This document shows, piece by piece, positions 1 to 64,000 of a DNA stretch of 64,000 bases. Origin of the DNA: a virus (lineage: Duplodnaviria; Caudoviricetes); the IMG/VR virus record IMGVR_UViG_3300033066_001528, positions 1-64,000 of that record. One strand, written 5' to 3'. The first letter of the stretch is position 1; the number at the start of each line of letters is the position of its first letter. Under the pieces are notes generated by a model. It made no database searches and was not told the DNA's origin. It worked only from the letters and a program-made list of their open reading frames with translations. The translations under genes and the position numbers were made by a program.

Positions 1-2
1 GG

Positions 3-2657
3 AACGAGTCTCGTTCCATCATCCCAAAGAGGTGGGGTGGCGTTAGCCCAGGGAAGGGGTTGGTTGCCAGGAGTACCGGGATAACCGTTGAATCCGGCAA
101 GATCGGTTAGAACTACGGCCACACCCGCTGGATTGAGTTTTCCTGAGTCAGCTTCGGCGGTTATTTCCTGAGACCTTATTTCAATAGTTACAGTTCGAGT
201 GCTGTTGAAAAATGTATTGAAATCAGCAGAAAGCGGCACAACCACCAGACCCGACGAGCTACTAGCTACCTTCGATGTGTAGGGATTATCCGATTGAGCA
301 TTGATGGTACCGGCCCCGACAATTTTGAAAGCGCCGTTATTGTCCCGGCTACTGTAATCTCCGTAAACAACAATATAAGCCCTGGAGCTATCCCCGGAGT
401 AATCCTGACCATCATTTGTAAGATAATCCCGAAGGGATTTGCCACCCGGGCCCAGGGGGGTTGAACTTAGGAAAGTATCCCAATTCTGCCCAGGGATGTT
501 GATTTCATAGTTGTTCCCCGGAATGGAGGGGTTGACAAAGTTAGCAGAGCTAGCCAAAACCCCCGTGAATTGGAATGTTTCGTGGAGTAGGTCACCAAGA
601 ACAATGAAAGGTCGTTCGAAATTGGTTTCCCGAACGGGGTACATAGGACCGGGGAAATTAACTGCATCCTCCCCCGGTCCCATTGTGTTTGTCATCCTTC
701 CCGCAATGAACCCATTGGCATTGGCACTGGTTGGACTTGCAGCATTCCCAGAGGCCCCCCCCAAAAACCTAAGCTTCCATGGATGCTGATCCCCTAGCGA
801 CGGATCAGAGTCAGGAAGCCACGATTCGTAGGGAGCCAGGAATCGGACAGATTTCTGACCACCTTGCAATCCATACCGTGCCCCGGAAGCGCCATCGGCC
901 CCTCCAATGTGGAAGAAGATTGTGCTACCATTAGTCCAACCTGTACCCACACCCAAACTGTTCAAGAATCCATGGGGTTGGAAGTCCGCACTGACCGACC
1001 AAAGAAGAGAAGAGTTGGTGTCCAATGAGGAAATAGTTCCGTTAACCATCGGCGCGGAAGGATCAAGGATAACCGAAACATCACGTTGAACCGCGGCGCT
1101 GTCGGACCAAACTGTACGAAGGCCGTCGGGCCCATCAGCCAAACCCACATGATTTGGTGGGGTTAGCGGTGTGGCTTGCGGTGAATGGAGGTATGATACC
1201 TCTGTTACTGTGGTGCCAAACGTATTGCCCCCAGTACCAGACTTCTTGTAGGTAGTTCGGAGGGATCCCTGCACCAGACTGGAGACTGCGTGCTGAAGGA
1301 GTCTGTTGTAATCCCATTCCCCAAGGGTGATTGCCCGTCTCAAGTCAACAATGTCGGATGAAACGATCTGATCTGAATAAACCTCGGAGGGGTTGGTGTT
1401 GTACAGCCGAACGGGTGTCCCCATCGCGTGCCAACGACCGGCAGTTGTAGACGGAGTGCGGGAAGCAGAACCCCCCCTGCCGCGACCATTCGGATCAATG
1501 AACACCGTACCACCGCCGACATTCACAGCGCTGATTCCGATGATCTCCTCATCAATCCCCTCACCTACCACAAGAAATCTAAGGGCCCCTGGAGCCGGAA
1601 ATAGCAAAGCATCATCCAACCCAGAACCACTCAAATTTGCAAGTGGAATAGACCCCGTAACCCCCGGGGCAAGCACCGCCCCTAGAGTAGCCCTCAAAAG
1701 GGGTCGGGCACCATCCCTAGGATTTGGGAGTGTGGAAGATGACGGTGTTCTAGTGGTGGCGCCATTCTGATTTGGGTTTCCGGAAAAAGTAAGTGCCGTG
1801 AAGTCGGCACTATTCTTTCGGAAAACCCCAGCAACCGGGACGGCATAGACGTACCCATCAATCGTCCCCAAAGCGTTGGAAGGATCACCGTCCCCCGCCC
1901 TCCAAAGAGAGGGGTCACCCAATTCATCCCGCATGTTTGAGAAAGTAAAAGCGGTTGGGGTACTAGAAGCACCCTGCCCCCTCACCTGAGGATCTGTCAG
2001 CCCATCGGGATAGGTTGCAAGATCAACAGAAGTACCAAGAGCATCCCCACTACCCACCACGCGAATCCGATATTGAACCTGAACACGCTTTGTTGTTTCT
2101 ACCCGAATTGTAGGATCCTGAATGTCATCAGGTAGATTTGTGCCCCCATACTCCACATTTCCAAAGCGCCACAGATGGGTTGCATCTGGCTTGTTAGTGG
2201 TAGAGGGCTGGGGGGATACCAGGGCCCTCCAAACCTCAAGAAAAACAAAATCCGTCCTTCTGTCCGTAGAGGGTGGTGGATTCAATCGAATCCGGTTGGA
2301 GACACCATCCGTTGTCAAACCAGTTCCTACAACTGGAATGACCCACCCATTAACGCAAGCAACCAGAACAGGACTATCTTCCTCTTGACCTAAAAACAGG
2401 CCCCTGGGTCCAAGATAAAACTGATTGGACCAAAGGTCATCAAATTGAAAATCTTCCTGACACCTAGTTGGATCCATCAAAAACCCGGAGTGGGTTTGTG
2501 ATCGAATGGTTTGTGCGAGGGACTCCCAATCGATCTGGGCTACTAGATTCAACTCCGCATCCAGCGGGGGTTTATCATCCTGCCACACAACAGCCATAAA
2601 CTGGCGTTGAATTGCACTAAGTGTTCTGGTGACTCCTGGTCCTAAACTCTCGGTCAT
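3..2657 (-). CDS. Large baseplate wedge / tail-fibre attachment structural protein (3' end runs off the window)
   Basis: Absent from the ORF track, presumably because no stop occurs in the window. Manual translation from ATG 2657 (AGGA upstream) gives MTESLGPGVTRTLSAIQRQFMAVVWQDDKPPLDAELN...RTDFVFLEVW...VETTKRVQVQYRIRVV, an N-terminus typical of large-phage baseplate proteins. Confidence 0.7.
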   Translation of the reverse strand, partial: MTESLGPGVTRTLSAIQRQFMAVVWQDDKPPLDAELNLVAQIDWESLAQTIRSQTHSGFLMDPTRCQEDFQFDDLWSNQFYLGPRGLFLGQEEDSPVLVACVNGWVIPVVGTGLTTDGVSNRIRLNPPPSTDRRTDFVFLEVWRALVSPQPSTTNKPDATHLWRFGNVEYGGTNLPDDIQDPTIRVETTKRVQVQYRIRVVGSGDALGTSVDLATYPDGLTDPQVRGQGASSTPTAFTFSNMRDELGDPSLWRAGDGDPSNALGTIDGYVYAVPVAGVFRKNSADFTALTFSGNPNQNGATTRTPSSSTLPNPRDGARPLLRATLGAVLAPGVTGSIPLANLSGSGLDDALLFPAPGALRFLVVGEGIDEEIIGISAVNVGGGTVFIDPNGRGRGGSASRTPSTTAGRWHAMGTPVRLYNTNPSEVYSDQIVSSDIVDLRRAITLGEWDYNRLLQHAVSSLVQGSLRTTYKKSGTGGNTFGTTVTEVSYLHSPQATPLTPPNHVGLADGPDGLRTVWSDSAAVQRDVSVILDPSAPMVNGTISSLDTNSSLLWSVSADFQPHGFLNSLGVGTGWTNGSTIFFHIGGADGASGARYGLQGGQKSVRFLAPYESWLPDSDPSLGDQHPWKLRFLGGASGNAASPTSANANGFIAGRMTNTMGPGEDAVNFPGPMYPVRETNFERPFIVLGDLLHETFQFTGVLASSANFVNPSIPGNNYEINIPGQNWDTFLSSTPLGPGGKSLRDYLTNDGQDYSGDSSRAYIVVYGDYSSRDNNGAFKIVGAGTINAQSDNPYTSKVASSSSGLVVVPLSADFNTFFNSTRTVTIEIRSQEITAEADSGKLNPAGVAVVLTDLAGFNGYPGTPGNQPLPWANATPPLWDDGTRLV

Positions 2658-2691
2658 ATTGTCCTACGTGGGGGAAAGGGAAACCAACGCC

Positions 2692-3459
2692 TCAGTACAT
2701 CAAGGCATAGGAAACCAAAGTAATCGGGGTGTTACCGCGATTCACAAAAGCTAACCGCAAATGAGTGCCCGCAACCATACTGGTGAACGGAACCATACGA
2801 CGAAGAAGCTGATAGCTCGCGCCATCATCCATCGAAACATACGCTTCAAAAGAAGTAGGATCTTGAGTAACTTCCTCCGCGGATTTCATGGCCGGGGTGT
2901 TGGTACCCGAGACATAACTCATCACATCGGCAGAGAGAAGGTGAGAAGCCAAACACCAATGAAGCATAACATCCGTGACACCAGAGGGAACATCTGCGGA
3001 AATATCAATAGTATCTGTAATAACAAGCCCGGGTCTAGCCGGTACAACGGTCGTGTTCTGGGCAAATAGTTTGACTCCATTGGGGGCTAACCCATTATCC
3101 GATGGGGCTCCAAATCGACCCAACTGAGATCGAACGCTCCAGGTTCTGAGTGGAGGACCAAAATCGTAGGGGAAAACAGCAGTTGAATCCAATTTGCCGG
3201 AATCCGATCCGGTCAAAAGAGCATTGTAACGCACAAAACCATACCGCGGATAGAGAGAAAGCAAGCCACTGTAAATAGCATCCGTAAGATCAGTTAGGGA
3301 TGTTGGTAGGGGGTCGGGGACGGAAACACCTTCAGGAACGTCAATAAAAAACTTCCCGTTGACATTTGTCTGAAGCCCAACCCTCGGTGTGGGTGCTATC
3401 TGAACGACAAAATCGTTAGGGTCTGACCCCACGCGGTTGATATCAGCGTAAATTCTCAT
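2692..3459 (-). CDS. Putative virion (baseplate region) structural protein
   Basis: 255-aa beta-rich ORF, co-oriented with and between baseplate genes. Confidence 0.5.
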   Translation of the reverse strand: MRIYADINRVGSDPNDFVVQIAPTPRVGLQTNVNGKFFIDVPEGVSVPDPLPTSLTDLTDAIYSGLLSLYPRYGFVRYNALLTGSDSGKLDSTAVFPYDFGPPLRTWSVRSQLGRFGAPSDNGLAPNGVKLFAQNTTVVPARPGLVITDTIDISADVPSGVTDVMLHWCLASHLLSADVMSYVSGTNTPAMKSAEEVTQDPTSFEAYVSMDDGASYQLLRRMVPFTSMVAGTHLRLAFVNRGNTPITLVSYALMY

Positions 3460-3478
3460 TCTCTCTCACCTTACCGGA

Positions 3479-3952
3479 TTGCCTATGTCTGCTCATAACA
3501 ACCCCACCAAACACAAACTAACCATCGAAATGGTACCCGGACCAAATTGGAAATGGAATCTAAGGTCCGAGTTAACATCAACTGAATGGGATAAACTACG
3601 AAAACAAGTATATCAGAAAGCCAACTATAAATGTGAAGTGTGTGGGGGTGTGGGACCAAAACACCCCGTTGAGGCTCACGAAAAATGGAAGTATATCGAC
3701 GGGGATCCAGGAATTCAAATCCTGGTGGGTGTAGAAGCCCTGTGCCCCAAATGCCACATGGTTCGACATGCCGGTTTGTGGTTTGGGAAAAGGATGGGTC
3801 ACGTCGTATTGGCTCAATTGATGCTGGTGAATGAGATTACCATAGAGGAGGCCGAGAAGATGGTAATGGAAGCATTCCATACGTGGAGAGAACGTTCGGC
3901 CAAAAGATGGAACCCCCCTGATATAACATGGCTGAACTCAAAGCAAATTTAG
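3479..3952 (+). CDS. HNH endonuclease
   Basis: WDKLRKQVYQKANYKCEVCG...VEAHEKW...LCPKCHMVRH: two CxxC pairs plus catalytic His. Likely start ATG 3485. Confidence 0.8.
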   Translation: MPMSAHNNPTKHKLTIEMVPGPNWKWNLRSELTSTEWDKLRKQVYQKANYKCEVCGGVGPKHPVEAHEKWKYIDGDPGIQILVGVEALCPKCHMVRHAGLWFGKRMGHVVLAQLMLVNEITIEEAEKMVMEAFHTWRERSAKRWNPPDITWLNSKQI

Positions 3953-4563
3953 ACGATGTCCAACGAAGGCTAGAAGAGGCCATCTGGGGGGACCTGGATG
4001 AGTACAGCATTCCGTGGATCAAGACTAAAATAACCATCATCAAACCCAGTTTGATGAAAAGCGATATTACTTTAGAGATATCCGCAATCATTGAACCAGA
4101 GATGTTACATCCGGAAGAAGCAAAGTGCAACCTCCGTAAAGTTCGTAGAGCGTTATCCAACCTAGAGGTGTCAATCAGCAAAACGGACTACATTTTGGAT
4201 ACCATTCTTAATATGGCAGGGATATTGGCCCCCAAACTCTACGAGGTAGACCCGAGAATTGGATTGCCCCTCACGGGGAGCGATGATCAGGATCTCAGTT
4301 TTACCCGGTCTAAGAATATTTTCCCCACGTCACCCCTTTTTGATCCACCCAGGAAAAATCTAAGGCAAGAAAGAATTCTCTTTGACCAAAAAAGATGGAC
4401 ACCAATATGCCCCTTCTGCAACAATGAGAGAGAAATGATTCTTCGGGGAGATGGTGACTTCTATTGGGGTGGGGGAAATATTAACTGGGTGCACTCCGTG
4501 TGTGCCCCATGGATTCAACACATCAGCACACAACCATTCAAAGGAAATTATGGATCCGACTGA
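3928..4563 (+). CDS. Hypothetical protein with C-terminal Zn-binding motif
   Basis: CPFC...WVHSVC; overlaps the HNH gene. Confidence 0.55.
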   Translation: MAELKANLDDVQRRLEEAIWGDLDEYSIPWIKTKITIIKPSLMKSDITLEISAIIEPEMLHPEEAKCNLRKVRRALSNLEVSISKTDYILDTILNMAGILAPKLYEVDPRIGLPLTGSDDQDLSFTRSKNIFPTSPLFDPPRKNLRQERILFDQKRWTPICPFCNNEREMILRGDGDFYWGGGNINWVHSVCAPWIQHISTQPFKGNYGSD

Positions 4564-4726
4564 CCTAAGATTCGTTGCAACGGCCATTTACAGAACATGG
4601 CAAGAGGTAGTGGGGAAAAAAGAAAACTCCAAATACCCATTTTCTACAACCCAACAAGAGTTGGAATATGTAAAACAACTGGAACGTGAGCTTTGCGCCC
4701 TAGGCTATAAAATCACCAAGGAGTAG
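4550..4726 (+). CDS. Small hypothetical protein
   Basis: ATG 4550 with AAGGA upstream; fills the gap in the plus-strand cassette. Confidence 0.45.
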   Translation: MDPTDLRFVATAIYRTWQEVVGKKENSKYPFSTTQQELEYVKQLERELCALGYKITKE

Positions 4727-4728
4727 AC

Positions 4729-4959
4729 ATGGTCATCCAGTTAAACCGACGGACGAGAATTAACATTGTTCTTACCGAAGCAAATGTCGTTTCCACCGAG
4801 CCCAACCTGGAGAAAACCATAGAGGAAGTTATCTCCTATTTGGAAGGTATGGGACACACGATTCGAAACGTTGGTTTTTGGCGATCAGAGTCTAACGGAG
4901 TGTTTACAACAAGGTTGACCCTTTGCCGGTTACCCAAGCCTGCCAATAGCTCGGTCTAA
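4729..4959 (+). CDS. Small hypothetical protein
   Basis: AAGGAG Shine-Dalgarno before ATG. Confidence 0.5.
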   Translation: MVIQLNRRTRINIVLTEANVVSTEPNLEKTIEEVISYLEGMGHTIRNVGFWRSESNGVFTTRLTLCRLPKPANSSV

Positions 4960-7900
4960 GTTAGCACTAGCAGCATTCCCAGCAGAAGTAAGTCCCTCTT
5001 CTACTTGCCCAGTCAATTGCTGCCATCCAGAAACGCGACTCAAGAGAGATTGCCTACCCTGGGACCCGGTTGACCCCCGCATTGCTTGTTGCGTCACGGC
5101 CCAGGACTCCGCAGCCCGGACCCGTTGATCGGTGACCCATTGGGACGCCGTATTGGGTGCATCCACACCTACAAAGGCCCTCTCCACTCCAGCCATATAA
5201 GCGGCAAGAAGGAGATCAGCCTCTGCTCCTCGACACTCACAAGTATCCCGATGTCCGACAGGTTGGAGATCGGTTAGGTTAAAAGCAGCATTACTTACGG
5301 GAAGTTTTGTTACACTATCACGGTCACTGAGAATATAGTTTGCCAGACCCGCAGCAATCATGGCAGTCCTATCTCCCGTGGGGGTCCCACCTTGATTCTC
5401 TGACCATCGGAGAGCAATCTGCCCCCCTACGGACGCTTGGAATGACGAATCACCGGCAATTTCCGCCAATCTCGATCTTAGATTGTCAGGGAAAGTCAAA
5501 TTCCCATTAGCATCCCTCCCAACGGGAGATGTCCGTAATTCTCTAACGAATGCATCCACCATGGAGGGATCAACATATCGAAACGGATCATTTGCCATAA
5601 GCCGTTCGTAGTTGCCACCGGATTCGATGCTTAATCCGCGACCATATTGGAAGCTGCCGAAATGCTCATATCCCCTAGCGTCACTCACAGGAAAAACTGG
5701 TGAGAAAGAACCAACGGACTCTCGAATCTCGTTCCCTCTAGTTTGTGTGTGAAAAGGAAGACCCGGAGGAAGGTTGGAATTGCCAAACAAGGACGTGATG
5801 GACTGGGACCAAAATCTAAGTTGATCCAAAGCCGTCCCAGAAGTTGACCCCTCAAGTGCCCGATCTAAGGCACCTTGATTATAGACTGAAACCTCTATAA
5901 GCAAAGCCGCAGCTTTCTCTCGAAGAATAGTCCGGGCGTTGTCAACAGACCCAACCCTTTGGTCCGTCACAATCTGACCACGGAGGGTGGCGCGGTTGTT
6001 AGGGACTCCATTCGTTATATTGGCGGTTTGAGCAATTTGATTGCCATCTCCATCCCTTAAGTTGTTGATTCCAAGCACGGCTTGTCCAACAAGTTCTCCA
6101 GCGGTCTGGCCCACATTCCCTAAAGCTGACTGCCCAACCCGGGCAACAAAAGAAGCCATAAGTGGATCTGCAAGCGGAGGAGAGGAAAGGCAAGATTCAA
6201 AAGATTGACGGAGAGAATCTAAAGTTGTCCCGGCATCATATGTAACCGTCGGGATAGTTGATGCCCTTGGAACGCTTCTTTCTTCGAAAGTCAAAGTATA
6301 TATCTGGCTGGTTGGTACAACAATAGGATCCCGACTCAAATTAGTTCTAACACGCAGCCCGTTGGTAGGCACACCCAAAGACAGGGACACAAGATCCGCT
6401 TGCCGGTCTTCAGGCATCCCATCGGATGTGTTTGCATTGACTACCAACACGGACTCTAGCTCTTCCCTCCTGAACGCAACCCTTCTACTGGGTGTGGAAG
6501 AGGAAGGTGGGTTAGTGCTACCAACCTGAGATCCACTCTGGGACCCCGTCCCACCAGCACTTCTACGGCGAGAGGGTGTAGAAGGGCCTCTACGGCTTCC
6601 AACCAAAGGAGGATTCAAAGGGGTGTTTTGTGTCAGTTGGGCATCTTGGGTATTGATATTTGCGGATGCCGGAATCCATTCGGTCAATGCCGTTCGAGTG
6701 AGGGACGTAACGCTTCGGATATAGCCACTTGGATCCGACCCGGTCATGTAGCCACTTTGGTGCAACGCTTGTACGTATTGGCGTGGGTCATTACTGGCCA
6801 CCACACGGGCAATGGCCTCTCCGTGGACCCTCATTAAGACACCAAGGTAATCTTGAGCCCCTTGTCTTGCCGACCCATAGGCTCTGAAGTTTCTGAAGAC
6901 CCTTGTAGGGTTGTGGTCCTCTCTGGTCAAAAGACGGGTTGATGCCCCGTGCCAACCAGTATCATTGGCATGTCCCTGAGCTTTAATCCCTCCGAAGTTG
7001 AAGTTATACATCCCCCTCCCATAACGACCGTTCTCATGTGCCCACTGAGCAGCCAAAACGGCCAAGACTTCATTGGTGGGGGGTTGGCCACCGTGGGAGT
7101 TTCTCCACGCTTCCCGTAGGTATGCCACTACCTGGGGTCCAGTCATAGGGGTGTGTATAGCCTCTACGTTTGACTCAAGACGAGGAGCATCCCTTGGGGG
7201 TCGGGCGTTAGGGTCATCGCTGGTAGCCCCAGGAATTAACCTAGAGCCTGTTACGGGGGTCCACGCCCCAATGGGTCTGGTGCTGCCACTCAATATTGGA
7301 TCATCCCCATCAACAAAAGTAGATGCGCCACCGGAAGCTTCCGATGTCGCGGATCCGTCTGAAGAGATGTCTTCGGAACTGGACCCAGATGGGTCCATCT
7401 CTGTAGTCAACGCTTCATATCCCTGTTGGGATGGGTCCGGGTGAGCGGCAGAGTAGTATCGATAGTATCCAGGGATGTTGACTCCCATGGAAGCCTTTCG
7501 GTCATTCAAGAGGTCCAGAATGTTGGCCGACTCATTGATGGTCCCCGTTGGATCTCGGGAAGTATCCTGAAATCCCGGACCAGGAGTTTGGGGCCGAGCT
7601 TGGTTGATGAGGTAAGTAAATACCGCAATCATCTCCTGATCGTTTTCAGTGAGATTTCTTCGGCCAGGAAGACGGGCATCTCTCGTTGCTTCTACTGTAT
7701 TTCTAACCCCAGTCCGGATTCCTTCTATCGTGGTAGGACCATCGGATTGGGTACCAAAATTTGCCCGCAGATTTAGGAGATCCTGTGCGATCTGAGCCCT
7801 CTCCTGAGGAATCTCTTGATTCAACCGTCGATCTTGAGCTGGGGTTCTGTTGGCAGAGTTTTGCAAGGAAGAAAACTCCCGGTCCAACGACCTATTTCGT

Positions 7901-10026
7901 CTTTCCAGGGCAGCTATGGCATCCCTTGACCTTGACCGAAGGGCAATGTAATTGCCCAGGGCCGAAGCAAGCTGCTCCTTGGTGAGCACAAGGTCACTGA
8001 AACCATCCCTCTGGATAGTCCAGGGACCTTCCATGGGATTAGCGGAAGCCGCACTATTTTGCCCCAAGGATAAGAGACCATTAGAGACCAGGATTTGAAC
8101 GAAGTTATCTAGAAAAAGAGCCCTGTTCCTCGTCCTTGTCTGTTGATTTCCAGTAGAAAGGACGGAGTCCTCCACCTGAAAACCGTAAACAAAAAATTGA
8201 GGGTTGATCCTAGTTGGATCCAAGGCCATCACCACATTGGGAAAGCCAATAAGTTTTGGGACCCCGGCAGTAGTCAATGCTTGGAGGGGCTTTGGGGGCA
8301 AAGCTGTGTTTGCTAAGTCGACAGAATTAACCCCATGGCGACCAGCCGTTACGGCAGGCGTTCCGGGGGGGAAGAACTTTCTCCTACGGGCAACAAGGTT
8401 TAGGGTGGTTGTAGGCTGACCACTTCCGAAACTGAGAGAGTGGGAAATGGATTGAACATAATAATAACAATCCAAATGTGGGATGTAAACGGGATAACCA
8501 GGACGGATCTCGGGTCTCATTGGAATCGTGACGGTTGCCGAATTCATTCCGGCATTCATCCTGTCCAGTTGAGCCACACCGGCAAAAAAGGCACTCCGAG
8601 CGTTATTGTAATACTGAGTCTCAATCGATTGCTCCCTCCAACCGAATTGAGCTACCAACTTGTAATCAACATAGACGGATCGGACACCCCACTCAGCTTC
8701 ATCCACCAGCCCTCTTGTATTTTGGAAGGGTCCGGCTTTTATGATGATGTAGGTGGCATCTGGTTCGGCTTCGGTTTTACTCAGACTAATGATGTCAATA
8801 GGTTCCAGCCGATAAACCCTTGAAGAGCTAGTATCGAGATTGTAAAGAGGGGGCTTGAAAACCAAATCTCCATCCACATCCTGATAAAACTCAAATCCAG
8901 TTACCTGTGTGACTTGCGTTGCCACATCCAATTTGGATTCATAAGTGCTCTCAAACAAGTTTACTTGGCCAAAAGTACCAATATCCGTAACAAACGCTTG
9001 CATCTGTGTCACATCGAGCCCATACCTACCACCATTTGCAGAAGGTAGGAGGGACAAGTCTGGTTGACGAAGCACTCTTCCGTCCTGACGATCGGCCAGA
9101 CCTAAAAGAAGACCACGGTCCAAAGCAAAAGCATCACGTCCCGAAACCCGTTGGGATAAGTTGGCAGCGATAAATTGCCCAGCCTGAGAGCTTGTCCTAT
9201 ATTGGGACAAATAGGCTTGCTGAGAAGAGGTAAACATTTGACCCGAGGCTCCATGCATTCTCAACCCATACATGCGGTCCCGGAATCTCCGCTCCCAATA
9301 TCTCATGGCAAGGGAGAACATGCTGTCTCGCGTGGCCGAACTTGCGGCGTTGAAGTTGGTTCTGCTCTGAAGGGCGAAACCCACACCGGCTGCGGCTCCC
9401 GTTGTGTCTCTGTATAAATCGTAAATGATAGCATATGGGGTGCGACCCGAGTATGGGTGACCCGTAAGGGTAGTCTGCACCCTACTATTTTGCGGGCGAG
9501 CACCAAAGAAAGATCCATTGGTGGAAACTTTCATGTGAGACCAGAAATGTAGCATCCCACTACAAGTCAAGGATACGCTATAGTAGCCACCACTATAATC
9601 ATCGGAAACGGCGGTTACTACCCCGTGGAACATGGGGTAGTAAGGATACTGTGGAATATCGGAAAGGTCCACGTCCCCTACTTTCACCCCCCTGGTAGCA
9701 AGCCCCGTCATAGGGAAGTAGCCTCTACCATAGATGTGAACCTCTAACCCAACCCTCAACAGACTGTTACCATCTCTGAAAAGGCTATCCCCATAGAACC
9801 TGGGAATGGACATCGCAATTGTGGCAGTTGAGGCCCCGGGCTCTACCCCACAATCAGTTGAAATTGATGTAACAAACTGCTGTATATCAATATCATGGTG
9901 ACACGTACGGCATCCGGGGAGGGCACTGTCCCCATTTAAATACACAAGGGCATCCGGAGTATACTGAATCGTAGGTCGTAGATTTGGTTTCCACGTACCA
10001 GCATAAGGTCGGTCAACAATGGACAA
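4930..10026 (-). CDS. Baseplate hub protein with internal GH73/FlgJ-like peptidoglycan hydrolase domain
   Basis: Hub-like N-terminus (FEFYQDVDGDLVFKPP; TIPMRPEIRPGYP). Internal LAAQWAHENG..YNFNFGGIKA..FRAYGS..GY at about 6680-7150 matches the glucosaminidase family. Confidence 0.75.
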   Translation of the reverse strand: MSIVDRPYAGTWKPNLRPTIQYTPDALVYLNGDSALPGCRTCHHDIDIQQFVTSISTDCGVEPGASTATIAMSIPRFYGDSLFRDGNSLLRVGLEVHIYGRGYFPMTGLATRGVKVGDVDLSDIPQYPYYPMFHGVVTAVSDDYSGGYYSVSLTCSGMLHFWSHMKVSTNGSFFGARPQNSRVQTTLTGHPYSGRTPYAIIYDLYRDTTGAAAGVGFALQSRTNFNAASSATRDSMFSLAMRYWERRFRDRMYGLRMHGASGQMFTSSQQAYLSQYRTSSQAGQFIAANLSQRVSGRDAFALDRGLLLGLADRQDGRVLRQPDLSLLPSANGGRYGLDVTQMQAFVTDIGTFGQVNLFESTYESKLDVATQVTQVTGFEFYQDVDGDLVFKPPLYNLDTSSSRVYRLEPIDIISLSKTEAEPDATYIIIKAGPFQNTRGLVDEAEWGVRSVYVDYKLVAQFGWREQSIETQYYNNARSAFFAGVAQLDRMNAGMNSATVTIPMRPEIRPGYPVYIPHLDCYYYVQSISHSLSFGSGQPTTTLNLVARRRKFFPPGTPAVTAGRHGVNSVDLANTALPPKPLQALTTAGVPKLIGFPNVVMALDPTRINPQFFVYGFQVEDSVLSTGNQQTRTRNRALFLDNFVQILVSNGLLSLGQNSAASANPMEGPWTIQRDGFSDLVLTKEQLASALGNYIALRSRSRDAIAALERRNRSLDREFSSLQNSANRTPAQDRRLNQEIPQERAQIAQDLLNLRANFGTQSDGPTTIEGIRTGVRNTVEATRDARLPGRRNLTENDQEMIAVFTYLINQARPQTPGPGFQDTSRDPTGTINESANILDLLNDRKASMGVNIPGYYRYYSAAHPDPSQQGYEALTTEMDPSGSSSEDISSDGSATSEASGGASTFVDGDDPILSGSTRPIGAWTPVTGSRLIPGATSDDPNARPPRDAPRLESNVEAIHTPMTGPQVVAYLREAWRNSHGGQPPTNEVLAVLAAQWAHENGRYGRGMYNFNFGGIKAQGHANDTGWHGASTRLLTREDHNPTRVFRNFRAYGSARQGAQDYLGVLMRVHGEAIARVVASNDPRQYVQALHQSGYMTGSDPSGYIRSVTSLTRTALTEWIPASANINTQDAQLTQNTPLNPPLVGSRRGPSTPSRRRSAGGTGSQSGSQVGSTNPPSSSTPSRRVAFRREELESVLVVNANTSDGMPEDRQADLVSLSLGVPTNGLRVRTNLSRDPIVVPTSQIYTLTFEERSVPRASTIPTVTYDAGTTLDSLRQSFESCLSSPPLADPLMASFVARVGQSALGNVGQTAGELVGQAVLGINNLRDGDGNQIAQTANITNGVPNNRATLRGQIVTDQRVGSVDNARTILREKAAALLIEVSVYNQGALDRALEGSTSGTALDQLRFWSQSITSLFGNSNLPPGLPFHTQTRGNEIRESVGSFSPVFPVSDARGYEHFGSFQYGRGLSIESGGNYERLMANDPFRYVDPSMVDAFVRELRTSPVGRDANGNLTFPDNLRSRLAEIAGDSSFQASVGGQIALRWSENQGGTPTGDRTAMIAAGLANYILSDRDSVTKLPVSNAAFNLTDLQPVGHRDTCECRGAEADLLLAAYMAGVERAFVGVDAPNTASQWVTDQRVRAAESWAVTQQAMRGSTGSQGRQSLLSRVSGWQQLTGQVEEGLTSAGNAASANLDRAIGRLG

Positions 10027-10029
10027 GAG

Positions 10030-11211
10030 TCATCTCCGTCTGGTTGTTACAATGGAGGGCACCACACCCTCATCTGTTAGGGCAGTATTAGACCACGGTT
10101 GAGGGGGAGCCTGATTTCCTCCAATCGTAGGGGCAGTAAACACTTGAGCCTCAGATGCAGATCCGGATCGGGATATGGTACCCCTGGGACGGCCCCCCGA
10201 ATAGGGGTCAGTAGGAGACCTTAAGGGTTGCACATCCGAATTTGCCCTGCCAACATCAAAAGTGCGAATAGCTGTAAATTCCATTTCAAATTCAATACCC
10301 CCATTTTGCTGCTCTTCACTTTCTGAAAAAGAGAAGGTATCCGGGTGACCAACATAGACTTTCCCATCATATTCTATGGCAAGGTTCCCGACCATAGGAT
10401 AAGCCATGGAGCCATACGCGATATCGTGAACATACGCCCCATTTTTGAAAAGAGTCAAAACCATCATCAATTGTTGGAAGGAAGCACTATCTCGGCGACT
10501 AGCTCTTTGCACACCGGAAGGGGACCTGGAACCACCCCCTCCTGTAATGTAGGATCCAATCTTGAAAGTGAAAGAAATTTTGGTTAGCTCCTCACCCCAC
10601 GCCTGATAGATAAACCCCATCCTAGACCGTTCCTGATGCTGTGCTATTTTTGCATACTGGGTAGTCATGGACATGGGGTTGATTAACATGAGAAGGGGTG
10701 GTGTTGAAACCATGGCCTTAAGCTGGAGCAAAACGGACAAAGCCGTTATATCATTAGCCATATAGGGGGTAATAACGGAAGAACCGTGACCCGTGGCGGA
10801 TCGAACTGCATCCCCAAAAACCTGAGTGAACCTCGCGCTATTATATCTGGATTGAACAGTGGCTACGGAAGTAGTAGACAGCCCGGGGATAGCGGACCCT
10901 AAATTCACCATTTGATCATAAGAGGCAAGAGAAGGGGGTTGAGTGGCCACACCCCTTATTGCAGTCGCATAAGAAACCCTATCCCGGTTGGTCCCCCTGA
11001 CCGGATCATCGGTTGAAGAGGGCTGATTAAACAGAACATCGGAATTACCATCCCCCAAAATAGAGGGGGGGATAATCCGAATGACAAAAGGACTGTACTT
11101 CCTGAGATTCTGATTGCTCCCGTCAATTGGGATACCGGACTGGAGCTCATACTCCACCACGAAAGAGTGACCCGCAGACAGGTTTTGAAGGAGAAAGGGG
11201 GATTGGGTCAC
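10030..11211 (-). CDS. Baseplate / tail-tube initiator-like protein
   Basis: LLMLINPMSM...QAWGEE...FSFSESEE motif; lies between tape measure and hub; similar to the adjacent gene. Confidence 0.55.
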   Translation of the reverse strand: MTQSPFLLQNLSAGHSFVVEYELQSGIPIDGSNQNLRKYSPFVIRIIPPSILGDGNSDVLFNQPSSTDDPVRGTNRDRVSYATAIRGVATQPPSLASYDQMVNLGSAIPGLSTTSVATVQSRYNSARFTQVFGDAVRSATGHGSSVITPYMANDITALSVLLQLKAMVSTPPLLMLINPMSMTTQYAKIAQHQERSRMGFIYQAWGEELTKISFTFKIGSYITGGGGSRSPSGVQRASRRDSASFQQLMMVLTLFKNGAYVHDIAYGSMAYPMVGNLAIEYDGKVYVGHPDTFSFSESEEQQNGGIEFEMEFTAIRTFDVGRANSDVQPLRSPTDPYSGGRPRGTISRSGSASEAQVFTAPTIGGNQAPPQPWSNTALTDEGVVPSIVTTRRR

Positions 11212-12032
11212 GATGTTCTCCTACGCGGTGTAGGCAAAGATGCACCCACTTGTGGTGGGGTGGTGCCATTATCAATGTCCTGAATCGTCAGGGGGGATCC
11301 AAACAGATCCTGATCCACGGCTTTTTGCCATGCTTCTTCCGACAAAGAACCAGACATGGCATTGGATGGTTCTTGGGGTACAACCAAAGGAGAGGGGGAA
11401 GATCCGTTGGAGGCCGATTGGGGCTGAGGAATAGGAACACCACGAACCCGATGGGTTTCTCGATCTACGGTAAAGCCAATCGAGAAATTAAACATATAGG
11501 GCTTGTCGGAAGATTCGGTCACATTAAAAGTAGTGAACCACCCCCACCAGGAGCCACCATCATAAACCATAAGTATCTGACCCTGATAGGCAATATTCCC
11601 ATAAGTATCATAAATAGATCCATTGTCGTGATAAAAAGCCAGAAGGTCTAGGAACTTGTCGTATGCAATAGAATCACGACGAGTGCCGCCAAGGTCAACG
11701 GACCCAACACTAGATGGGGTAGGCCCGGTAACCGAAGACAGTCCAGTATGAAGCCTCACAAACCCCCCAGTGACCCCCTCTATTGATACCTCACTAGGAA
11801 CTGATCCCCAATGCGCTTCAACATACCCACCAAGAGTTTGAGTTCTTTCTATGGCTTTGGTGTATGACCAGGACATTGAAGTTGGATTGACATGGAGAAC
11901 CAACTTCAAATCATCAGGCAAAAGAGAGGTTGTACGATCCGGATCAACAATGTCAAACACAACGGGTCTCTTCCCAGATCCATTGAACTCATCCGAAGGA
12001 CCATTAAAAGCAGAAGGGATGATCTCAGGCAT
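11208..12032 (-). CDS. Baseplate / tail-tube initiator-like protein
   Basis: LVLHVNPTSMSWSYTK..ERTQTLGG..HWG..FNVTESSDKPYMF; directly downstream of tape measure. Confidence 0.6.
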   Translation of the reverse strand: MPEIIPSAFNGPSDEFNGSGKRPVVFDIVDPDRTTSLLPDDLKLVLHVNPTSMSWSYTKAIERTQTLGGYVEAHWGSVPSEVSIEGVTGGFVRLHTGLSSVTGPTPSSVGSVDLGGTRRDSIAYDKFLDLLAFYHDNGSIYDTYGNIAYQGQILMVYDGGSWWGWFTTFNVTESSDKPYMFNFSIGFTVDRETHRVRGVPIPQPQSASNGSSPSPLVVPQEPSNAMSGSLSEEAWQKAVDQDLFGSPLTIQDIDNGTTPPQVGASLPTPRRRTS

Positions 12033-15000
12033 GAGAGACTCTATTTCCGGTTATTCCGGCTTCTCGTAGAACTCGCTTAACGATATCATACATTCTGCGC
12101 TCATCCCCATAGATGTTATTGATAACGGTACCTCCGCGACCATTAACTGCTTGGTCAATTGCACCCCCGGGGCGGGCACCAAAAAACTGGTCGTCATTAG
12201 CAATAGGAGTGATGGATCCACGAACCCCATTGCCCCGATAGATGAAGTCCTCAACCGGGTCCTCCGTGGTAACACCATCGGTTGCCCTAGGGACCCTGTA
12301 ACGAGATGCTCTAGTGTTGAGGTCAAGGGATCCAATTCCGGCGTGCATTGCGGCTGCAGACAATTCGGGATGCGAGGTGAGGGCAGACTTAAGGGTATCA
12401 CTCAAAACCCCCTCATCTATGAACTTGGCAGCAGCAGCAGCCGAATCTTCGGCCGAAAGACCGGAAGCGGTACCAAGAGCCATCAACTCCTGACGAACTT
12501 GTGCCTCCACAATTGCATCCGGCAACTTACTTCTCGCGAGAGCGTCCCCCAATTTGGTTTCCCGAGTGAGAAGACGGGTGAGATGTTGTTGGCTCTGCTG
12601 ATGGCGCTGTTCGGCGTTCTTCCGAGCTTCAGCGGCATTCGATGTGGCTACATCCGTAGCTACCGTAGAAGCCTGATTGACCGCTTGTGTGACGGCTTGG
12701 GTTTGTGCCGCATTTGTATCCGTGCTAGACGGTGCTACGGTAACGGCCGGGGCGGATAGCCCCGGCGTTGCCGGAGTGGCTAGAGCGGGTGATGGAATAG
12801 CGGGTGCGGCTGCTCCTGGTTGGTTCAGGTGAGCTAGAGAAACATTCAAATTGGGGTCCGCTACACCAAAACGACCCAAAAGCTGATCCAACTCATCTCT
12901 ACCCCTGCCCGCCCGAAGGTCCCAGGTATTCCCACTGTTTATTCTAGCCTGCGCTGCCCGTAGCCCCTCTGTCCTGGTTGCCCTCTCTGCAATCTTCTGC
13001 TCCAACACTTTCTTTTCAGCGAGCATCCTTTTGCGCTCGTTGGGGTCCGCGGTGGAATCCAAAGTCGCGTTCAATCGAGACAAGGATCGTTGGTTGATGG
13101 ATTGATTAACTGCATCCTCTTGCATTTTCCTGGTGATCTCACCCCTAGCAAAAGCAGCAGCATTTCTGGCACCCCCATTACCAATCCCCATCTTGTCCAA
13201 TAGGTCACTCACATAACCCAGCAAGGGCACACCAAAATTCTCGTAAAGGGCCCTCATATAGAACAGGATTTTATTTTCCAGGATGTCGGCTACGGATACG
13301 GTTGCCTCAAAAGTGCTATTCATCAAAGCCGACTGCTCAGTCTTGATGGCATCCAAACTCAGATCCGAGCGACTCATGTAACCGCTAATCAAGTCATTCG
13401 CCTGCTCTATTCTCTCCAAGTAATGAATTGACCCGTCGGATCCAAGAGAGGCGGCTCTCATGACACCGGAGCTATCCGTTGTTGCCCCATATTGCTCAAT
13501 CTGCTTTCTACGTTCAATGTCGGTTAGTGGCCTGTTCTTCTGAAGAATAGCGAACTGACCGGAAACCACCCGGGAAACCTCTCTCATCATGTCGTATTGA
13601 GCTCCGGACAGACCCGTAACGTTCTCCGCAGCCATTCGACCTTCGGCACTGTTGATATCCTCTAGGCGCCCCAACCCAACACTTGAAAGTTGTGACAGCC
13701 TCATTGCAATGGAGCCACCCGCACCAATGGCTTGCATACCATTGACCATCCCACCCAACCCTGAGCTGGCCTTGGTCAAATCAATAAGTTGCGACATCTG
13801 GCGGCCCATCTCCACCGTGGCTGGGTTAGCCTGCAAAGCAGCTATCAAAGCTGATTGTTGTTGGTTAGACATCTCCCGAAGAGCTGCAACCATGGTTGCA
13901 GAAGTTCTAGCCGTCTCATTAGCATCGTCCCCCGCACCCGCCACACCCGCGGCTCTAATAGCCTCACCAACATTGGCCCCTACCCCCGCTTGCCGCAGAG
14001 CATCTGAAAGAGCCCCCTGACTTTTCCTGGCTGAAACGGCGAAATTTGTAGCTTGGGACTGTGCTTCTCTTCCAGCAATTCGAGTACCCCGACCCCCCGA
14101 GAGGAGAGCCATTTTGGTTCTCTCCTGTCCCCCCATGTTAGCAAGGTCCGTCGAAGCCGAAGTAATCATCTCGGTTGCTTTCTTCGCCCCGAGAATTTTA
14201 GTCATACGCAATAAAAGACCAGCGGTTTGGTCTAAGCGAACATTCAGGGAAGATTGACCCGAAGTTGCCTGAACAACCATTGAATAGAACCGGCGAGTAC
14301 CAAAGGAAGCCTTTGCTGCCATATCGGCAATATTAGCAAAAGAATCATTCACACCATCAAGAGACATCCCCAAGTCATTCACGTAGTCTGTAACATTTTG
14401 CGCGTATTCGGTAAGACTCACACCCGACATTTTCGCCGTTGTTGCTAGAGAGACCAGACCCCGTGATAGGTTAGCTTGAGCCAGATCAGCATTAGATGTT
14501 CTACCTGCAAGACGATCAAGGGTAAATCCGCCTTTATCTAAAACGTCAAAAAGGGTGTTAGCCGTTTCTTGACTGACTCCCATATTGCCCGTAAGGTCGG
14601 TGACCGTGTGGTTGAGGATCCTTAACCCTTGGGTTAGATTTCCAGCCCCCAACCTATTCAGCGCCAAAGCCCCGTGCGTGTCAATCGCGCTTTTGTTAAA
14701 CTCTTTCACCTTCCGGTCCATGTCGAACATGACACCGGCTAGAACACCAAAGACACCAACCACCCCGGCTAATGTCGTCATGGTTGTAGCTAAAACTGGA
14801 CCTACCTTTCCGAGGTTACCAAGGGCATCTCCAATTGCCCTTAACCCACTGGAAGCGGCCCCGGAACCGCCTTTTACAAGGGAGCCCAGGTCCACTGAGG
14901 AGGTTAGTTTTCCGGCTAAACCATCAAGACCCGCAGAAAGCTTATCAATGAAATGATCAGCCCCAGCGTCCATGTCATCACTGAATAGCTTTGTAATCCG

Positions 15001-15522
15001 ACCTATTCTTTCAGCCGTTCTATCGTAATAACCAGCACTTCGTTTCGCAGCCTTCTCCGAGGAAACGAGCTCCTTAACCACCTTCTGAAGATTTCGGGTG
15101 ACCTTCTTCGTCTCCTCATTGAAGTCGGCTGCGTTCTCATTGAAAATGGCACGCCGTAATTTTGCCAGCTTCAGAGCAGCTTTGAGGTCTTCCTTTTTTG
15201 CTTCATCCTTCTCATCTAGTATCTTCTGCTCAAGACTCTCAACCTTTTTAAGAGTATCCAGCCTATCTCTCTCAAATCTCCCCTCCGCCTGCGATCGTTG
15301 CCTCTCGATTCGGAGCTCCATTTGTTTGCGGAGTTTGTATTCCTCTCGGATGTTGGCTTCAACTTTTGTTGCAATAGATCGAAGGTTGGCGTTCTTGAAC
15401 CCCTTTTCTGCTGCTTTCTTGAAAATATCCTGCAAGTCCATCGAAGCTTTTTTGGCTTCGCGGACAATCTCAGAGAAATCCCCTTGAAATGTAAGACTAT
15501 ATGGTGGGGGTTTATTAGCCAT
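12025..15522 (-). CDS. Tail tape measure protein
   Basis: 1165 aa, helical, Ala/Gly-rich with a hydrophobic segment; canonical position after tube and chaperone genes. Confidence 0.8.
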   Translation of the reverse strand: MANKPPPYSLTFQGDFSEIVREAKKASMDLQDIFKKAAEKGFKNANLRSIATKVEANIREEYKLRKQMELRIERQRSQAEGRFERDRLDTLKKVESLEQKILDEKDEAKKEDLKAALKLAKLRRAIFNENAADFNEETKKVTRNLQKVVKELVSSEKAAKRSAGYYDRTAERIGRITKLFSDDMDAGADHFIDKLSAGLDGLAGKLTSSVDLGSLVKGGSGAASSGLRAIGDALGNLGKVGPVLATTMTTLAGVVGVFGVLAGVMFDMDRKVKEFNKSAIDTHGALALNRLGAGNLTQGLRILNHTVTDLTGNMGVSQETANTLFDVLDKGGFTLDRLAGRTSNADLAQANLSRGLVSLATTAKMSGVSLTEYAQNVTDYVNDLGMSLDGVNDSFANIADMAAKASFGTRRFYSMVVQATSGQSSLNVRLDQTAGLLLRMTKILGAKKATEMITSASTDLANMGGQERTKMALLSGGRGTRIAGREAQSQATNFAVSARKSQGALSDALRQAGVGANVGEAIRAAGVAGAGDDANETARTSATMVAALREMSNQQQSALIAALQANPATVEMGRQMSQLIDLTKASSGLGGMVNGMQAIGAGGSIAMRLSQLSSVGLGRLEDINSAEGRMAAENVTGLSGAQYDMMREVSRVVSGQFAILQKNRPLTDIERRKQIEQYGATTDSSGVMRAASLGSDGSIHYLERIEQANDLISGYMSRSDLSLDAIKTEQSALMNSTFEATVSVADILENKILFYMRALYENFGVPLLGYVSDLLDKMGIGNGGARNAAAFARGEITRKMQEDAVNQSINQRSLSRLNATLDSTADPNERKRMLAEKKVLEQKIAERATRTEGLRAAQARINSGNTWDLRAGRGRDELDQLLGRFGVADPNLNVSLAHLNQPGAAAPAIPSPALATPATPGLSAPAVTVAPSSTDTNAAQTQAVTQAVNQASTVATDVATSNAAEARKNAEQRHQQSQQHLTRLLTRETKLGDALARSKLPDAIVEAQVRQELMALGTASGLSAEDSAAAAAKFIDEGVLSDTLKSALTSHPELSAAAMHAGIGSLDLNTRASRYRVPRATDGVTTEDPVEDFIYRGNGVRGSITPIANDDQFFGARPGGAIDQAVNGRGGTVINNIYGDERRMYDIVKRVLREAGITGNRVSHA

Positions 15523-16663
15523 CGAGCTTCATTTTCCGTTGAGAGATGATATCATTCAGAGATGGCTTAGGTTCCTGACCAGGATAGGTTGGGATAACCG
15601 TCGGATCCTCTCTCAAGTATCGGTTGAAAGTATGAGAAACGGGATCACCTTCCGGTACGATATGAACCCCCGGCCTACTTGTAGTAGGAAACATCCTACT
15701 TAATTCATCGGCGGTATACCCACGCAGCCGTGTCCTGGTATCGGATTCGATTTGAGGTGTGGATTTTCTCCTAGCAAACTCCAAAGCTTCAGCCTTGGCC
15801 TTTTCATTTGCAAGGTAACTCTCCCTAACTCGCTGTTTGTACTCTTCTACAATACGATCGTGGTCATCCATGTCCCCAGTGACCCAGCGACGCATCTCAT
15901 CAGCCAAATCCGAAGCTGTTTTAGGAGCCCGAGCAACATACGCTTTGGTGGTATCACCATCGGGTGTCTCTATCCCACCATGTAGATAAGTGGACCAAGC
16001 TTTCCGGTGAGCCGTTAGGCGCCTATCTTTTTCGTCACTATGCCGCGTTTTGTCCCTAGCCTCCAACTTCTGACCGGCTTTTCCAGATTGCATGGAGACC
16101 TGAATCTTAGTCAACGTCCATTGATACTCCTGATCCTCACGAACGTCCTCCAGATGGTTCCACGCCATCCAGGAGGTTTGGAGGTTAGAGAGTCCCAATC
16201 GTTCTATCCCAGGAATACCAGCCTTATGAGAGAGAGGAAAAGCCCCACCACGTAGGGATTGCCATAAATGACGGGACTCTTCCTCGTAGAGAAAAGACTC
16301 AAAGTACTGGTGGGCTACTCTTGTTCTCCGAAAAAAATCCGTGAGAGTACCGTAAAGAGAACCAATCACCCTGCGGTGTGATCCTAGCAGAGACTGGTAA
16401 GCCAAGTGGGGTGAAATAGTCGAGGACTCAAATAGCGGAATACCATCCACCATCCAGATACTCGAAGCCACAGCCCATATCTTCCATGGGATTGTCCCCT
16501 CCTTTTCCACCCCTGAAATCCTGTACAAATCGGGTGGCCCTAGGGACCTAAGAGAATAGGTATGATCCCCCAACCTCACCCTTGCAGTAAGGAACCCCGG
16601 AACCAGTAATTGGTAAAGGTCCCCGTACATGAGAGACCGCTGCTCGGGTGTAGGATCTGACAC
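15515..16663 (-). CDS. Putative tail assembly chaperone
   Basis: Sits between tube and tape measure; N-terminal similarity (LRSL.P...VASSIWMVDG) to the upstream gene. Confidence 0.5.
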   Translation of the reverse strand: MSDPTPEQRSLMYGDLYQLLVPGFLTARVRLGDHTYSLRSLGPPDLYRISGVEKEGTIPWKIWAVASSIWMVDGIPLFESSTISPHLAYQSLLGSHRRVIGSLYGTLTDFFRRTRVAHQYFESFLYEEESRHLWQSLRGGAFPLSHKAGIPGIERLGLSNLQTSWMAWNHLEDVREDQEYQWTLTKIQVSMQSGKAGQKLEARDKTRHSDEKDRRLTAHRKAWSTYLHGGIETPDGDTTKAYVARAPKTASDLADEMRRWVTGDMDDHDRIVEEYKQRVRESYLANEKAKAEALEFARRKSTPQIESDTRTRLRGYTADELSRMFPTTSRPGVHIVPEGDPVSHTFNRYLREDPTVIPTYPGQEPKPSLNDIISQRKMKLDG

Positions 16664-16666
16664 GGT

Positions 16667-17839
16667 TCATTGAGCAGGAGGACGGAATTTTGGATTGATG
16701 GTGCCTTGAGCCGGAGGGCGGATAGGCCGCTGAGAAGTTCTGGGGGTAACTTCCTGCGCCGGAGCTCTATAAACGTCCACGCCGTCAATAGATCCATCTT
16801 TCTCAAAGGTTTTTTGGACTTCTTCGTAAGCATCCCGAGCCGACAAATGGGGTCCTATTGGGGCATGTGCTTGAGGCCGAGCAACCCTTTCCTGTTCTCG
16901 CCGAATTGCAGCCTCTAGCACCGAAGGATCGGAAGCATCTTCAAAAGAAGATTGAACATCCCACAGAGGGTCAGATGGAAGTTGGGATTGAGCCTTAGCC
17001 TCTACTTTCGGCTCAGGGGGGATGATTGGTTGAGCCGGTACCCGGTCTCCTAGAACCGATCTTCTACTAGCCACAGGTGGTTGCTGGGGTTGGGGTACAA
17101 CCTCAGTTGAGTCCTCCACCAGGACTTGCTTCGGAAGATCCGAAACAGGGGCTACGAATACAGCTTCCTCAACGTGAGGTGGGGGCAGTATCTTGGGCTG
17201 ATTACCGGGATCCGTGGGTTGTGGTGATTTCTTTGGGGGAGCTAATTGAGTCGCGGAGGAAGCCGCAACCCGGGCTCTCATTTCCGACCTTGGATCCACC
17301 TCGTTCAGATCCGCTTTGGCTTTTTGATCTTTTAGGTCAGCAAGCTTCTCTTCCAATCTGGCGATTTCGGCGTCGAGCTCACTCTCCTCAAACACAATTA
17401 CTTTTTCGAGTTCTGCTTCAACTTGATTCGATAGCTTCTCGAATTTCCGCATCACGGCTACGGACATCTCGCGTGACCAGTTACTGACAATTTTCAATAC
17501 TGCCATGGGTTTGGGGATTTTCACAGCAACCCCATTAGGAAGAGTCTCCCCAGTTAACACATGCTCGACCCCCCGAAAATCCAGCGGACCAACCTGGACT
17601 AAACTGTGAGCCAGGGTCATATAACGAAACCTATCCAGGAAGTCCAAAGCCGAGGTTTGATCCGTAACTTCTCCCTCTGCCAATGCTGCCCTAGCATACC
17701 GTTGGATCTCCAACTCTTCCGAGGGTGTGAGTGTTCGAAGGGTGAGGGACAGATTTCCCACATCAAATGTCATCTCTCCCTTTCCCAATTGGGAAAGAGG
17801 GCCCATGACATTTTCAAGGTCTTTGAGAGTAAGGGACAT
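16667..17839 (-). CDS. Putative tail assembly chaperone
   Basis: LTLRTLTPSEE...LAHSLVQVG followed by a coiled coil and Pro-rich tail; follows the tube gene. Confidence 0.55.
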   Translation of the reverse strand: MSLTLKDLENVMGPLSQLGKGEMTFDVGNLSLTLRTLTPSEELEIQRYARAALAEGEVTDQTSALDFLDRFRYMTLAHSLVQVGPLDFRGVEHVLTGETLPNGVAVKIPKPMAVLKIVSNWSREMSVAVMRKFEKLSNQVEAELEKVIVFEESELDAEIARLEEKLADLKDQKAKADLNEVDPRSEMRARVAASSATQLAPPKKSPQPTDPGNQPKILPPPHVEEAVFVAPVSDLPKQVLVEDSTEVVPQPQQPPVASRRSVLGDRVPAQPIIPPEPKVEAKAQSQLPSDPLWDVQSSFEDASDPSVLEAAIRREQERVARPQAHAPIGPHLSARDAYEEVQKTFEKDGSIDGVDVYRAPAQEVTPRTSQRPIRPPAQGTINPKFRPPAQ

Positions 17840-17884
17840 GAGACTCCAAGGGGGGTTAAAAGAACACCCTCACACTACCCGGAA

Positions 17885-18700
17885 TCAGACACCCGCTCCG
17901 AGAGAGCGCCCAAGAACACTACGGGAATCGCTCACGGAACCGAACCGAACGGAACCAAGCTGATCAACCGTCGGATCATTTCCGGAGGGCAAGAATTCAC
18001 CGTACACGGAAGAGAAGTCGTGTACGTCACTCACCATAACTTCCCCCTGCTCAACGATTTGACCCTGATCTTGCGAGAAGGTTGTAGACCAGGAGGTAAA
18101 CCAACAAGCCTCAAACAGTGTAATGATGGCACTGTGGCCCTGAACGGTGGGGTAGGAAACAGCGGGAGTTGTAGGTCCAGTAACAGCCCCAGGAACGGAA
18201 GGGTAGCGAACAGTTTGCACACCGCTCCCAAAACCGGCTTGTGCACCCGTTGTACCTGCATTGGCTGCACCAAGGTCACTATCGGCCAGAGAACTGAACA
18301 CCAGTTGGAGTTCAATATCGAAGGGCCACCTGTGATGAGCAAGGCTCCTAACAGGACCGGAAACACCACCGGCATAACCAGCCGCTTGCCACAAGTTTGC
18401 TTGATAAAGGAGGGCTCTCTCCAAAGAACCAGTTACGGGTTCCGTTACGGATGGGACCAACTCCGCAATTATATCACCATAACCGATACCTCGAACGGTA
18501 TCAACATTTTTACTGTTGGATGGGGAGAAGGAACTGACCACACCCATCTGATAGAGATTTTTGGTGTTGGATCCGTAAGCTGGGGCTAACAAACGGACCT
18601 TCTGACTCACCGCCACACGGGTATTGGGAGTTGTGCCCTGGTCGTAAATGTAACTGGATCCCTGGTTTCCGTTTGCGGGTGTTAAGTCTCGATTAGCCAT
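17885..18700 (-). CDS. Tail tube protein
   Basis: Start MANRDL with AAGGA upstream; VRGIGYGD.IAELVP...LERALLY...PFDI motif of large myophage tubes; downstream of sheath. Confidence 0.75.
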   Translation of the reverse strand: MANRDLTPANGNQGSSYIYDQGTTPNTRVAVSQKVRLLAPAYGSNTKNLYQMGVVSSFSPSNSKNVDTVRGIGYGDIIAELVPSVTEPVTGSLERALLYQANLWQAAGYAGGVSGPVRSLAHHRWPFDIELQLVFSSLADSDLGAANAGTTGAQAGFGSGVQTVRYPSVPGAVTGPTTPAVSYPTVQGHSAIITLFEACWFTSWSTTFSQDQGQIVEQGEVMVSDVHDFSSVYGEFLPSGNDPTVDQLGSVRFGSVSDSRSVLGRSLGAGV

Positions 18701-18711
18701 GTTCTGTCCTT

Positions 18712-18728
18712 GATAGGACACTCCTATC
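18712..18728. promoter_or_regulatory. Palindromic GATAG-N7-CTATC motif (putative late promoter/operator)
   Basis: 11 nt upstream of the tube ATG; the same geometry recurs at 19509, 33930, 51739, 56124 and 56946. Confidence 0.55.
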
Positions 18729-18761
18729 AATCACAAACCAACATTGACACCTAACCGACCA

Positions 18762-19496
18762 TCACAGATATTTTCGGGCCTCTTCCCATCCCTCTAATTG
18801 GGTTTCTTTCTCGGCAATTTCCGATTGGGTAGCTTTTTCCGCCACCCCATTAATAGTCCAACCCGTCAACCCTTCCTCCTTCATTTTTTTCAAGGAAGCT
18901 TTGAGATAGACAATTTTCGCCGGGATCCAGATCTTCAGGACTTCCCTACTTGCGTTCCGAAATGTTTTAAGGAAACCAAGAACAGTCCCGGGTTCGTCAT
19001 ATTCGGAAATGCCGGTCCACTGCGCATGACCCCTCTCATCCAGATAGAGAGAAGCGGCTATAGGGGTATACACGCCAGGGTGGGGCTTATTCCAACGATT
19101 GGTTTTTGGATTCAAGCTCTGGGTGACCAAACGCCACCCCTTCTTGGGCCGATATTCCAACCAATATCGCATCTGAGTCCGGAGGGACCCATAGGGATAA
19201 TCATTAACCACGTAAGCCGTTTCGGGACTTACGTGACCAACCAATTCTTTCTGTGTGGCAGTTTTATTTCTCATAGCTGATTTCTGGAGGTCTTCAAGGC
19301 TCTTTTGGTATCTGAGAAGGGCTTCGAGAGCAACAACCAACCGACGATAATGAGGGGACCCAGGATCCTCTCCTCTCCACTTGTTGTTAATGGGGCCAAG
19401 GATTCGGATTTGACCTTGGACCCCATCAATAACAGTAGAAATGGCCTCGAAATCGCTAGGGTCGAAAGACCCCCACTTGTTAGACAGTGAACCCAT
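18762..19496 (-). CDS. Hypothetical protein inserted between sheath and tube genes
   Basis: 244-aa ORF with a YVVNDYPYG.LRTQMRYWLE...NPKTNRWNKP block; has its own upstream motif and hairpin. Confidence 0.65.
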   Translation of the reverse strand: MGSLSNKWGSFDPSDFEAISTVIDGVQGQIRILGPINNKWRGEDPGSPHYRRLVVALEALLRYQKSLEDLQKSAMRNKTATQKELVGHVSPETAYVVNDYPYGSLRTQMRYWLEYRPKKGWRLVTQSLNPKTNRWNKPHPGVYTPIAASLYLDERGHAQWTGISEYDEPGTVLGFLKTFRNASREVLKIWIPAKIVYLKASLKKMKEEGLTGWTINGVAEKATQSEIAEKETQLEGWEEARKYL

Positions 19497-19522
19497 ATCC
19501 TGTTAGTTGATATGGGTTCACT
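19486..19522 (-). promoter_or_regulatory. Perfect 14-bp inverted repeat covering the start codon of 18762..19496
   Basis: AGTGAACCCATATC-9nt-GATATGGGTTCACT; the ATG at 19496 lies in one arm. Confidence 0.7.
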
Positions 19523-19535
19523 ACCGAAAAGAGAT

Positions 19536-22500
19536 TTACTGTACGGACACCCGGAAGGTAACCCGGATGTAGAGGAGTGGGAACACCGGACGGTAAGCGG
19601 CGGTCACCAGGACAGCCGTTGGGTCATCCGGATCAAGGGCAACCGTGATTCCGCGGAAGGAGCTGATGATCTGCTCGGCAACAGCCCTCTTGAACATTTC
19701 GGACATCTGCCCCTCGATCTGGCCTAGAACACCAGCAAGGAACTTGATCCCCGTGAACCCACTCAACACATTTCTAACCCTACGGTGAATCTCATCGTCA
19801 ATTTGAATGACGGTAGGGATTCGAGTAAGGACATTGGTCATGTCCGAAGTGAGACCGTGACGAACGGAAAGGAATGGGAGGTTCTCAGTGAGAACCGTGA
19901 TTCCACTACTGGCTACCTGATTGGCCGTAACAGCATCCAATCTACGACCCAAACTAGAGAATCCAACAATGGAGATACCCTCCCACGGGGAAGCAGGATC
20001 CCGCGTGGTTGACGTTGTAGCTGCGGACAAGGCCGCAGCCATATACCTCCCATCCACAAGATAGCTGCGGGATGTCCCCAAAGCATCGGTCAAACGAATG
20101 GTGGCAATGTCTGGATAAACAAACCTCACCCGGGTAGATCCGATGGCCCTAGAAATCAGACCAGCTTGTCTAGGGCTTGTGCCAGAACCAAAGCCCATAA
20201 TTGCCGTACGCTCTGATCTGTACCGGATGCTCGATTGGATATCGCAGTGTCTTGCCACGGCTTTGGCAAGATTTTCGGTAGCCGGAGTCAAAAGGCACAA
20301 TACAGTCGGGTTGACGTTACCGGGAAGGGAATTCCCTGCAGCCGTGTCCAAAGCCTCAAGATATGAAGCCTCTGATGCTGCGCTAGAACCAGTTTGCTTT
20401 GGTACCTGCAAGGTTGCAATCACAGAGCTTCCATTCAAGAAGGCAACATGAGCCGCCAATGAGAGTGGATTATCCGGAGAGATGGTTCCGTACTCTGCTA
20501 CGACATCCTGTGGACGGGTCCACAACCTCGGAACAAAAGATCGCTTTCGGTAAGTGTAGGTGGCATAGTAGAACTCACCAATAGCGGGTTCCGGCCCGGT
20601 CTTCTTGAATGTTTCAACAAGAGCCGTATCCCCGGTAACCACGGAAGCCGTGTTGGTTACAAGAAGTTCCACTCCTGGAATGACCAAAGATGGAATGGTC
20701 CCATTAGTCACCATCGTCCTGGAGCATCGTAGGGAGAAGGTAGCCGTGGACCCCGTTGGGTAAGACAGACCACCCCCTCTTGGTAGAACCGTGAAAGTCA
20801 AACCTGTCACGTCATCCACATAAGTCTGACCAACAAACCCATCCTGACCAACACCACTGTTGAGCAGAGATGTATTAGCGGATCCAGATCCATTAGCAGG
20901 ATCCGAGGAGACAACAAAGAACCCGTTAATTGCGGCCCTACCCGAAGCCCCTGATCCAACGGAAGCTAAGAAAAGGGTACCCGTTGTAAGGGCGTCCGCT
21001 GCACTAGCCTCTTTGAATAGAATAGAGCTAGAGGAGCCAAGGGTCAAAGATTGAATCCGGAGATACGTGTTGTTTGTAGCATCCGTAAGCACGGAAGCAA
21101 TTGCTCGACCCGCAAAATAAGCGCTCGAAAGAGAGGATGGGTTGAGCATGAAAGTGGTGAAGCTGGCACTGGCATGGGACATCAATGTACTGGCCATCTG
21201 CCGAGCCGTCACCGGAGTAGCAACAACCGTCTCGTCGGAAGTAAAGCCTAGGATTGCGTTGGCAGAACCACGACCCATTACAAGGTTACTTGTAGGAGAG
21301 CTATTTGCGGCAACGAACCGAATACCGGCCCCCTCTTGCATGACGGTCAAAATTGTATTGACACCCTGGGCCACCATCGCGGCATTGATTTGGTGGAGGA
21401 TCGTGCCGGATGTCCCAATGAGACCCAAAGCTGTCGCGGTTCCCGTTGGGGTTGCCACGAAAGTAACGGTTAGTGGGCGACCGTTAACAGTCAAAGACAG
21501 CACATTGTTGGCTGGGTATCTTGGATCGGTTCCATCATAAAAAGTTACCCGCGGTTGAGCTCCGGTCTGCCCCCCGGACCAACCCACCACTCCCAGCAGA
21601 GTAGGTGATCGAACCACACCAACGGATGCTTCACCAAACACACCGGCTGGAAGACCGGCCTTGACAGCGCCTGATCCCCCAAGGGATCGGATTTCCGTCA
21701 AATCCATTGCTGCTTGGCTATAGATAGAACCGGAACCAGGGAATAGTCTGTTTCGGAGAATGATGCGGTCGTACGGGAGACGCCCCCCGGTTGTGGCAAC
21801 GGAAAAAGCCCGAGCTATCTCGCCCGCATATACTTTCGTTTGTGCCCCTTGAGCCGCAGGAGCGGTATCAATACCCGCCGGAATAGCAAAATCTTCAACC
21901 GGAGTAGCGTTAGAGATAAACTCCAAAACAGCGTTGGTATCAAAACCAGAAATAGTGAGGGAAAACTTCAGCTTTGCATCAGGTGTGGCCGAACAGGTAA
22001 CACTCCCAATCAAGCCCCCCATTCCGTTGATAGTAGCCAACTGTGTGTTGATTTCAGTAACCAAGTCACTGACGGACCCATAGGTTCCAACAGAGAGTGT
22101 GATTGCGCGATCCCCTGAAGCTCCAGCTACATTGCCGGTGTAATGTAGGATAAGAGTGTCCCCTACGTTGGTAGCGACGGTAAACCCGTTGGGGAAAGAA
22201 CCTGCGGAAACATAGTAGGGTTCATTACCTACCGCGGCTGAAGCCGTATTGATGGCAGTAACATAGTTGCTTACGGTTACCCCTGTACCCGGTGCAGCGG
22301 TAGCAGAGAGAACCACACCATCCACCAACAGGCTGACCACATCGTCAACACCCGTAGTGATATCATACGTTGTCTCTCCACTGTCCGGAGTATAAGTGAC
22401 AGTGTCTCCCACCAAAGAAGCAAAAGCACCTATTCTGGCGCCACCAGAGGGGCTGGCGAGATCAATACCCGCGGCTAAACCAGTCTGTTGATCGGATCCG

Positions 22501-24446
22501 TCAATGGTCACCCGAAGATGGTCCGAAGCACCGTCAATAAAATAATAGGGTGAAGGACCCGGGTTAACATAAACAGCCGGAGTTGCATCACTCGATGCGA
22601 ACTGTACGGTTACTGTTTCCTCTACCGGGGTACCACCCTCCACCCTAGCATCGGGATAGAATTCGGAACCCGATGGGAAGTTAAGAGGAATGGTAGTAAG
22701 AGCGGACCCCTTGCCCTGAAGAGTAACCCCATAGAGATTTCTCCCAACACCATCGGTGATTTGATAGGCGCCCACACTACCGGCACCCGGAATGACCGTT
22801 GTTAGCGTGTACCCAGAACTAGAGCCAACGAATGCCTGATCAACCAGCGTGTTGTAATAGTAGCTGGCATAAACCGTAGCCCCATCCGGAACAGCCGAAG
22901 CTAGGGTGATTTGTGACAAGTCAGGGTTAACGGAAGCAACAGTTACTGGCCCTCTAGCAAGGGCATCCTGAACCCCATATCCCCAATAGGCCGTTACCAG
23001 ACTTGGTTGGGTTGTGGGTAGGTCCATCCTACCATTGGATACTTGATTGTAAAGATCAGAACCCAAAGGATTGCCCCGACCATTTCCAGTCGTGGGTTGG
23101 TGTTCTAACTGGAACACCGTTTTACTTGCGACACTTACGGACGTAGAACTATCTACGGTAGGCTCGCAAGGGCTCATGAACACCTGATTGTCAATCAGGG
23201 AAGCGGATACCTGATTAGGCCCGAATGTCGCACCACCCGTGGTGTGGACACCCGCACTAACCAAGGCAGCGCTACCCCACAGGATCCTGTCATCCTTCAG
23301 AACGTAGCTAACACCATTCAAGTAGGTGCCCGCTAGCGAGGCGTCGGGAGTAATCCCGACGCTATTAATTGCGGTCACACCCGTGTTGGCAAGGTAATCA
23401 AAAGTATCCTGCCACGTATTCCACCAATACTGAATAGTTACGGTGGACCCAAGAGGAGGGGCCGTTGGGAGAGTAACCCTTCTGGTTGCACCATCTACGG
23501 CCGAGGCAGTAACGGACACACCATTTACCTTAACTACAACATCGGCTGGGTTAGTGGTTGTTAAACCGCCACCGTTCCCATTAACGATTGGTCCATTGAA
23601 AACGGTGAAAACTCTGTTCCTGGAAGTAGTAGCACCCGGGACAAATCCCAGCACCGAGTTGGCTGACCCAGTCCCAATGGTAATGGATCGGTCGGATGTG
23701 AGGCGCAAACGGGTTCGACCAAAGTTGTCCACAAAAGTAGAAGCAACCAGGGAGCCAATACCACTAGATCCGTTGATGATGGCCGCAATCACAGCCGCAG
23801 TGAAAGATGGGGCGGTCGAGGGCATGGTAAGAGAAATAAATGCCGACCCATCTACCGAGATGGAAAAAGAATCATTCACACCAGATGTGAATGAGAACGA
23901 TTGACCTATGGTCCCATCAATGATTGCAGCCGTAGGTGTTACTTGATCCGATACGTCATCCGTAGTGCGGGTATCCCCACGATCAAAGTAATAGGTACAC
24001 CGAACCGTATCCGAATTGGTAGGGGCCTGAGCGATTTCAACAATGCCTTTGGTTGCGTCAATGGAAAGAACAACAACGGGGAGGTCGTTGATCGTAACCG
24101 TAACACTTGCGGTATCCGAAGCCGGGATGGAAGACCCGGAACCATCCACCAGAGGGAAATTTCGCACTTGAAATTTTGTCAGCTCCCCGTCAAAAGGTCC
24201 AAGAGTCACAGACCCATCCGGATTAATCGACACTACGGCTCTAGAAGCCATGTCCTCTTCCGTAACAAGAGTGTCCATTGTGGAGGAGCTACCCCGAACA
24301 ATTGCGAGATTTGAACGGGTTAGGAGCTCTTGTCCCGTACCAATGTATAGGGGGATTCGATCCGGAAGGTTGGGGGGTACTTCTTCGTTTCCGAAAAAAG
24401 TTTCAGTGTAGACACCAGGGGGGACGGAACCATCGAGGAAAGCCAT
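19536..24446 (-). CDS. Contractile tail sheath protein with many inserted beta domains
   Basis: N-terminal PPGVYTET; C-terminal sheath core (SERTAIMG...VRHGLTSD...YRPVFPLLYIRVTF). Likely start MAFLDG. Confidence 0.88.
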   Translation of the reverse strand: MAFLDGSVPPGVYTETFFGNEEVPPNLPDRIPLYIGTGQELLTRSNLAIVRGSSSTMDTLVTEEDMASRAVVSINPDGSVTLGPFDGELTKFQVRNFPLVDGSGSSIPASDTASVTVTINDLPVVVLSIDATKGIVEIAQAPTNSDTVRCTYYFDRGDTRTTDDVSDQVTPTAAIIDGTIGQSFSFTSGVNDSFSISVDGSAFISLTMPSTAPSFTAAVIAAIINGSSGIGSLVASTFVDNFGRTRLRLTSDRSITIGTGSANSVLGFVPGATTSRNRVFTVFNGPIVNGNGGGLTTTNPADVVVKVNGVSVTASAVDGATRRVTLPTAPPLGSTVTIQYWWNTWQDTFDYLANTGVTAINSVGITPDASLAGTYLNGVSYVLKDDRILWGSAALVSAGVHTTGGATFGPNQVSASLIDNQVFMSPCEPTVDSSTSVSVASKTVFQLEHQPTTGNGRGNPLGSDLYNQVSNGRMDLPTTQPSLVTAYWGYGVQDALARGPVTVASVNPDLSQITLASAVPDGATVYASYYYNTLVDQAFVGSSSGYTLTTVIPGAGSVGAYQITDGVGRNLYGVTLQGKGSALTTIPLNFPSGSEFYPDARVEGGTPVEETVTVQFASSDATPAVYVNPGPSPYYFIDGASDHLRVTIDGSDQQTGLAAGIDLASPSGGARIGAFASLVGDTVTYTPDSGETTYDITTGVDDVVSLLVDGVVLSATAAPGTGVTVSNYVTAINTASAAVGNEPYYVSAGSFPNGFTVATNVGDTLILHYTGNVAGASGDRAITLSVGTYGSVSDLVTEINTQLATINGMGGLIGSVTCSATPDAKLKFSLTISGFDTNAVLEFISNATPVEDFAIPAGIDTAPAAQGAQTKVYAGEIARAFSVATTGGRLPYDRIILRNRLFPGSGSIYSQAAMDLTEIRSLGGSGAVKAGLPAGVFGEASVGVVRSPTLLGVVGWSGGQTGAQPRVTFYDGTDPRYPANNVLSLTVNGRPLTVTFVATPTGTATALGLIGTSGTILHQINAAMVAQGVNTILTVMQEGAGIRFVAANSSPTSNLVMGRGSANAILGFTSDETVVATPVTARQMASTLMSHASASFTTFMLNPSSLSSAYFAGRAIASVLTDATNNTYLRIQSLTLGSSSSILFKEASAADALTTGTLFLASVGSGASGRAAINGFFVVSSDPANGSGSANTSLLNSGVGQDGFVGQTYVDDVTGLTFTVLPRGGGLSYPTGSTATFSLRCSRTMVTNGTIPSLVIPGVELLVTNTASVVTGDTALVETFKKTGPEPAIGEFYYATYTYRKRSFVPRLWTRPQDVVAEYGTISPDNPLSLAAHVAFLNGSSVIATLQVPKQTGSSAASEASYLEALDTAAGNSLPGNVNPTVLCLLTPATENLAKAVARHCDIQSSIRYRSERTAIMGFGSGTSPRQAGLISRAIGSTRVRFVYPDIATIRLTDALGTSRSYLVDGRYMAAALSAATTSTTRDPASPWEGISIVGFSSLGRRLDAVTANQVASSGITVLTENLPFLSVRHGLTSDMTNVLTRIPTVIQIDDEIHRRVRNVLSGFTGIKFLAGVLGQIEGQMSEMFKRAVAEQIISSFRGITVALDPDDPTAVLVTAAYRPVFPLLYIRVTFRVSVQ

Positions 24447-24553
24447 TGTAGATCCAATCGCGGCAACCAAAGCTCAGTTTTAGAGCCACATCTAAAAAGA
24501 TGGGATAAGCACGGTAGGTGTTGCCTGTCGGATAGTAGAAGGGAAAAGGACAG

Positions 24554-24973
24554 TTATCGAGGAGGGGCAGCTTTCTTCAATACGTTGAAATGGAACTCTC
24601 TAGACCTTTCGGATTTTTCTCTTTCCTCACGGGTCATTACACGATATGACCCATCATGCGTTTTACTGAGGTCGCGGCCCTCGGCACCTGTTTGTTGTAA
24701 AATGTCAACTTTGTGGTTGTACCTGCGGCGAATCTCACCCCATTTTTGTTGACTGTACTCCCCAATTGCCCTGTCCGCATTGTGGTCCACACCAGAAAAC
24801 CCACTTACCTGAGCCGGACCATCAGGAGAAGCGGTCATACCCACTCTTACCCCTGTAGGCAAGCACCTATCTGCAGTAGCACCGCACGTACATTTAGCTT
24901 GAGTTGAACCCAACGCAACGCGGATATTGGTTTGGAGACCACATGATGAGCACTGAAAAAGATAAGTTGGCAT
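24554..24973 (-). CDS. FmdB-family zinc-ribbon protein
   Basis: MPTYLFQCSSCG...CTCG N-terminus. Confidence 0.7.
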   Translation of the reverse strand: MPTYLFQCSSCGLQTNIRVALGSTQAKCTCGATADRCLPTGVRVGMTASPDGPAQVSGFSGVDHNADRAIGEYSQQKWGEIRRRYNHKVDILQQTGAEGRDLSKTHDGSYRVMTREEREKSERSREFHFNVLKKAAPPR

Positions 24974-24974
24974 A

Positions 24975-26093
24975 CTATCGGATCATCTCGTGAGTATAAC
25001 GGGTTGAGAAGAATGGGTCCCGCAGGGGGGTTAGGGCCAAGTCAGAAGGAAGAGTGGATAGAGATTCCTCAAAACCAAGAATCTTAGGTACTAAGGGCAC
25101 CTGAAGGGACCAGTCCGTCTGAATGGACATAGACAAGGAAGCATTGTAAAAGTAATCATCGGCGTTCTCGTCATAAACCTCCTCGGACTCCCCACCAAAA
25201 GATACATCTTGGATATCAATACCCTGATCTATTACCTTAGGCCGCAGAGTAGCCCACAGAAACATTAGGGTCTGGTCCGCGATCTCCATTTGAGCATTCG
25301 GGTCCCTAGCTATAACGTCCATATCTACGGACATATCCCAGCGACCACCATACTCCAAGTAGGCATCTTCCCTGGTCTTAGTGACCACTACCGCAAATCT
25401 GTCCCCTTTGAAATACCTCCGACCAAAAACCATCACAACACCGGGAATGAACCGATTAAATGCCGTTTGTGGATTAACAGTCCAAGGACCGGAGGACTCC
25501 CCTGGATACCTGTAGTCAGCCGACAATGACAGCCCAGACTGAAGGGGAACGGTCAACCGAACGCTTTGCCCGTCCGATCCAATGGTATAATCCCTTCCCA
25601 GATGGAGGGGCCTACTTGAAGGCAACTCGTACAACCGCAAAGAGTTAGGGTATGGAACTCTCTCCAAGACACCCTCCGTCTGGGTTGTCATCATTACCCG
25701 CTCGTCTGTAACGTCTAAAAGTGGATCTATATGGAGCTGGTTACTTTCTGTCATTTCACAATAGTAGATCCCGGGGGGAGAGGGGAATACCCCACCATTA
25801 GCTTGAATGGCCAGAGAGTCCTCCCGAACCCACTCTAAAGATGTGCCAGCATAACCAGGAAGTAGTGCCGAAGTTACGTAACTCTGAACGGTACCCATGA
25901 AATTGTCGGATGAAAACTGCACCTTATTGGCGGAATTTACCTTGACAATAATCCCATATTGAGGCCGTTCGGTGAAAGCATATTTTCCCTGAATATTGTC
26001 CACTATATTCGGATATCTTGGGTGAGTAGCCCAATAGCTACGGAGTTCACCGATGATCTTACGTTTGAGAGCTTCGGACAAATAAAAATACAT
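24975..26093 (-). CDS. Putative tail terminator / neck protein
   Basis: Just upstream of sheath; C-terminal DMDVIARD...QTDW resembles tail-completion proteins. Confidence 0.55.
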   Translation of the reverse strand: MYFYLSEALKRKIIGELRSYWATHPRYPNIVDNIQGKYAFTERPQYGIIVKVNSANKVQFSSDNFMGTVQSYVTSALLPGYAGTSLEWVREDSLAIQANGGVFPSPPGIYYCEMTESNQLHIDPLLDVTDERVMMTTQTEGVLERVPYPNSLRLYELPSSRPLHLGRDYTIGSDGQSVRLTVPLQSGLSLSADYRYPGESSGPWTVNPQTAFNRFIPGVVMVFGRRYFKGDRFAVVVTKTREDAYLEYGGRWDMSVDMDVIARDPNAQMEIADQTLMFLWATLRPKVIDQGIDIQDVSFGGESEEVYDENADDYFYNASLSMSIQTDWSLQVPLVPKILGFEESLSTLPSDLALTPLRDPFFSTRYTHEMIR

Positions 26094-26096
26094 TTG

Positions 26097-26534
26097 TCAC
26101 CTGAGCTCAACCACATGAGAGGGCAACAAACTCCCACCCTGTCTAACAATTTGAATAAACTCATCTGGTGTGATGTATGGTTTTGGGATCCCACGGTGAC
26201 CCGCGCACACAATGTGAGATTTAACCTGATAGAGGTTGCCCCAACATGGCTCATCCGACCTACTGTGATATTGACAATGATAACTCACACCCAGCTCGAA
26301 TTCATCACTAAAATCAGGTGGCTCTCTGTACTCTAAATTAACCCCGCTCAGATCAACCGGGAGGAGTTCCGTTTTTGGCCTAGCGAAATTACACCCTATA
26401 GATTCGGCAAATAAATGATCCTCGCCTTCCCAGCTACCCTCCGCGTCAAGGAATTCTTGCGCTTGTTCAAGCGTGATCCCCATATTATGGGAAAAAGAAT
26501 TAGGTCGGAATCGTATCTCAAAGTCTGAGTTCAT
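26097..26534 (-). CDS. Hypothetical protein
   Basis: 145-aa ORF abutting both neighbours; Cys/His cluster. Confidence 0.5.
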   Translation of the reverse strand: MNSDFEIRFRPNSFSHNMGITLEQAQEFLDAEGSWEGEDHLFAESIGCNFARPKTELLPVDLSGVNLEYREPPDFSDEFELGVSYHCQYHSRSDEPCWGNLYQVKSHIVCAGHRGIPKPYITPDEFIQIVRQGGSLLPSHVVELR

Positions 26535-27542
26535 TTACTCATCCCCTTCCTGCATGGCCTGCACAAGCAACCCATGGGCAACGGCATTCATAGGGTCTCC
26601 CGCAGCCCGGATCTCACTAATATCCAGTGGGAACTTTTTGCGCTTCTTATCAAACAACTCGGTAAAGAATGGAAGGAACCCACCAGCCAGGGAGGTGCCA
26701 CCAGAGACAATCAGCGGAATAGCTTTAGGGAGAGAAAATCTCCCCTCGACCGCCTTGAATTGGGAAGCCAGATTGTCGATTACATACTCAATGAGATTCC
26801 GGTAGTAGAAGGTAAGAGCCTCCTGCTCACGGCCCTTGGGCGCGTTGAGGTCAATCCCCTTTTCCTTCAACGAACACAGTTTGGCCTGAGTGCTGCCAAT
26901 GGAAGTAGCTGCCCCCTTATCAATCCAGTCCCCCCCACGGGCGACACTGAAAGCAAACCCTTCAACGGTCCTTACGACGAGAGAGACATTCGTCATACCA
27001 CTACCAAAAGAAAGAGCAATACCGCTGAATCCATCCCTAGCAGCTTCGGAGTAGATGATGGCAGTTGCTTCGTTCCCCGCGTGGGGGGTATAACCACATC
27101 CAGCTACAAGGGTCTCCAGCACTCCCCTGTGGTAAACAACATCCTGACCCGGTCTGTCAACCGGAGCCGCTGGGACGCTGAAATAACAATGCTCTCCTGG
27201 AGCCACAGGATCCCCAAGCACATTCTTTAGAAGAAGACCCAGAACACCCATAGCATCCACATCGGATGAACTCACCAAACCGGCACTCAAAGGACGACGC
27301 ACTTCCCGACCGAAAACATTTGCCATGTCCATAGCGGCATCCCCCAATAATAGGAGGTCACCGTCCTTCTCCACATAGGAGACCCCGGACAATCGAAGCA
27401 TCTTCTTGGATTCAAGGGGAAGGTCTAGGAAAGCATCCCTTACCCTACGGGTATCAATCCCCTGAGAGGTTTTCCTAGCCGAAACAATATTCATTGTACC
27501 AGCATCAAGACCTGCCCCTGGAAACGTAGTTTTATCTGTCAC
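26535..27542 (-). CDS. Actin-like ATPase (MreB/ParM/MamK superfamily)
   Basis: Phosphate-1 GLDAGTMN, connect NEATA, phosphate-2 SFGSGMTN, adenosine VSGGTSL. Confidence 0.85.
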   Translation of the reverse strand: MTDKTTFPGAGLDAGTMNIVSARKTSQGIDTRRVRDAFLDLPLESKKMLRLSGVSYVEKDGDLLLLGDAAMDMANVFGREVRRPLSAGLVSSSDVDAMGVLGLLLKNVLGDPVAPGEHCYFSVPAAPVDRPGQDVVYHRGVLETLVAGCGYTPHAGNEATAIIYSEAARDGFSGIALSFGSGMTNVSLVVRTVEGFAFSVARGGDWIDKGAATSIGSTQAKLCSLKEKGIDLNAPKGREQEALTFYYRNLIEYVIDNLASQFKAVEGRFSLPKAIPLIVSGGTSLAGGFLPFFTELFDKKRKKFPLDISEIRAAGDPMNAVAHGLLVQAMQEGDE

Positions 27543-28111
27543 TTGCGTTTTTCCTTTTTAGAACGAAGCAAATTCATTGCTTCATCAATCGAACCACTGG
27601 AGGTTCCGGAAGTCGTTTGTACATTGACAGTACCCAGGTCTTTCGTCTCAATGGTTGGAATGAAGGTTGGAATATCCGTTCCAGAAACAGTGGGGAAGGA
27701 GGCATTCGTCTCCGGAGGGAGATTGGAACTCACGGGCCGCCTGGAAATCTCGGCCCGAAGAAATTTCAACTCTTCAAGTATTTGATGCAAAAAACCTAGA
27801 ACCGGAGCTAAATCTGTAGTGGGAACAGCCGTATTTCTAGTGGTTTCGGGTATGTGGGGGGCCATAGGGGACACTGCGGCCCTCGAAACGGCTCGGACAT
27901 TACCCGACGTTTCCGGAGGTTTCACGGTCAGGGTTTTAGGTAACACCACAGACACTAGACCCAATTTGCGAGCTTTTTGAAGGTCCAAAGATCCGATGAT
28001 TTTATCCATAGGCAATTTTGCGGACTCGCCCCGGCTAAGGATCAAACCCAAGTCCTCCAAAACTGCGCTATCCGACACGCAATAGATTTGCCCCTCATCA
28101 CTCATTTTCAA
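27539..28111 (-). CDS. Hypothetical protein
   Basis: Stop overlaps the actin-like start (GTGA). Confidence 0.6.
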   Translation of the reverse strand: MKMSDEGQIYCVSDSAVLEDLGLILSRGESAKLPMDKIIGSLDLQKARKLGLVSVVLPKTLTVKPPETSGNVRAVSRAAVSPMAPHIPETTRNTAVPTTDLAPVLGFLHQILEELKFLRAEISRRPVSSNLPPETNASFPTVSGTDIPTFIPTIETKDLGTVNVQTTSGTSSGSIDEAMNLLRSKKEKRK

Positions 28112-28565
28112 AAACTTTCCTCAGCATCTCCCCGGAATTTCTAGAAAGAAGTAATTTAGCGAATTCTACCCGGGCCCGATCAAAGGCTCGTCGGATGAAA
28201 GTGTGTTGCGCAATTTTAGGGTGGATCCAGGCTTTATCCGTTGTGAGGGGAGTTGAACGTATGACTACTTGGCCTTCTTTGGAGATCAAAGGTACCTTAT
28301 CCACACCCTGAGCTCTTGTGAGCCATTTCATGGGATAGGGGCCCTTAGTCCCTTGGACAATCAGGTCAATCCAAGGCCAGTTAGAGGTCACATCGACACC
28401 ATTTCCCACCACTCGATAAGAGAAGGACTCATAAAAGTCCTTGCTTGTAGGAATGAATGAGCTTTTGGATGCGTCCTTTTTTGCTTCCTCTACAACGAAT
28501 CGAACCAAAAGCTTGCCAAAGTGACGGAGGTCATTACGGCCGATTTTGAGAGTTTCCTTGTCCAC
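28098..28565 (-). CDS. Putative neck / tail-completion protein
   Basis: WIHPKIAQHTFIRRA C-terminal motif resembles HK97 gp10-like proteins; morphogenesis context. Confidence 0.5.
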   Translation of the reverse strand: MDKETLKIGRNDLRHFGKLLVRFVVEEAKKDASKSSFIPTSKDFYESFSYRVVGNGVDVTSNWPWIDLIVQGTKGPYPMKWLTRAQGVDKVPLISKEGQVVIRSTPLTTDKAWIHPKIAQHTFIRRAFDRARVEFAKLLLSRNSGEMLRKVFENE

Positions 28566-28589
28566 ACCCCACCAAAAACAAAAGACATC

Positions 28590-29204
28590 TTATCCAGGCG
28601 TATTTCCCTGACGACGGATTTCAGAGATGATAGCAAAATCATCCGGTGATTCAACCCCATTTTGTAATTGTCTATTATGCTCAAGAACTGCCTTGTACAT
28701 GAGATCCGGATCAGGGAGTGTAAGGGCATGAGCCGCCGGTAGGGGGACACGATTAACCTTAAGGTTGTTTTTTTCGGACATAGTCAAAGTGGCGGCCGTG
28801 CCCTGGGTAGGGGAGTTTGGATCAACAAAACCTAGGACTTCTACCGTAAGGCCCTTACGGGCAAATTTAGCTGCATGTTCAACTAGAACCGAGTCTCGAA
28901 ACAGAAACCACTCTTTCCATTTCCAATGAGGATCCATACCGGAAGGTGGATCCCGTCTACCTTTACACCAGGAGCGAACGGTACCGTTCGACACATTGAT
29001 ATTACCAGATTGATGATAGGAGTACCAAGGCATCCCCAGGTCATTAGCGATGTGCAAGGACCATCGATCCGGACCCTCTGCGTAACCTGTCATCAAAACA
29101 TCGGTTGGGGAAAATATCGAGCGGAGTGTTTGACACACCCAGGACTCACCCCACGGGGTGTCGGCTAATGAACGAGACCCGGAAACCACGTAGATAGTAG
29201 GCAT
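28590..29204 (-). CDS. SLOG-superfamily (YspA/DUF2493-like) protein
   Basis: VVSGSRS...LMTGYAEGPD...RD..LV...S.TQGT motifs. Confidence 0.7.
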   Translation of the reverse strand: MPTIYVVSGSRSLADTPWGESWVCQTLRSIFSPTDVLMTGYAEGPDRWSLHIANDLGMPWYSYHQSGNINVSNGTVRSWCKGRRDPPSGMDPHWKWKEWFLFRDSVLVEHAAKFARKGLTVEVLGFVDPNSPTQGTAATLTMSEKNNLKVNRVPLPAAHALTLPDPDLMYKAVLEHNRQLQNGVESPDDFAIISEIRRQGNTPG

Positions 29205-29229
29205 ACCCACTTTACGCAGAGGGTAGAAA

Positions 29230-29427
29230 TCAACGGGCCACGCGACGGACCATAGTCAAATATTTTGACTGGGTAACATAGTGCGCTTCCCGATAAAACT
29301 TCTCAAGGTCGTACAGGACTACTTTCTCTCCCCGACGATTGAGCATAACGGGTAAATTTCCTTTTCTTACCGAAACAGGAAGCCCCCCGTATTCAAAGTA
29401 ACCCACTAAACTTGCTTCTTTCTCCAT
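29230..29427 (-). CDS. Small hypothetical protein downstream of the RelA/SpoT-like gene
   Basis: GAGGTG Shine-Dalgarno before ATG 29427 (MEKEASLVGYFEY). Confidence 0.55.
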   Translation of the reverse strand: MEKEASLVGYFEYGGLPVSVRKGNLPVMLNRRGEKVVLYDLEKFYREAHYVTQSKYLTMVRRVAR

Positions 29428-29435
29428 AATTTCTA

Positions 29436-30713
29436 TTACACCTCTGGTTCGAATACCTGACGCCAAGCTTCATCGTAAAGAGCCTTGGATGCAGCATTTG
29501 CTTCATCCACTATTTGCTGCTCTTCGGGAGTGAGATCGGAATGGCCTTCCATTTTCTTCCTGGCTTCTATTTCCCGAACCTTTTCATACAAAAGGTGACC
29601 GGACTGTTTTGCAATCAGCATCGGTTTCAGGTTTACTTGGAGCTCACCAATATGACCATTAGGATAGGTTATATTGAACATGAGGTCTCGATAACCGAGA
29701 GCCGTTGGGTTAGAAAACCTGTTCTTGGGTTTCCGTGCGAACTTAACCCCCATCTTTCTCAACTGATGAATAACAACGGGGATCTCACCCAGGGTATCAA
29801 CGGCCACCGTAGCCCGAACTAGGTCTAATGCCGCCGACACATCAGCACCTTCGGCCTCAACTTTTTCAAGGAGCCTTTTCTTCTTCTTAAGGGGTCCAAT
29901 TTGAACAATCGGGCCCAATACAGAAAGGTCAGGTTTCTGACCCGGGTAAAAGACCTTTGCCCCCATACGACTATCCAGACCAGTACCACGATTCAGAAGG
30001 TCCAACTGAAGCTCGTTAGCTTCTAGTGCATCCCTGTAGAGATCGTCCAACGAGTTGGTTTGTTGACTCGTGGTGGACGGTAACGAAGTCTCTTCAGGAG
30101 TGAAAACAGAAGCAACAGCTTTTGGCACTGGCGGAACCGCGGGGCTGTCTTTATCCAATTTAACCCCAACGACCCTACCTATGCCTGGAAGCAGCACCTG
30201 GGACAATGGGGTGCCCACGGCCTCAAAAACCACCCCAAAAACAGTGGCTAGAGAGGCGGAAGAGTCATGAAACAGTTTGGGCAATAGATGCCCACGATCA
30301 ATCCTTTTCAACCAAGAAAACGCCGGAGTAATTGCCCCCACTACTTTTTTACCAAGCCCCTCGGCATTTTCACGACCAACCAGCCGGGGAAGAAAACGAA
30401 GAAGAGCGCGGACCCCGGCTTTCACAGGCTCATAAAAGCCACCAATCGGCGGAGGTGCCCCCAAAGACGTGGAGTGAAGCCTATTGTATAGGTCAATGAG
30501 ATTAAACACCTGAATAGGGGCCCCACGCAAGACCCGACGCATCCGCAAAATTAAAGCTGGAGGAATGGGGTCCCTAGTGTAAGAGGCATTGCTCTGCCAC
30601 TCCTCGAATGCCGGATCTTTATCCTCGAAAGAAACTTTGAGCAGGGGCAATAGATGGGCCCTAAGATCTGGGTTCTGGTGTGCTAACCGAATAACCTTTG
30701 AGCGAAGATTCAT
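29436..30713 (-). CDS. RelA/SpoT-like nucleotidyltransferase (small alarmone synthetase type) with N-terminal tag A
   Basis: K..R..EK, DLVRAT, GYRD, ELQV and H.LYE motifs; N-terminus MNLRSKVIRLAHQNPDLRAHLLPLLK. Confidence 0.8.
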   Translation of the reverse strand: MNLRSKVIRLAHQNPDLRAHLLPLLKVSFEDKDPAFEEWQSNASYTRDPIPPALILRMRRVLRGAPIQVFNLIDLYNRLHSTSLGAPPPIGGFYEPVKAGVRALLRFLPRLVGRENAEGLGKKVVGAITPAFSWLKRIDRGHLLPKLFHDSSASLATVFGVVFEAVGTPLSQVLLPGIGRVVGVKLDKDSPAVPPVPKAVASVFTPEETSLPSTTSQQTNSLDDLYRDALEANELQLDLLNRGTGLDSRMGAKVFYPGQKPDLSVLGPIVQIGPLKKKKRLLEKVEAEGADVSAALDLVRATVAVDTLGEIPVVIHQLRKMGVKFARKPKNRFSNPTALGYRDLMFNITYPNGHIGELQVNLKPMLIAKQSGHLLYEKVREIEARKKMEGHSDLTPEEQQIVDEANAASKALYDEAWRQVFEPEV

Positions 30714-30743
30714 GCAGTTGTGTTAAGATAACAGGCTTAACGA

Positions 30744-31061
30744 CTAATCAGCAAGCTCTCCCGGGATCCTCGCCCAATGATTATCCCTAGCATTTGCTAC
30801 TGTGGAGTTACCATCCAAAACCGTGTATGTCCCATCAAAGTTATCGCGAAGAGAAATTGGCTTGCGCCTTCCCCCCACACCACGATAAGCTTTCTCCATA
30901 TGTTCCCGTGCATGGGCAATTCCACTTTCACGAGCTCGGATAGTTACCAGTGAATCCAGAGGATAAAGCTTAGTGTATGGAGTTCGAATGAAGTACCTCC
31001 ACGGGTCTTCAGGAAGAAGGCTTTCCATGCTTCTGGCAAGAACACGCATTAACAAAGACAT
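30744..31061 (-). CDS. ParB/Srx-like domain protein
   Basis: KPISLRDNFDGTYTVLDGNST...A...W.RIP; likely start MSLLMRVLARS. Confidence 0.65.
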   Translation of the reverse strand: MSLLMRVLARSMESLLPEDPWRYFIRTPYTKLYPLDSLVTIRARESGIAHAREHMEKAYRGVGGRRKPISLRDNFDGTYTVLDGNSTVANARDNHWARIPGELAD

Positions 31062-31087
31062 AAGTATTCGTAAATATAAATGCGTAA

Positions 31088-32443
31088 TCAACCCGTGATG
31101 TTCTCATAGGCACCAGTCCGGCCCCGCTCCTCAAGCTCATCGGGTTCATTGGACTTGTTGGTTGCCAGGGGGAGAATGGCATCTGGAGTCACTGGCCAAG
31201 CGGGATCCCTTCGCGCATCATAGGTCTCCCTCAGCGGACTGTAGGTGTACCGAGTCTGTGGCCACGGAAGATTGGGGCTTGCAATTTCCTGATCAATAGG
31301 AACTTTGTACCGAATGTCATCCGAATCAATATATTGAATGTTGAAATGCTGCTGCATCACATTCCCCCGATTTGTTGGCCTCCTTACGGGACCTATTGAG
31401 TATCTGTCATTATTCTGTTTCACAATGAAGTCTCGTTGTGAAACAATAGGGGAAAATGACATCCACACCTCATACGAGTGCTCTTTTCGTCTACCCATTG
31501 AGGTTTGAGAGATCCTCTTTTCCGCATCGTCTGGAGCCACAATGATATCATAGGGACCTTCGTAACCCCCTACAAACCCGACACCAAAGCAATCCCGGCA
31601 TAAGTTACTAGGCTGCTTTCCGTACTCCCGAGACTTAGGGTCGACCTGAAGTGTGCAGAGGCAAGGAATACCGTTGGTTTTCATGGTGAAAAGTTTGACT
31701 CTTTCCCCACCCTGCTCAAGAATCCACCGATTTCTACGGATAGCCTCCCGCCAAATGTAATCTAATGCCTCAATCTGCATGTCCGAGGCCGGAGCTGTAT
31801 CTTGGAGCCTACTTTCGGATAGGTTGCCGGGCTGGGTTGGGTCAACCACTACCGTGGTTACACGGTAGTAGGATTTCTTATCAACCCCTGGCTGAACCAT
31901 ATTCCGGAGTGTGTAATAGGTAACCGTAACGACATCGTCAGGCCCCGAGGGCAAGGGTGCATTAGAGAACCTAATGTCTCTTGGATCAATCAATGCGTTT
32001 GACTCCAGCGTCACCTCTCCCGTGGGTCCAAATACAGACGCTACCCTAGCCGGGACCCCATTGACATACACCAGAACATCGGATGAAGCATTTGCAGATA
32101 CACCATTGGTTCTTGGTTTGAATATTGGATGGAGGGTTTTGAAAGTCCAACGTGCAAGATTGGGAGCGTCCCCCCTAGACTGCCATTCACCCCAAGGAAC
32201 CACCTCGGATGCAATCAAAACAACATCGGTGTAATCCCGAAAAAACCCCCCTCCAACAGGATAAGCATTGACGCGACGATAGGGTCCTCGATCCGAGCTA
32301 TCGGATCGATAGATATTTACACCCACTACCACCCGATCGGAATTAGAGCTCAACAGGGCCGGGTCGTCCCAGCGAAGGTCAAAGACTCCCTGGATGAAAG
32401 GCGAGACGACCATCAAATTTTGAGGGGGTTGAGGATACACCAT
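31088..32443 (-). CDS. Neck / head-closure protein with FN3-like N-terminus
   Basis: PPQNL..LRWD..VNIYRS; GGERVKLF..C.C..C..CFGVGFVGGY motif seen in large-phage neck proteins. Confidence 0.6.
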   Translation of the reverse strand: MVYPQPPQNLMVVSPFIQGVFDLRWDDPALLSSNSDRVVVGVNIYRSDSSDRGPYRRVNAYPVGGGFFRDYTDVVLIASEVVPWGEWQSRGDAPNLARWTFKTLHPIFKPRTNGVSANASSDVLVYVNGVPARVASVFGPTGEVTLESNALIDPRDIRFSNAPLPSGPDDVVTVTYYTLRNMVQPGVDKKSYYRVTTVVVDPTQPGNLSESRLQDTAPASDMQIEALDYIWREAIRRNRWILEQGGERVKLFTMKTNGIPCLCTLQVDPKSREYGKQPSNLCRDCFGVGFVGGYEGPYDIIVAPDDAEKRISQTSMGRRKEHSYEVWMSFSPIVSQRDFIVKQNNDRYSIGPVRRPTNRGNVMQQHFNIQYIDSDDIRYKVPIDQEIASPNLPWPQTRYTYSPLRETYDARRDPAWPVTPDAILPLATNKSNEPDELEERGRTGAYENITG

Positions 32444-32457
32444 AACCCTAAGTAGAA

Positions 32458-33075
32458 TCAGACTTCAACCGGAACGGTCAAGTCAAGAAGATCCATGACT
32501 TTATTCCGAAGTTCCGCTTCCCAAGCCCCGGATCCCGTGCGAAATACGGAAACGGCATCCACAAACAAAGATGCCCTACCCGCAGAAATACGGCTAGAAT
32601 CAGTGGTGCACTCCGAAGAAATAAGAATGGCTCTCGGCCCCCGCCCAATATCCAGAAGAAGGTTCAAGCCATTTGTGCTGTTGTCTAAGTTGATATCTAC
32701 TACAACAACGGCAGAACGAACCTTCCGCCAAACTGATTCGGCCAGGGAAAAGTTAGGTACCAAATGAGGAGTAGCCCCTAATGAACGTAGAGTCGAATGA
32801 AGATCAGGATCGGGATCGGTAGTTACAGCATGTAGGGGAACCCCTAGAACCGAAAGGGTAGATGCCAAAGCACATAAAGCTGGGGGCGAATCGTCAATGA
32901 TTACAACGGAGCGTGTCAAAGGGTTGTAATCCAACCAACGAGTTATGACATCGGTAAGAATTTGAGCCGAATGCTCGGCCTTACCTAAAATAGACCCCAT
33001 GCGATACATACACATCTGAAGTGTATGGTCCGGGTAAGCACCACCAAAAGCTACGCTGTCCATATTTTCAATCAT
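32458..33075 (-). CDS. Response-regulator receiver (REC)-like domain protein
   Basis: VVIIDDS...VVVVDINL...NGLNLL...AILISS; the conserved Lys is not evident. Confidence 0.65.
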   Translation of the reverse strand: MIENMDSVAFGGAYPDHTLQMCMYRMGSILGKAEHSAQILTDVITRWLDYNPLTRSVVIIDDSPPALCALASTLSVLGVPLHAVTTDPDPDLHSTLRSLGATPHLVPNFSLAESVWRKVRSAVVVVDINLDNSTNGLNLLLDIGRGPRAILISSECTTDSSRISAGRASLFVDAVSVFRTGSGAWEAELRNKVMDLLDLTVPVEV

Positions 33076-33371
33076 CGAACGATAATCCTCATGAGTAAAG
33101 CAATCAGTCCACTGAAAACAATGGACGAGATCCCACCGATTAATAACGCCTGAGACCTAAGGGTTTCCACGTCTCTCAGTCGCTTCTCCACGTCCAAAGA
33201 TTTCTCATTGAGAGTTTCTATCTTGGTGGCTAACCGGGCCAGGGTAGTTTCGGTGACCACGGTAGACTTCCGGTGTTCAGCCGAAAGCTCACCTAAAGCT
33301 TTATTCAGGCTGTCAATAGCACCTAGAATTGCCCTACGGTGCTCAAGGAATCCGTCACCACCATCACTCAT
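33072..33371 (-). CDS. Coiled-coil protein with C-terminal transmembrane helix (holin/XhlA-like)
   Basis: VEKRLRDVE followed by ALLIGGISSIVFSGLIALLM; ATGA overlap with the REC gene. Confidence 0.5.
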   Translation of the reverse strand: MSDGGDGFLEHRRAILGAIDSLNKALGELSAEHRKSTVVTETTLARLATKIETLNEKSLDVEKRLRDVETLRSQALLIGGISSIVFSGLIALLMRIIVR

Positions 33372-33639
33372 TGTACACCTTCCAGAACAACTCAAAAACT
33401 ATTGCGTCAAGTTGCTACAAGTAAAAAAAGATTAGGCAAACCAAACGAGACTAAATGCCCCGCACCATTCCACTAGTGAAATGCGAAACAAAATACGCAC
33501 CCAATAGCCAAAAGCAAAAAGCCACAGAAGGTGTCTTTTTGACACCCTAGACCATACCGATACATTTTTTGAGGTGGAAATAAAAAACTGGGAGGAACTG
33601 GAAAATGAGGTCCCCCCTAGGGTGGAGAGACGGGAAAAG

Positions 33640-33918
33640 TCAATCCCAATTAAACCGTTTCATCTCGACGGTTAGGTCATTAAAAGCAAATCGTAAAGCT
33701 AGCATCGCTCTATGCATCTTCCTGTCATCCGACATAGACGGTTCGTCTCTAACGGCACTCTGCAGTTTGTAAAACCCATCGCTCATCTTGTAATAAGCTT
33801 CCCGAATGTTCCCATTGGAGACGGGGATACCACCTTCTTTGAGAATAGGCAGGAGCTCTTTGCGGAGCTCAGGATTTTGGTGTGCTAATCTAATAAGACG
33901 GGAACGTAGAGATTCCAT
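33640..33918 (-). CDS. Small protein with N-terminal tag A
   Basis: MESLRSRLIRLAHQNPELRKELLPILKEGG. Confidence 0.75.
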   Translation of the reverse strand: MESLRSRLIRLAHQNPELRKELLPILKEGGIPVSNGNIREAYYKMSDGFYKLQSAVRDEPSMSDDRKMHRAMLALRFAFNDLTVEMKRFNWD

Positions 33919-33945
33919 ACCAACAACTTGGTATGGAATCTCTAC
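33906..33945 (-). promoter_or_regulatory. Perfect 18-bp inverted repeat covering the start codon of 33640..33918
   Basis: GTAGAGATTCCATACCAA-caac-TTGGTATGGAATCTCTAC. Confidence 0.75.
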
Positions 33946-33954
33946 CGTTAACCT

Positions 33955-36381
33955 TCAGTTAACGCTGAAGTATTCACCCTTCATGTACACCGTAATGACG
34001 GCTCCATTTGGGAGGACATAGAAGACACCTTCTTCTTTTTCCGCCTTGTTGAGCTTCGCCTCCGGGTACGTCGTCGCGAAAGCATCTGCGTCGAAAGCAA
34101 CGGCGCCCAAGTTATCGGGAACCAGCCCGGATGCCCCGATGTAGAACGCTAGAGGGCTAAACTCAGCCCAAATATCCTCGATAGCTGCCGCAACGGACTT
34201 TGACGCGGCCGTAACTACGTCAACCATCTTGTCCCGGTTTAAGGTCAAAGCCTCAAGGAACTCGACATCATTCACACCGGCATCCCGAAGTGTAGACACC
34301 AAAGCGCTGGTGGATCCAACACCCAGAAGACCCTCATACAGAGGGTAGGACATGGTATCGGTTTCGTCCAACTTCGTTGCAGCCGTCAGCTTCTTCACAT
34401 CCCACACAACACCACCCATACCAACCAAATCCAAGGTAGGCTTGTCAACCTTAGATCCGTTGAGAGTGGCAGTGAACCGGCGTTGCAAACCATCGTTACC
34501 ACTTCGGAGTTTGGTCACACTCGTCAGGGCGGGATAACCAATATCGATCTTGTAGCTAACCCTAACATCAACGGACCCATTAGCCAGAGCCTGTTTGAGA
34601 TCGGTATATTCCGTCGTGGTAGGTGGGGAGAAGTTGAGAGACGGGGTGAGGTAATGCGTCTTGAGCGCCGCAACCTGCTCCTGAGTCAGAGAGGTTGACT
34701 CACCCTTCACCATCCCGGAGAGGATCTTCCCCAAAACCGTGAGACGAACCAATTTATGGATACCGTCCATCGTAGGGGCGGAGAAAGAGGCGCTGTAATC
34801 CACCAGAGGAAGACTCGAAAGGTCAACGGCAAAAGGTCCCCCTGGAGCGTAATCCCCGGTCACGAGACCCATGTCCTTAAGGTCCCGGTGCACCCGCTTG
34901 TCATTTGTTCGGAAGGTGATGCGGGCCACATTCAAGCTACCATCCCCAACAATGGTATAATTGTTGAAAGACTTAAGACCATCCAAAGCCACACCGGCCA
35001 CGGAAGCAATCCTAGTCTTGGAGTCGCGAGCATAAATACCTTGAGGCTGAGAGATGAGCATGTTGATAGTAGGGTTGGACCGATTGCGCTCAAAACCCAT
35101 CACCTGGGCCCACTGATCATCACCCTCTGTCTTTGACTCATAGGCTGGAAGCTCCAGGCTACCATCTTCCTTGCGAACCCCGGGCACGCGACGGACTCCA
35201 GTACGTCTGTAGTCTGACCGGAGCTTTTGCATGTCCACTTCAAGGCCCGGCCGAGAAAGAGCCGCAATCACCTTGAGGACCGAAGGACCCGAGATACCAT
35301 ATTCGACGTTGGGGGTGTAGGTCTGAGGATTGAACACCGCCTCATCCATCGCGGAAGAGAAAGCTGCAATCTCACTATTAACCAAAGCCTTCCCGTGAAC
35401 CCGAAGCAGATCCGGGTGACGAGAGCTAACCAGAGCATACTTTGCTTCATTTAGCTGGCCCATCGCCAGCCGGGCGCGGACATAAGCCAGAATAGGGGCG
35501 GGAGAATCCCCCTCCCCGTTAACAGGAACAGGCGAGGATTTGTAATCATCCGCGGAGACCTCGGTATATCGATACGCAACCTTGTCATCCGAGGGACGCA
35601 ATCCACGAACGGTCAGATTGTCTTCGGACCCCAGGCAAATCCGCCCGGTCTTAGACACAAACACAACAAAGGAAGCGGAACCCCGAGAAACTTCAATTGA
35701 CGGGCTCATAGAACCCGCAAGAAGAACCGTAGTGTCATGCAGGGCCTGATACACCTGTTGGATGTTTTGAGCTTGGAGGCATTTCCCACTCAACGAGTTA
35801 GCAATACGACTCAAAAGGGCAAAGTCGCACGAACTACGGTGACCAATTGTGTTCACGAAGATGTTGGGGTGGCGCTTAAGAGAGGTAACTGCGGCATCCA
35901 GGGAACGAACCTCGGCCGATGGGCTAGGGTCGTTTGCATACCCGTCGGTATGAAAAGAGATGGCGGTTACCTCACTATCATCAATCAGTTTCTCGGCCTC
36001 GGATAGTGCTTGGGATAGACAAGTGAGGTAGGTTGCTTGAATTGACCGAATGGCCTGAAGGTGCTTGGAGTTAGGGGCCATTACCGAGGTAATGGGCACC
36101 CGACGGCAATGAACAGTCACATCCCCACTCGATGAAGTGGAAATGATGCTAACCAGAAGGTTAGGATCAGCGAATTCCTGGAGTGTAAAGACCTTCTCCA
36201 CAGTTGCCTTCATGGCCCCCATATCACCGTACATGCTGCCGGAACGATCCAGACAGACAATGTGGTGAGAAGGAACCCTGGATTTCGTGGTCTCAGCCTC
36301 CCCCAAAACCTGGGTGTCGACTAGGAAATATCGGCGAGGAGATCCACTGAAAGACCGAGTACTGAATTTGGATTTTGACAT
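33955..36381 (-). CDS. Large vWA-domain protein
   Basis: MIDAS DRSGS, T (YLTCLSQAL) and FHTDG. Confidence 0.8.
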   Translation of the reverse strand: MSKSKFSTRSFSGSPRRYFLVDTQVLGEAETTKSRVPSHHIVCLDRSGSMYGDMGAMKATVEKVFTLQEFADPNLLVSIISTSSSGDVTVHCRRVPITSVMAPNSKHLQAIRSIQATYLTCLSQALSEAEKLIDDSEVTAISFHTDGYANDPSPSAEVRSLDAAVTSLKRHPNIFVNTIGHRSSCDFALLSRIANSLSGKCLQAQNIQQVYQALHDTTVLLAGSMSPSIEVSRGSASFVVFVSKTGRICLGSEDNLTVRGLRPSDDKVAYRYTEVSADDYKSSPVPVNGEGDSPAPILAYVRARLAMGQLNEAKYALVSSRHPDLLRVHGKALVNSEIAAFSSAMDEAVFNPQTYTPNVEYGISGPSVLKVIAALSRPGLEVDMQKLRSDYRRTGVRRVPGVRKEDGSLELPAYESKTEGDDQWAQVMGFERNRSNPTINMLISQPQGIYARDSKTRIASVAGVALDGLKSFNNYTIVGDGSLNVARITFRTNDKRVHRDLKDMGLVTGDYAPGGPFAVDLSSLPLVDYSASFSAPTMDGIHKLVRLTVLGKILSGMVKGESTSLTQEQVAALKTHYLTPSLNFSPPTTTEYTDLKQALANGSVDVRVSYKIDIGYPALTSVTKLRSGNDGLQRRFTATLNGSKVDKPTLDLVGMGGVVWDVKKLTAATKLDETDTMSYPLYEGLLGVGSTSALVSTLRDAGVNDVEFLEALTLNRDKMVDVVTAASKSVAAAIEDIWAEFSPLAFYIGASGLVPDNLGAVAFDADAFATTYPEAKLNKAEKEEGVFYVLPNGAVITVYMKGEYFSVN

Positions 36382-36449
36382 TGATACCCCGTAATAGGTG
36401 GGATTGTTACCCTTCAGTTACGCCGGGAGAAGGAAAACTGACCCTCGAT

Positions 36450-37196
36450 TCAGATGGAGAATTTAGAGCCCCTAAGAACCCTACAATCGGGAAGAATACC
36501 TAGGGGATTGGGGGTACAATGCTTCTCCCACCACCCCCCCAATTTATTTGATACGACCCTAAAGAACTGACGGTCTTCAGAAAAAACCGAAGGTAGGGCT
36601 TCATGGGGTGTCCGGTCGGTCATCCAGTACAACTTGGAAGGCTCCATTTTCGAGGCTACCCCAAGGGGCTCTTTTTTCAAAGCCCCGAGTGCATCAACGT
36701 CCGTAGTGGTTGAGTCCCACACCCGGCAAGCGCCATTGGTGGAGGCCATGTAAACCCCGTCTTTACGATCGCAATGTCCATCCTGAAGAATACCTTGAAG
36801 GTACTCCAATCGTTGTCTCTGATCATAGGTCAGATCTTCCTTGCTGACCCGACGTAGTTCTGCGAGCTCCTCCAGAATGGATGTCCCACCACCAAACCTA
36901 CCAATGGATCCACCACCAAAGGTAAAACCACTCCCAAACGCGGACCAAAAAGATCCATTCCCGGCTTCGGTATGTACCCCACCCCTCCGCTGCGTTGTCC
37001 CCCCCTGAACCCGACCCTCTGTCACAGTAAGGTAAGCTACCTTTCCTGGGAGAATTGAATCACACATGGCAATGAGAGGAAGATACCCGTGTAGGTCTTC
37101 AGGAATTGTCGCCGGGTCGCCCATGATAAAAGGCATCATGTTGACGGACATAGCACGGGGTTTAGGGAACTGAACAAAATGAAGGGGTTGGTACAT
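36450..37196 (-). CDS. 2OG-Fe(II) oxygenase-like protein (untagged paralog)
   Basis: RRGGVHTE (HxE), TPHEAL (distal His), RQFFRV (2OG-binding Arg); paralog of 50989..51726. Confidence 0.55.
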   Translation of the reverse strand: MYQPLHFVQFPKPRAMSVNMMPFIMGDPATIPEDLHGYLPLIAMCDSILPGKVAYLTVTEGRVQGGTTQRRGGVHTEAGNGSFWSAFGSGFTFGGGSIGRFGGGTSILEELAELRRVSKEDLTYDQRQRLEYLQGILQDGHCDRKDGVYMASTNGACRVWDSTTTDVDALGALKKEPLGVASKMEPSKLYWMTDRTPHEALPSVFSEDRQFFRVVSNKLGGWWEKHCTPNPLGILPDCRVLRGSKFSI

Positions 37197-37233
37197 ACCC
37201 CACTTACGAAAAGAGTTGGACAGAAGGGGAGAG

Positions 37234-38709
37234 TTACTGGGAAAGTTTCATTTTTTCAGCATAAAAAGAAATCACCTTTTCTGCCGTTGAAACATCTGAA
37301 CCGAAAAAGTTCAACCAATGGTCTCGAACCACGGTCAAAAGAGGTACGTGCGTCATCTTGGACCGCTTAATGAATTCCCGAATATGAGCTTGAACTTCAA
37401 GGGGATCCAGAGCATAGTCATTGACGGGGTCTCTTCCTTGAGGCAAAGAGGCGTTTTGCTTTGAGAATTGCACGCTATGAGTCAGCTCGTGGGCCAACAG
37501 TGATGCCAATTCTGCCTGTCCTTCGGATCTCTTGGGGGACAACCACACTTCCACACTCAAATCCCCATAATAGTTGTTACCATCATGATTTTTCCCGGTA
37601 CCTGGATTGTCGGAGTGTCGTGTGAGGACTGATAGGTCCGTAGTTCCGGTTGATTCTAACGAATCCAGAATCCATTGGTCTAAGTTAATGTGAATATGAT
37701 TGTATCTATCCTCCAACACATGAGAACCATCCCTCCATTTCAAACTGGCATCCCGTTTCTGCAGCTTGTAAACGGAGTTACACACAAGACTAGACAGTGC
37801 ATTAGCCAGCTTTGCTACATTGACTTTGGTCCCAAAAGAAGCTGATTTGTCGGATTTGTCATTAGCAGCTTCTAAAACCTTCTGCATGTCTTCATCGGAC
37901 AAACCCTCTGCCATGACATCGTGGATTGCTTGATAGACGTAGGTCAGTAGGATCTCCTGAAGCTCATCTTCGGAAGGACCATCCTCCCCAAATACATACC
38001 GCATCGCTACTCGCTCGGACGCCGGGCGTGCCGAGGCTAGGTGATCGGAGAAATGATGGAGACCGTGAAGAAAAGAGTGACCCACTTCAAAGTGAGTGAA
38101 CCCCTTATCCAGAATATGACTGACAGCTTTGAAGGCCACATGCTTGGCGAAAGAATTACCCAGAGTTCCGGCCATGGCCCCCAAGCCGCCTGTGGCCGCC
38201 ATCACAGTGCCAGCCACAACATAAACTCCAACTGCATAGAGAGCTTTTTTATCCGGTCCCGTCAGCTTCTCCGGTGGCTTCTTAAACACTTTCTTTACAG
38301 CCGATACGCCGTGTTTTATCTCATGAAGCTCTTCTTTGGTAGCGTTCTTCAAAAGAGTGGGGATAGCTTTGGTACCCTTCTTCATTAGCTGAACGGCTTT
38401 ATCTGTAGCCTCTTTGCGGTGATCCTTATCCACTATCAACCGCTGGACTTCTTTTGGAGCTTGTTTGAGGGCTTCCTTCGCTGCTGGGGCTAGGCTCTTG
38501 GCCTTCTCCAAAAATGACGATAGCATCCCTTTGAAGCCTTTGCTTCCACCATCATCTTTCGTGGGTTCGTCTTTTTTGGGCTTGGCATGGGCATCGGCTT
38601 GATCCTTTGTATCAAAGGATTTCGCCTCTCCAGCGGGACTTTGGGATCTCCATTTACCCTCGGGGGTCTTCCAGACCTCTCCGGGGTGTCTTTCTCGCGC
38701 TATCTTCAT
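37234..38709 (-). CDS. Multidomain protein with hydrophobic segment, internal tag B and C-terminal zincin metallopeptidase
   Basis: LAHELTHSVQ...Y..DP.EVQA; internal ASERVAMRY. Confidence 0.65.
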   Translation of the reverse strand: MKIARERHPGEVWKTPEGKWRSQSPAGEAKSFDTKDQADAHAKPKKDEPTKDDGGSKGFKGMLSSFLEKAKSLAPAAKEALKQAPKEVQRLIVDKDHRKEATDKAVQLMKKGTKAIPTLLKNATKEELHEIKHGVSAVKKVFKKPPEKLTGPDKKALYAVGVYVVAGTVMAATGGLGAMAGTLGNSFAKHVAFKAVSHILDKGFTHFEVGHSFLHGLHHFSDHLASARPASERVAMRYVFGEDGPSEDELQEILLTYVYQAIHDVMAEGLSDEDMQKVLEAANDKSDKSASFGTKVNVAKLANALSSLVCNSVYKLQKRDASLKWRDGSHVLEDRYNHIHINLDQWILDSLESTGTTDLSVLTRHSDNPGTGKNHDGNNYYGDLSVEVWLSPKRSEGQAELASLLAHELTHSVQFSKQNASLPQGRDPVNDYALDPLEVQAHIREFIKRSKMTHVPLLTVVRDHWLNFFGSDVSTAEKVISFYAEKMKLSQ

Positions 38710-39191
38710 CAAACACACTCCGGAATAGGAAGAGAACCAGCTACACCCATCTCTATGTCCAAGAGGGCAAAAAAATCATCTATGTCCTCATTGTCAAAAA
38801 ACACACAGTCCAGAAGGAATAAATCATAAGGAAGATGCAAAACACCCATACGAGTGGAAACTTGAACGATGGAATGGAAAATATCTGTAACCTCACCCCA
38901 CCCTAGTGACAGAGACCAGAAAGGAATCCCTAAAGAGGCTCGGATTCTCCGGTGCTGGTTGGGGTGCAAGTATCTGTGTTTTTGTTGACGGTGAAAAACA
39001 CCACTATGACGAACCCGACGGTATCGGCTTTTTGCCCGTCGTTTAATCTGGTTCCGGTGTCTCAGGTAGTTCAACCTAGAGCGCCTGCGAGCCATACCAT
39101 GCTGGATGTGTTGTCTTGCATTTATTTGCAGTGCCATACGTCTTAGCCTGGATATAGGACCGGAAGGGTTGTGATTGCCGTACACCGACAC
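38709..39191 (-). CDS. Arg/His-rich basic protein
   Basis: RRRSRLNYLRHRNQIKRRAKSRYRRVRH; acidic C-terminus. Confidence 0.55.
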   Translation of the reverse strand: MSVYGNHNPSGPISRLRRMALQINARQHIQHGMARRRSRLNYLRHRNQIKRRAKSRYRRVRHSGVFHRQQKHRYLHPNQHRRIRASLGIPFWSLSLGWGEVTDIFHSIVQVSTRMGVLHLPYDLFLLDCVFFDNEDIDDFFALLDIEMGVAGSLPIPECV

Positions 39192-39425
39192 GAAGCTATC
39201 CTGTATGGTTGCCCAAGATGTGGGAAACAGAAGGGATACATTTTAAGCACCAATACGGGAAGTGCGGTGTTCCAGTGCTCCCACTGCACTAAGTTATTCC
39301 TAATCGTTGATGATAGTCTATCCAGGTCCCTTATCCCGGTGGAAGAGAATGGGAGTTTCCATTACCCAGAGGTAGAGCCCCATCCTCTAGGATGTCATGC
39401 GAACGGGGGGGTCAGCGATTTTTGA
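39171..39425 (+). CDS. Small zinc-ribbon protein
   Basis: CPRCG...CSHC; start uncertain. Confidence 0.45.
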   Translation: MIAVHRHEAILYGCPRCGKQKGYILSTNTGSAVFQCSHCTKLFLIVDDSLSRSLIPVEENGSFHYPEVEPHPLGCHANGGVSDF

Positions 39426-39894
39426 GATAACCGAGAAGAACCCTATTTTCTGAGGTGTCGTCCAAAAAAGATACGGACATCGTGAGCAGATAGGTACAAT
39501 ATGCGTCCCCCATCTCAAAATCCGCAACGGTCACTTCGGGATTCGATATCGCGGTAGAAGTAGGTGTGAATTTAGGAAGAAGGCTTTTTATGGATCGGAG
39601 GATTAACCTACTTCGGTTAGGTGGTAACCAATTTGGATTCGTTGTTGGGTCCGGGGTATCTTCCGGATAATAGAGAATTACGGAAACAACTCCCCCATCT
39701 CCTTTGCCGACAACAGTGACATCCCCGACAAGAACACCCCTTAAACCTCCAGATCTAATAATAGAACCCAGTCGCTCACGGGAAAAAGCAGACTCCAACC
39801 ATTGGACTTTCCGGCTTTTCGTATCCGGTGGCTTACGGTCAAAAAACCAAGCATGTCTAATCATATAACGTTCTGCTACTTTGCGAGATGGCAT
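39412..39894 (-). CDS. Hypothetical protein with N-terminal tag B
   Basis: MPSRKVAERYMIRHA. Confidence 0.6.
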   Translation of the reverse strand: MPSRKVAERYMIRHAWFFDRKPPDTKSRKVQWLESAFSRERLGSIIRSGGLRGVLVGDVTVVGKGDGGVVSVILYYPEDTPDPTTNPNWLPPNRSRLILRSIKSLLPKFTPTSTAISNPEVTVADFEMGDAYCTYLLTMSVSFLDDTSENRVLLGYLKNR

Positions 39895-39933
39895 TATGAA
39901 AGGAGAGTGGATAGAAACAAACAAATGAATACC

Positions 39934-40725
39934 TTAGCCAGTCTCCAAGACGGCCTGTAATTCAGGGTGTCTGTAAATCGCTGAACCGACAAAACAAACG
40001 AGGTTAGAGACCGGACGGTAAACGCGCTCACTGTGTGTGTGCCCGCACAGAACCATAAACTGAACATTAGGATATTCCCGAGCCAAACAAAGAAGCTCTT
40101 GCCCCAACCTCAAGTTGCAATAAAAAGGAAGGTACGAACTGGGGGTAGGAGAAGAGAAATGGAAACAGGATTGAGGGAACGGTGGGAAATGTGTTGCAAC
40201 CACAATCATCTTGGCTCGGGAAGCCACATCTTTGACTCTTTTCGATATCAAATGGGTGTGGTGATCCGCCCTTCGTTGATAGAGGGCCAGCCTATCAGAC
40301 GAGTTCATTGAATTAAGTCCTGGTATCTCCCCCAATTCCGCCATACGAATCCTAGACCCGGAATAATCCCCGGCCCTCCCATCGTACCAGCCATCCACCC
40401 CAAGCAAGTAAGATCCATCCCCAAAGTGAATGGGTTCCGAATTTGTCAAATAGGTAAGGTCCAACGAGTGATAGTCGGCCATCACCTTATCCGTGGCCTC
40501 AAAAGTCAGATGCCAGTAATCATGATTCCCGAGAACAAAATCAATGGGAATCCTAATCCTATTCTGAAGGCGGCCAAGGTCGGATAAAACTCGACGAGAG
40601 GTGGAGTTATCTCCAGTTAACAGGAGACGATCTACCTTTGCATTTTGAATGGATTGAACAAACCGAAAAAAAGAATCTTCGGATACACAATCCAAATGAA
40701 TATCGGTTGCCCAAGCTAATCGCAT
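39934..40725 (-). CDS. Calcineurin-like metallophosphoesterase
   Basis: DIH, GD, GNHD, THFPP and GHTH motifs. Confidence 0.9.
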   Translation of the reverse strand: MRLAWATDIHLDCVSEDSFFRFVQSIQNAKVDRLLLTGDNSTSRRVLSDLGRLQNRIRIPIDFVLGNHDYWHLTFEATDKVMADYHSLDLTYLTNSEPIHFGDGSYLLGVDGWYDGRAGDYSGSRIRMAELGEIPGLNSMNSSDRLALYQRRADHHTHLISKRVKDVASRAKMIVVATHFPPFPQSCFHFSSPTPSSYLPFYCNLRLGQELLCLAREYPNVQFMVLCGHTHSERVYRPVSNLVCFVGSAIYRHPELQAVLETG

Positions 40726-40730
40726 TGGAA

Positions 40731-41525
40731 TTATAGGCAGGCGCCAACGGATCGAGTGTAGGCTAAAGAAAGGTCCCGGTCCAAACGATCCTGATATTTC
40801 TCCCCGTAGAGGGGGTTATCAACGGCAACACGCACCCTACTCTCTACGTCTGTTGAAAAAGGATCTAGGGGACCATGATAATGGATCTCTAGAATTGTAG
40901 ACCCGCTATCCGGACCAAGACCCCCCGCCACACCAAGACCGAACCCATGCTCCCTGGCCATGGGCTCCAGGTGATGAAGGATTTCATACCATAAACCCGG
41001 ACTAGAAGGCTTGCCATTCCCACCGGAAAAGTCAATTAGAGCATAGTCCATAAGGCCGGTGTAGGAACGAAGGTACTGGGCCACATTCTCCGGAGTTCGT
41101 TTTGAACCAATTGAAGACCCATTCACCTGAAGGATGATTTTCACATTCGGGAACATATCCCTCACCAAACGAATACTAGAGGGATCCGGCTTAACCACAT
41201 TCAACTGGATGCCACCACTAAACCCCTTAAAAACCCCCAAAAGATCGCGGAGTTGGATCATAAGGGATCGGTCATCACCTCCCGTATTGTAGTGGATGGC
41301 GGGAAAGACCCCCCCAATCAGCGAAAGGGATTCGATCAACCGAACGGCCGTTCCAACTTTAGGGTAGCGACGGTTAGTGACGGGTACATGCTTGAGTGTT
41401 TTTCCACTCACCAAAACACCAGCCATCACCAAGTGAGAGGCCGGAGCAATAGCTCTGCACTCCCGGATAGTATCCACATCATCAGGGGTAACAACACCCG
41501 TGATACCTAAGTAGGGAAGAGTCAC
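40731..41525 (-). CDS. Phosphoribosylanthranilate isomerase (TrpF)-like TIM barrel
   Basis: IQLN, LIDFSGGNG, GVAGGLGPD and DVESRVR. Confidence 0.7.
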   Translation of the reverse strand: MTLPYLGITGVVTPDDVDTIRECRAIAPASHLVMAGVLVSGKTLKHVPVTNRRYPKVGTAVRLIESLSLIGGVFPAIHYNTGGDDRSLMIQLRDLLGVFKGFSGGIQLNVVKPDPSSIRLVRDMFPNVKIILQVNGSSIGSKRTPENVAQYLRSYTGLMDYALIDFSGGNGKPSSPGLWYEILHHLEPMAREHGFGLGVAGGLGPDSGSTILEIHYHGPLDPFSTDVESRVRVAVDNPLYGEKYQDRLDRDLSLAYTRSVGACL

Positions 41526-41953
41526 ATCAAAGACCTTTCTCTGGTTTTACCACCCGAGGTGCAATCCAATCTCTCAAACACAAGGGGCCTATCCGTCACG
41601 TTCCACCCGTTCCCCACGAAGTAGTCTCGGATCTCAGACTCTGTAGCGGAGTCAGGAACCCCACCTTTGAATGCAGTTTTCGGATAATGGACCCACCTAT
41701 CACCTTCGCGGACAAAGGACACCGTGATAAGGGGCACATGCTTTATCACGAAAGCAGTCATGTCGCGGAACGCAAGGAAAGACCAATTATCACGAAGAGC
41801 CAGCTCCAAAGCTTCCACGGAAGTGGTGATACCCCGGGTGTTGGGAATAGAAATCTTCCCCCGGGCCGTTTGAACGAACCAGGACGGTGCATAATCAAAC
41901 TCAGGGGTAAGCTCCATTACAAGAGAACCAACGGCGGGTGCTGTATTCATCAC
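41522..41953 (-). CDS. Hypothetical protein
   Basis: Start and stop overlap both neighbours. Confidence 0.55.
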   Translation of the reverse strand: MMNTAPAVGSLVMELTPEFDYAPSWFVQTARGKISIPNTRGITTSVEALELALRDNWSFLAFRDMTAFVIKHVPLITVSFVREGDRWVHYPKTAFKGGVPDSATESEIRDYFVGNGWNVTDRPLVFERLDCTSGGKTRERSLM

Positions 41954-43269
41954 GTCACCTTACGACGCTGAATGTTAGAGTAGCACACAGGAACCGCAAG
42001 ATTGATTTTGTCCGTGGAACGAGCCCCAAAAGAAGCAATACCTACCTTGGACCCAAGCATCGCACTCACCTTATCTACCACGGAATACGGATCCAGGAAA
42101 TCACCCGAAGCGATCATTGTTTCGATCTCAGGACGAGCCGTTCGGAGCAAAGCGGTATTGGAATCCTGATAAAGCATATCGTCTGCCGGAGTGGGAGACG
42201 CAACTAGACCGGGAAAATCCGGCCTATATGCATCAACATACTTCCAGGTATTTTTCACCGCATCTAGATGGGATAGTGCAATAGAATCAACCCCACCAAT
42301 AGCCTCCAGTGAGTACCGGAAGAGAACTGCATCAAAATGACCCTGACGAAACGGACCCTGCCAACCGGCCGGGCTGTTATGGTATTCGGGATTATTCAAC
42401 GAAGCCTCTGTCGGAAACGGACCCTCTCCGTGACGAGTCATGTATGTCCGAAGACAACCAATGACGTGCGTATTCCCCGAAAAGTCAACTTCATTTAGAA
42501 GTCGCATGGCATTTCTTGGTGTTGTGTCAGACCAAGTGGTATGAGGGTGAAACCCATGCCACTTATCCAGCAGAACCCCCTGTGCCCCCTCGAAAATAAG
42601 AGGCTTTCCAGAAGCCACCAGATTTTTCATATAGGAAGTTTCATCAACAGTGTGGAGATTCCGAAGAAAACCAGCCATCCTGTCTTTGTAAGCTTCGGGG
42701 TCGAACCGCACGGACTCAAACCCCATCTCCACGGCAAAAGCATTGGCAAGGTCCATCTGCAAACGGAGTTTACGGGACAATGTATCCGGTGTATGAAGAT
42801 CCACCACACGGATCGTGGCTTCAGGATTGGTGTAGGACATGGAGACGGACTCCCCAAAACCCATACCACAAGTACCATGACGATCTTCGCCGCGAGCCAG
42901 TTCGCGAGTTCGATTCATTGCTTGGTGGAGAGGGGTGATAACCAGGGCCCCCATCGAAACGTCCAAAAGAGAGAAAGGATCACGAACCCCCTTGGAGGAA
43001 AGGACTTCAGACTCTCGAATCATGGCTGTAGGGTGAATAGCCATGTATCGACTGAGGAAAGTTCGGCAACCATGAAAAGTTGCCGAACCCCACTGGGCAA
43101 AAGTGTGATGCCGACCATCACCAGAAATGACGTTGTGCCCAGCCTGGGCACCACCGTTGTGACGAATGACAGTAGACCCCGGGTTGACGGAGGCAAGGAA
43201 GTCAACCGTCCCCCCCTTACCCTCATCACCAAACGCCAGACCCGTAACGATGTATGCTGTTTGGTTCAT
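41950..43269 (-). CDS. Divergent adenylosuccinate synthetase (PurA-like) family protein
   Basis: FGDEGKG, GGAQAGH, FEGAQG, HPHTT and TRHGEGP present; aspartate-binding loop and TKLD motif altered. Confidence 0.88.
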   Translation of the reverse strand: MNQTAYIVTGLAFGDEGKGGTVDFLASVNPGSTVIRHNGGAQAGHNVISGDGRHHTFAQWGSATFHGCRTFLSRYMAIHPTAMIRESEVLSSKGVRDPFSLLDVSMGALVITPLHQAMNRTRELARGEDRHGTCGMGFGESVSMSYTNPEATIRVVDLHTPDTLSRKLRLQMDLANAFAVEMGFESVRFDPEAYKDRMAGFLRNLHTVDETSYMKNLVASGKPLIFEGAQGVLLDKWHGFHPHTTWSDTTPRNAMRLLNEVDFSGNTHVIGCLRTYMTRHGEGPFPTEASLNNPEYHNSPAGWQGPFRQGHFDAVLFRYSLEAIGGVDSIALSHLDAVKNTWKYVDAYRPDFPGLVASPTPADDMLYQDSNTALLRTARPEIETMIASGDFLDPYSVVDKVSAMLGSKVGIASFGARSTDKINLAVPVCYSNIQRRKVT

Positions 43270-43304
43270 GGCCTCTCTTACGCGGAGGCCATGATAGTTG
43301 ATTT

Positions 43305-44243
43305 CTAAAAATTCTCTCGAAAATCGGGTGGGGGAGTACCGGACTTCCCAATACTATTTGCGTACGGAGTCAAAGACCGAACAATTGGCCCCAAGAGGTC
43401 CGATGGCACACCATTGGCCTTGAGGCTGTCCGCATAGGCAATGAGATCCGATACCTTTCCTTCGGTGAGAGCCACCAACCCTGCCGACACATATGAGGTA
43501 ATCCCATCGGCATAGAGTTGGATAACCCTATCCCCCAGAAGCTCACGCCAACGGGCAACTACTTTCTGATGACCATGGTTGTAGGGGATTAGGAAAAAAG
43601 TATGATACTTCTCCCCCAATTCTTGGAAGATATGACCCGTAGGGATATCCTTGTTGATTTTCGAGGACATCCAAGTTCGAACAAGATTGGCCTGAACAAA
43701 TGGAAAAGGATTGTCATCTCCAGTGAAAATGGCATAACCTTTTCTGCCCCGCCGAACAAAGTTGTCCGTCTCCGTGTGGCGGGATAGGAAATAGGCTGCA
43801 AGGTCGTAGCTTTCTCCACCATTACCACCACCCCCACCCTCCAGAAAGCACCACGTCAGCCACTGATCCATGCCGGATGCGGTGGACTCGAACTGACCAA
43901 CTTGAAGAGGGGCCTTTTCGTATCCAGTAATAGCGTCACCTACGGCCATAAAAAGAACCTGTGGGTCCGGTACCCCCACGTTCATTAAAACTTGCATGAA
44001 TTGGGGAAGCTCTTTTTTGGCAAGATCCTTAGGTATATCCCCCATGGATCCTGTCTCATCCAAAACAAAAGCAATGGGCAGTGAATTCGGATGATCCTCC
44101 GAATCCCTAGATTCACGGAGATTCACATTCCGGGGATCCATAAGCGAATGCAGGGAATGGTGGAAAACAGTCTCCACCGGAATAGCCGCGCGAGTAGAGA
44201 CAATCGCGGCATGGTCTTCCATACTATATCCACCGTAACCCAT
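43305..44243 (-). CDS. vWA-domain protein
   Basis: DETGSMG, EGGGGGNGGESY and FTGDD; AAGGAG Shine-Dalgarno before MGYGGYS. Confidence 0.8.
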   Translation of the reverse strand: MGYGGYSMEDHAAIVSTRAAIPVETVFHHSLHSLMDPRNVNLRESRDSEDHPNSLPIAFVLDETGSMGDIPKDLAKKELPQFMQVLMNVGVPDPQVLFMAVGDAITGYEKAPLQVGQFESTASGMDQWLTWCFLEGGGGGNGGESYDLAAYFLSRHTETDNFVRRGRKGYAIFTGDDNPFPFVQANLVRTWMSSKINKDIPTGHIFQELGEKYHTFFLIPYNHGHQKVVARWRELLGDRVIQLYADGITSYVSAGLVALTEGKVSDLIAYADSLKANGVPSDLLGPIVRSLTPYANSIGKSGTPPPDFRENF

Positions 44244-44400
44244 ATCACGTCTCCTTCTTATCGTTTGAGGGAACGGAGTCATTGCACCCGTCCCCATATG
44301 AAATCTCACCGGGTGTGTTCACCACCCTGGTGATAGGTGTGTATTCCTGTACCCCATCGTCATCAGTGTCTTTTGAAGTATACAAACTCTGTCCCATGAT

Positions 44401-44616
44401 TCAAACCTCAACTTTCCAAGTAGTGAACACTACGTCTCCAGACGTACGAACAACGGGTTTCCCGAAGGTCCCAGGAACTGTTACGTGGGGCCATAGAGTA
44501 GTGACCACTTCCATTGGATCTATATCCGAGACATCCCCGAGACCCTCAAGGGATAGGAAAGTGGACACACCCACACGTGACCAAATGCCACCCAGAATTC
44601 TCTCTTTACTTGTCAT
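44401..44616 (-). CDS. Small hypothetical protein
   Basis: ATGA overlap with the upstream kinase-like gene. Confidence 0.5.
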   Translation of the reverse strand: MTSKERILGGIWSRVGVSTFLSLEGLGDVSDIDPMEVVTTLWPHVTVPGTFGKPVVRTSGDVVFTTWKVEV

Positions 44617-45437
44617 TTACCACCCATAGTGAAGTTGTGGTATCTGTTACCCCCATAAAGGTTTTTAGCTAAGGTATCTACTTGGACCAAGAGATCCCAG
44701 GCGTCTTCCGACCATTTTCCTTGGGCGACATTGGTTATCAATGTCTCCAAACCCTTAGAAACGCCAGCAGGAAGCCCCTTCTCATCCCCACCCAGAACCC
44801 GATAGACACATCGGGCCGACATGATGATGTCCGTTGAAGGAGTGATCGAACCCCCATCCCACACGTCTTTGGGGTAGTAGAACTCATATCCGGGACTTCG
44901 AGCAACGAGTCTGCTACCAATTTTCGCAGTCCTAGACCATCCTGCCAATACAAGCCCGTGATCCCTAGGGTGAATCAGTAGATGCTGAGGGGTACACGAG
45001 GAATGAACATACCCCGCAAGATGAAGCCACCCCAAGAAGGAAAGAGCTCGCTTCCACATCCACAGAGCCGTCCTTTCATCTACTCCGCGGGGATACTCTC
45101 GAAATACATCCTCGAATGTGTACTGAAATCCAGTACGCCAAAGATATTTGTTTGCAAAGGTTGTTTCCGATTTCCGCTGAATTTTCACCGTGGTTAAAAA
45201 TGGAGGCAAAAAAGAACTGAAATAATCGGATCCTTTAACGGAAGAATTAGCAAGCTCACATACAACGGAAGCCTCACGCCTCAAAAGATCCACCGATTTG
45301 GTCTCCGTACCCCGGGGGATTTTCAGAACCACCATTTCCTTAGGCTCCTCCCGTTGAGTATAGAAAACGTCACAAAACTCCCCGTCCCCAACCTGACCTA
45401 GAATGGTATAAGAGTCACCATTGATTTGAACTCTCAT
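44613..45437 (-). CDS. Protein-kinase-fold protein, probably a pseudokinase
   Basis: VGDGEFCDVF, VVLK and REA retained; catalytic loop is HSSCTPQH and DFG position is AGW. Confidence 0.75.
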   Translation of the reverse strand: MRVQINGDSYTILGQVGDGEFCDVFYTQREEPKEMVVLKIPRGTETKSVDLLRREASVVCELANSSVKGSDYFSSFLPPFLTTVKIQRKSETTFANKYLWRTGFQYTFEDVFREYPRGVDERTALWMWKRALSFLGWLHLAGYVHSSCTPQHLLIHPRDHGLVLAGWSRTAKIGSRLVARSPGYEFYYPKDVWDGGSITPSTDIIMSARCVYRVLGGDEKGLPAGVSKGLETLITNVAQGKWSEDAWDLLVQVDTLAKNLYGGNRYHNFTMGGK

Positions 45438-45811
45438 TGGGATATCCTTTCGAAAAAGTACAAAAGACCCATAGCCATCTCGATTGCTTGATCTTTTGTA
45501 CAAGACAATTTATCCTGAATCCACTGCTGAAGATGATGGAGTTTTGGGATCCCACCACCAGTAGAAAGGGTCATACTGATTCGTGGGCCCAAAGGCCCCG
45601 AACCAGCCTTAACGACCCCGGACACCTCCAGCCAAGTGATGAGGTATGTATGGGGTCCAAGACCATAGAGGCTAGCCGACAGCCAATCCATCGGAGCTAT
45701 ATGTAGGGTAAACCGAGGCCCTGCACTCCGTGTTTGCACCGTTCCGGAACACCCGTACAAAACTACAAGGAAGGTATCCGTGATAAAATGCTGGGATTCC
45801 ATACTGACCAT
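45434..45811 (-). CDS. Hypothetical protein
   Basis: TAATG overlap upstream and ATGA overlap downstream. Confidence 0.5.
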   Translation of the reverse strand: MVSMESQHFITDTFLVVLYGCSGTVQTRSAGPRFTLHIAPMDWLSASLYGLGPHTYLITWLEVSGVVKAGSGPLGPRISMTLSTGGGIPKLHHLQQWIQDKLSCTKDQAIEMAMGLLYFFERISQ

Positions 45812-47547
45812 TACCCGCAAGTAACGATCAGGGTTTTGGCCTTCACATCATATTCGTGACCCAAGTACCTTGTGCGATGGCCCTGACGGAAAGCTACCTC
45901 GTGAGGCCACAAGTATTGAGGTACGGAACACATCTTGTCTCCAATTTTAACCTTCACTTTTACGGGGAAGTCAATTTGAGTGTCACTACCCTTGGGAAAC
46001 ATACCCACAATGCTCTCCACCCCCCAAGCCCGAAGAATGGATTGTGGTAGCATTTCCCGAATCCCCTCAAACCACCTATCTCTTAAGTAACCCCGGAGTT
46101 TGGTCCCATTAGCATCGATCAAGTACCCACAAAGAGACTGAGAAGTGAGAAATTCTCTGTCCTCCATGATAGGGGAAAGAAGCTCCCGAACTTCAGGGTT
46201 CCCACTTACAACAATCCGTACATTCTCCCACTCTGGAAGCATAAGAAAATGCATCCGATGGGTGGACAAATCAGAGTAGGGGGTGGGAAGAATATCAATT
46301 GAGTCCGGAGGGTAGCCAACGTCACTCAGGGCTACCCGAAGCATTTCGGCAACTACCCATTTGGGAAGAGGATCCTGGTCAGTCCAGGTATAGGATTTTT
46401 GAAGGGTGATAACGGGACGAAAACCCAGCTCAAGCACCCTAGCAATGAGGTTGATATGTCCCTTATGTGGAACCCCGCATCGCATTGGGAGTAGTGCTTT
46501 AGGTCTGCACGAAGTGGTGCGTGAAATGTAGAACTTCGTAGTAGAGAAATGACGAACCACGTCATCTGCAGTCGGGCGATCCGCGGGGTCTTTGGCCATC
46601 ATCCTACGGAGCAGACTAACCATAGTGGGGGGGATGCCCACCTTTGCCTCATACGGATCAGCTATGTGAGCAACAGCATGTTCCCTGGCGGCACCAAAAA
46701 ATTTGGTATTCTTGCCCACAAACGGGTGATCCCCAGTGAAAAGTTGGTGTGCCAGAACCCCCAGAGCCCAGATATCACTAGCTGGAGAAGCCTCTCGCCT
46801 GGAAAACGTCTCAGGAGCGGCATAGACGGGATCCACCAGATAGGTTCCAATCGTTGACCCTAGTCCGCATCTACGTGAATGACTGAAGTCAAACAGAGCC
46901 CCACTGGTAAGGACGTTGGATTTCGATAGATCCATGTACAAAACCCCAGCCTCGTGAAGGAAGCGAAGGTTTTCTGCCACTTTACGAACAATCTCTTCGG
47001 CAAACCGAGAGGAGGGGATAATATCGGAGAGGGTTTCCCCACGTTCAAATAGCCGAAGGATAACTTTACCTGAAAGGAGCTTATAGGGCCTGTGAAGACA
47101 ATCTAAAATACTATCCTCTCGATCAGCCCTATCCCCCAAGGGTCCCGAAGACTCGTCCCATAGCTCTTTTGCAATATGCACCCCACCATTAGTGTCACAC
47201 ACCGATGCCACTAAACGATCGGCCTTTGGGGAAGACAAAAGGGATAGGAAAGTTAGCCCATTTTGAGTTAGGCATTTGCGGAAAGACTCAATACCCATGG
47301 ACTTAGGTGCTGGGGCCCTCTTCCAGGGAGGAATATCCAGAATCATATCCGGGGGGCAAAGTCGATTGAAATCGACCAGAGCCTTTTCGTCCCGAAGAAC
47401 AGCCAGAACACTTCGAATATCCCTTAAGGATTTAGGGTCATGAAGTGCGACCACAATCGCTTCCTGGAATCGAAAAGGCTCGCTCTCAACCGTGGAGAGA
47501 AGGAAAGGGACGATGTAATCGGGGGGCATCGGGGGTATTACCCCCAT
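45811..47547 (-). CDS. Ser/Thr protein kinase fused to NadM/NMNAT-like HxGH nucleotidyltransferase
   Basis: Kinase: YMDLSKSN, DFS, YAAPE, SDIWALG, RPTA. NTase: PHKGH, TDQDPL, SGNPEV, NGTKLR. Confidence 0.8.
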   Translation of the reverse strand: MGVIPPMPPDYIVPFLLSTVESEPFRFQEAIVVALHDPKSLRDIRSVLAVLRDEKALVDFNRLCPPDMILDIPPWKRAPAPKSMGIESFRKCLTQNGLTFLSLLSSPKADRLVASVCDTNGGVHIAKELWDESSGPLGDRADREDSILDCLHRPYKLLSGKVILRLFERGETLSDIIPSSRFAEEIVRKVAENLRFLHEAGVLYMDLSKSNVLTSGALFDFSHSRRCGLGSTIGTYLVDPVYAAPETFSRREASPASDIWALGVLAHQLFTGDHPFVGKNTKFFGAAREHAVAHIADPYEAKVGIPPTMVSLLRRMMAKDPADRPTADDVVRHFSTTKFYISRTTSCRPKALLPMRCGVPHKGHINLIARVLELGFRPVITLQKSYTWTDQDPLPKWVVAEMLRVALSDVGYPPDSIDILPTPYSDLSTHRMHFLMLPEWENVRIVVSGNPEVRELLSPIMEDREFLTSQSLCGYLIDANGTKLRGYLRDRWFEGIREMLPQSILRAWGVESIVGMFPKGSDTQIDFPVKVKVKIGDKMCSVPQYLWPHEVAFRQGHRTRYLGHEYDVKAKTLIVTCG

Positions 47548-47557
47548 TTGGATGAAT

Positions 47558-48628
47558 TTAGCTTAGGAGATCGGAGAGCATACCCTGAATTTCTTCCTCA
47601 GTCATGACTCCGGGAAGGTAGAGCTCGGCAAAAGCTCGAATCCTAATCTTCGCCATATCATCCGTTCGCACACCGAAGATAGGAGAAGAAAGCCATTTTG
47701 CATACAGGGCCGCCAGAAACATTTGGATGGACTGCTTCCCGGCATTACGGGCCATACAGAAGAGAACAGCGTTGGCCACGATGCCGTTCCGATGTGTGGC
47801 CTCTTTAATTGAAGAGAGATCAATGAAGTTACGAGCAACCTCAACGGAATCGAAAACACCAGGAGATGTCTCGAAAAACTGCTTCTGCAGGGGCACCATT
47901 TTTGGATCCGAACCGGATCCAATAAGGATGAACTTCCCATAGGTTCTGCGAATAGCCTCCATGGATCTCCGCCATGAAACCTGATCCGGACATCCATCAT
48001 CACTCTGAAGGCCCATCCCGTGACCCACCACATCGGTCACGAGAATAACCGTGCGATCCTGGACAGGAATTTCGCCAAAATCGATCTCGCTTGCTCGAAG
48101 GAGAGCACACTCTACGGCCTCTGCCTCATCATCACCGGAAGCGCCTCGGATCTTGAGAAAGCTATTGTAGAGCTGCTTATCCCCCTTCTCATTGGCAGAA
48201 GCGAAGTCCGCATATTGAAACAAAAGGTCCCCGTCGCAATGGTCACTGAAGTAAATGAAGGCCACCTCTGCACGGGCATCCACGGATTGAGCAAATGCAG
48301 TGAAATGACCGGAAGACTTCAGGAAATGCTCCGCAATAGCCCGGTTGCTACCGGAATTATCAACCAGAACCACCACGGCTCTTTTTGCCTCCTTAGAGGG
48401 AGAGGTAATGGTGTTCTTGGCTTGTGTGGAGTCGTACAACTCACGAGTGTCCCTTTCCGGAACGGAGGACTTTGACACACGGCCGTGAAGGATATCCTCC
48501 CTGGCCTTCGCCCGACCGGCACGATACTCCGCATAGGCTCGTGTTCTTGTTTCATAGTTACTGTCGGTAATATCCGACAGACTCTCAAGAGCACGAGAAG
48601 ACCCACCGAAACTGTTTCCAGATCCCAT
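47558..48628 (-). CDS. vWA-domain protein
   Basis: LVDNSGSN, GDDEAEAVE and LVTD; likely start MGSGNSFGG. Confidence 0.75.
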   Translation of the reverse strand: MGSGNSFGGSSRALESLSDITDSNYETRTRAYAEYRAGRAKAREDILHGRVSKSSVPERDTRELYDSTQAKNTITSPSKEAKRAVVVLVDNSGSNRAIAEHFLKSSGHFTAFAQSVDARAEVAFIYFSDHCDGDLLFQYADFASANEKGDKQLYNSFLKIRGASGDDEAEAVECALLRASEIDFGEIPVQDRTVILVTDVVGHGMGLQSDDGCPDQVSWRRSMEAIRRTYGKFILIGSGSDPKMVPLQKQFFETSPGVFDSVEVARNFIDLSSIKEATHRNGIVANAVLFCMARNAGKQSIQMFLAALYAKWLSSPIFGVRTDDMAKIRIRAFAELYLPGVMTEEEIQGMLSDLLS

Positions 48629-48661
48629 TTTATTGAACTTTCTGAGGTTAGTAGAAAAGCA

Positions 48662-48704
48662 GGAAAGGGTGGATAACCCACAACTCGGGTTATCCACCCT
48701 TTCC
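48662..48704 (-). terminator. Perfect 18-bp stem-loop (terminator or processing stem)
   Basis: GGAAAGGGTGGATAACCC-7nt-GGGTTATCCACCCTTTCC right after the stop at 48706, followed by TGCTTTT on the minus strand. Confidence 0.65.
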
Positions 48705-48705
48705 G

Positions 48706-49929
48706 TCAACGGCGAGCTTTTACCTCACCGGGGAAAGAACCGAAGGGTTCTTCCCGACGAACAGGGCTAACACGATCCGGTGTACCCGTGCGAAGGGCGA
48801 CAATAGACTGCGACCCCAGGAGGTAGAGGTGCTGTGCCATGGTAGCCAGGGTAGCATCCGGCACATTAGGAATGTCAAGAGCGTTGAGGACGAACTCACC
48901 GAGAGAGATGCTAGCGCGAGCTTCTGCCTCGGAAAGAGTCACCCCCAGCCCACGCTTCATCTCGTCCAGAGTCTTGAAACCAGCCGCATCCATGTATGTC
49001 GGGTCACGGAGGAGATCCACGAGGTCTACAGCATCCTTGGCCATGATACGAACGGAAGCGAGATAGTTAAGACCACGGAAAGTCTTGTTCACCGCGTCAG
49101 CAAATTCTGCCGCCGCCGAGCGAAGGGACGCAACTTCCACGGTATCGGGAACAAAACCACTGAGACGATTGGTGAGAGCGTCAATCAGATGGCTAGGGTC
49201 AGCCTTCTGGAGACGGACCTGATCGTACCAAGTAGCGAGGGCGTCGTAGAAACGAAGAACCCCTGGAACAAAAATGGTATCCAAACGGGCGAGGAGACGC
49301 TTACGGTCAGCCGCACCAACGGACTTCGCCGGAACCTTCATGGCACGGAACAGAGGAGCAAAGTCCTCCGCTTGAACGTCATCCATGAGCTTGTAAACCC
49401 GCTCGGCATCGGCCGGAACGTCAAGAGCCTCAGCCGCATCCCCGATCTTCTCCAGAAGTTTCGACCGGAGGGTGTAAAGGTTAGCCTTATTGGCAAAACT
49501 AACCCGAAGTGCAGCTACTGCATCAAGGTGCGTGACCTGACCATTAAGGGTACCACCAGAGATAAGGCCCGAAAGGAACGAAGCGTCATCCCCCAACCGC
49601 TTCAGAACACTTGTGGCCGGAACAACCGCCGGAACAACCGTCGAAACCGAAGGTGTAGACGGGACGATGGACTCACGAAGAGCTTTCACCGCGGCACGAA
49701 GAACCGGGGGCTTCGCCGTAGGAAAGGTCGCCACGGGGAACATACTTGACCAGTCGGCATCGGTTACCGTGGTAGAATCCCCGAGAATGGAAAGGGATGC
49801 GTCACTTCGATCATTGACTGACGAAGCAAGGACAATTTCGTCTACCTTTGCCAGATCAACACCGATCGCCGCAGCGAAGGTAGCCAGAACAGTCGAGAAC
49901 CGAGAGGTCGAAACAGTTGTATCACTCAT
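48706..49929 (-). CDS. Hypothetical helical protein
   Basis: 407 aa; AAGGA Shine-Dalgarno; first gene of the vWA-kinase run. Confidence 0.7.
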   Translation of the reverse strand: MSDTTVSTSRFSTVLATFAAAIGVDLAKVDEIVLASSVNDRSDASLSILGDSTTVTDADWSSMFPVATFPTAKPPVLRAAVKALRESIVPSTPSVSTVVPAVVPATSVLKRLGDDASFLSGLISGGTLNGQVTHLDAVAALRVSFANKANLYTLRSKLLEKIGDAAEALDVPADAERVYKLMDDVQAEDFAPLFRAMKVPAKSVGAADRKRLLARLDTIFVPGVLRFYDALATWYDQVRLQKADPSHLIDALTNRLSGFVPDTVEVASLRSAAAEFADAVNKTFRGLNYLASVRIMAKDAVDLVDLLRDPTYMDAAGFKTLDEMKRGLGVTLSEAEARASISLGEFVLNALDIPNVPDATLATMAQHLYLLGSQSIVALRTGTPDRVSPVRREEPFGSFPGEVKARR

Positions 49930-50013
49930 ACAGTTTTCCTTAGTAAATGTTGGGTGGGGCCACTAACCCCGTGCAACCACAGTTACGACTAACCCAGAAA
50001 ACTGGAGAGGAAA

Positions 50014-50415
50014 TCAGGGGTATGAATTAGCGTTCTCAGACGGCATCAAATTCACAAAGTATCGGTGTGAGGCCACCGACCGACGTTCTGCTTCTTTCTT
50101 AAGGTCATCCAAGGCCACCCCCAGAAGCTGGTCCAATACCATAGCGTCCCCAAGAAGTCTGGCCCTAACGGTTTTTTCTGGTACTCCAGTAGCAAAACTA
50201 ATGCGACGCACGGACCCCTCAAGTGATCGGGTGAGGAGGCCACGGTAGGAATCCAGCCCCTTCTCCCACTGGCCCACGGAACGATAAAAAGGTTCTGCCG
50301 GGTTCATTCGTCCAGTATGAGCGGCTAGGATGGGGAGAAGATGCTTTCTTGTTTCCGGCTTATCATGGGCCAGACGTACAAGCTTTGAGTAAAGGCCCGG
50401 CATAGGGTTAGTCAC
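50014..50415 (-). CDS. Hypothetical protein with tag A
   Basis: LYSKLVRLAHDKPETRKHLLPIL. Confidence 0.7.
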   Translation of the reverse strand: MTNPMPGLYSKLVRLAHDKPETRKHLLPILAAHTGRMNPAEPFYRSVGQWEKGLDSYRGLLTRSLEGSVRRISFATGVPEKTVRARLLGDAMVLDQLLGVALDDLKKEAERRSVASHRYFVNLMPSENANSYP

Positions 50416-50956
50416 CTATCCCAAAAGAGGAATCTTCCCAAATCCAGACGTTCGGCCCCCGAACACGCCACCCGGAACCCCTATAGCTGGTAGATCCAGG
50501 AACCCCACCCCCAGTAATCTGGAACAACTTTGGCATGACCAGAGCAATCGCCTCGGCAAAATTCGGGTCAACCTCGGACTTAACGACGTACCCACTGTTA
50601 TCAGACCAAGCTTCCTGTGTAGACCACATACCCATTTGTGCAAGGGCACCTTCTTGGAAGGTTTTAGAAGCTAAGTTTAGCCGTACCAAGCGAACGAATT
50701 CCTTTAAGGTACGGTACATACCACGAACACCATCCTTCATGTAGTCCGGAACGATGTTCGGATTCACCTGATCATTTTTCGCAGTAACAACTATCTCCCC
50801 ATTTGTGTATGTGAAAGTTAAGAGGAGGGTAGCCCGATTGATTCCGTTCCCAATCTGCATGGGAACCGCAGCTTCCTTAAGTATTGGTAGAAGATGCGGT
50901 CTGAGGGAAGGATTTTGATGGGCTAGGCGGATAACTTTGGATCTAAGGGTCGTCAT
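50408..50956 (-). CDS. Hypothetical protein with tag A
   Basis: MTTLRSKVIRLAHQNPSLRPHLLPILKEAA. Confidence 0.75.
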   Translation of the reverse strand: MTTLRSKVIRLAHQNPSLRPHLLPILKEAAVPMQIGNGINRATLLLTFTYTNGEIVVTAKNDQVNPNIVPDYMKDGVRGMYRTLKEFVRLVRLNLASKTFQEGALAQMGMWSTQEAWSDNSGYVVKSEVDPNFAEAIALVMPKLFQITGGGVPGSTSYRGSGWRVRGPNVWIWEDSSFGIGD

Positions 50957-50988
50957 ACCATAAAAGAAGGAAACAACAAATTAACGAG

Positions 50989-51726
50989 TTAGAATTTTGA
51001 TCCTTCAATGATTGGGCAGTCCGGTAACACACCAAAAGGATTGGGGGTGTTGTGTTGCTTGAACCACCCACCAATCTTATTGGAAACCAACCTGAAAAAT
51101 TGACGGCGAGTGTCCTTAGACACTCGCAGGGCCTCATGAGGGGTTCGGTCGGTCATCCAATACAAGTAGTTGGGTCTCATCTTCTCACTCAACCCCGAAG
51201 GGGAAGTCATTAATGCTCCGTGCTTGTCTACTTTACCAGCAGAGCAGTCCCATATTCTACAAGATCCATCCGTTGAAGCCATGTAGATACCATCCCGAAT
51301 CGCACAACCCTCTTTTTGACCTTTACCCCAACCCCCGCCCCATCCTGAATGCAGAGAACCCTTCCCCCAGCCCCCACCCCATCCACCCTGCTTTGTGGAA
51401 TCGTAACTTTCCGTATGTATACCGCCACGTCTCTGAGAGTCTCCGGATTTAACTAAGCTCTCATGAACGGTAAGGTAAGCCACCTTACCTCTCTCAATCG
51501 AGGAACACTTATCAATCATCGGAAGGTAACCATGCAAATAACCAGGAATTGTTGCTGGGTCACCCATGATGAAAGGCATCATATTGATAGACCTACCTTG
51601 AAATTCGGGAAACTGAACTGATCCAATCCGTCGGTAATGTTGCGTTTCCAATAAAGGAAGAAGATCCTTTCGCAAGGAAGGATTTTGATGGGCCAGACGA
51701 ATAAGTTTGGATCTAAGGCTTTTCAT
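50989..51726 (-). CDS. 2OG-Fe(II) oxygenase-like protein with tag A
   Basis: MKSLRSKLIRLAHQNPSLRKDLLPLL followed by a domain paralogous to 36450..37196. Confidence 0.65.
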   Translation of the reverse strand: MKSLRSKLIRLAHQNPSLRKDLLPLLETQHYRRIGSVQFPEFQGRSINMMPFIMGDPATIPGYLHGYLPMIDKCSSIERGKVAYLTVHESLVKSGDSQRRGGIHTESYDSTKQGGWGGGWGKGSLHSGWGGGWGKGQKEGCAIRDGIYMASTDGSCRIWDCSAGKVDKHGALMTSPSGLSEKMRPNYLYWMTDRTPHEALRVSKDTRRQFFRLVSNKIGGWFKQHNTPNPFGVLPDCPIIEGSKF

Positions 51727-51750
51727 ACCTGGAAAGCCACTAGAAAAAGT

Positions 51751-53121
51751 TTACCGGACAACACGAGCAAGCTCTGTCAGCGCCCGGCGGTATTTGGCCC
51801 GAGCGGAAGGAACCCTAGCCAACGTACCCATGAAAATGTCACGGTGGATGTTTGCATAAGGGTTCGAGTAGTCTCGAACGATCGGATCCAAAGCGGCGAA
51901 AATACGGAAGACTCTTTTGGGGTCCAAAGGGGGGCATGTACTACTCAATAAAGTCTTCAAATCGTGCTTGGAGTCTTCCATCCGTGTATGGAACTCCACA
52001 TCGTCTAGAGCATGGAGGCTGATTTTAGATGGATCTTCAATCCCTTGCTCCATCAAAGACCTAAGGGCCTTCCCCCTCTCCCCCAGCAGCAAACCATCCT
52101 GCGGCACTCTACCTGCGTCCAATTCCTGCCTGTAAAGAGGGGTCTGCTGTTTTATCGTCGGAAATCCACGACCGGAAGGGCGCTCACGTTCACTACCCAA
52201 ACCACCCAACGCAAGAGAGAGATACGTCTGAACCATGTGTTGCAACTCATGACGAACAGTCACACCAATCTCGTCTCTTGTTTTGTCAAATGCAAACATG
52301 AAATGAGCAAATGACGACACGAGAGGCGAAAGACGTACGCTTAGAACCCTTTTGGATGGGTTCCAGCTACCCTCGGATGAGTGTCCCGGGATGACTTTTA
52401 CGGTAATGAAATTCCAACGATCGATAGCATCTTTTACAGCTTCATCTACTGACCTAACAACCCCGTCATCCCCCTCGACGGACACCAAATCAGCCATGGG
52501 ACCCAAAAGATTCCTATACTTCTTGGTAAGCTCTGGAAGAAACTTACCCAAATCTTGAAATTTTGGGTAGGCCCAGCCTTGAGTATTAACAGGAAACTTT
52601 TTCTCAACCGTGTTATGGAGAGCAGACTCTGCCCCCACCGTCTTAGACCGATTGATAACCCCCAATTGTGCTGATAGATTAGACTTGAATCTATTTTCTT
52701 TGCCTAAGATAAGATCCAGGCGACGGTACACCAAAAAAATATCGGTGTCTAACGCATCCCACAGAGAACCATCAGACAAAAAGAGAAGGAAGTCCTTTTT
52801 GTCTATCGGGGTAGGCTGATCAATCTTGAATTTGCGGAGGTATTTAAGAAGAGTCTGATAGGAGTCCCAAGAAGCCTTAGGCTTCTTGGCTATGACTTTG
52901 GCCCTCAATTCCCCCGCAAGGTATTTCAGTGTTGATGGCGCCTCCTCCAAATCTCTAAGATCGTCCGCACCCATCAATGGCTGTGATAAGAGATATTCTC
53001 GGCGGCTTTCAAGGGTAACGGAAAAAACCCAATCAGAAATGTCCCTAAGCATCACTGGTGGAACCTGCAATGTCCCACCTTCCATATAGCGCCGGGCTAC
53101 AACGACAGGTCGAGTATACAT
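51751..53121 (-). CDS. Zincin-like metallopeptidase domain protein with tag B
   Basis: VRHELQHMVQ...HALDDVEF; N-terminal VVARRYMEGG. Confidence 0.65.
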   Translation of the reverse strand: MYTRPVVVARRYMEGGTLQVPPVMLRDISDWVFSVTLESRREYLLSQPLMGADDLRDLEEAPSTLKYLAGELRAKVIAKKPKASWDSYQTLLKYLRKFKIDQPTPIDKKDFLLFLSDGSLWDALDTDIFLVYRRLDLILGKENRFKSNLSAQLGVINRSKTVGAESALHNTVEKKFPVNTQGWAYPKFQDLGKFLPELTKKYRNLLGPMADLVSVEGDDGVVRSVDEAVKDAIDRWNFITVKVIPGHSSEGSWNPSKRVLSVRLSPLVSSFAHFMFAFDKTRDEIGVTVRHELQHMVQTYLSLALGGLGSERERPSGRGFPTIKQQTPLYRQELDAGRVPQDGLLLGERGKALRSLMEQGIEDPSKISLHALDDVEFHTRMEDSKHDLKTLLSSTCPPLDPKRVFRIFAALDPIVRDYSNPYANIHRDIFMGTLARVPSARAKYRRALTELARVVR

Positions 53122-53129
53122 AACAACCC

Positions 53130-53387
53130 TTAAGCGTCTACGATATAGCCTAAGTCTTCCAAAGTATCCAAAAGATCATCGTAGCCAATTGTGCGACCAA
53201 AAGAAACGGTCAGACGGTCATGCTTGGGTTTGGTGCGGATCCCTCTCTTGGAGAGATCGCGGAATAGCCTATCCAAGTCATCCGCATCTAGGAAAGCGTA
53301 CTCGTCCGCATTGGTAACGGTAACCAAATTTCCGGTGTTCCCGGACTTACGGAGGAAAGCTACAACAATTCTTCTTGCAAGGGTCAT
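53130..53387 (-). CDS. Small protein with tag-B-like N-terminus
   Basis: MTLARRIVVAFLRKSG; ferredoxin/HMA-like ending LEDLGY. Confidence 0.55.
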   Translation of the reverse strand: MTLARRIVVAFLRKSGNTGNLVTVTNADEYAFLDADDLDRLFRDLSKRGIRTKPKHDRLTVSFGRTIGYDDLLDTLEDLGYIVDA

Positions 53388-53417
53388 ACGACCGAAAGAA
53401 GATAGGAAAGGAATTGC

Positions 53418-53738
53418 TCAGATATCACGGGAAGGTGGGACACATGGAGTGTATCCAACCAGGGCATAACAGTCACCATCCACGTCACAGAAGCAATGGT
53501 CCTCGGAAGGCCAGCAGTGACGAATTCTTTCCGACTGAACACCAACGGGTTCACCACGGCCGTTAAGCCGTACATCCTCCGGGCAAACAGAGGGAGCGTC
53601 TGCGTCCACCTCTGGTAGATCAACGGATCCATCGGACCCCAAAGATGGAATCTCCAAACCAATGTCGGTTGGGGTTGCAGGAGAAGAACAATCCTTGCAA
53701 CCAAAAATGAAAGCAAGTATCAGAGCATATCGTTTCAT
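53418..53738 (-). CDS. Putative Cys-rich lipoprotein
   Basis: MKRYALILAFIFGC lipobox-like signal; Cys-rich C-terminus. Confidence 0.55.
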   Translation of the reverse strand: MKRYALILAFIFGCKDCSSPATPTDIGLEIPSLGSDGSVDLPEVDADAPSVCPEDVRLNGRGEPVGVQSERIRHCWPSEDHCFCDVDGDCYALVGYTPCVPPSRDI

Positions 53739-53764
53739 GGTTCCCATGAGAAACCATAGGGTGA

Positions 53765-54007
53765 CTAACGGAGTTGAATCATGGATCTGGGGACTGCTAC
53801 TGCGGTCCAGCCCCAAAATTTTGAGTCCAACGGAGGACCCAAAGGAATATCCAGAGTGACGATGTAAGTACGCATAAGGTCGTCCATCGATAGACCCGAA
53901 ATGGAACCGAAAACTGATATTGGATCCCCCAACCCTGGATTCAGAGTGACGACAACTTTGGTGTCAATCTGTAAAGGATTTGGATCGAAGTGAGTTGGTT
54001 GAATCAT
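53765..54007 (-). CDS. Small hypothetical protein (SH3-like)
   Basis: 80 aa, with CGTAA motif 8 nt upstream. Confidence 0.55.
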   Translation of the reverse strand: MIQPTHFDPNPLQIDTKVVVTLNPGLGDPISVFGSISGLSMDDLMRTYIVTLDIPLGPPLDSKFWGWTAVAVPRSMIQLR

Positions 54008-54028
54008 GGAAGTGATTACGCTCGTACC

Positions 54029-56107
54029 TCATTCTTTGACAACACCCAGAATCCAATTTTTAACAGCATCCGAAGTCCCCGAGGGGTGCACGATATATGA
54101 AGTGAGTAATTCGGCCCACCACTCGGTCAGATTGGTTCTGGCATAGTCGGTAGGCATCCATTCATTCTCACGTCGTTCATAGCGTGTTTCATGCATGGTT
54201 TGGAAGCCATCAACGACTTCTTTGGACTTCACAAGAGCGCTGTATTCCTGCGAGATTCTTTCCTTTTCCTCTTGTAAATGCTTCAGACGGGATTTCACCG
54301 AATCAGGCATAACCCTCCAAGAAATCATGCGCGTCGGTTCTTCCATAACGAGTGGTATTTTCCGTGCCACATCCGAAGGGGAGGGGTTTAGTAATTCAAC
54401 CCTGCAAACTTTGACCCCCACGGACAAAACCTTGTAGGTACGAACGTAAGGGGTGTCCCGAAGATAAGGATTTACCCACCCCTCTACGGAATATGTCATC
54501 CCCCTCTTCAGACCGGACTTCTCCAGGGTCTCTATCTCTTGTTGAACATCATCTAGCTGTTTCTTAGCTAACGCAACAGTTACCTGAACGTCACTCTTTT
54601 GAACAACTCGTTGAAGTTGAAGTGCCATGCCGAACTGCTTTGAAATGTCCGAGTTAGTCACACCTAAAACAGCGTAGTGGTACCAATGAGCCAACTCATG
54701 CACCATGGTAGCAACACTCTGCGTCCGCAAAGTCTTCGGAACCAACCAAATAGCATTGTCGGAAGGGTAGTAGGCGGAGCGGGTAGACCCCCCTCGCGGG
54801 CCCAATACAATAGTAGCTTTAGATGAGCCAAAAGGGATGCCAGCAGCTATGTACATTCTTTCAACTCTATCCAACAGGGCCAACGTTGGTTCAAGGTAGG
54901 ATTTATTGGCAGGGGTGACTAGAATACGAAATCTACCATGATCCAAACTCTCTGTTCCAGCCGGAATAACAGGACGACGAGCAGCCACCAACGCTCTGGA
55001 AGCCACCCTAGCCTCCAACCCAAAATCTTTTGGTCCACAAATAAGGGGTAGGGGTGGGACATCTACATTATGGACCGTCACACGTACATCATCCCTCTCC
55101 AGAGCCGTTCTGGCAGTTTGGAGATAGGTGTTGTAGTTTGACATATTTTCGTTTTCCCAAACATCCACCCTATCGACAGTATTGTAGCTTGCCAGAAGAA
55201 CCCCGAGAACTTTCTTTTTGAAAGCAACGGCACTCATGCCGGGGTTGAAATACATACGGTCGAAATGGATCCCCATCTGGGATAAAAGCTCCTTCACTCG
55301 TGGCTCGTGGCTTTTTACTCTCCCGGTCACCAGAGCCGTGTAAGTCCCCGCATCACGCACGGCTTCTTTGGCTCCAGCAACGGATCCGTGGATCCAATAC
55401 TCGGAACCAGGGTGAGAAGGGACACATGGGTCATCCAAAGACACGGGTTGAATGAAAAAAGAGTACGGGGTTTGATCAGTCCACCAATCAGGTGTCTTCT
55501 CCCACGACCGGAAAAGTGTCCCGTCAAAGTCAAACATAGAGATACGGGTGTAGGATCGAGCTTCCTTGCTCGTCGCCACCCTCCCAAAGTATTCATCATC
55601 TGTCACGACATAGTTCACTTTCGAAGGGTCGTAGTTGAGATATTCGTCATACCTGTTCCCGTAAAGGATGTTGATTCTGCCTTTGACCGTCGAAAGCCAC
55701 TTCTGGTTGAGGAGTTTTCCGTCAGGCTCATGGGTCCCCAACTGAAACACGTCCCCAGGCTTGAGCATCCCCAGAACAGCATCATTGAGTTGAGTCCCCA
55801 ACCCCTTGCGACGATAGTCCGGATGGACTCCGATGTAAGCGCCCTGGTAGATGTCTCCCGTGATGATTTGGTGACCTTCCCTTTCCAACCAACGATTGAG
55901 GTCGTCTTTAACGTTTTTCCACTTGTAAAATTTGAATGCCGCGACGAGTTTTTTCCCGTTGAGGGCGACCCAATAGATACCGCGAAGTGAGGTGTCCTGC
56001 ATCCAATCGGTGTCATCTTTGTCCGCAAAAGGGACACCCGTTTTGCGCTTCTGAGCATTCAGGAGCTTGTAGAAGTCATCGGCGCTGACCAGTTTGATCG
56101 TGAGCAT
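54029..56107 (-). CDS. Polyvalent protein: GNAT acetyltransferase + HAD phosphatase + zincin peptidase
   Basis: GNAT: VHPDYRRKGLGT. HAD: MFDFDGTLF..LVTGR. Zincin: MVHELAHW..PTDYARTNLTEWWAE. Confidence 0.8.
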   Translation of the reverse strand: MLTIKLVSADDFYKLLNAQKRKTGVPFADKDDTDWMQDTSLRGIYWVALNGKKLVAAFKFYKWKNVKDDLNRWLEREGHQIITGDIYQGAYIGVHPDYRRKGLGTQLNDAVLGMLKPGDVFQLGTHEPDGKLLNQKWLSTVKGRINILYGNRYDEYLNYDPSKVNYVVTDDEYFGRVATSKEARSYTRISMFDFDGTLFRSWEKTPDWWTDQTPYSFFIQPVSLDDPCVPSHPGSEYWIHGSVAGAKEAVRDAGTYTALVTGRVKSHEPRVKELLSQMGIHFDRMYFNPGMSAVAFKKKVLGVLLASYNTVDRVDVWENENMSNYNTYLQTARTALERDDVRVTVHNVDVPPLPLICGPKDFGLEARVASRALVAARRPVIPAGTESLDHGRFRILVTPANKSYLEPTLALLDRVERMYIAAGIPFGSSKATIVLGPRGGSTRSAYYPSDNAIWLVPKTLRTQSVATMVHELAHWYHYAVLGVTNSDISKQFGMALQLQRVVQKSDVQVTVALAKKQLDDVQQEIETLEKSGLKRGMTYSVEGWVNPYLRDTPYVRTYKVLSVGVKVCRVELLNPSPSDVARKIPLVMEEPTRMISWRVMPDSVKSRLKHLQEEKERISQEYSALVKSKEVVDGFQTMHETRYERRENEWMPTDYARTNLTEWWAELLTSYIVHPSGTSDAVKNWILGVVKE

Positions 56108-56123
56108 GGGTCATTCATCCCAG

Positions 56124-56140
56124 GGTAAATAGTCATTATC
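56124..56140. promoter_or_regulatory. Single GGTAA-N7-TTATC palindromic site between divergent genes
   Basis: Lies in the 44-nt gap between ATG 56107 (-) and ATG 56152 (+). Confidence 0.55.
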
Positions 56141-56151
56141 GCCGAAGGGTG

Positions 56152-56943
56152 ATGCCTATGAGTCAAGCGCAACGGGTTGCGTCGAGGGTTATGATGGCCG
56201 GGAGTGGAAGTGCGACTCCCCTAACCAGTCAGTATTGGAACAAGCTCCCAAAAGGTGATCGCTTTGAGTGGCTGGCAGGGTTCTTTGGGGATAAACCTGG
56301 AGGGAAAACTTTTGCCGCGAGCCATGAAACTACCAGCACCATTCAAACCATCCTGAATGAGGCTGGAGAATATTGGTCATGGAGGGCTGCGGAAGAGTTC
56401 GCGGATGCTGTAGACGAAGAGGCCAAAGAGTGGAAAGAACGAGGATACAAATTCGAGCAGAGAGAAACGGCAGACGAACTGAACCTAGAGACGGTGCTGG
56501 ACAAGTACATTGGGGACAGTCGGATGATGAGCTCAAAGGAGATTGTTTTCCTTCGAGGGGTGATTGAAGCCAGTCACGTAGCACCTGGGTTGAGGTTCCT
56601 GGAGAGGATCCAGGCGGATAACCCTGGATGGCAGGAAGGTGAGCATGTCAAATTCTCCATCGCTTCGTTCTCAGCCGTGGAGTTCTCCAAAGGCAAAAAT
56701 GCTGGGAACATTGGGTGGAAAAGCACGGATCAATGCATCGTCCGGGTCAACAACCCTTCCAGGGGACTCACCATCTCCTACGCTGCCAGGGATATGATGA
56801 CCATGCAGTTTGATGCTGCTTCCGAACGAGAGACCCTCCTGGGAGGGAATTACGTGGTGGAGTCGGTTGAGAAAATCGTGGAACCACACACAACCCCAGC
56901 CTATGGGTACCGCATTCCTATGTACGTTCTCCATGAGTCCTGA
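56152..56943 (+). CDS. ADP-ribosyltransferase-like protein (R-S-E class) with tag B
   Basis: FLRG, ASFS and SERETLL; N-terminal AQRVASRVMMAG. Confidence 0.65.
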   Translation: MPMSQAQRVASRVMMAGSGSATPLTSQYWNKLPKGDRFEWLAGFFGDKPGGKTFAASHETTSTIQTILNEAGEYWSWRAAEEFADAVDEEAKEWKERGYKFEQRETADELNLETVLDKYIGDSRMMSSKEIVFLRGVIEASHVAPGLRFLERIQADNPGWQEGEHVKFSIASFSAVEFSKGKNAGNIGWKSTDQCIVRVNNPSRGLTISYAARDMMTMQFDAASERETLLGGNYVVESVEKIVEPHTTPAYGYRIPMYVLHES

Positions 56944-56974
56944 GCGGTAGAAGGTCACTATCCCCGGCTAGTGG

Positions 56975-58270
56975 ATGGATCCCCGCAGAGTAGCACACAG
57001 ATTCCTAATCGCTGACGCCTTGCTCTCCGAGGAGTGGGTAGAGACACAGCTTAGAACGGTGAGAGAGCTCACCACCAAACCCGTAGATGGAAGCGACTTC
57101 GAGGCCATCATCCAGGGGATTGAGAACCTCAATGCCTACATGAGAGGAATTCAGGAGCACATTGAGCGTGCTTCCAACTTTCACCCCTACTTTGCCAAGG
57201 AGGTTGATTGGGACAACAACTACACCCTGGATAGGATGGTCAAACCCCTCGGATACGTCGCTAGGGACTACAAAGAACTTGTCAAGCAACTGAAGGATCG
57301 ACGAAAGGCCCCTCTGTGGGATTTCACAGAACTTGTCATTCGGGCTCAGTACAAGAAGGACGTCAAATCAATCGGTGATGCTCCCCGGTTCTCCCCCAGC
57401 CTATGGCAATACAAAACAGACGCGGTACTCCAGGATGTGGAGTCCAAAATACCGGATGAAATTGACCAGACAACACTTAACCCACAGCTTGTGTCCTGGC
57501 TGAAGGCGAAGAAAGTCAAGGATAGGATTTTCCGTGTTGGTATGGACAGGAGTCGGTACACGGTAGACCCCTTGGGGACCCTAACGATGTGGTTCAATGA
57601 CCTGAGGGAGAAGCCACGAACGGATGAGCTCTATCAGGACAAAGGGGCATACAGGGAGGTGAGCATAGGTCGGGCCACCCTCGTTCTGTTGGACCCCGAA
57701 AACGAGGCGGTGTTTGACGCGGCATCGGTGAAAGCAATTGCAGGGGTGTACCGCAACCTACAGCAAGCAAGGTTGGGTGCGGTTTGGTACGGTCCCCTCT
57801 TCTACGTCTCCAAGGAGAACCCCAAGCTCACTGGGAAACTGCTCGAACTAGCGAAAAACATGGGGTACGACATCCAGAGCTATGGCGGTAGGTACAACCA
57901 CAAGAATGACCTCGTTGTGACTTCTGGGTACCCGGAGAACGCAGCCTCCACCCTGACCCACGAGCTTGGCCACCGGTACTGGTTCAAATTCATGAAACAG
58001 GAGCAGCGGGAGAGGTTCCAGAACATGGTCCGCACACGCCCTGCCGTGATCGAAGAGGGCAATGAGGCCAAAAAGAAGTACCTGGAGGAGATGGACTACC
58101 TACCGGGTGAGATCAACGATGATGGGGATCTGAAACCAGTCCTACCCGTGTCTGAATACGGAGGGACCAACATCGCCGAAGCTTTTGCCGAGGTGTTCTC
58201 CCACTATGTCCAGGGGAGAGAGATGACCCGAGACCAGAGAGTGAGCTTCAAATGGATCATTGGCCACTGA
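56975..58270 (+). CDS. Zincin metallopeptidase (lethal-factor/MPTase-like) with tag B
   Basis: THELGHRYW...VSEYGGTNIAEAFAE; N-terminal MDPRRVAHRFLIA. Confidence 0.75.
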   Translation: MDPRRVAHRFLIADALLSEEWVETQLRTVRELTTKPVDGSDFEAIIQGIENLNAYMRGIQEHIERASNFHPYFAKEVDWDNNYTLDRMVKPLGYVARDYKELVKQLKDRRKAPLWDFTELVIRAQYKKDVKSIGDAPRFSPSLWQYKTDAVLQDVESKIPDEIDQTTLNPQLVSWLKAKKVKDRIFRVGMDRSRYTVDPLGTLTMWFNDLREKPRTDELYQDKGAYREVSIGRATLVLLDPENEAVFDAASVKAIAGVYRNLQQARLGAVWYGPLFYVSKENPKLTGKLLELAKNMGYDIQSYGGRYNHKNDLVVTSGYPENAASTLTHELGHRYWFKFMKQEQRERFQNMVRTRPAVIEEGNEAKKKYLEEMDYLPGEINDDGDLKPVLPVSEYGGTNIAEAFAEVFSHYVQGREMTRDQRVSFKWIIGH

Positions 58271-58361
58271 TACACGGTTTCAGTAACTTGATTGCTGAGT
58301 GACCCCACACCCGGGGCAAAAATGCTACCCACCAGAGGGGTAACCTGGGCAAGGAGCCAGC

Positions 58362-58724
58362 ATGATTGGTGGAGACGATATTGTGATTGCGTTGCGTCCT
58401 GGGTGGGGTGTTGACGTGATGCGGGAATTCCTTGTGGTGATGAAAGAAACTTGGTCCGAAGCAATAGCGGAGGAAATCAATGAATCCATCGCGGTCCCCA
58501 TTGGGGAGTTGACAGAGGACTTTCGCGAAGGTTTCATCTATGAAAACCACGATGCCTTGATTGATTGGGCGAAATCCGGAGCCAGTGTGCAAAATGCAAA
58601 CAGTATGGTTCATGTCATCATGAAACGGCGCAGCATGACTCTAGTCGTGGGGAACAAGTCATCCCCCCTGGGTCAAAAACTGTGTGCGTTCGCCAGGGTG
58701 TGGAGTGGTCCTATACACCCGTGA
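58362..58724 (+). CDS. Hypothetical protein
   Basis: AAGGAG Shine-Dalgarno before ATG. Confidence 0.55.
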   Translation: MIGGDDIVIALRPGWGVDVMREFLVVMKETWSEAIAEEINESIAVPIGELTEDFREGFIYENHDALIDWAKSGASVQNANSMVHVIMKRRSMTLVVGNKSSPLGQKLCAFARVWSGPIHP

Positions 58725-58728
58725 GGGT

Positions 58729-59460
58729 ATGCCTTCCACAGTTACCGAAGCCTACTATCAATCTCTCCTCGAACAATCCATTCAAAACGATTTCCCTCAG
58801 GCCCTGACCCGGCTCCAATGGGGGAAACGAACCATCCTAGATCCCGACTTCCCCATGTCCGTTGACGACCTGTGGCTGTACCTGCGGGACCGGGAAGTGC
58901 CCCTGGAAGACATCCAGGCACTTCAACGGGTGAAGCCACCCAGAGCCCCACGCCCACCCAAAGGAATGTCACTGGTGGATTTTGGTGAGGCCATAGGGAA
59001 ACCTGTAGCCGTAGGGGTGAGTGACGCGGAGCTAGAATTGGTAGCCACACATCTCAAAATCATGGCAAAAGCCATCAACAGTCTGCCCGCCATCAGCCGT
59101 GGCCTATACCACTCGGAAGTGAAAAAAGTGCTTCTGGGTCGTCAAAGGAAAACCGAGGATGCATCATGGGAACCTGGGGGCGTTCTGCGATTGAACATGA
59201 GGCCCGGCACCACACCTGACCTGGGTATCTATCGGTCCAGGGTCATCCATGAACTCGGACACGCCTTGGAAGAGAAACTAGGGTTGGTGGTGACCCCGTG
59301 GGCCACCATTTATGGCAACCCACCTTTCATCTCCGACTATGCCAGAATGAATGCAACAGAGGATTTCGCGGAGACGTTCAGGGCGTGGGAGACGGAGAGA
59401 GGGGTGTTGCGTTCTGTTGCACCTGGGAAGTACGCGGACATGAAAAGTCGCGTGGGCTAG
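58729..59460 (+). CDS. Zincin metallopeptidase (lethal-factor/MPTase-like)
   Basis: IHELGHALE...ISDYARMNATEDFAETF. Confidence 0.75.
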   Translation: MPSTVTEAYYQSLLEQSIQNDFPQALTRLQWGKRTILDPDFPMSVDDLWLYLRDREVPLEDIQALQRVKPPRAPRPPKGMSLVDFGEAIGKPVAVGVSDAELELVATHLKIMAKAINSLPAISRGLYHSEVKKVLLGRQRKTEDASWEPGGVLRLNMRPGTTPDLGIYRSRVIHELGHALEEKLGLVVTPWATIYGNPPFISDYARMNATEDFAETFRAWETERGVLRSVAPGKYADMKSRVG

Positions 59461-59654
59461 AACCTACCGACATGGCACGGGTCGCAGTGTTCCAATGCAG
59501 CCAGAACGAACTCCCCGTGCTGTAGAAGCTCCCCCTCAAACCACAGGCATTTTGCCATGTCACCTGCATACACGGGTCCAACGGTCATCGGAGGCCCACC
59601 TGACTTCAAACGTACCACATCCCCAGACTTGATCTCAGTATTCTCGTCGCTCAT
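59457..59654 (-). CDS. YodC/DUF2158-family small protein
   Basis: GDVVRLKSGGPPMTV...CLWF. Confidence 0.85.
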   Translation of the reverse strand: MSDENTEIKSGDVVRLKSGGPPMTVGPVYAGDMAKCLWFEGELLQHGEFVLAALEHCDPCHVGRF

Positions 59655-59685
59655 GGGAGAACATTACCCCGCGACAGGGAGCGCC

Positions 59686-60357
59686 TCAAGAAAGAAGGCA
59701 GAAAGAGTGCATGTCATGATCCGAGAGGCTGTCATCCACCATCTCATGGGCCTGGAGAGCTCTGGGCTCTTCCATCGGGCAATCGGGATGCTGAAAGTTA
59801 GTCGTTGGGACCGACCTTGGGTTTCCCACGAGTACTTTGGTAACCATCCCAATGCCAGCCATGGGCCTTGTGTAGTGAACCCCATCTTCCTCGGCGTGAA
59901 CTTTCTTCCCTAGAACATTCGCCGCCCTCACGTCGTAACCCCGTGTAAGGAACCAAAACTCTTCCGCTGTTTCCGTGTCCCATCGAAAGGCACTGGACAT
60001 ACCCAAGACTTCCCCAAATAATTCGCTGAGAACATCAAAGACCGCTTGTCGAGCCATCTCCCTAACGGCTGGAAAGTCCCCCCGGTCGAAACTCACGTCG
60101 CCCACATAGGGAACCCAGTCCGGATCCAGACCAACCCCCCCCGCCATCAAAAACTCATAATTTGGGATAGTGTTTTCTAAAATGCTCTCAAATACCTTCC
60201 CGTCCACTTTTTGGGAGTTGTACATCTTCCGATAAGCGGCCTTCATCTCCCGAAGATATTTGAGCATGTGGTCGCGCACAGCCCTGGAGACTTCAGGCTC
60301 TAGGGCGGCATCAACAGATGCCATGTAGGAACGGGCCACGCGCTGAGATGGAGTCAT
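59686..60357 (-). CDS. Hypothetical protein with tag B
   Basis: Likely start MTPSQRVARSYMAS. Confidence 0.6.
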   Translation of the reverse strand: MTPSQRVARSYMASVDAALEPEVSRAVRDHMLKYLREMKAAYRKMYNSQKVDGKVFESILENTIPNYEFLMAGGVGLDPDWVPYVGDVSFDRGDFPAVREMARQAVFDVLSELFGEVLGMSSAFRWDTETAEEFWFLTRGYDVRAANVLGKKVHAEEDGVHYTRPMAGIGMVTKVLVGNPRSVPTTNFQHPDCPMEEPRALQAHEMVDDSLSDHDMHSFCLLS

Positions 60358-60365
60358 GTCACACC

Positions 60366-60387
60366 GGTAAGTTATCAATAACTTACC
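60366..60387. promoter_or_regulatory. Perfect inverted repeat GGTAAGTTAT-ca-ATAACTTACC between divergent tagged genes
   Basis: 10-bp arms in a 42-nt divergent gap. Confidence 0.6.
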
Positions 60388-60399
60388 AGAGAGAGAACC

Positions 60400-61041
60400 A
60401 TGTTCACCCCTACGAAAAATGCCCCGTTCCAACTGGCAACGGACACCATCATGTACAAACCTGGGAAGGGTAGTGGGAATGGTGACATGGATGATATCGC
60501 CAACACCCTCGGACCTAAGTCCAGGAAGGTTCTATTTTCGCGCGGGACCACCGTCACATGGAACGGCGTTCGATCTGGTGGCCTTCTCGTTGTCATCGTG
60601 AAGCTACCCCATGGCGGATCCATCGGGTGGTATGGGGTCAATGAAAAAGACCTAGAACCGCCTGTTCGGTCTCTACGATCGTCCATCATTCGTCTGGCTC
60701 ACGCCAACCCTAAACTCAGGGGCGACCTACTGCCGCTACTCAAAGAGGCCGCAGTGAGAAAAACCATGACCAGGGAACAGATCGAGGGCATGGGAGCCGC
60801 CGTGATCAACAAGGCTTTGGACACCCTCGACAAAGAGCAGAGCAAACTCAACGGCGCCCTCATCGAGGCGGGGTTCGGGCACGTTAGGCTCCAGGAGATC
60901 ATGAGGATGGACCACCCTGTGGCCCAGCAGTATGCCGTGGTGTCGGGTCAGATCGCCCTCCTCCACGAGGAGATCGAGCGCCGCTATGGTCCCGGTGCCC
61001 CCTCCAGACTCCCACGTGGGTTTGGCCCGATCAAGCGCTGA
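60400..61041 (+). CDS. Two-domain protein with internal tag A
   Basis: SLRSSIIRLAHANPKLRGDLLPLLKEAA at 60670-60753. Confidence 0.7.
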   Translation: MFTPTKNAPFQLATDTIMYKPGKGSGNGDMDDIANTLGPKSRKVLFSRGTTVTWNGVRSGGLLVVIVKLPHGGSIGWYGVNEKDLEPPVRSLRSSIIRLAHANPKLRGDLLPLLKEAAVRKTMTREQIEGMGAAVINKALDTLDKEQSKLNGALIEAGFGHVRLQEIMRMDHPVAQQYAVVSGQIALLHEEIERRYGPGAPSRLPRGFGPIKR

Positions 61042-62299
61042 GAAAAGCCCTTAGCCTCTCTCGAACGGCCTCCGGATCTCGTTTGAGTTCTCCCTCCCAC
61101 ACCACCAGACACTGGATGCCAATATCTGCGTAGGCATCAATGAGCTCCTGCTCGTGGTCAAATGGTGCCCTGCCCGTGAACATACGGGAGTGCCAAAAAT
61201 CCCCAAATGCCTCAACTACTTTGGTCACCCCCTTCTTGGGGTTCTCCGGGTCTGGACCTGGGAGAATGAAATCAGGGTTCTTGTGGTGGTTGAGTTTTGG
61301 GAGCCATTTCCAATAGGAAAAATCGCCAGTATATGAAAGGATTGGAGCAAGAGCGTGCAACCGTTGCTCAAACTTGTTGGGTCCATTTTTTGTGCGACCA
61401 AGCTGAAATGGATAGGAAAAATCGGGATGGTTGAGTCTAAAGGTTGTGAGAGCTTTTTTCCAGAAACCATCGATCTGGGAAGGGAACGCCACACCATATC
61501 GCTCCATCAAAACTGCACGAACCTCCCGTTTCCCCTCATCACTGGCAAAATAGTATTCGTTCCCGTACCTAGCTAGAACCGTGTCCAACTGGCGACGCCT
61601 CACACCTGGGTCCTGGTTCGTCCAATCAACACCATATCGGGCAAGGTTGGTCTGGCGAATGCGTTCAACCACTTCAGGGGTGCGAGCGGGTTCCGTGGTG
61701 CCGTACCGGGCAAGATTGGTGTTGTTGACCTTCTCCCGAATAGTTGGGGAGCGCATGAGCTCTCCCCCATACCTATCCGTAGTAGTCTCCCGAGTGCGCT
61801 CTCGGATCTCTGGTACCTGTTGAGGGTTCTCCGCTCCGTACTTGGCAACCATGGACTGACGGACCTTCTCCTGGACTTCCGGGCGGGAGAATGGATTGTC
61901 GCTACCTTTGAGGATTGGACGCTTCCCTTCGAGGGAGTCTTGAACCTTCTGGAAAGTGCTAGCTCCCTTGGCAAACGGGTTCTCCGCCCCATAACGCTGA
62001 AGGTTGGTTGCCTTGCGACGTTCAACAACCTCGGGCGCATGGGTTGGGTCCTCAACCCCATATCGGACCAGTGAAGTGGCAGACCGCTTGGCCAGAGACT
62101 CTGCCTTAGCCGTTTCAGGGTCGCGAGATTGCCACAGGGAGCAATCTCGTTTGTGGCGTTTCATCTGAGTCCCAGAGGTGGAAATGTGACCACAAACACA
62201 CGGATCGGGCGATAGCGCCTTTGGCCACCCAGGACAGATGGCCTTGTGTCTGGAGGTGATGGAAGGGAGGGGTTTCTGGCAGTGTGGGCAGAGGATCAT
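61031..62299 (-). CDS. Putative homing endonuclease with Zn fingers, (T)NLxRYGxxNP repeats and a C-terminal Vsr/PD-(D/E)xK-like domain
   Basis: About 8 RYG/KYG repeats; NPDFIL...VVEAFGDFWH...LVVWE. Confidence 0.75.
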   Translation of the reverse strand: MILCPHCQKPLPSITSRHKAICPGWPKALSPDPCVCGHISTSGTQMKRHKRDCSLWQSRDPETAKAESLAKRSATSLVRYGVEDPTHAPEVVERRKATNLQRYGAENPFAKGASTFQKVQDSLEGKRPILKGSDNPFSRPEVQEKVRQSMVAKYGAENPQQVPEIRERTRETTTDRYGGELMRSPTIREKVNNTNLARYGTTEPARTPEVVERIRQTNLARYGVDWTNQDPGVRRRQLDTVLARYGNEYYFASDEGKREVRAVLMERYGVAFPSQIDGFWKKALTTFRLNHPDFSYPFQLGRTKNGPNKFEQRLHALAPILSYTGDFSYWKWLPKLNHHKNPDFILPGPDPENPKKGVTKVVEAFGDFWHSRMFTGRAPFDHEQELIDAYADIGIQCLVVWEGELKRDPEAVRERLRAFLSA

Positions 62300-62313
62300 A
62301 TCCCCGTTACGCC

Positions 62314-62352
62314 AAAACCGTAGACAGAGGGGGATGTGACCCCTCTGCCTAC
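62314..62352 (-). terminator. Rho-independent terminator
   Basis: Minus strand GTAGGCAGAGGGG-7nt-CCCCTCTGTCTAC-GGTTTT just after the stop at 62360. Confidence 0.65.
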
Positions 62353-62359
62353 AGAGAGG

Positions 62360-63259
62360 TCAAACGAACCCCCTCGGGCTGGTCACACCCCGGCCCACAG
62401 CGGGACCGAAGGCTGAGCGAACACCCATTCCATAGCGGGACTGCTGAAGACCTCTTGTGAACTTCGTGGTAGCCAGCTTGGCCTCACCAGCTTTTTCCAC
62501 TTGACTCTCGGCACTTTGTCTGAGCTGCTCGTACTTGGATGATCGCTCAAGAGATAGAGATATCCCACCAATAGAGTAATCGAACTCATCCACCACCCAA
62601 TTTGCGGACAGTGCGAAAGTAGCATGAACAATGGCCTGCCACAAGACAGCAGTTCTCCATTCGGGTTTCTCAATCACAAGCTGGTCGATTGTTCTCAAAC
62701 CAGACGTGTTGGGTGGAAGCATGTTCCACCAGTTCAGAGCCATCTCCAGGTATTCGGCAAACTCGGCGTCTTCCCATACCTGACCAAACACCCGGTTATA
62801 GGCACCAATATTACCCTCAGCCTCGGGGGGGCGAAAGTGGTAGAATTTATCAGGGCAATTTCCCAGAACCCACCCCGTACCCTGGCATTTGAATCGGTGC
62901 CAATCTTCAACCGTGATATCGTACATGAACTGCCGGTGCGGCAGTTCAACCACGGACAGAACGGGTATGTAGAGAACGGAGTCCCCAGCTACTGTGAGAA
63001 TCATGTCCCCCGGTTTGAGGCTCTCAGCTTGTACCTTGTCACCTTGACCCAACCCAAAGTATACGGGGTGACCACCTGTGAGGACAACCGCCCCAACCGA
63101 GCTGGTTACGGAAAGAATTGTCTCCCATGGGACTTCGTTCCTGAAGGTCTTCAGAATTCGCTTCCACACCACATCCCCCGTGGGGGAGACAGACTGAACG
63201 GTCAAATTCCCTTTAAGGTAGGTGTTTCGGATTTTCTCTCGTTGTTCGCTAGTTAGCAT
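62360..63259 (-). CDS. C-terminal half of a split gene: C-intein fused to the C-extein of a virion neck/adaptor-like protein
   Basis: ATG 63259 (AAGGA upstream) overlaps the upstream stop; intein motifs are followed by CPDKFYHFRPP...DEFDYSIGGISLSLERSSKY. Confidence 0.75.
   Translation of the reverse strand: MLTSEQREKIRNTYLKGNLTVQSVSPTGDVVWKRILKTFRNEVPWETILSVTSSVGAVVLTGGHPVYFGLGQGDKVQAESLKPGDMILTVAGDSVLYIPVLSVVELPHRQFMYDITVEDWHRFKCQGTGWVLGNCPDKFYHFRPPEAEGNIGAYNRVFGQVWEDAEFAEYLEMALNWWNMLPPNTSGLRTIDQLVIEKPEWRTAVLWQAIVHATFALSANWVVDEFDYSIGGISLSLERSSKYEQLRQSAESQVEKAGEAKLATTKFTRGLQQSRYGMGVRSAFGPAVGRGVTSPRGFV
62858..63259 (-). mobile_element. Intein C-fragment (134 aa) lacking block A
   Basis: Block B LTGGHPVY, block F MYDITVEDWHRF, block G VLGN followed by Cys+1. 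Confidence 0.8.
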
Positions 63260-63990
63260 TCCAGATCCTTTTCGGTCCACACTTCAAAGGACCATCCCTG
63301 AGAGGCAGAATAGTCTCTAGCTACACGGAGGCGGTTTTGTTCCTTGCTGTCCCCCGGCAACCCCAACACCCACGCGGATTTGACTTCCACCAGGGTCACT
63401 ATCCCACCCTCTCTCAAAGCGATGAAATCGGGAAGCATCCATTTACCGTTGGGTAGGCAAATACGGCGTTCGTACTCATAGAGCAAAACGGTCGCGTCCG
63501 CCTCCAGTTTGGCAACTGCTTTCACCTCGTAGCTACTACGAACAAAAACGCGGCCCGTTGTGCCTTTGGGGGTGTCAACCCATTGAGATTTTCCGCGGGC
63601 GTACTTTTCAGGATTGGCCCTCATTCGGAGCGTTTGCGACTCCGATCGCTTTTGTCTTTGCTCAGTGGATCGGTGGAAAGAAAGGAGTCTGTCCCGAACT
63701 GCAGTGTCAGACCAGAGGTTCTTCGAATGTACACCAGCCCGCTGTCTGTGATCCTCCGTCCAGGACTCACGAAGGTGTTGTTTCTGGGCATCCGTCAATT
63801 TCCGGCCTTTGAAGAAATCAAACACACCGGACTCCCACTGGCGTTCAAGTTGACCCGGACGTTTTTTGCCTTTCCAGGAGGTGCCGACATTCTTTCCGAC
63901 ACGCCTCACGGTAAACCTGGATGCTGGGTTCCACATGGCGTCTGTAAGCCTTTGGATGCCCCCCTGGCTCAAACCCGTGATCGCAAGCAT
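63253..63990 (-). CDS. TnsA-like PD-(D/E)xK endonuclease with NUMOD3-like basic repeats (may extend beyond the window)
   Basis: RSSYE...YEYE...PDFI...LVEVK...FEVWTEKDL; frame is open to the window edge. Confidence 0.78.
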   Translation of the reverse strand: MLAITGLSQGGIQRLTDAMWNPASRFTVRRVGKNVGTSWKGKKRPGQLERQWESGVFDFFKGRKLTDAQKQHLRESWTEDHRQRAGVHSKNLWSDTAVRDRLLSFHRSTEQRQKRSESQTLRMRANPEKYARGKSQWVDTPKGTTGRVFVRSSYEVKAVAKLEADATVLLYEYERRICLPNGKWMLPDFIALREGGIVTLVEVKSAWVLGLPGDSKEQNRLRVARDYSASQGWSFEVWTEKDLEC

Positions 63991-64000
63991 GTCGGCCCAG

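Follow-up and report, generated by a model that had tools for sequence, protein, structure and literature searches.

The encapsulation peptides of microcompartments and the cargo-loading peptides of encapsulins, whose shells have the HK97 fold, are short and amphipathic, are joined to either terminus by a poorly conserved linker, and route enzymes into the shell. In the scaffolding protein of phage P22, a small basic helix-loop-helix docks electrostatically to the capsid interior and is usable as a portable encapsulation tag. [quoted passage not shown] Head and ejection proteins of SPN3US and phiKZ bear propeptides that are thought to target the prohead, and in SPN3US the protease removes these at A-x-E (PMC7411985).

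Here we describe a short tag that looks like an undescribed module, an address label, and that may perhaps, to judge from its sequence, serve to load proteins into the phage head. The window, i.e., the whole stretch of DNA analyzed, covers 64,000 nucleotides of a 123,912-bp IMG/VR contig, a fragment rated 29% complete. A preliminary description had placed the motif in six intervals of the window, and translation bears out all six: five are N-terminal and on the minus strand (the strand had been left unstated, and read on the plus strand these intervals run into stops), and one is internal and on the plus strand. It had also proposed searching the genome and its relatives with an HMM built from the six copies. 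In a six-frame scan of the contig, this HMM gives 13 matches (E 1e-10 to 5e-18) and one decayed copy (E 0.008), with the remainder of the scan at E 0.6 or worse; the tag profile also matches 3,896 representative metagenome proteins. On the minus strand of the window, the tag occupies 30636..30713 at the N-terminus of ORF 29436-30713 (425 aa; E 1e-16), 33835..33918 at that of ORF 33640-33918 (92 aa, the body having no assigned function; E 5e-18), 50870..50956 at that of ORF 50408-50956 (182 aa; E 7e-18), and 51640..51726, where it is fused N-terminally to a complete phrog_8970 protein (ORF 50989-51726, 245 aa). The most diverged window copy, LYSKLVRLAHDKPETRKHLLPIL at 50326..50403 (minus strand; E 9e-17), is likewise N-terminal in its carrier, which is ORF 50014-50403 from an ATG start or 50014-50415 from a GTG start. 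With the ATG start, the tag begins two to four residues past the methionine in all five of these ORFs. The sole internal copy of the contig, at 60670..60753 on the plus strand, makes up residues 92-118 of ORF 60400-61041 (213 aa; E 3e-16). Seven further copies, all on the minus strand, start beyond the window at about 65038, 65623, 71177, 71745, 86170, 87915, and 122499. About 9% of the contig's genes bear the tag, which stands right behind the start methionine in 12 of its 13 copies here and in ten of 11 in LR745208.1, a syntenic 485-kb phage. A search for 7-mers enriched in the regions upstream of tagged genes found no common motif or promoter; the only features seen there were a loose GGT ahead of the ATG and GTTAA at scattered places.

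The tag is about 26 residues long, with the consensus [ST]-L-R-S-K-L-I-R-L-A-H-x-N-P-x-L-R-x-x-L-L-P-L-L-K, and columns L11, A12, R19, L23, P24, and L26 are invariant among the contig copies. All 13 of these are basic (net charge +2.5 to +5; pI 10-12), and the prediction for the tag is a pair of amphipathic helices, each 11-13 residues long, with a break at N-P. Membrane insertion would need a longer run of hydrophobic residues than any in the tag sequence, which also lacks twin-arginine and signal-peptide features. AF2 modeling of a natural four-tag protein from its single sequence was tried as a proxy for tag-tag packing; the model has a pLDDT of 52 and is readable only for secondary structure. 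Where two copies have the same residue, they use the identical codon in just 31% of pairs. Synonymous sites are thus scrambled, and selection on the tag is at the protein level. No described family for the tag was found in Pfam (E <= 0.1), PHROGs, or NCBIfam, its profile gave only noise against PDB sequences (E 9), and the motif string has no match in the literature.

The tag is the only thing common to the 13 carrier proteins. In an all-against-all BLAST of their bodies the best match was at E 0.74, in agreement with the earlier statement that the attached domains are otherwise unrelated. The two functional labels given earlier find support, weak for the second. ORF 29436-30713 (P0002) has only a weak Pfam match of its own (E 0.027), and its residues 190-421 are 53% identical to P0167, a relative bearing PF04607; by this sequence match its C-terminal domain is RelA/SpoT-like. 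ORF 50989-51726 (P0006) matches phrog_8970 at E 5e-34, and its AF2 model (pLDDT 87.8) places the tag helices at residues 4-14 and 16-27. Foldseek finds 2OG oxygenases (E 6e-4, TM about 0.3), a weak indication of a 2OG/Fe(II)-dioxygenase-like fold. All 120 of its nearest homologues are untagged and start with MY..V.FP, the point at which the tagged ORF resumes past the tag. An untagged paralogue at 36450..37196 on the minus strand (43% identity, E 2e-59) aligns from its residue 2 to residue 31 of the tagged protein. The homologues and the paralogue together indicate that the tag was added, at residue 2, to a complete protein of an oxygenase-like family. GNAT, WGR, and DUF2958 domains are found by Pfam on tagged proteins of relatives. 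A MuF-type comparison had also been drawn, and it finds no counterpart here: Pfam scans of the six window carriers and ten multi-tag relatives detected no MuF domain. ESM Atlas look-alikes of P0005, with scores of 0.83 or less, were uninformative.

The tag is essentially restricted to phages. A strict degenerate DNA pattern of the tag was searched in IMG/VR and in 596 Gb of cellular genomes. It hits 60 stretches on about 40 viral contigs in IMG/VR and two MAG contigs among the cellular genomes, one of which is a fragment of a related phage. Of 15 viral contigs with the tag, 11 encode a capsid protein that shares 77-91% identity with that of our contig, and the carriers mostly belong to one clade of huge phages, 437-485 kb when complete. 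The capsid is of the phage G type (phrog_2522). Cultured Tunturi_5 and phage G have the capsid and protease types common to the tag-bearing clade; the tag was not found in either by the search that yields 11 tags in LR745208.1 as a positive control. INPHARED holds no cultivated tag-bearing phage. LR745208.1 and our contig have 84 of 138 genes in common, and the carrier bodies are mostly not kept between the two; in a third relative the tagged genes are insertions between conserved core genes. The tag is thus conserved as a protein while its carriers turn over between genomes, and we conclude that one huge-phage clade has in it a portable protein module of its own. Copies resemble each other more within genomes (identity 0.67) than between genomes (0.59; permutation p <= 2e-4), as in the variant LIRLGNANP..LKPVIA, specific to G011, which is present in four of the six copies covered by the G011 stretch analyzed. 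This genome-specific signature is modest, and intragenomic exchange could be its source.

Position and flanks were counted in 430 tags from the 230 best-scoring relatives. Here 210 tags are internal and 53 C-terminal, and there are often several per protein. Individual proteins carry two to seven tags separated by low-complexity linkers rich in K, E, and D, and P0053 and P0055 contain short tandem arrays of tag-like units. In our contig and in LR745208.1 only single tags align, and a hub protein with tandem tags was found in neither. With most tags internal or C-terminal, a position-independent docking module fits better than a strict N-terminal leader. The original proposal of a modular label on swappable proteins therefore stands as to its modularity, its selection as protein, and the fast turnover of its carriers, some of them enzymes, and is less well borne out as to a T4-style N-terminal leader in the strict sense. 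The run K-E/V-[AGS] said to follow the motif holds statistically (+3 K 62%, +4 E 31%, +5 A 52%, and +6 A/G 47%), and L-K-E follows in about a third of cases. As Glu occupies +4 in so small a share of tags, a T4-like Glu-specific cut is not general. K.A[SAG] occurs at two flank positions in 28% and 19% of cases versus a background of 0.25%, i.e., K-x-A-[SAG] is enriched about 75-110-fold, and on both flanks. Since it is present in only 19-28% of flanks, it could instead represent helix capping plus linker.

Adjoining the capsid gene of the contig are genes for a prohead protease homologue and a very acidic scaffold-like protein (pI 4.3, charge -60, the tag being basic), the latter gene lying between those for protease and capsid. 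In locus L001 the scaffold-like protein is encoded at 15071-16507, the decoration-like protein at 14199-14873, and the capsid protein at 13274-14155, all on the minus strand. The head operon itself contains tagged genes in W01, G011, G003, and G010. In G003, G010, and G011 the capsid gene has tags no more than 3 kb away, in our contig two tagged genes lie 6 kb from it, and in LR745208.1 a tagged gene has the scaffold-like gene on one side and those for decoration and capsid proteins on the other. Most tagged genes are outside the head module, scattered among metabolic and replication genes. The preliminary description had looked to scaffold, capsid, or protease for copies of the tag; the HMM has no match in the capsid, decoration-like, protease, or scaffold-like proteins of the contig. 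Tunturi_5, which is tagless, also encodes an acidic scaffold-like protein, hence acidity alone is no marker of a receptor. Two multi-tag proteins, P0011 and P0021, have an exact 14-residue motif in common with the scaffold-like protein; they were rejected as its orthologues, their neighbors being a NUDIX/kinase module and not a head operon. PHROGs and Pfam gave no match for most of the larger proteins examined, so that neither portal nor terminase could be placed.

Capsid targeting by the tag is, on the evidence of sequence, plausible. All copies probably dock to one common phage-encoded partner, as their closer likeness within genomes and the G011 variant suggest. This could quite possibly be the procapsid core, a tentative assignment for which the very acidic scaffold-like protein would be the best candidate and a long C-terminal extension of the prohead protease (residues 270-488 of P0238) the alternative. 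On this view tagged proteins would become part of the head and enter the next cell together with the DNA, the route that T4 internal proteins take by way of their CTS. The K-x-A-[SAG] on both flanks would be putative sites at which the prohead protease trims the tag, and proteins that bear several tags joined by K/E-rich linkers would form multivalent components of the core. Because internal and C-terminal tags would work as well, we propose a binding module that needs no free N-terminus. Put together, in this clade (about 440-485 kb) a position-independent, genome-tuned two-helix 'zip code' would bring interchangeable enzymes by the dozen, together with multivalent charged proteins, to an acidic procapsid core, its K-x-A-[SAG] flanks being trimmed by the prohead protease. 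We advance this full scheme as a possibility that is open to considerable doubt.

The tag might instead be built for assembly inside the cell and not for the virion, as a docking or oligomerization module with which tags bind each other or a hub, multi-tag proteins acting as scaffolds and single-tag enzymes as clients in a phage factory or condensate. We hold this to be unlikely, with several observations on its side: the number of tags per protein, their occurrence at every position between charged linkers, the arrays of P0053 and P0055, and the placing of most tagged genes among those for metabolism and replication. A 26-residue helical hairpin is, moreover, too small for lone folding and typically pairs. 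A multivalent core within the capsid would look alike, and architecture therefore cannot separate such an assembly from capsid loading. However, the tagged genes of the head operon and the flanking K.A[SAG] are left unexplained by it, and the four-tag AF2 model is of too low a confidence to speak for self-association.

The basic charge and pI of all 13 copies, the two predicted helices, and several conserved Arg and Lys would also suit a nucleic-acid-binding helix-turn-helix that tethers enzymes to the DNA or RNA of phage or host, with co-packaging as a possible side effect. The invariant residues, mostly hydrophobic (L, A, L, P, L) with one Arg, are instead what a protein-protein interface would lead one to expect, neither Pfam, NCBIfam, nor PDB sequences gave a match to a DNA-binding family, and the concerted genome-specific variation of G011 is unexpected for non-specific DNA binding; this explanation seems to us improbable. 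Binding to a host protein (RNA polymerase, a chaperone, or a protease adaptor) or to a membrane, whereby phage proteins would be gathered or their stability set, has in its favor that N-terminal amphipathic basic helices are common targeting and adaptor signals and that the clade may have one host group, given a tagged Terriglobia MAG fragment and a cultured relative that infects an acidobacterium. Yet the tag is wholly absent from the cultured relatives of the same capsid type, including the one whose host is an acidobacterium, the tag varies in concert within genomes, and it has none of the membrane or export features sought, which leaves this quite improbable. A DNA-level repeat, i.e., a recombination cassette or shared regulatory leader in place of a functional peptide, is suggested by copies at gene starts and by the public gene call for P0239, which begins downstream of the tag, and is refuted by the randomized synonymous sites, the lack of a common upstream k-mer, the in-frame tags inside long proteins, and thousands of diverged profile matches conserved as protein only.

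If the tag is in fact a packaging or docking label, a profile search alone lists the cargo of an uncultivated huge-phage clade. Enzymes that resemble alarmone synthetases, oxygenases, and acetyltransferases are already on that list, as candidates for a role in host takeover or counter-defense. Should the 'zip code' reading be true, the full set of proteins injected by uncultivated phages could be read from sequence, and the tag would be a second natural portable capsid-loading tag besides the T4 CTS and the P22 scaffold domain, one tolerated at any position. Even if the partner is not the capsid, defining the tag family would improve the annotation of thousands of 'hypothetical' metagenome proteins.

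Among known sequences, LRV/HEAT-like repeats (PF01816, PF25591) are superficially alike, with a unit of about 24-26 residues and the pattern R-x-A-x-x-N-P-x5-L-L, and in one relative (P0057) the tag is directly followed by canonical LRV repeats. An LRV/HEAT origin was rejected at an hhalign probability of 0.4%, the Pfam LRV models having no match in the contig at E <= 10. Microcompartment and encapsulin tags differ in being cellular, in serving dedicated shells, in having unrelated sequences, usually one per cargo, and in not delivering to another cell. The coat-binding domain of P22 is C-terminal, occurs once per scaffold protein, and is not spread over many cargo proteins. The propeptides of SPN3US and phiKZ are long (111-130 residues) and not one common short motif, and phage group and capsid lineage differ. 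The T4 CTS has about 10-20 residues, stands only at the N-terminus, and is cleaved behind L/I-x-E, whereas the tag has about 26 residues and two helices, may be internal, C-terminal, or multiple, and is followed by Glu in only 31% of cases; the likeness to T4 does not come from sequence comparison. It lies in the arrangement: like the CTS of IPI, IPII, IPIII, and Alt, the tag is a short common label on otherwise unrelated, rapidly diversifying accessory proteins, as BLAST and the syntenic relative indicate, and, as in T4, a prohead protease and a candidate for an acidic scaffold-like core are present in the same phage.

The six copies of the tag, a basic two-helix motif of about 26 residues, that were reported in the preliminary description are all encoded on translation. 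Five read on the minus strand, so that plus-strand translation of their intervals meets stop codons. In the carrier ORFs at 29436-30713, 33640-33918, 50014-50403, 50408-50956 and 50989-51726 (all minus strand), the tag begins 2-4 residues past the start Met; in the sixth (60400-61041, plus strand) it is internal (residues 92-118). The window covers the opening 64 kb of one linear IMG/VR virus record, a contig of 123,912 bp (29% complete by CheckV), and an HMM built from the six copies was run on all six reading frames of that whole contig. It gives 13 matches at E-values of 1e-10 to 5e-18, below which come one decayed copy (E = 0.008) and then a next-best score of E = 0.6. The seven further copies, with starts near 65038, 65623, 71177, 71745, 86170, 87915 and 122499, are all on the minus strand, each directly after Met. 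The 13 align without gaps, with six invariant columns and the consensus M-x-[ST]-L-R-S-K-L-I-R-L-A-H-x-N-P-x-L-R-x-H-L-L-P-L-L-K. The decayed copy (RSSLRSNLIRLENIQPSLRIGLANS; contig 88025-88099, or 4025-4099 of stretch L002, minus strand) has no start codon, lies just upstream of a tagged gene (87289-87915) and looks as if it was left behind by the turnover of tagged genes. Codon identity is 31% among codon pairs encoding the same residue, indicating that conservation acts on the protein and that the copies are old.

Counting tagged genes alone, GGT stands immediately 5' of the ATG, with no clear Shine-Dalgarno sequence, in 7 of the 12 N-terminally tagged genes (e.g., 33919-33921, 50957-50959 and 51727-51729), and GTTAA(C) occurs at most 80 nt upstream in about half of them. 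Another short motif, R-V-A-x-[RK]-[YF]-[LMV], is found N-terminally and internally in about ten further proteins, including those at window positions 37234-38718, 56975-58270 and 59686-60432 and contig positions 70136-70978, 81963-82484, 82499-85792 and 98873-99451.

That the attached domains share nothing else holds for all 13 carriers, whose bodies have no pairwise similarity (best E = 0.74). The carrier at 50989-51726 is a member of phrog_8970 (E = 5e-34). All of its 120 nearest homologues are without the tag and begin M-Y-x-x-x-x-x-V-x-F-P; the tag plus T-Q-H stands in place of their initial Met, and an untagged paralogue at 36450-37196 is 43% identical to the carrier body. Its AlphaFold2 model (96 homologues, pLDDT 87.8) has predicted tag helices at 4-14 and 16-27. 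The earlier label of this protein as oxygenase-like survives in weakened form, as its likeness to Fe(II)/2-oxoglutarate dioxygenases is weak (Foldseek E = 6e-4, TM about 0.3); H104, H197 and R208 are invariant in the family alignment, and E198 nearly so. In public annotation (P0239, 197 aa) this ORF is called from an internal Met, which leaves out the tag; tagged proteins may therefore be more numerous than automatic gene calls suggest. The RelA/SpoT-like assignment of 29436-30713 is supported, as its C-terminal domain shares 53% identity with a metagenome protein that has both the tag and PF04607 (RelA_SpoT). Among other tagged relatives, GNAT, WGR and DUF2958 domains are found. Most tagged proteins of the contig align with those of LR745208.1, an uncultured syntenic phage, through the tag alone, and in another relative (stretch L097) core genes that are neighbors in the contig have five tagged genes inserted among them. 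The tag has no model or match in Pfam, PHROGs, NCBIfam or PDB sequences, and its motif string was not found in the literature searched. It is a real, statistically unambiguous and undescribed portable module.

A search of 1.84 billion representative proteins with the 13-copy profile gave 3,896 matches at E <= 1e-3 (610 at E <= 1e-10), and a word-indexed search gave 979, nearly all of them metagenome proteins without a name, whose contigs reach 530 kb. Species-representative prokaryote genomes totalling 596 Gb yield just two contigs with the strict back-translated DNA pattern I-R-L-A-[HY]-x-N-P-x-L-R-x-x-L-L-P, both from MAGs; on one of these (Terriglobia) lies a gene homologous to one of LR745208.1, and the contig is thus a fragment of a related phage. 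In IMG/VR, 60 stretches match this pattern; they come from about 40 contigs, many of which exceed 100 kb. Fifteen of these contigs have 2-15 tags each; in 11 of the 15 the capsid protein is 77-91% identical to that of the contig, and the sole record rated complete is 437 kb. LR745208.1 has 11 tags, ten directly after Met, and the same search found none in Tunturiibacter phage Tunturi_5 or Bacillus phage G. The range of the tag is essentially one clade of huge phages.

Among 477 tags in the 230 best-scoring relatives, a set in which summed bit scores favor proteins with several copies, 430 have a complete C-terminal half, and these are N-terminal (167), internal (210) or C-terminal (53). Many proteins have 2-7 tags with K/E/D-rich linkers between them. 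This makes the tag a module independent of position, which modifies the earlier picture of an address label, and since C-terminal tags stop 1-4 residues past L-L-P-L-L-K, the functional unit ends there. The flanks are nonrandom. Counted after the Pro of L-L-P, the favored residues are K at +3 (62%), E at +4 (31%), A at +5 (52%) and A or G at +6 (47%); before internal tags they are K at -4 (41%), A at -2 (40%) and S at -1 (44%). The K-E/V-[AGS] reported to follow the motif often is thus upheld as a preference, the exact K-x-A-[SAG] occurring at +3 to +6 in 19% of tags and at -4 to -1 in 28% of internal tags, against a background of 0.25% per position outside tags. This would fit the maturation cleavage site proposed earlier; it could equally be helix capping and a preferred linker.

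The genes of the contig are nearly all on the minus strand, and 84 of 138 have homologues in the 485-kb LR745208.1, largely collinear. The major capsid protein (77274-78155; phrog_2522, E = 3e-48) shares 89% identity with its LR745208.1 counterpart; among cultured relatives the figure is 47% for Tunturi_5, 37% for phage G and 28% for Mycobacterium cluster C phages. Annotated genes of Tunturi_5 and phage G, together with BLAST and PHROGs, gave the order of the head genes. A prohead protease (P0238; 80507-81955, in the wider interval 80507-81970, L001:16507-17970, minus strand) is 38% identical to Tunturi_5 gp331 and matches phrog_18299 (E = 6e-11). It has a C-terminal extension of ~215 residues, also present in LR745208.1 but absent from the 287-aa Tunturi_5 protease; a role in targeting or as a scaffold is conceivable for this extension. 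Plus-strand ORFs overlap the gene. There follow a very acidic, low-complexity protein (79071-80627, L001:15071-16627, minus strand; 478 aa from M41, pI 4.3, charge -60) with four DEDEALLAAMLDE-like acidic amphipathic repeats, for which we infer a scaffold role from position and composition only, then a decoration-like protein (78199-78873) where phage G has gp26, its annotated capsid decoration protein, and the capsid gene.

Elsewhere, a 335-aa protein (window 26535-27542, minus strand) matches Volactin (PF25216) over its full length (E = 3e-68) and is 70% identical to an LR745208.1 gene; Volactin is an actin-like family described from haloarchaea, here matched in a huge phage. An adenylosuccinate-synthetase homologue (41950-43269, minus strand) matches phrog_1211 (PurZ-type "2-aminooxy adenylosuccinate synthetase"; E = 4e-77), raising the question of a modified (2-aminoadenine) genome. 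A 1097-aa protein begins with a eukaryotic-type topoisomerase IB catalytic core (PF01028, E = 5e-24; L004:8499-11792), and two further large genes (L004:14120-17407 and L002:7938-11120) have LAGLIDADG domains, one also with a weak, below-threshold match to an intein splicing domain; all three are on the minus strand.

Tags resemble each other more within genomes (identity 0.67) than between them (0.59; permutation p <= 2e-4), and 48 of 86 have their nearest neighbor in their own genome. Of the clade members examined, G011 is the furthest removed (its capsid protein is 77% identical), and in four of the six copies read in the stretch analyzed it has its own variant, L-K-x-Q-L-I-R-L-G-N-A-N-P-x-L-R-x-x-L-K-P-V-I-A. 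Such concerted change could come from intragenomic exchange; a requirement that every copy fit a single receptor encoded by the phage would also lead to it. The best-supported general mechanism is that the tag docks to a shared phage-encoded partner, and this is probably how it works.

For a link to the head, the contig has both a prohead protease and an acidic scaffold-like protein, and LR745208.1 has a tagged 134-residue gene between its scaffold-like gene and its decoration and capsid genes. Tags lie at most 3 kb from the capsid gene in three relatives (G003, G010 and G011), and the contig has two tagged genes 6 kb downstream of its own capsid gene, among genes conserved in LR745208.1. The scaffold-like protein also contains an exact 14-residue motif, AGEVPEAFKKQWDK, common to the multi-tag metagenome proteins P0021 and P0011, and there seems to be shuffling of short motifs between charged proteins of this kind. 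However, a multi-tag protein with this motif adjoins a NUDIX/kinase module rather than the head operon, most tagged genes are scattered along the genome, and Tunturi_5, without the tag, also encodes an acidic protein at the scaffold position. The match in scaffold, capsid or protease suggested earlier as support did not appear, the HMM finding the tag on no head protein of the contig. By analogy with the capsid-targeting sequence (CTS) of T4 internal proteins (PMC3012670, PMC7411985), the most likely specific version of partner docking, though a tentative one, would have tagged proteins loaded onto the procapsid core and delivered with the DNA. An intracellular hub, with the tag as its docking or oligomerisation module, is the leading rival but less likely; it would suit the scattered genes and does not account for the tags near capsid genes.

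All 13 tags are basic (charge +2.5 to +5) and their invariant residues mostly hydrophobic, which would suit an amphipathic protein-binding hairpin. A nucleic-acid binder might use the charge; given beside those hydrophobic residues, it seems improbable. Binding to a host target might also employ such a hairpin, but with the within-genome concert of tag sequences it is the least probable of these rivals.

The tag cannot be filed with the T4 CTS family, LRV repeats or MuF polyvalent proteins. It is alike to the T4 CTS, to microcompartment encapsulation peptides and to the P22 scaffold hairpin in a possible way of working, not by descent.

Follow-up and report, generated by a model that had tools for sequence, protein, structure and literature searches.

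Two paralogous oxygenase-like proteins in a huge phage, one of them fused to a portable N-terminal tag

Why should a phage encode one type of enzyme twice, once with and once without an N-terminal peptide that also opens other proteins of the same genome? We addressed this question in a 64,000-nucleotide stretch of DNA ("the window") from an uncultured huge phage of ~430 kb from wastewater/river, for which the sequenced fragment is 123,912 bp (124 kb). The two genes and their neighbors are as follows.

36450..37196, minus strand: untagged paralog, 248-aa open reading frame (ORF), double-stranded beta-helix (DSBH) core starting at residue 1
50989..51726, minus strand: tagged paralog, 245-aa ORF, tag at residues 1-29 and DSBH core at residues 30-245
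37234..38718, minus strand: gene upstream of the untagged copy, 494 aa, HExxH motif, weak metallopeptidase-like Pfam matches below cut-off
51751..53121, minus strand: gene upstream of the tagged copy, 456 aa, HExxH motif, no family match
50408..50956, minus strand: first gene downstream of the tagged copy, 182 aa, also tagged, with the nearest tag by DNA
50014..50403, minus strand: second gene downstream of the tagged copy, 129 aa, with a diverged tag

All the sequence blocks that the original prediction had quoted as shared were found in both proteins, which are 43% identical (BLASTP; E, 2e-58). Judged by their sequences, the two genes are diverged, true paralogs. The products of the two upstream genes had no detectable kinship to each other (E, 0.55). 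The pair had been called a natural experiment, which is apt in that one paralog has the tag and the other does not; the experiment is not a clean one, since 57% of residues and the whole metal-site loop also differ.

AF2 models were obtained for the tagged copy (pLDDT, 88.6; pTM, 0.85) and the untagged copy (pLDDT, 89.0; pTM, 0.80). Both models are double-stranded beta-helices, and their best structural matches are nearly all 2OG/Fe(II) oxygenases, the fold and enzyme class proposed at the outset. That proposal had been based on an HxE...H...R series of residues, located as follows.

51409..51417, minus strand: HxE of the tagged copy (His104, Glu106), from homolog conservation
51103..51138, minus strand: tagged copy, distal His197 and, 11 residues on, Arg208, with modelled strands 197-199 and 206-214 (AF2)
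36966..36974, minus strand: HxE of the untagged copy (His75, Glu77), His75 being invariant in alignment A4
36570..36605, minus strand: untagged copy, distal His198 and Arg209, both invariant in A4, with modelled strands 198-200 and 207-215 (AF2)

In tagged-copy numbering, His104, His197, and Arg208 were each found in 99/99 homologs, and position 106 was Glu or Asp in 99/99 (72 Glu, 27 Asp). The residues singled out are thus the invariant positions of the family (HxE...H-N10-R), as expected for a 2OG/Fe(II) oxygenase. Arg208 stands at the start of strand 206-214, 11 residues past His197; PhyH and TauD have the same 11-residue His-to-Arg spacing on consecutive strands. All three HxD/E...H residues are retained in both paralogs, and their clustering in space is read from sequence and from strand order in the models. 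Because the DSBH, the intact His-x-Glu...His triad, and the 2OG-binding Arg occur in both copies, we predict that both are most likely active hydroxylases or oxidases.

Only one of the two paralogs, 50989..51726, begins with the tag, as had been claimed.

51640..51726, minus strand: N-terminal tag of the tagged copy, 29 aa, two modelled helices at residues 2-14 and 16-27 (AF2)

This tag was aligned with 7 other tags and shares 12 invariant columns with them. The peptide opens 12 ORFs of the contig (the tagged oxygenase copy and at least 11 others), and 75 further tag loci were found in related huge-phage contigs. At the junction between tag and core, the native Met of the core is replaced by His30, as judged by alignment to homologs whose own first residues, MY, fall here. 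The tag DNA is 70% identical to that of the adjacent tagged gene 50408..50956, versus 49 to 61% for other tags; the tagged copy is part of a three-gene run of tagged genes. No tag was found on other family members among 252 family proteins fetched and 96 related loci, so that the copy in the window is the only tagged member among the ~350 members or loci checked. Conversely, the oxygenase-like family was absent from 15 tag-bearing phage records, one of them 485 kb long and 92% complete, in a search whose positive control worked.

The two copies had also been described as lying behind different upstream motifs.

37204..37208, minus strand: CGTAA, class A element, 7 nt before the untagged ATG (sequence reading)
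51739..51755, minus strand: GGTAA-N7-CTAGT, 12 nt before the tagged ATG, in which CTAGT is the class B element

Both sequences are present, and the first belongs to a real, position-fixed class: [CG]GTAA occurs 6 to 10 nt before 11/128 starts of the contig, compared with 1.0 expected (P = 7e-9), and its carriers include an exonuclease, a helicase/ExoV-like protein, and homing endonucleases. CGTAA-type sites precede none of 11 tagged genes and 15/118 others, a difference that is not significant (P = 0.36). The composite site did not hold up as a motif. It occurs once in the window, where 2.2 occurrences at ≤1 mismatch are expected by chance, and the TAA of its GGTAA (51751-51753) serves as stop codon to the upstream gene 51751..53121. 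Only the CTAGT half of the composite site resembles an element of the CTAT type that is found across the clade. CTAT/CTAG-type pentamers 11 to 14 nt before the ATG were more frequent among tagged genes (5/11) than among others (11/118; P = 0.0046), and the CTAT-type element is enriched ahead of tagged genes in relatives too, although the pattern is degenerate and is also found before untagged genes. The portal gene, too, has CTAGT ahead of it, at a distance of 18 nt.

The one hint of a putative late promoter is that CGTAA-type sites precede DNA-metabolism genes, while CTAGT precedes the portal gene.

Both paralog genes lie only 24 to 37 nt from the preceding gene and hence may simply be co-transcribed with it. 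The original prediction held that tag and late promoter were acquired as a unit. Two parts of it stand, namely, that the tag is a lineage-specific addition and that the copies lie behind different recurrent elements; the composite site is not recurrent.

The explanation that we favor, at a probability somewhat short of even, is that the window encodes paralogous oxygenases, one of which became fused to the tag in this lineage, giving a free and a tag-addressed enzyme, with the tag loading the prohead. A portable N-terminal peptide of ~29 aa, probably copied from the adjacent tagged gene, would have joined one copy in frame and precisely at the start codon. The tagged copy now lies behind a CTAT/CTAG-type element typical of tagged genes, and the untagged copy behind a CGTAA-type element that it shares with DNA-metabolism genes. 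The phage may thereby make one free enzyme during infection and one addressed by the tag. The tag most likely loads cargo into the prohead, in which case the enzyme would reach the next cell with the DNA, like Alt of phage T4. A more specific version, which we regard as doubtful, is that the tagged protein is packaged in the virion, injected together with the DNA, and acts at time zero by hydroxylating a host target, its untagged twin carrying out the same or related chemistry later.

The T4 proteins ModA and ModB are paralogs of Alt that are made after infection and are not packaged. T4 also has a capsid targeting sequence (CTS) and a packaged, ejected Alt enzyme (PMC9026906). The two systems are alike in that one enzyme family has one version with an N-terminal propeptide and other versions without (for Alt, see PMC9026906). 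The propeptide version of T4 is built into the head and ejected (PMC9026906). For the T4 enzymes, packaging and cleavage have been shown experimentally, whereas packaging of the tagged copy here is a prediction. Moreover, Alt, ModA, and ModB are ADP-ribosyltransferases, whereas the phage pair are predicted oxygenases. The CTS of the T4 internal proteins IPI-III resembles the tag: both are portable N-terminal peptides shared by unrelated proteins within a single phage, and Glu often comes next. The tag described here is longer (~29 aa and two helices, compared with 7 to 10 aa in T4) and has another sequence and predicted structure.

The same enzyme could instead carry a tag that acts as a docking or assembly handle to an intracellular hub rather than to the virion, giving one free and one tethered paralog in the producing cell; the hub might be a compartment built by the phage, a site on a membrane, or a scaffold for several enzymes. 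We consider this unlikely, though by no means negligible. The modelled tag is an amphipathic two-helix hairpin (AF2), as would suit a handle, and its many carriers are small proteins, unrelated to one another, whose genes are dispersed among enzyme genes at 29 to 62 kb. Nor is a conserved cleavage site seen at one set distance: L-x-E directly ends the tag in 6/12 tagged proteins, and elsewhere Glu follows 3 to 10 residues later or is absent. That Glu comes close behind the tag in only about half of the tagged proteins also counts against prohead loading. A PF03420 search gave no match, but its control was equally silent. Against a docking handle, the portal gene is directly followed by two tagged genes, and tagged genes cluster beside it and near the head module. 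Furthermore, a portable N-terminal peptide, often followed by Glu, fits the known capsid-targeting precedent (PMC9026906), and there is no known candidate hub.

The two enzymes may also act on different substrates. Within the family, variation peaks in the loop that connects HxE to the next strand, and the paralogs have wholly different versions of it.

51292..51408, minus strand: Gly/Trp-rich loop of the tagged copy, two GWGGGWGKG units, pLDDT 48 to 54 over residues 110-140
36759..36965, minus strand: loop of the untagged copy, a disordered Gly/Phe stretch followed by a two-helix insert

The loops thus differ in the way that had been described, with duplicated GWGGGWGKG in one copy and a Gly/Phe stretch plus a helical insert in the other. 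Tandem Repeats Finder found no DNA-level repeat under the duplicated unit. The untagged loop has Gly repeats with Phe for Trp, pLDDT below 50 at residues 85-104, and modelled helices at residues 107-116 and 124-138 (AF2); its two-helix insert is common to orthologs such as P0009. With 57% of residues and the entire loop beside the metal site unlike in the two copies, their substrate specificity may differ too. A tree of homologs does not separate duplication within the lineage from two separate acquisitions. The untagged copy has nearer orthologs elsewhere (69 to 73% identity; clade support, 99), and the tree gives the tagged copy no firm placement.

These data would fit a pair separated mainly by substrate, i.e., two isozymes that may have come from other huge phages on separate occasions, with tag and upstream differences being secondary and without major effect on timing or location. 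The limited identity of the paralogs, the nearer orthologs of the untagged copy, the completely different loop, and the status of the family as an accessory gene missing from the 15 tag-bearing relatives all favor it. However, 12 proteins here and dozens in relatives carry a strongly conserved tag, and such conservation argues for a function in each place where the tag is found. As the main account, substrate divergence is in our estimation quite improbable; it is compatible with the prohead-loading explanation and not exclusive of it.

The structural neighbors bear on the chemistry. The best match in an all-against-PDB search was EvdO2 (4xac; Z, 9.3 for the tagged and 9.1 for the untagged copy; 157 to 159 aligned residues; rmsd, 4.6 to 4.8). 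Other matches included ThoJ (Z, 9.0 and 8.2, respectively), HrmJ (8.6 and 8.5), PhyH (8.0 and 7.9), and KanJ. A Z of ~9 is only moderately over the tool's stated background of 7 to 8. Foldseek returned the same enzymes with E values just above 1e-3, and an ESM Atlas structure search returned a PhyH cluster (TM, 0.50). These PhyH-like oxygenases (EvdO2 4xac, ThoJ 6zyl, HrmJ 9dq0, KanJ 7cl2, and human PhyH 2a1x) share with the phage pair the DSBH over ~155 to 170 aligned residues and the order HxD/E, distal His, and Arg 11 residues on, on the next strand. They have no sequence or profile similarity to it, and the phage family has its own N-terminal NMMP strand motif, a Gly/Trp-rich WGGGxWGG loop immediately after HxE, and a conserved C-terminal W...H...TPNP segment, and is essentially limited to viruses and eukaryote-like contigs. 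No Pfam 2OG family matched any of 99 family members, a six-frame search of the contig with PF05721 (PhyH) gave no match, and hhalign of the family against three genuine PhyH proteins gave a probability of 1.9%. Hence, PhyH-like enzymes are the nearest fold neighbors, and the family is not a PhyH member; across these Pfam and hhalign comparisons, no sequence-profile link to any named 2OG family was found. Prolyl 4-hydroxylases (PHD2 2y33, Dictyostelium PHD 6t8m, PBCV-1 vCPH 5c5t, and Pseudomonas P4H 4iw3) share the DSBH (Z, 7.1 to 8.0) and differ in the composition of the insert and in lacking sequence similarity. The variable insert of the family occupies the position that, in PHD2, is taken by the substrate-gripping finger loop, after the HxD strand and before the next one. 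AlkB (Z, 6.3 and 6.8), ALKBH7 (6.1 and 6.0), and ALKBH6 (6.5) fell well under the PhyH-like and prolyl-hydroxylase rows. The suggestion that the enzymes act on nucleic acid is therefore without support.

That the pair are instead cupin-like binding or structural proteins with a metal site, and not 2OG-dependent oxygenases, is very unlikely: the missing Pfam 2OG match, the moderate Z scores, and non-oxygenase cupin-like proteins such as YjgK in the match lists would allow it, but the invariant Arg 11 residues past the distal His is a 2OG-binding feature and not a general cupin one, and nearly all of the best 50 rows in each of two independent all-against-PDB searches are named 2OG oxygenases. 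Least probable of all, to the point of being scarcely credible, is that the tag is an untranslated remnant and Met49 the true start, as in the record's own gene call (P0001, 197 aa), given that the tag is intact, in frame, and opens at the first ATG of the open frame, that 11 other genes begin in the same way, and that residues 30-48 are the conserved first strand of the family (Phe39 in 98/99 and Pro40 in 99/99 homologs). The long form is the better call, because a Met49 start removes both the tag and this strand.

Both proteins match phrog_8970 (untagged, E 2.1e-26 over profile positions 4-199 of 205; tagged, E 4.8e-34 over positions 5-200 of 205). The family comprises ~1,900 clusters at 50% identity, 585 of them at E 1e-30 or better, from huge phages, giant viruses (Catovirus, Orpheovirus), and eukaryote-like contigs; cultured jumbo phages with a member are SCTP-2, Noxifer, RPSC1, and pEa_SNUABM_47. 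No Pfam model for the family was found with the 99 members searched. Salicola phage SCTP-2 gp479 (44% identity), Pseudomonas phage Noxifer gp264 (27% identity), and Catovirus CTV1 A0A1V0S8Z7 (TM, 0.72; 35% identity) belong to it and, like phrog_8970, are annotated as hypothetical or uncharacterised, untagged, and present as a single copy per record. In the explanation that we favor, the pair would represent a virus-specific branch of the 2OG/Fe(II)-dependent oxygenase superfamily that so far has no name.

A fold and a probable chemistry can now be offered for a sizeable family whose entries are hypothetical proteins in every database. Since a single genome has both a tagged and an untagged enzyme of this type, the pair is a built-in control for the role of the tag. 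If the tag is a head-loading signal, the logic of T4 Alt/Mod extends to oxidative chemistry and to phages of ~400 kb. If the tagged oxygenase is indeed injected, it would be the first 2OG oxygenase to serve a phage as an injected effector, and it would give a function to a large enzyme family common to huge phages, giant viruses, and protists.

The window encodes two proteins that the original prediction had described as copies of one enzyme sharing long near-identical blocks. All of the quoted blocks were found in both ORFs, which are 43% identical at the protein level (E = 2e-58).

36450-37196, minus strand: untagged copy, 248 aa
50989-51726, minus strand: tagged copy, 245 aa

The tag, a 29-residue N-terminal peptide, is present on the product of 50989-51726 and absent from that of 36450-37196, again as described. 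Both copies match phrog_8970, a family whose function is not known. Neither copy had a Pfam match, nor did any of 99 homologs, and a PDB sequence search with the family profile returned nothing below an E value of 0.68.

We ran AlphaFold2 on the 99-sequence alignment for both paralogs and obtained models with a pLDDT of 88.6 and a pTM of 0.85 (tagged copy) and a pLDDT of 89.0 and a pTM of 0.80 (untagged copy). Each model was used to search 48,161 PDB representatives, and the best 50 rows were viewed. For both models, these rows consisted almost exclusively of 2-oxoglutarate (2OG)/Fe(II) oxygenases, in agreement with the dioxygenase assignment that had been made from HxE...H...R residues.

Structure-search Z scores for the two models
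EvdO2: 9.3 (tagged copy), 9.1 (untagged copy)
ThoJ: 9.0 (tagged copy), 8.2 (untagged copy)
HrmJ: 8.6 (tagged copy), 8.5 (untagged copy)
ColD: 8.2 (tagged copy), 8.3 (untagged copy)
KanJ: 8.1 (tagged copy), 7.9 (untagged copy)
PhyH: 8.0 (tagged copy), 7.9 (untagged copy)

Prolyl hydroxylases and ribosomal oxygenases scored 7 to 8. Foldseek placed the same enzymes on top, with E values just above 1e-3, and the nearest annotated structure in the ESM Atlas was a PhyH cluster (TM, 0.50). The putative active-site residues His104, Asp/Glu106, His197, and Arg208 (tagged-copy numbering) are each found in all 99 sequences and are kept by both paralogs; position 106 is Glu in 72 sequences and Asp in 27. 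In the model of the tagged copy, Arg208 follows His197 by 11 residues, on the next strand, which is the geometry of PhyH and TauD. Membership in Pfam PhyH was rejected because the HMM failed to match and three genuine PhyH proteins gave no signal when compared profile to profile with the family; hhalign of the family profile against these three Jiella proteins returned a probability of 1.9% and no alignment usable for placing the triad on PhyH residue by residue. We conclude that the family is very probably a new, virus-centered branch of the 2OG/Fe(II) oxygenase superfamily.

A nucleic-acid substrate had also been suggested, and we found nothing in its favor. AlkB scored Z 6.3 to 6.8, against 7.9 to 8.0 for PhyH, TET/JBP enzymes were not among the best 50 rows of either search, and no gene neighbor was conserved with the family across 41 loci. 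Directly after the HxE motif, the family has a Gly/Trp-rich segment (consensus, WGGGxWGG) of variable length and low model confidence, often followed by low-complexity linkers; it presumably sits where prolyl hydroxylases have their substrate-gripping finger loop. The tagged copy has two GWGGGWGKG units here, for which Tandem Repeats Finder detected no repeat at the DNA level, and in the untagged copy and its orthologs, Phe-for-Trp repeats are followed by a modeled two-helix insert. The pair thus diverges in the region most likely to determine substrate choice and is therefore weaker as a clean experiment with and without the tag.

A word-indexed search returned 263 homologs, all hypothetical and many from contigs of 300 to 470 kb. 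A full HMM search, run against 1.84 billion cluster representatives, gave 1,917 matches at an E value of ≤1e-3 and 585 at ≤1e-30. Among 185,579 prokaryote species genomes, the family occurred on only three MAG contigs, one of which (443 kb) is probably a phage; a match on the Jiella pelagia chromosome was dismissed as chance-like, since its 44 residues fall where an unrelated ORF begins. Members are encoded by Salicola phage SCTP-2 and Pseudomonas phage Noxifer and, judged by structure, by Catovirus, Orpheovirus, Ralstonia phage RPSC1, and Erwinia phage pEa_SNUABM_47, all uncharacterized. A giant-virus MAG and many short eukaryote-like contigs encode members with long N-terminal extensions. 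These extensions, including those on metatranscriptome-style contigs, have a common motif resembling GTLD..SPLS.LRGN, and in eight long eukaryote-like members Pfam detected no domain in them; F-box-like Pfam matches among family members were weak (E = 0.016). In one protein, four copies of the family follow each other in tandem; it belongs to a set of family proteins and loci that includes P0121 (1,923 aa), P0240 (2,384 aa), P0104 to P0120, and L054 to L102.

We constructed a maximum-likelihood tree of 75 members, omitting the truncated public call of the tagged copy (P0001), the near-identical P0006, proteins of >300 aa, and matches ranked below 75. The untagged copy clustered with the family proteins P0009, P0010, and P0053 (support, 99; 69 to 73% identity). 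The tagged copy fell within the same 20-member clade but had no firm placement there. The pair may descend from an old duplication or from two separate acquisitions.

The peptide that opens the tagged copy also opens at least 11 further ORFs of the contig, and an alignment of eight tags has 12 invariant positions. The fusion point lies exactly at the start of the core, since the initiator Met of the untagged copy and of most homologs is matched by His30 in the tagged protein. The tagged copy is the first of three consecutive tagged genes, starting at 51726, 50956, and 50403. Over 87 nt, its tag DNA shares 70% identity with that of the next downstream gene (50956), compared with 49 to 61% for the other ten tags, which points to local copying of the tag. 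The public gene call (P0001; window 50989-51582) starts at Met49, and the tag is thus missing from database copies. A start at Met49 is unlikely, because residues 30 to 48 form the family's conserved first strand, in which Phe39 is present in 98 of 99 homologs and Pro40 in 99 of 99. Tag-bearing proteins elsewhere may be undercalled for the same reason.

The tag was absent from all 252 fetched family proteins and from the family gene and its flanks in 16 IMG/VR loci and 80 metagenome loci. The tag itself marks a clade of huge-phage contigs (75 loci, ~40 records). We searched 15 of these tag-bearing records (2.9 Mb, including a 485-kb genome rated 92% complete) and found no member of the oxygenase family; as a positive control, both copies were recovered in the contig containing the window. 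Since these records lack the family and no other member examined is tagged, the clade carries the oxygenase as an accessory gene, with a tagged form that is lineage specific.

The upstream strings noted originally are present as described. However, the GGTAA half of the GGTAA-N7-CTAGT site before the tagged copy holds the stop codon of 51751-53121, and the composite occurs only once in the window. Of its two halves, only CTAGT resembles a recurrent element, one of two found at fixed positions in the contig. The class A element, [CG]GTAA, is positioned 6 to 10 nt ahead of the start codon in 11 of the 128 primary starts, compared with 1.0 expected (P = 7e-9), or about 15 when nearby alternative ATGs are included.

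Gene starts with a class A element
Window, minus strand: 29204, 37196, 41953, 43269, 48709, 59654, 62299
Contig, minus strand: 77102, 104449, 106530, 110596, 111597, 121543

Among the genes that it precedes are the untagged oxygenase, 41950-43269, and genes for an exonuclease, a helicase/ExoV-like protein, and two homing endonucleases. The TAA is mostly distinct from the stop codon of the preceding gene, and in many cases the element lies within or next to a small hairpin ending at the start codon. The strongest of these hairpins is at 43266-43294, and GUAA belongs to the GNRA-type loop sequences. The class A element is a candidate promoter, processing site, or translation signal. It occurred once among 170 in the loci of related tag-bearing phages. 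In the contig, it precedes none of the tagged genes, a statistically nonsignificant shortfall (P = 0.36).

The class B element is a CTAT/CTAG-type pentamer 11 to 14 nt before the ATG, found at 5 of 11 tagged genes versus 11 of 118 other genes of the contig (P = 0.0046). In related phages, 22 of 50 tagged genes have CTAT 10 to 40 nt upstream, versus 17 of 120 other ORFs (P = 5e-5); CTAT[CA] has its position peak at 13 to 14 nt, often with CGTTTGA ahead of it. Upstream regions of the relatives' tagged genes contain CTATC in 16 of 51 cases (2.3 expected) and CGTTTG in 6 (0.4 expected). In these loci (L106, L133, L136, L141, L147, L158, and others), a composite CGTTTGA-N4-5-CTATCC lies 15 to 40 nt before position 1501, and some such sites read GATAGCCTATC, an inverted repeat. 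The CTAGT 12 nt before the ATG of the tagged oxygenase fits class B, as does the one 12 nt before the tagged gene 86170; a looser fit is the CTAGT 18 nt before the portal gene. The tagged copy thus has an upstream signal in common with other tagged genes. With class A before the untagged copy and class B before the tagged copy, the two therefore lie behind different recurrent signals. A scan of 36000-53500 for sigma-70-type promoters gave 12 sites (16.6 expected), none before either gene, and there was no terminator-like hairpin between either gene and its upstream neighbor. The strongest such hairpin in the region (48662-48704, minus strand) has a perfect 19-bp stem with 10 GC pairs and a T-rich tail; it is located where genes 48706-49929 and 47558-48709 meet. 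Taken as a whole, the original prediction held for the paralogy, the oxygenase fold, the tag on one copy, and the different upstream elements but not for the composite site or the nucleic-acid substrate.

Each paralog is directly downstream of a gene for an HExxH protein of ~450 to 490 aa: 37234-38718 (HELTH) for the untagged copy and 51751-53121 (HELQH) for the tagged copy. We rejected these proteins as duplicated partners, as they have no detectable homology (E = 0.55); Pfam gave only subthreshold metallopeptidase hints for the 37234-38718 product.

The contig is a 123,912-bp IMG/VR virus record estimated by CheckV to be 29% complete, implying a genome of ~430 kb, and its minus strand carries almost all of its genes. 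It also encodes recombination and nuclease genes. Near-identical DNA is present in wastewater and river metagenomes of several studies, with a word share of 61 to 100% in several public runs, and one river run covered 30 of 30 bins of 35500-53500; the two-gene arrangement is therefore not an assembly artifact of a single sample. Metatranscriptome contigs from three wastewater RNA libraries (two studies) covered the untagged gene and most of this region. The bin 51126-51726 was empty, but these contigs are assembled, with possible DNA carry-over, and are uninformative on expression or timing. Other products of the window include a 578-aa protein with a eukaryotic-type Ser/Thr protein kinase domain (45811-47547; Pkinase, E = 6e-26) and a 692-aa fusion protein (54029-56107) that joins a GNAT acetyltransferase to a HAD domain of the "Swiss Army Knife" RNA-repair type and to a metallopeptidase segment resembling DUF6782. 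The sole match of a 1,698-aa protein (4930-10026) is an endolysin-like segment (phrog_3513, residues 989 to 1112), and it may be a virion-associated lysin or a tail protein.

Head genes of the contig
77274-78155: major head protein (phrog_2522, E = 3e-48)
88120-95120: portal protein and large terminase

Two tagged genes, 85823-86170 and 87289-87915 (contig stretch L190), are directly downstream of the portal gene (88120-91407), whose 1,095-aa product matches portal proteins in residues 835 to 1040 only. Two genes upstream of the major head protein, 79071-80627 (minus strand; L189:15071-16627) encodes a highly acidic protein (pI 4.5) in which a DEDEALLAAML-type repeat occurs three to four times. 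We regard this protein as a candidate scaffold and possibly a receptor for the basic amphipathic tag. A complex prediction of the tag with the acidic repeat region scored 0.01, which gives no verdict either way. For the prohead protease (PF03420), neither the contig nor three relatives gave a signal, and the control was equally silent.

We propose that the untagged enzyme would be made alongside the DNA-metabolism gene class and act in the infected cell. The tagged enzyme would be addressed by its tag, most plausibly into the prohead, because the tag is N-terminal and portable, because Glu is frequent after it, and because two tagged genes come right after the portal gene; once loaded, it would be delivered with the DNA. 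By analogy with T4, virion targeting is a tentative reading of the tag, one we hold at somewhat below even chances. A docking role outside the virion is rather unlikely. In T4, ModA and ModB, paralogs of the ADP-ribosyltransferase Alt, are not known to be packaged or ejected. Alt itself is packaged and ejected, and a short N-terminal targeting sequence brings unrelated proteins into the T4 head (PMC9026906). The pair very probably represents a new, unnamed branch of a known superfamily, in an arrangement that parallels the T4 theme.
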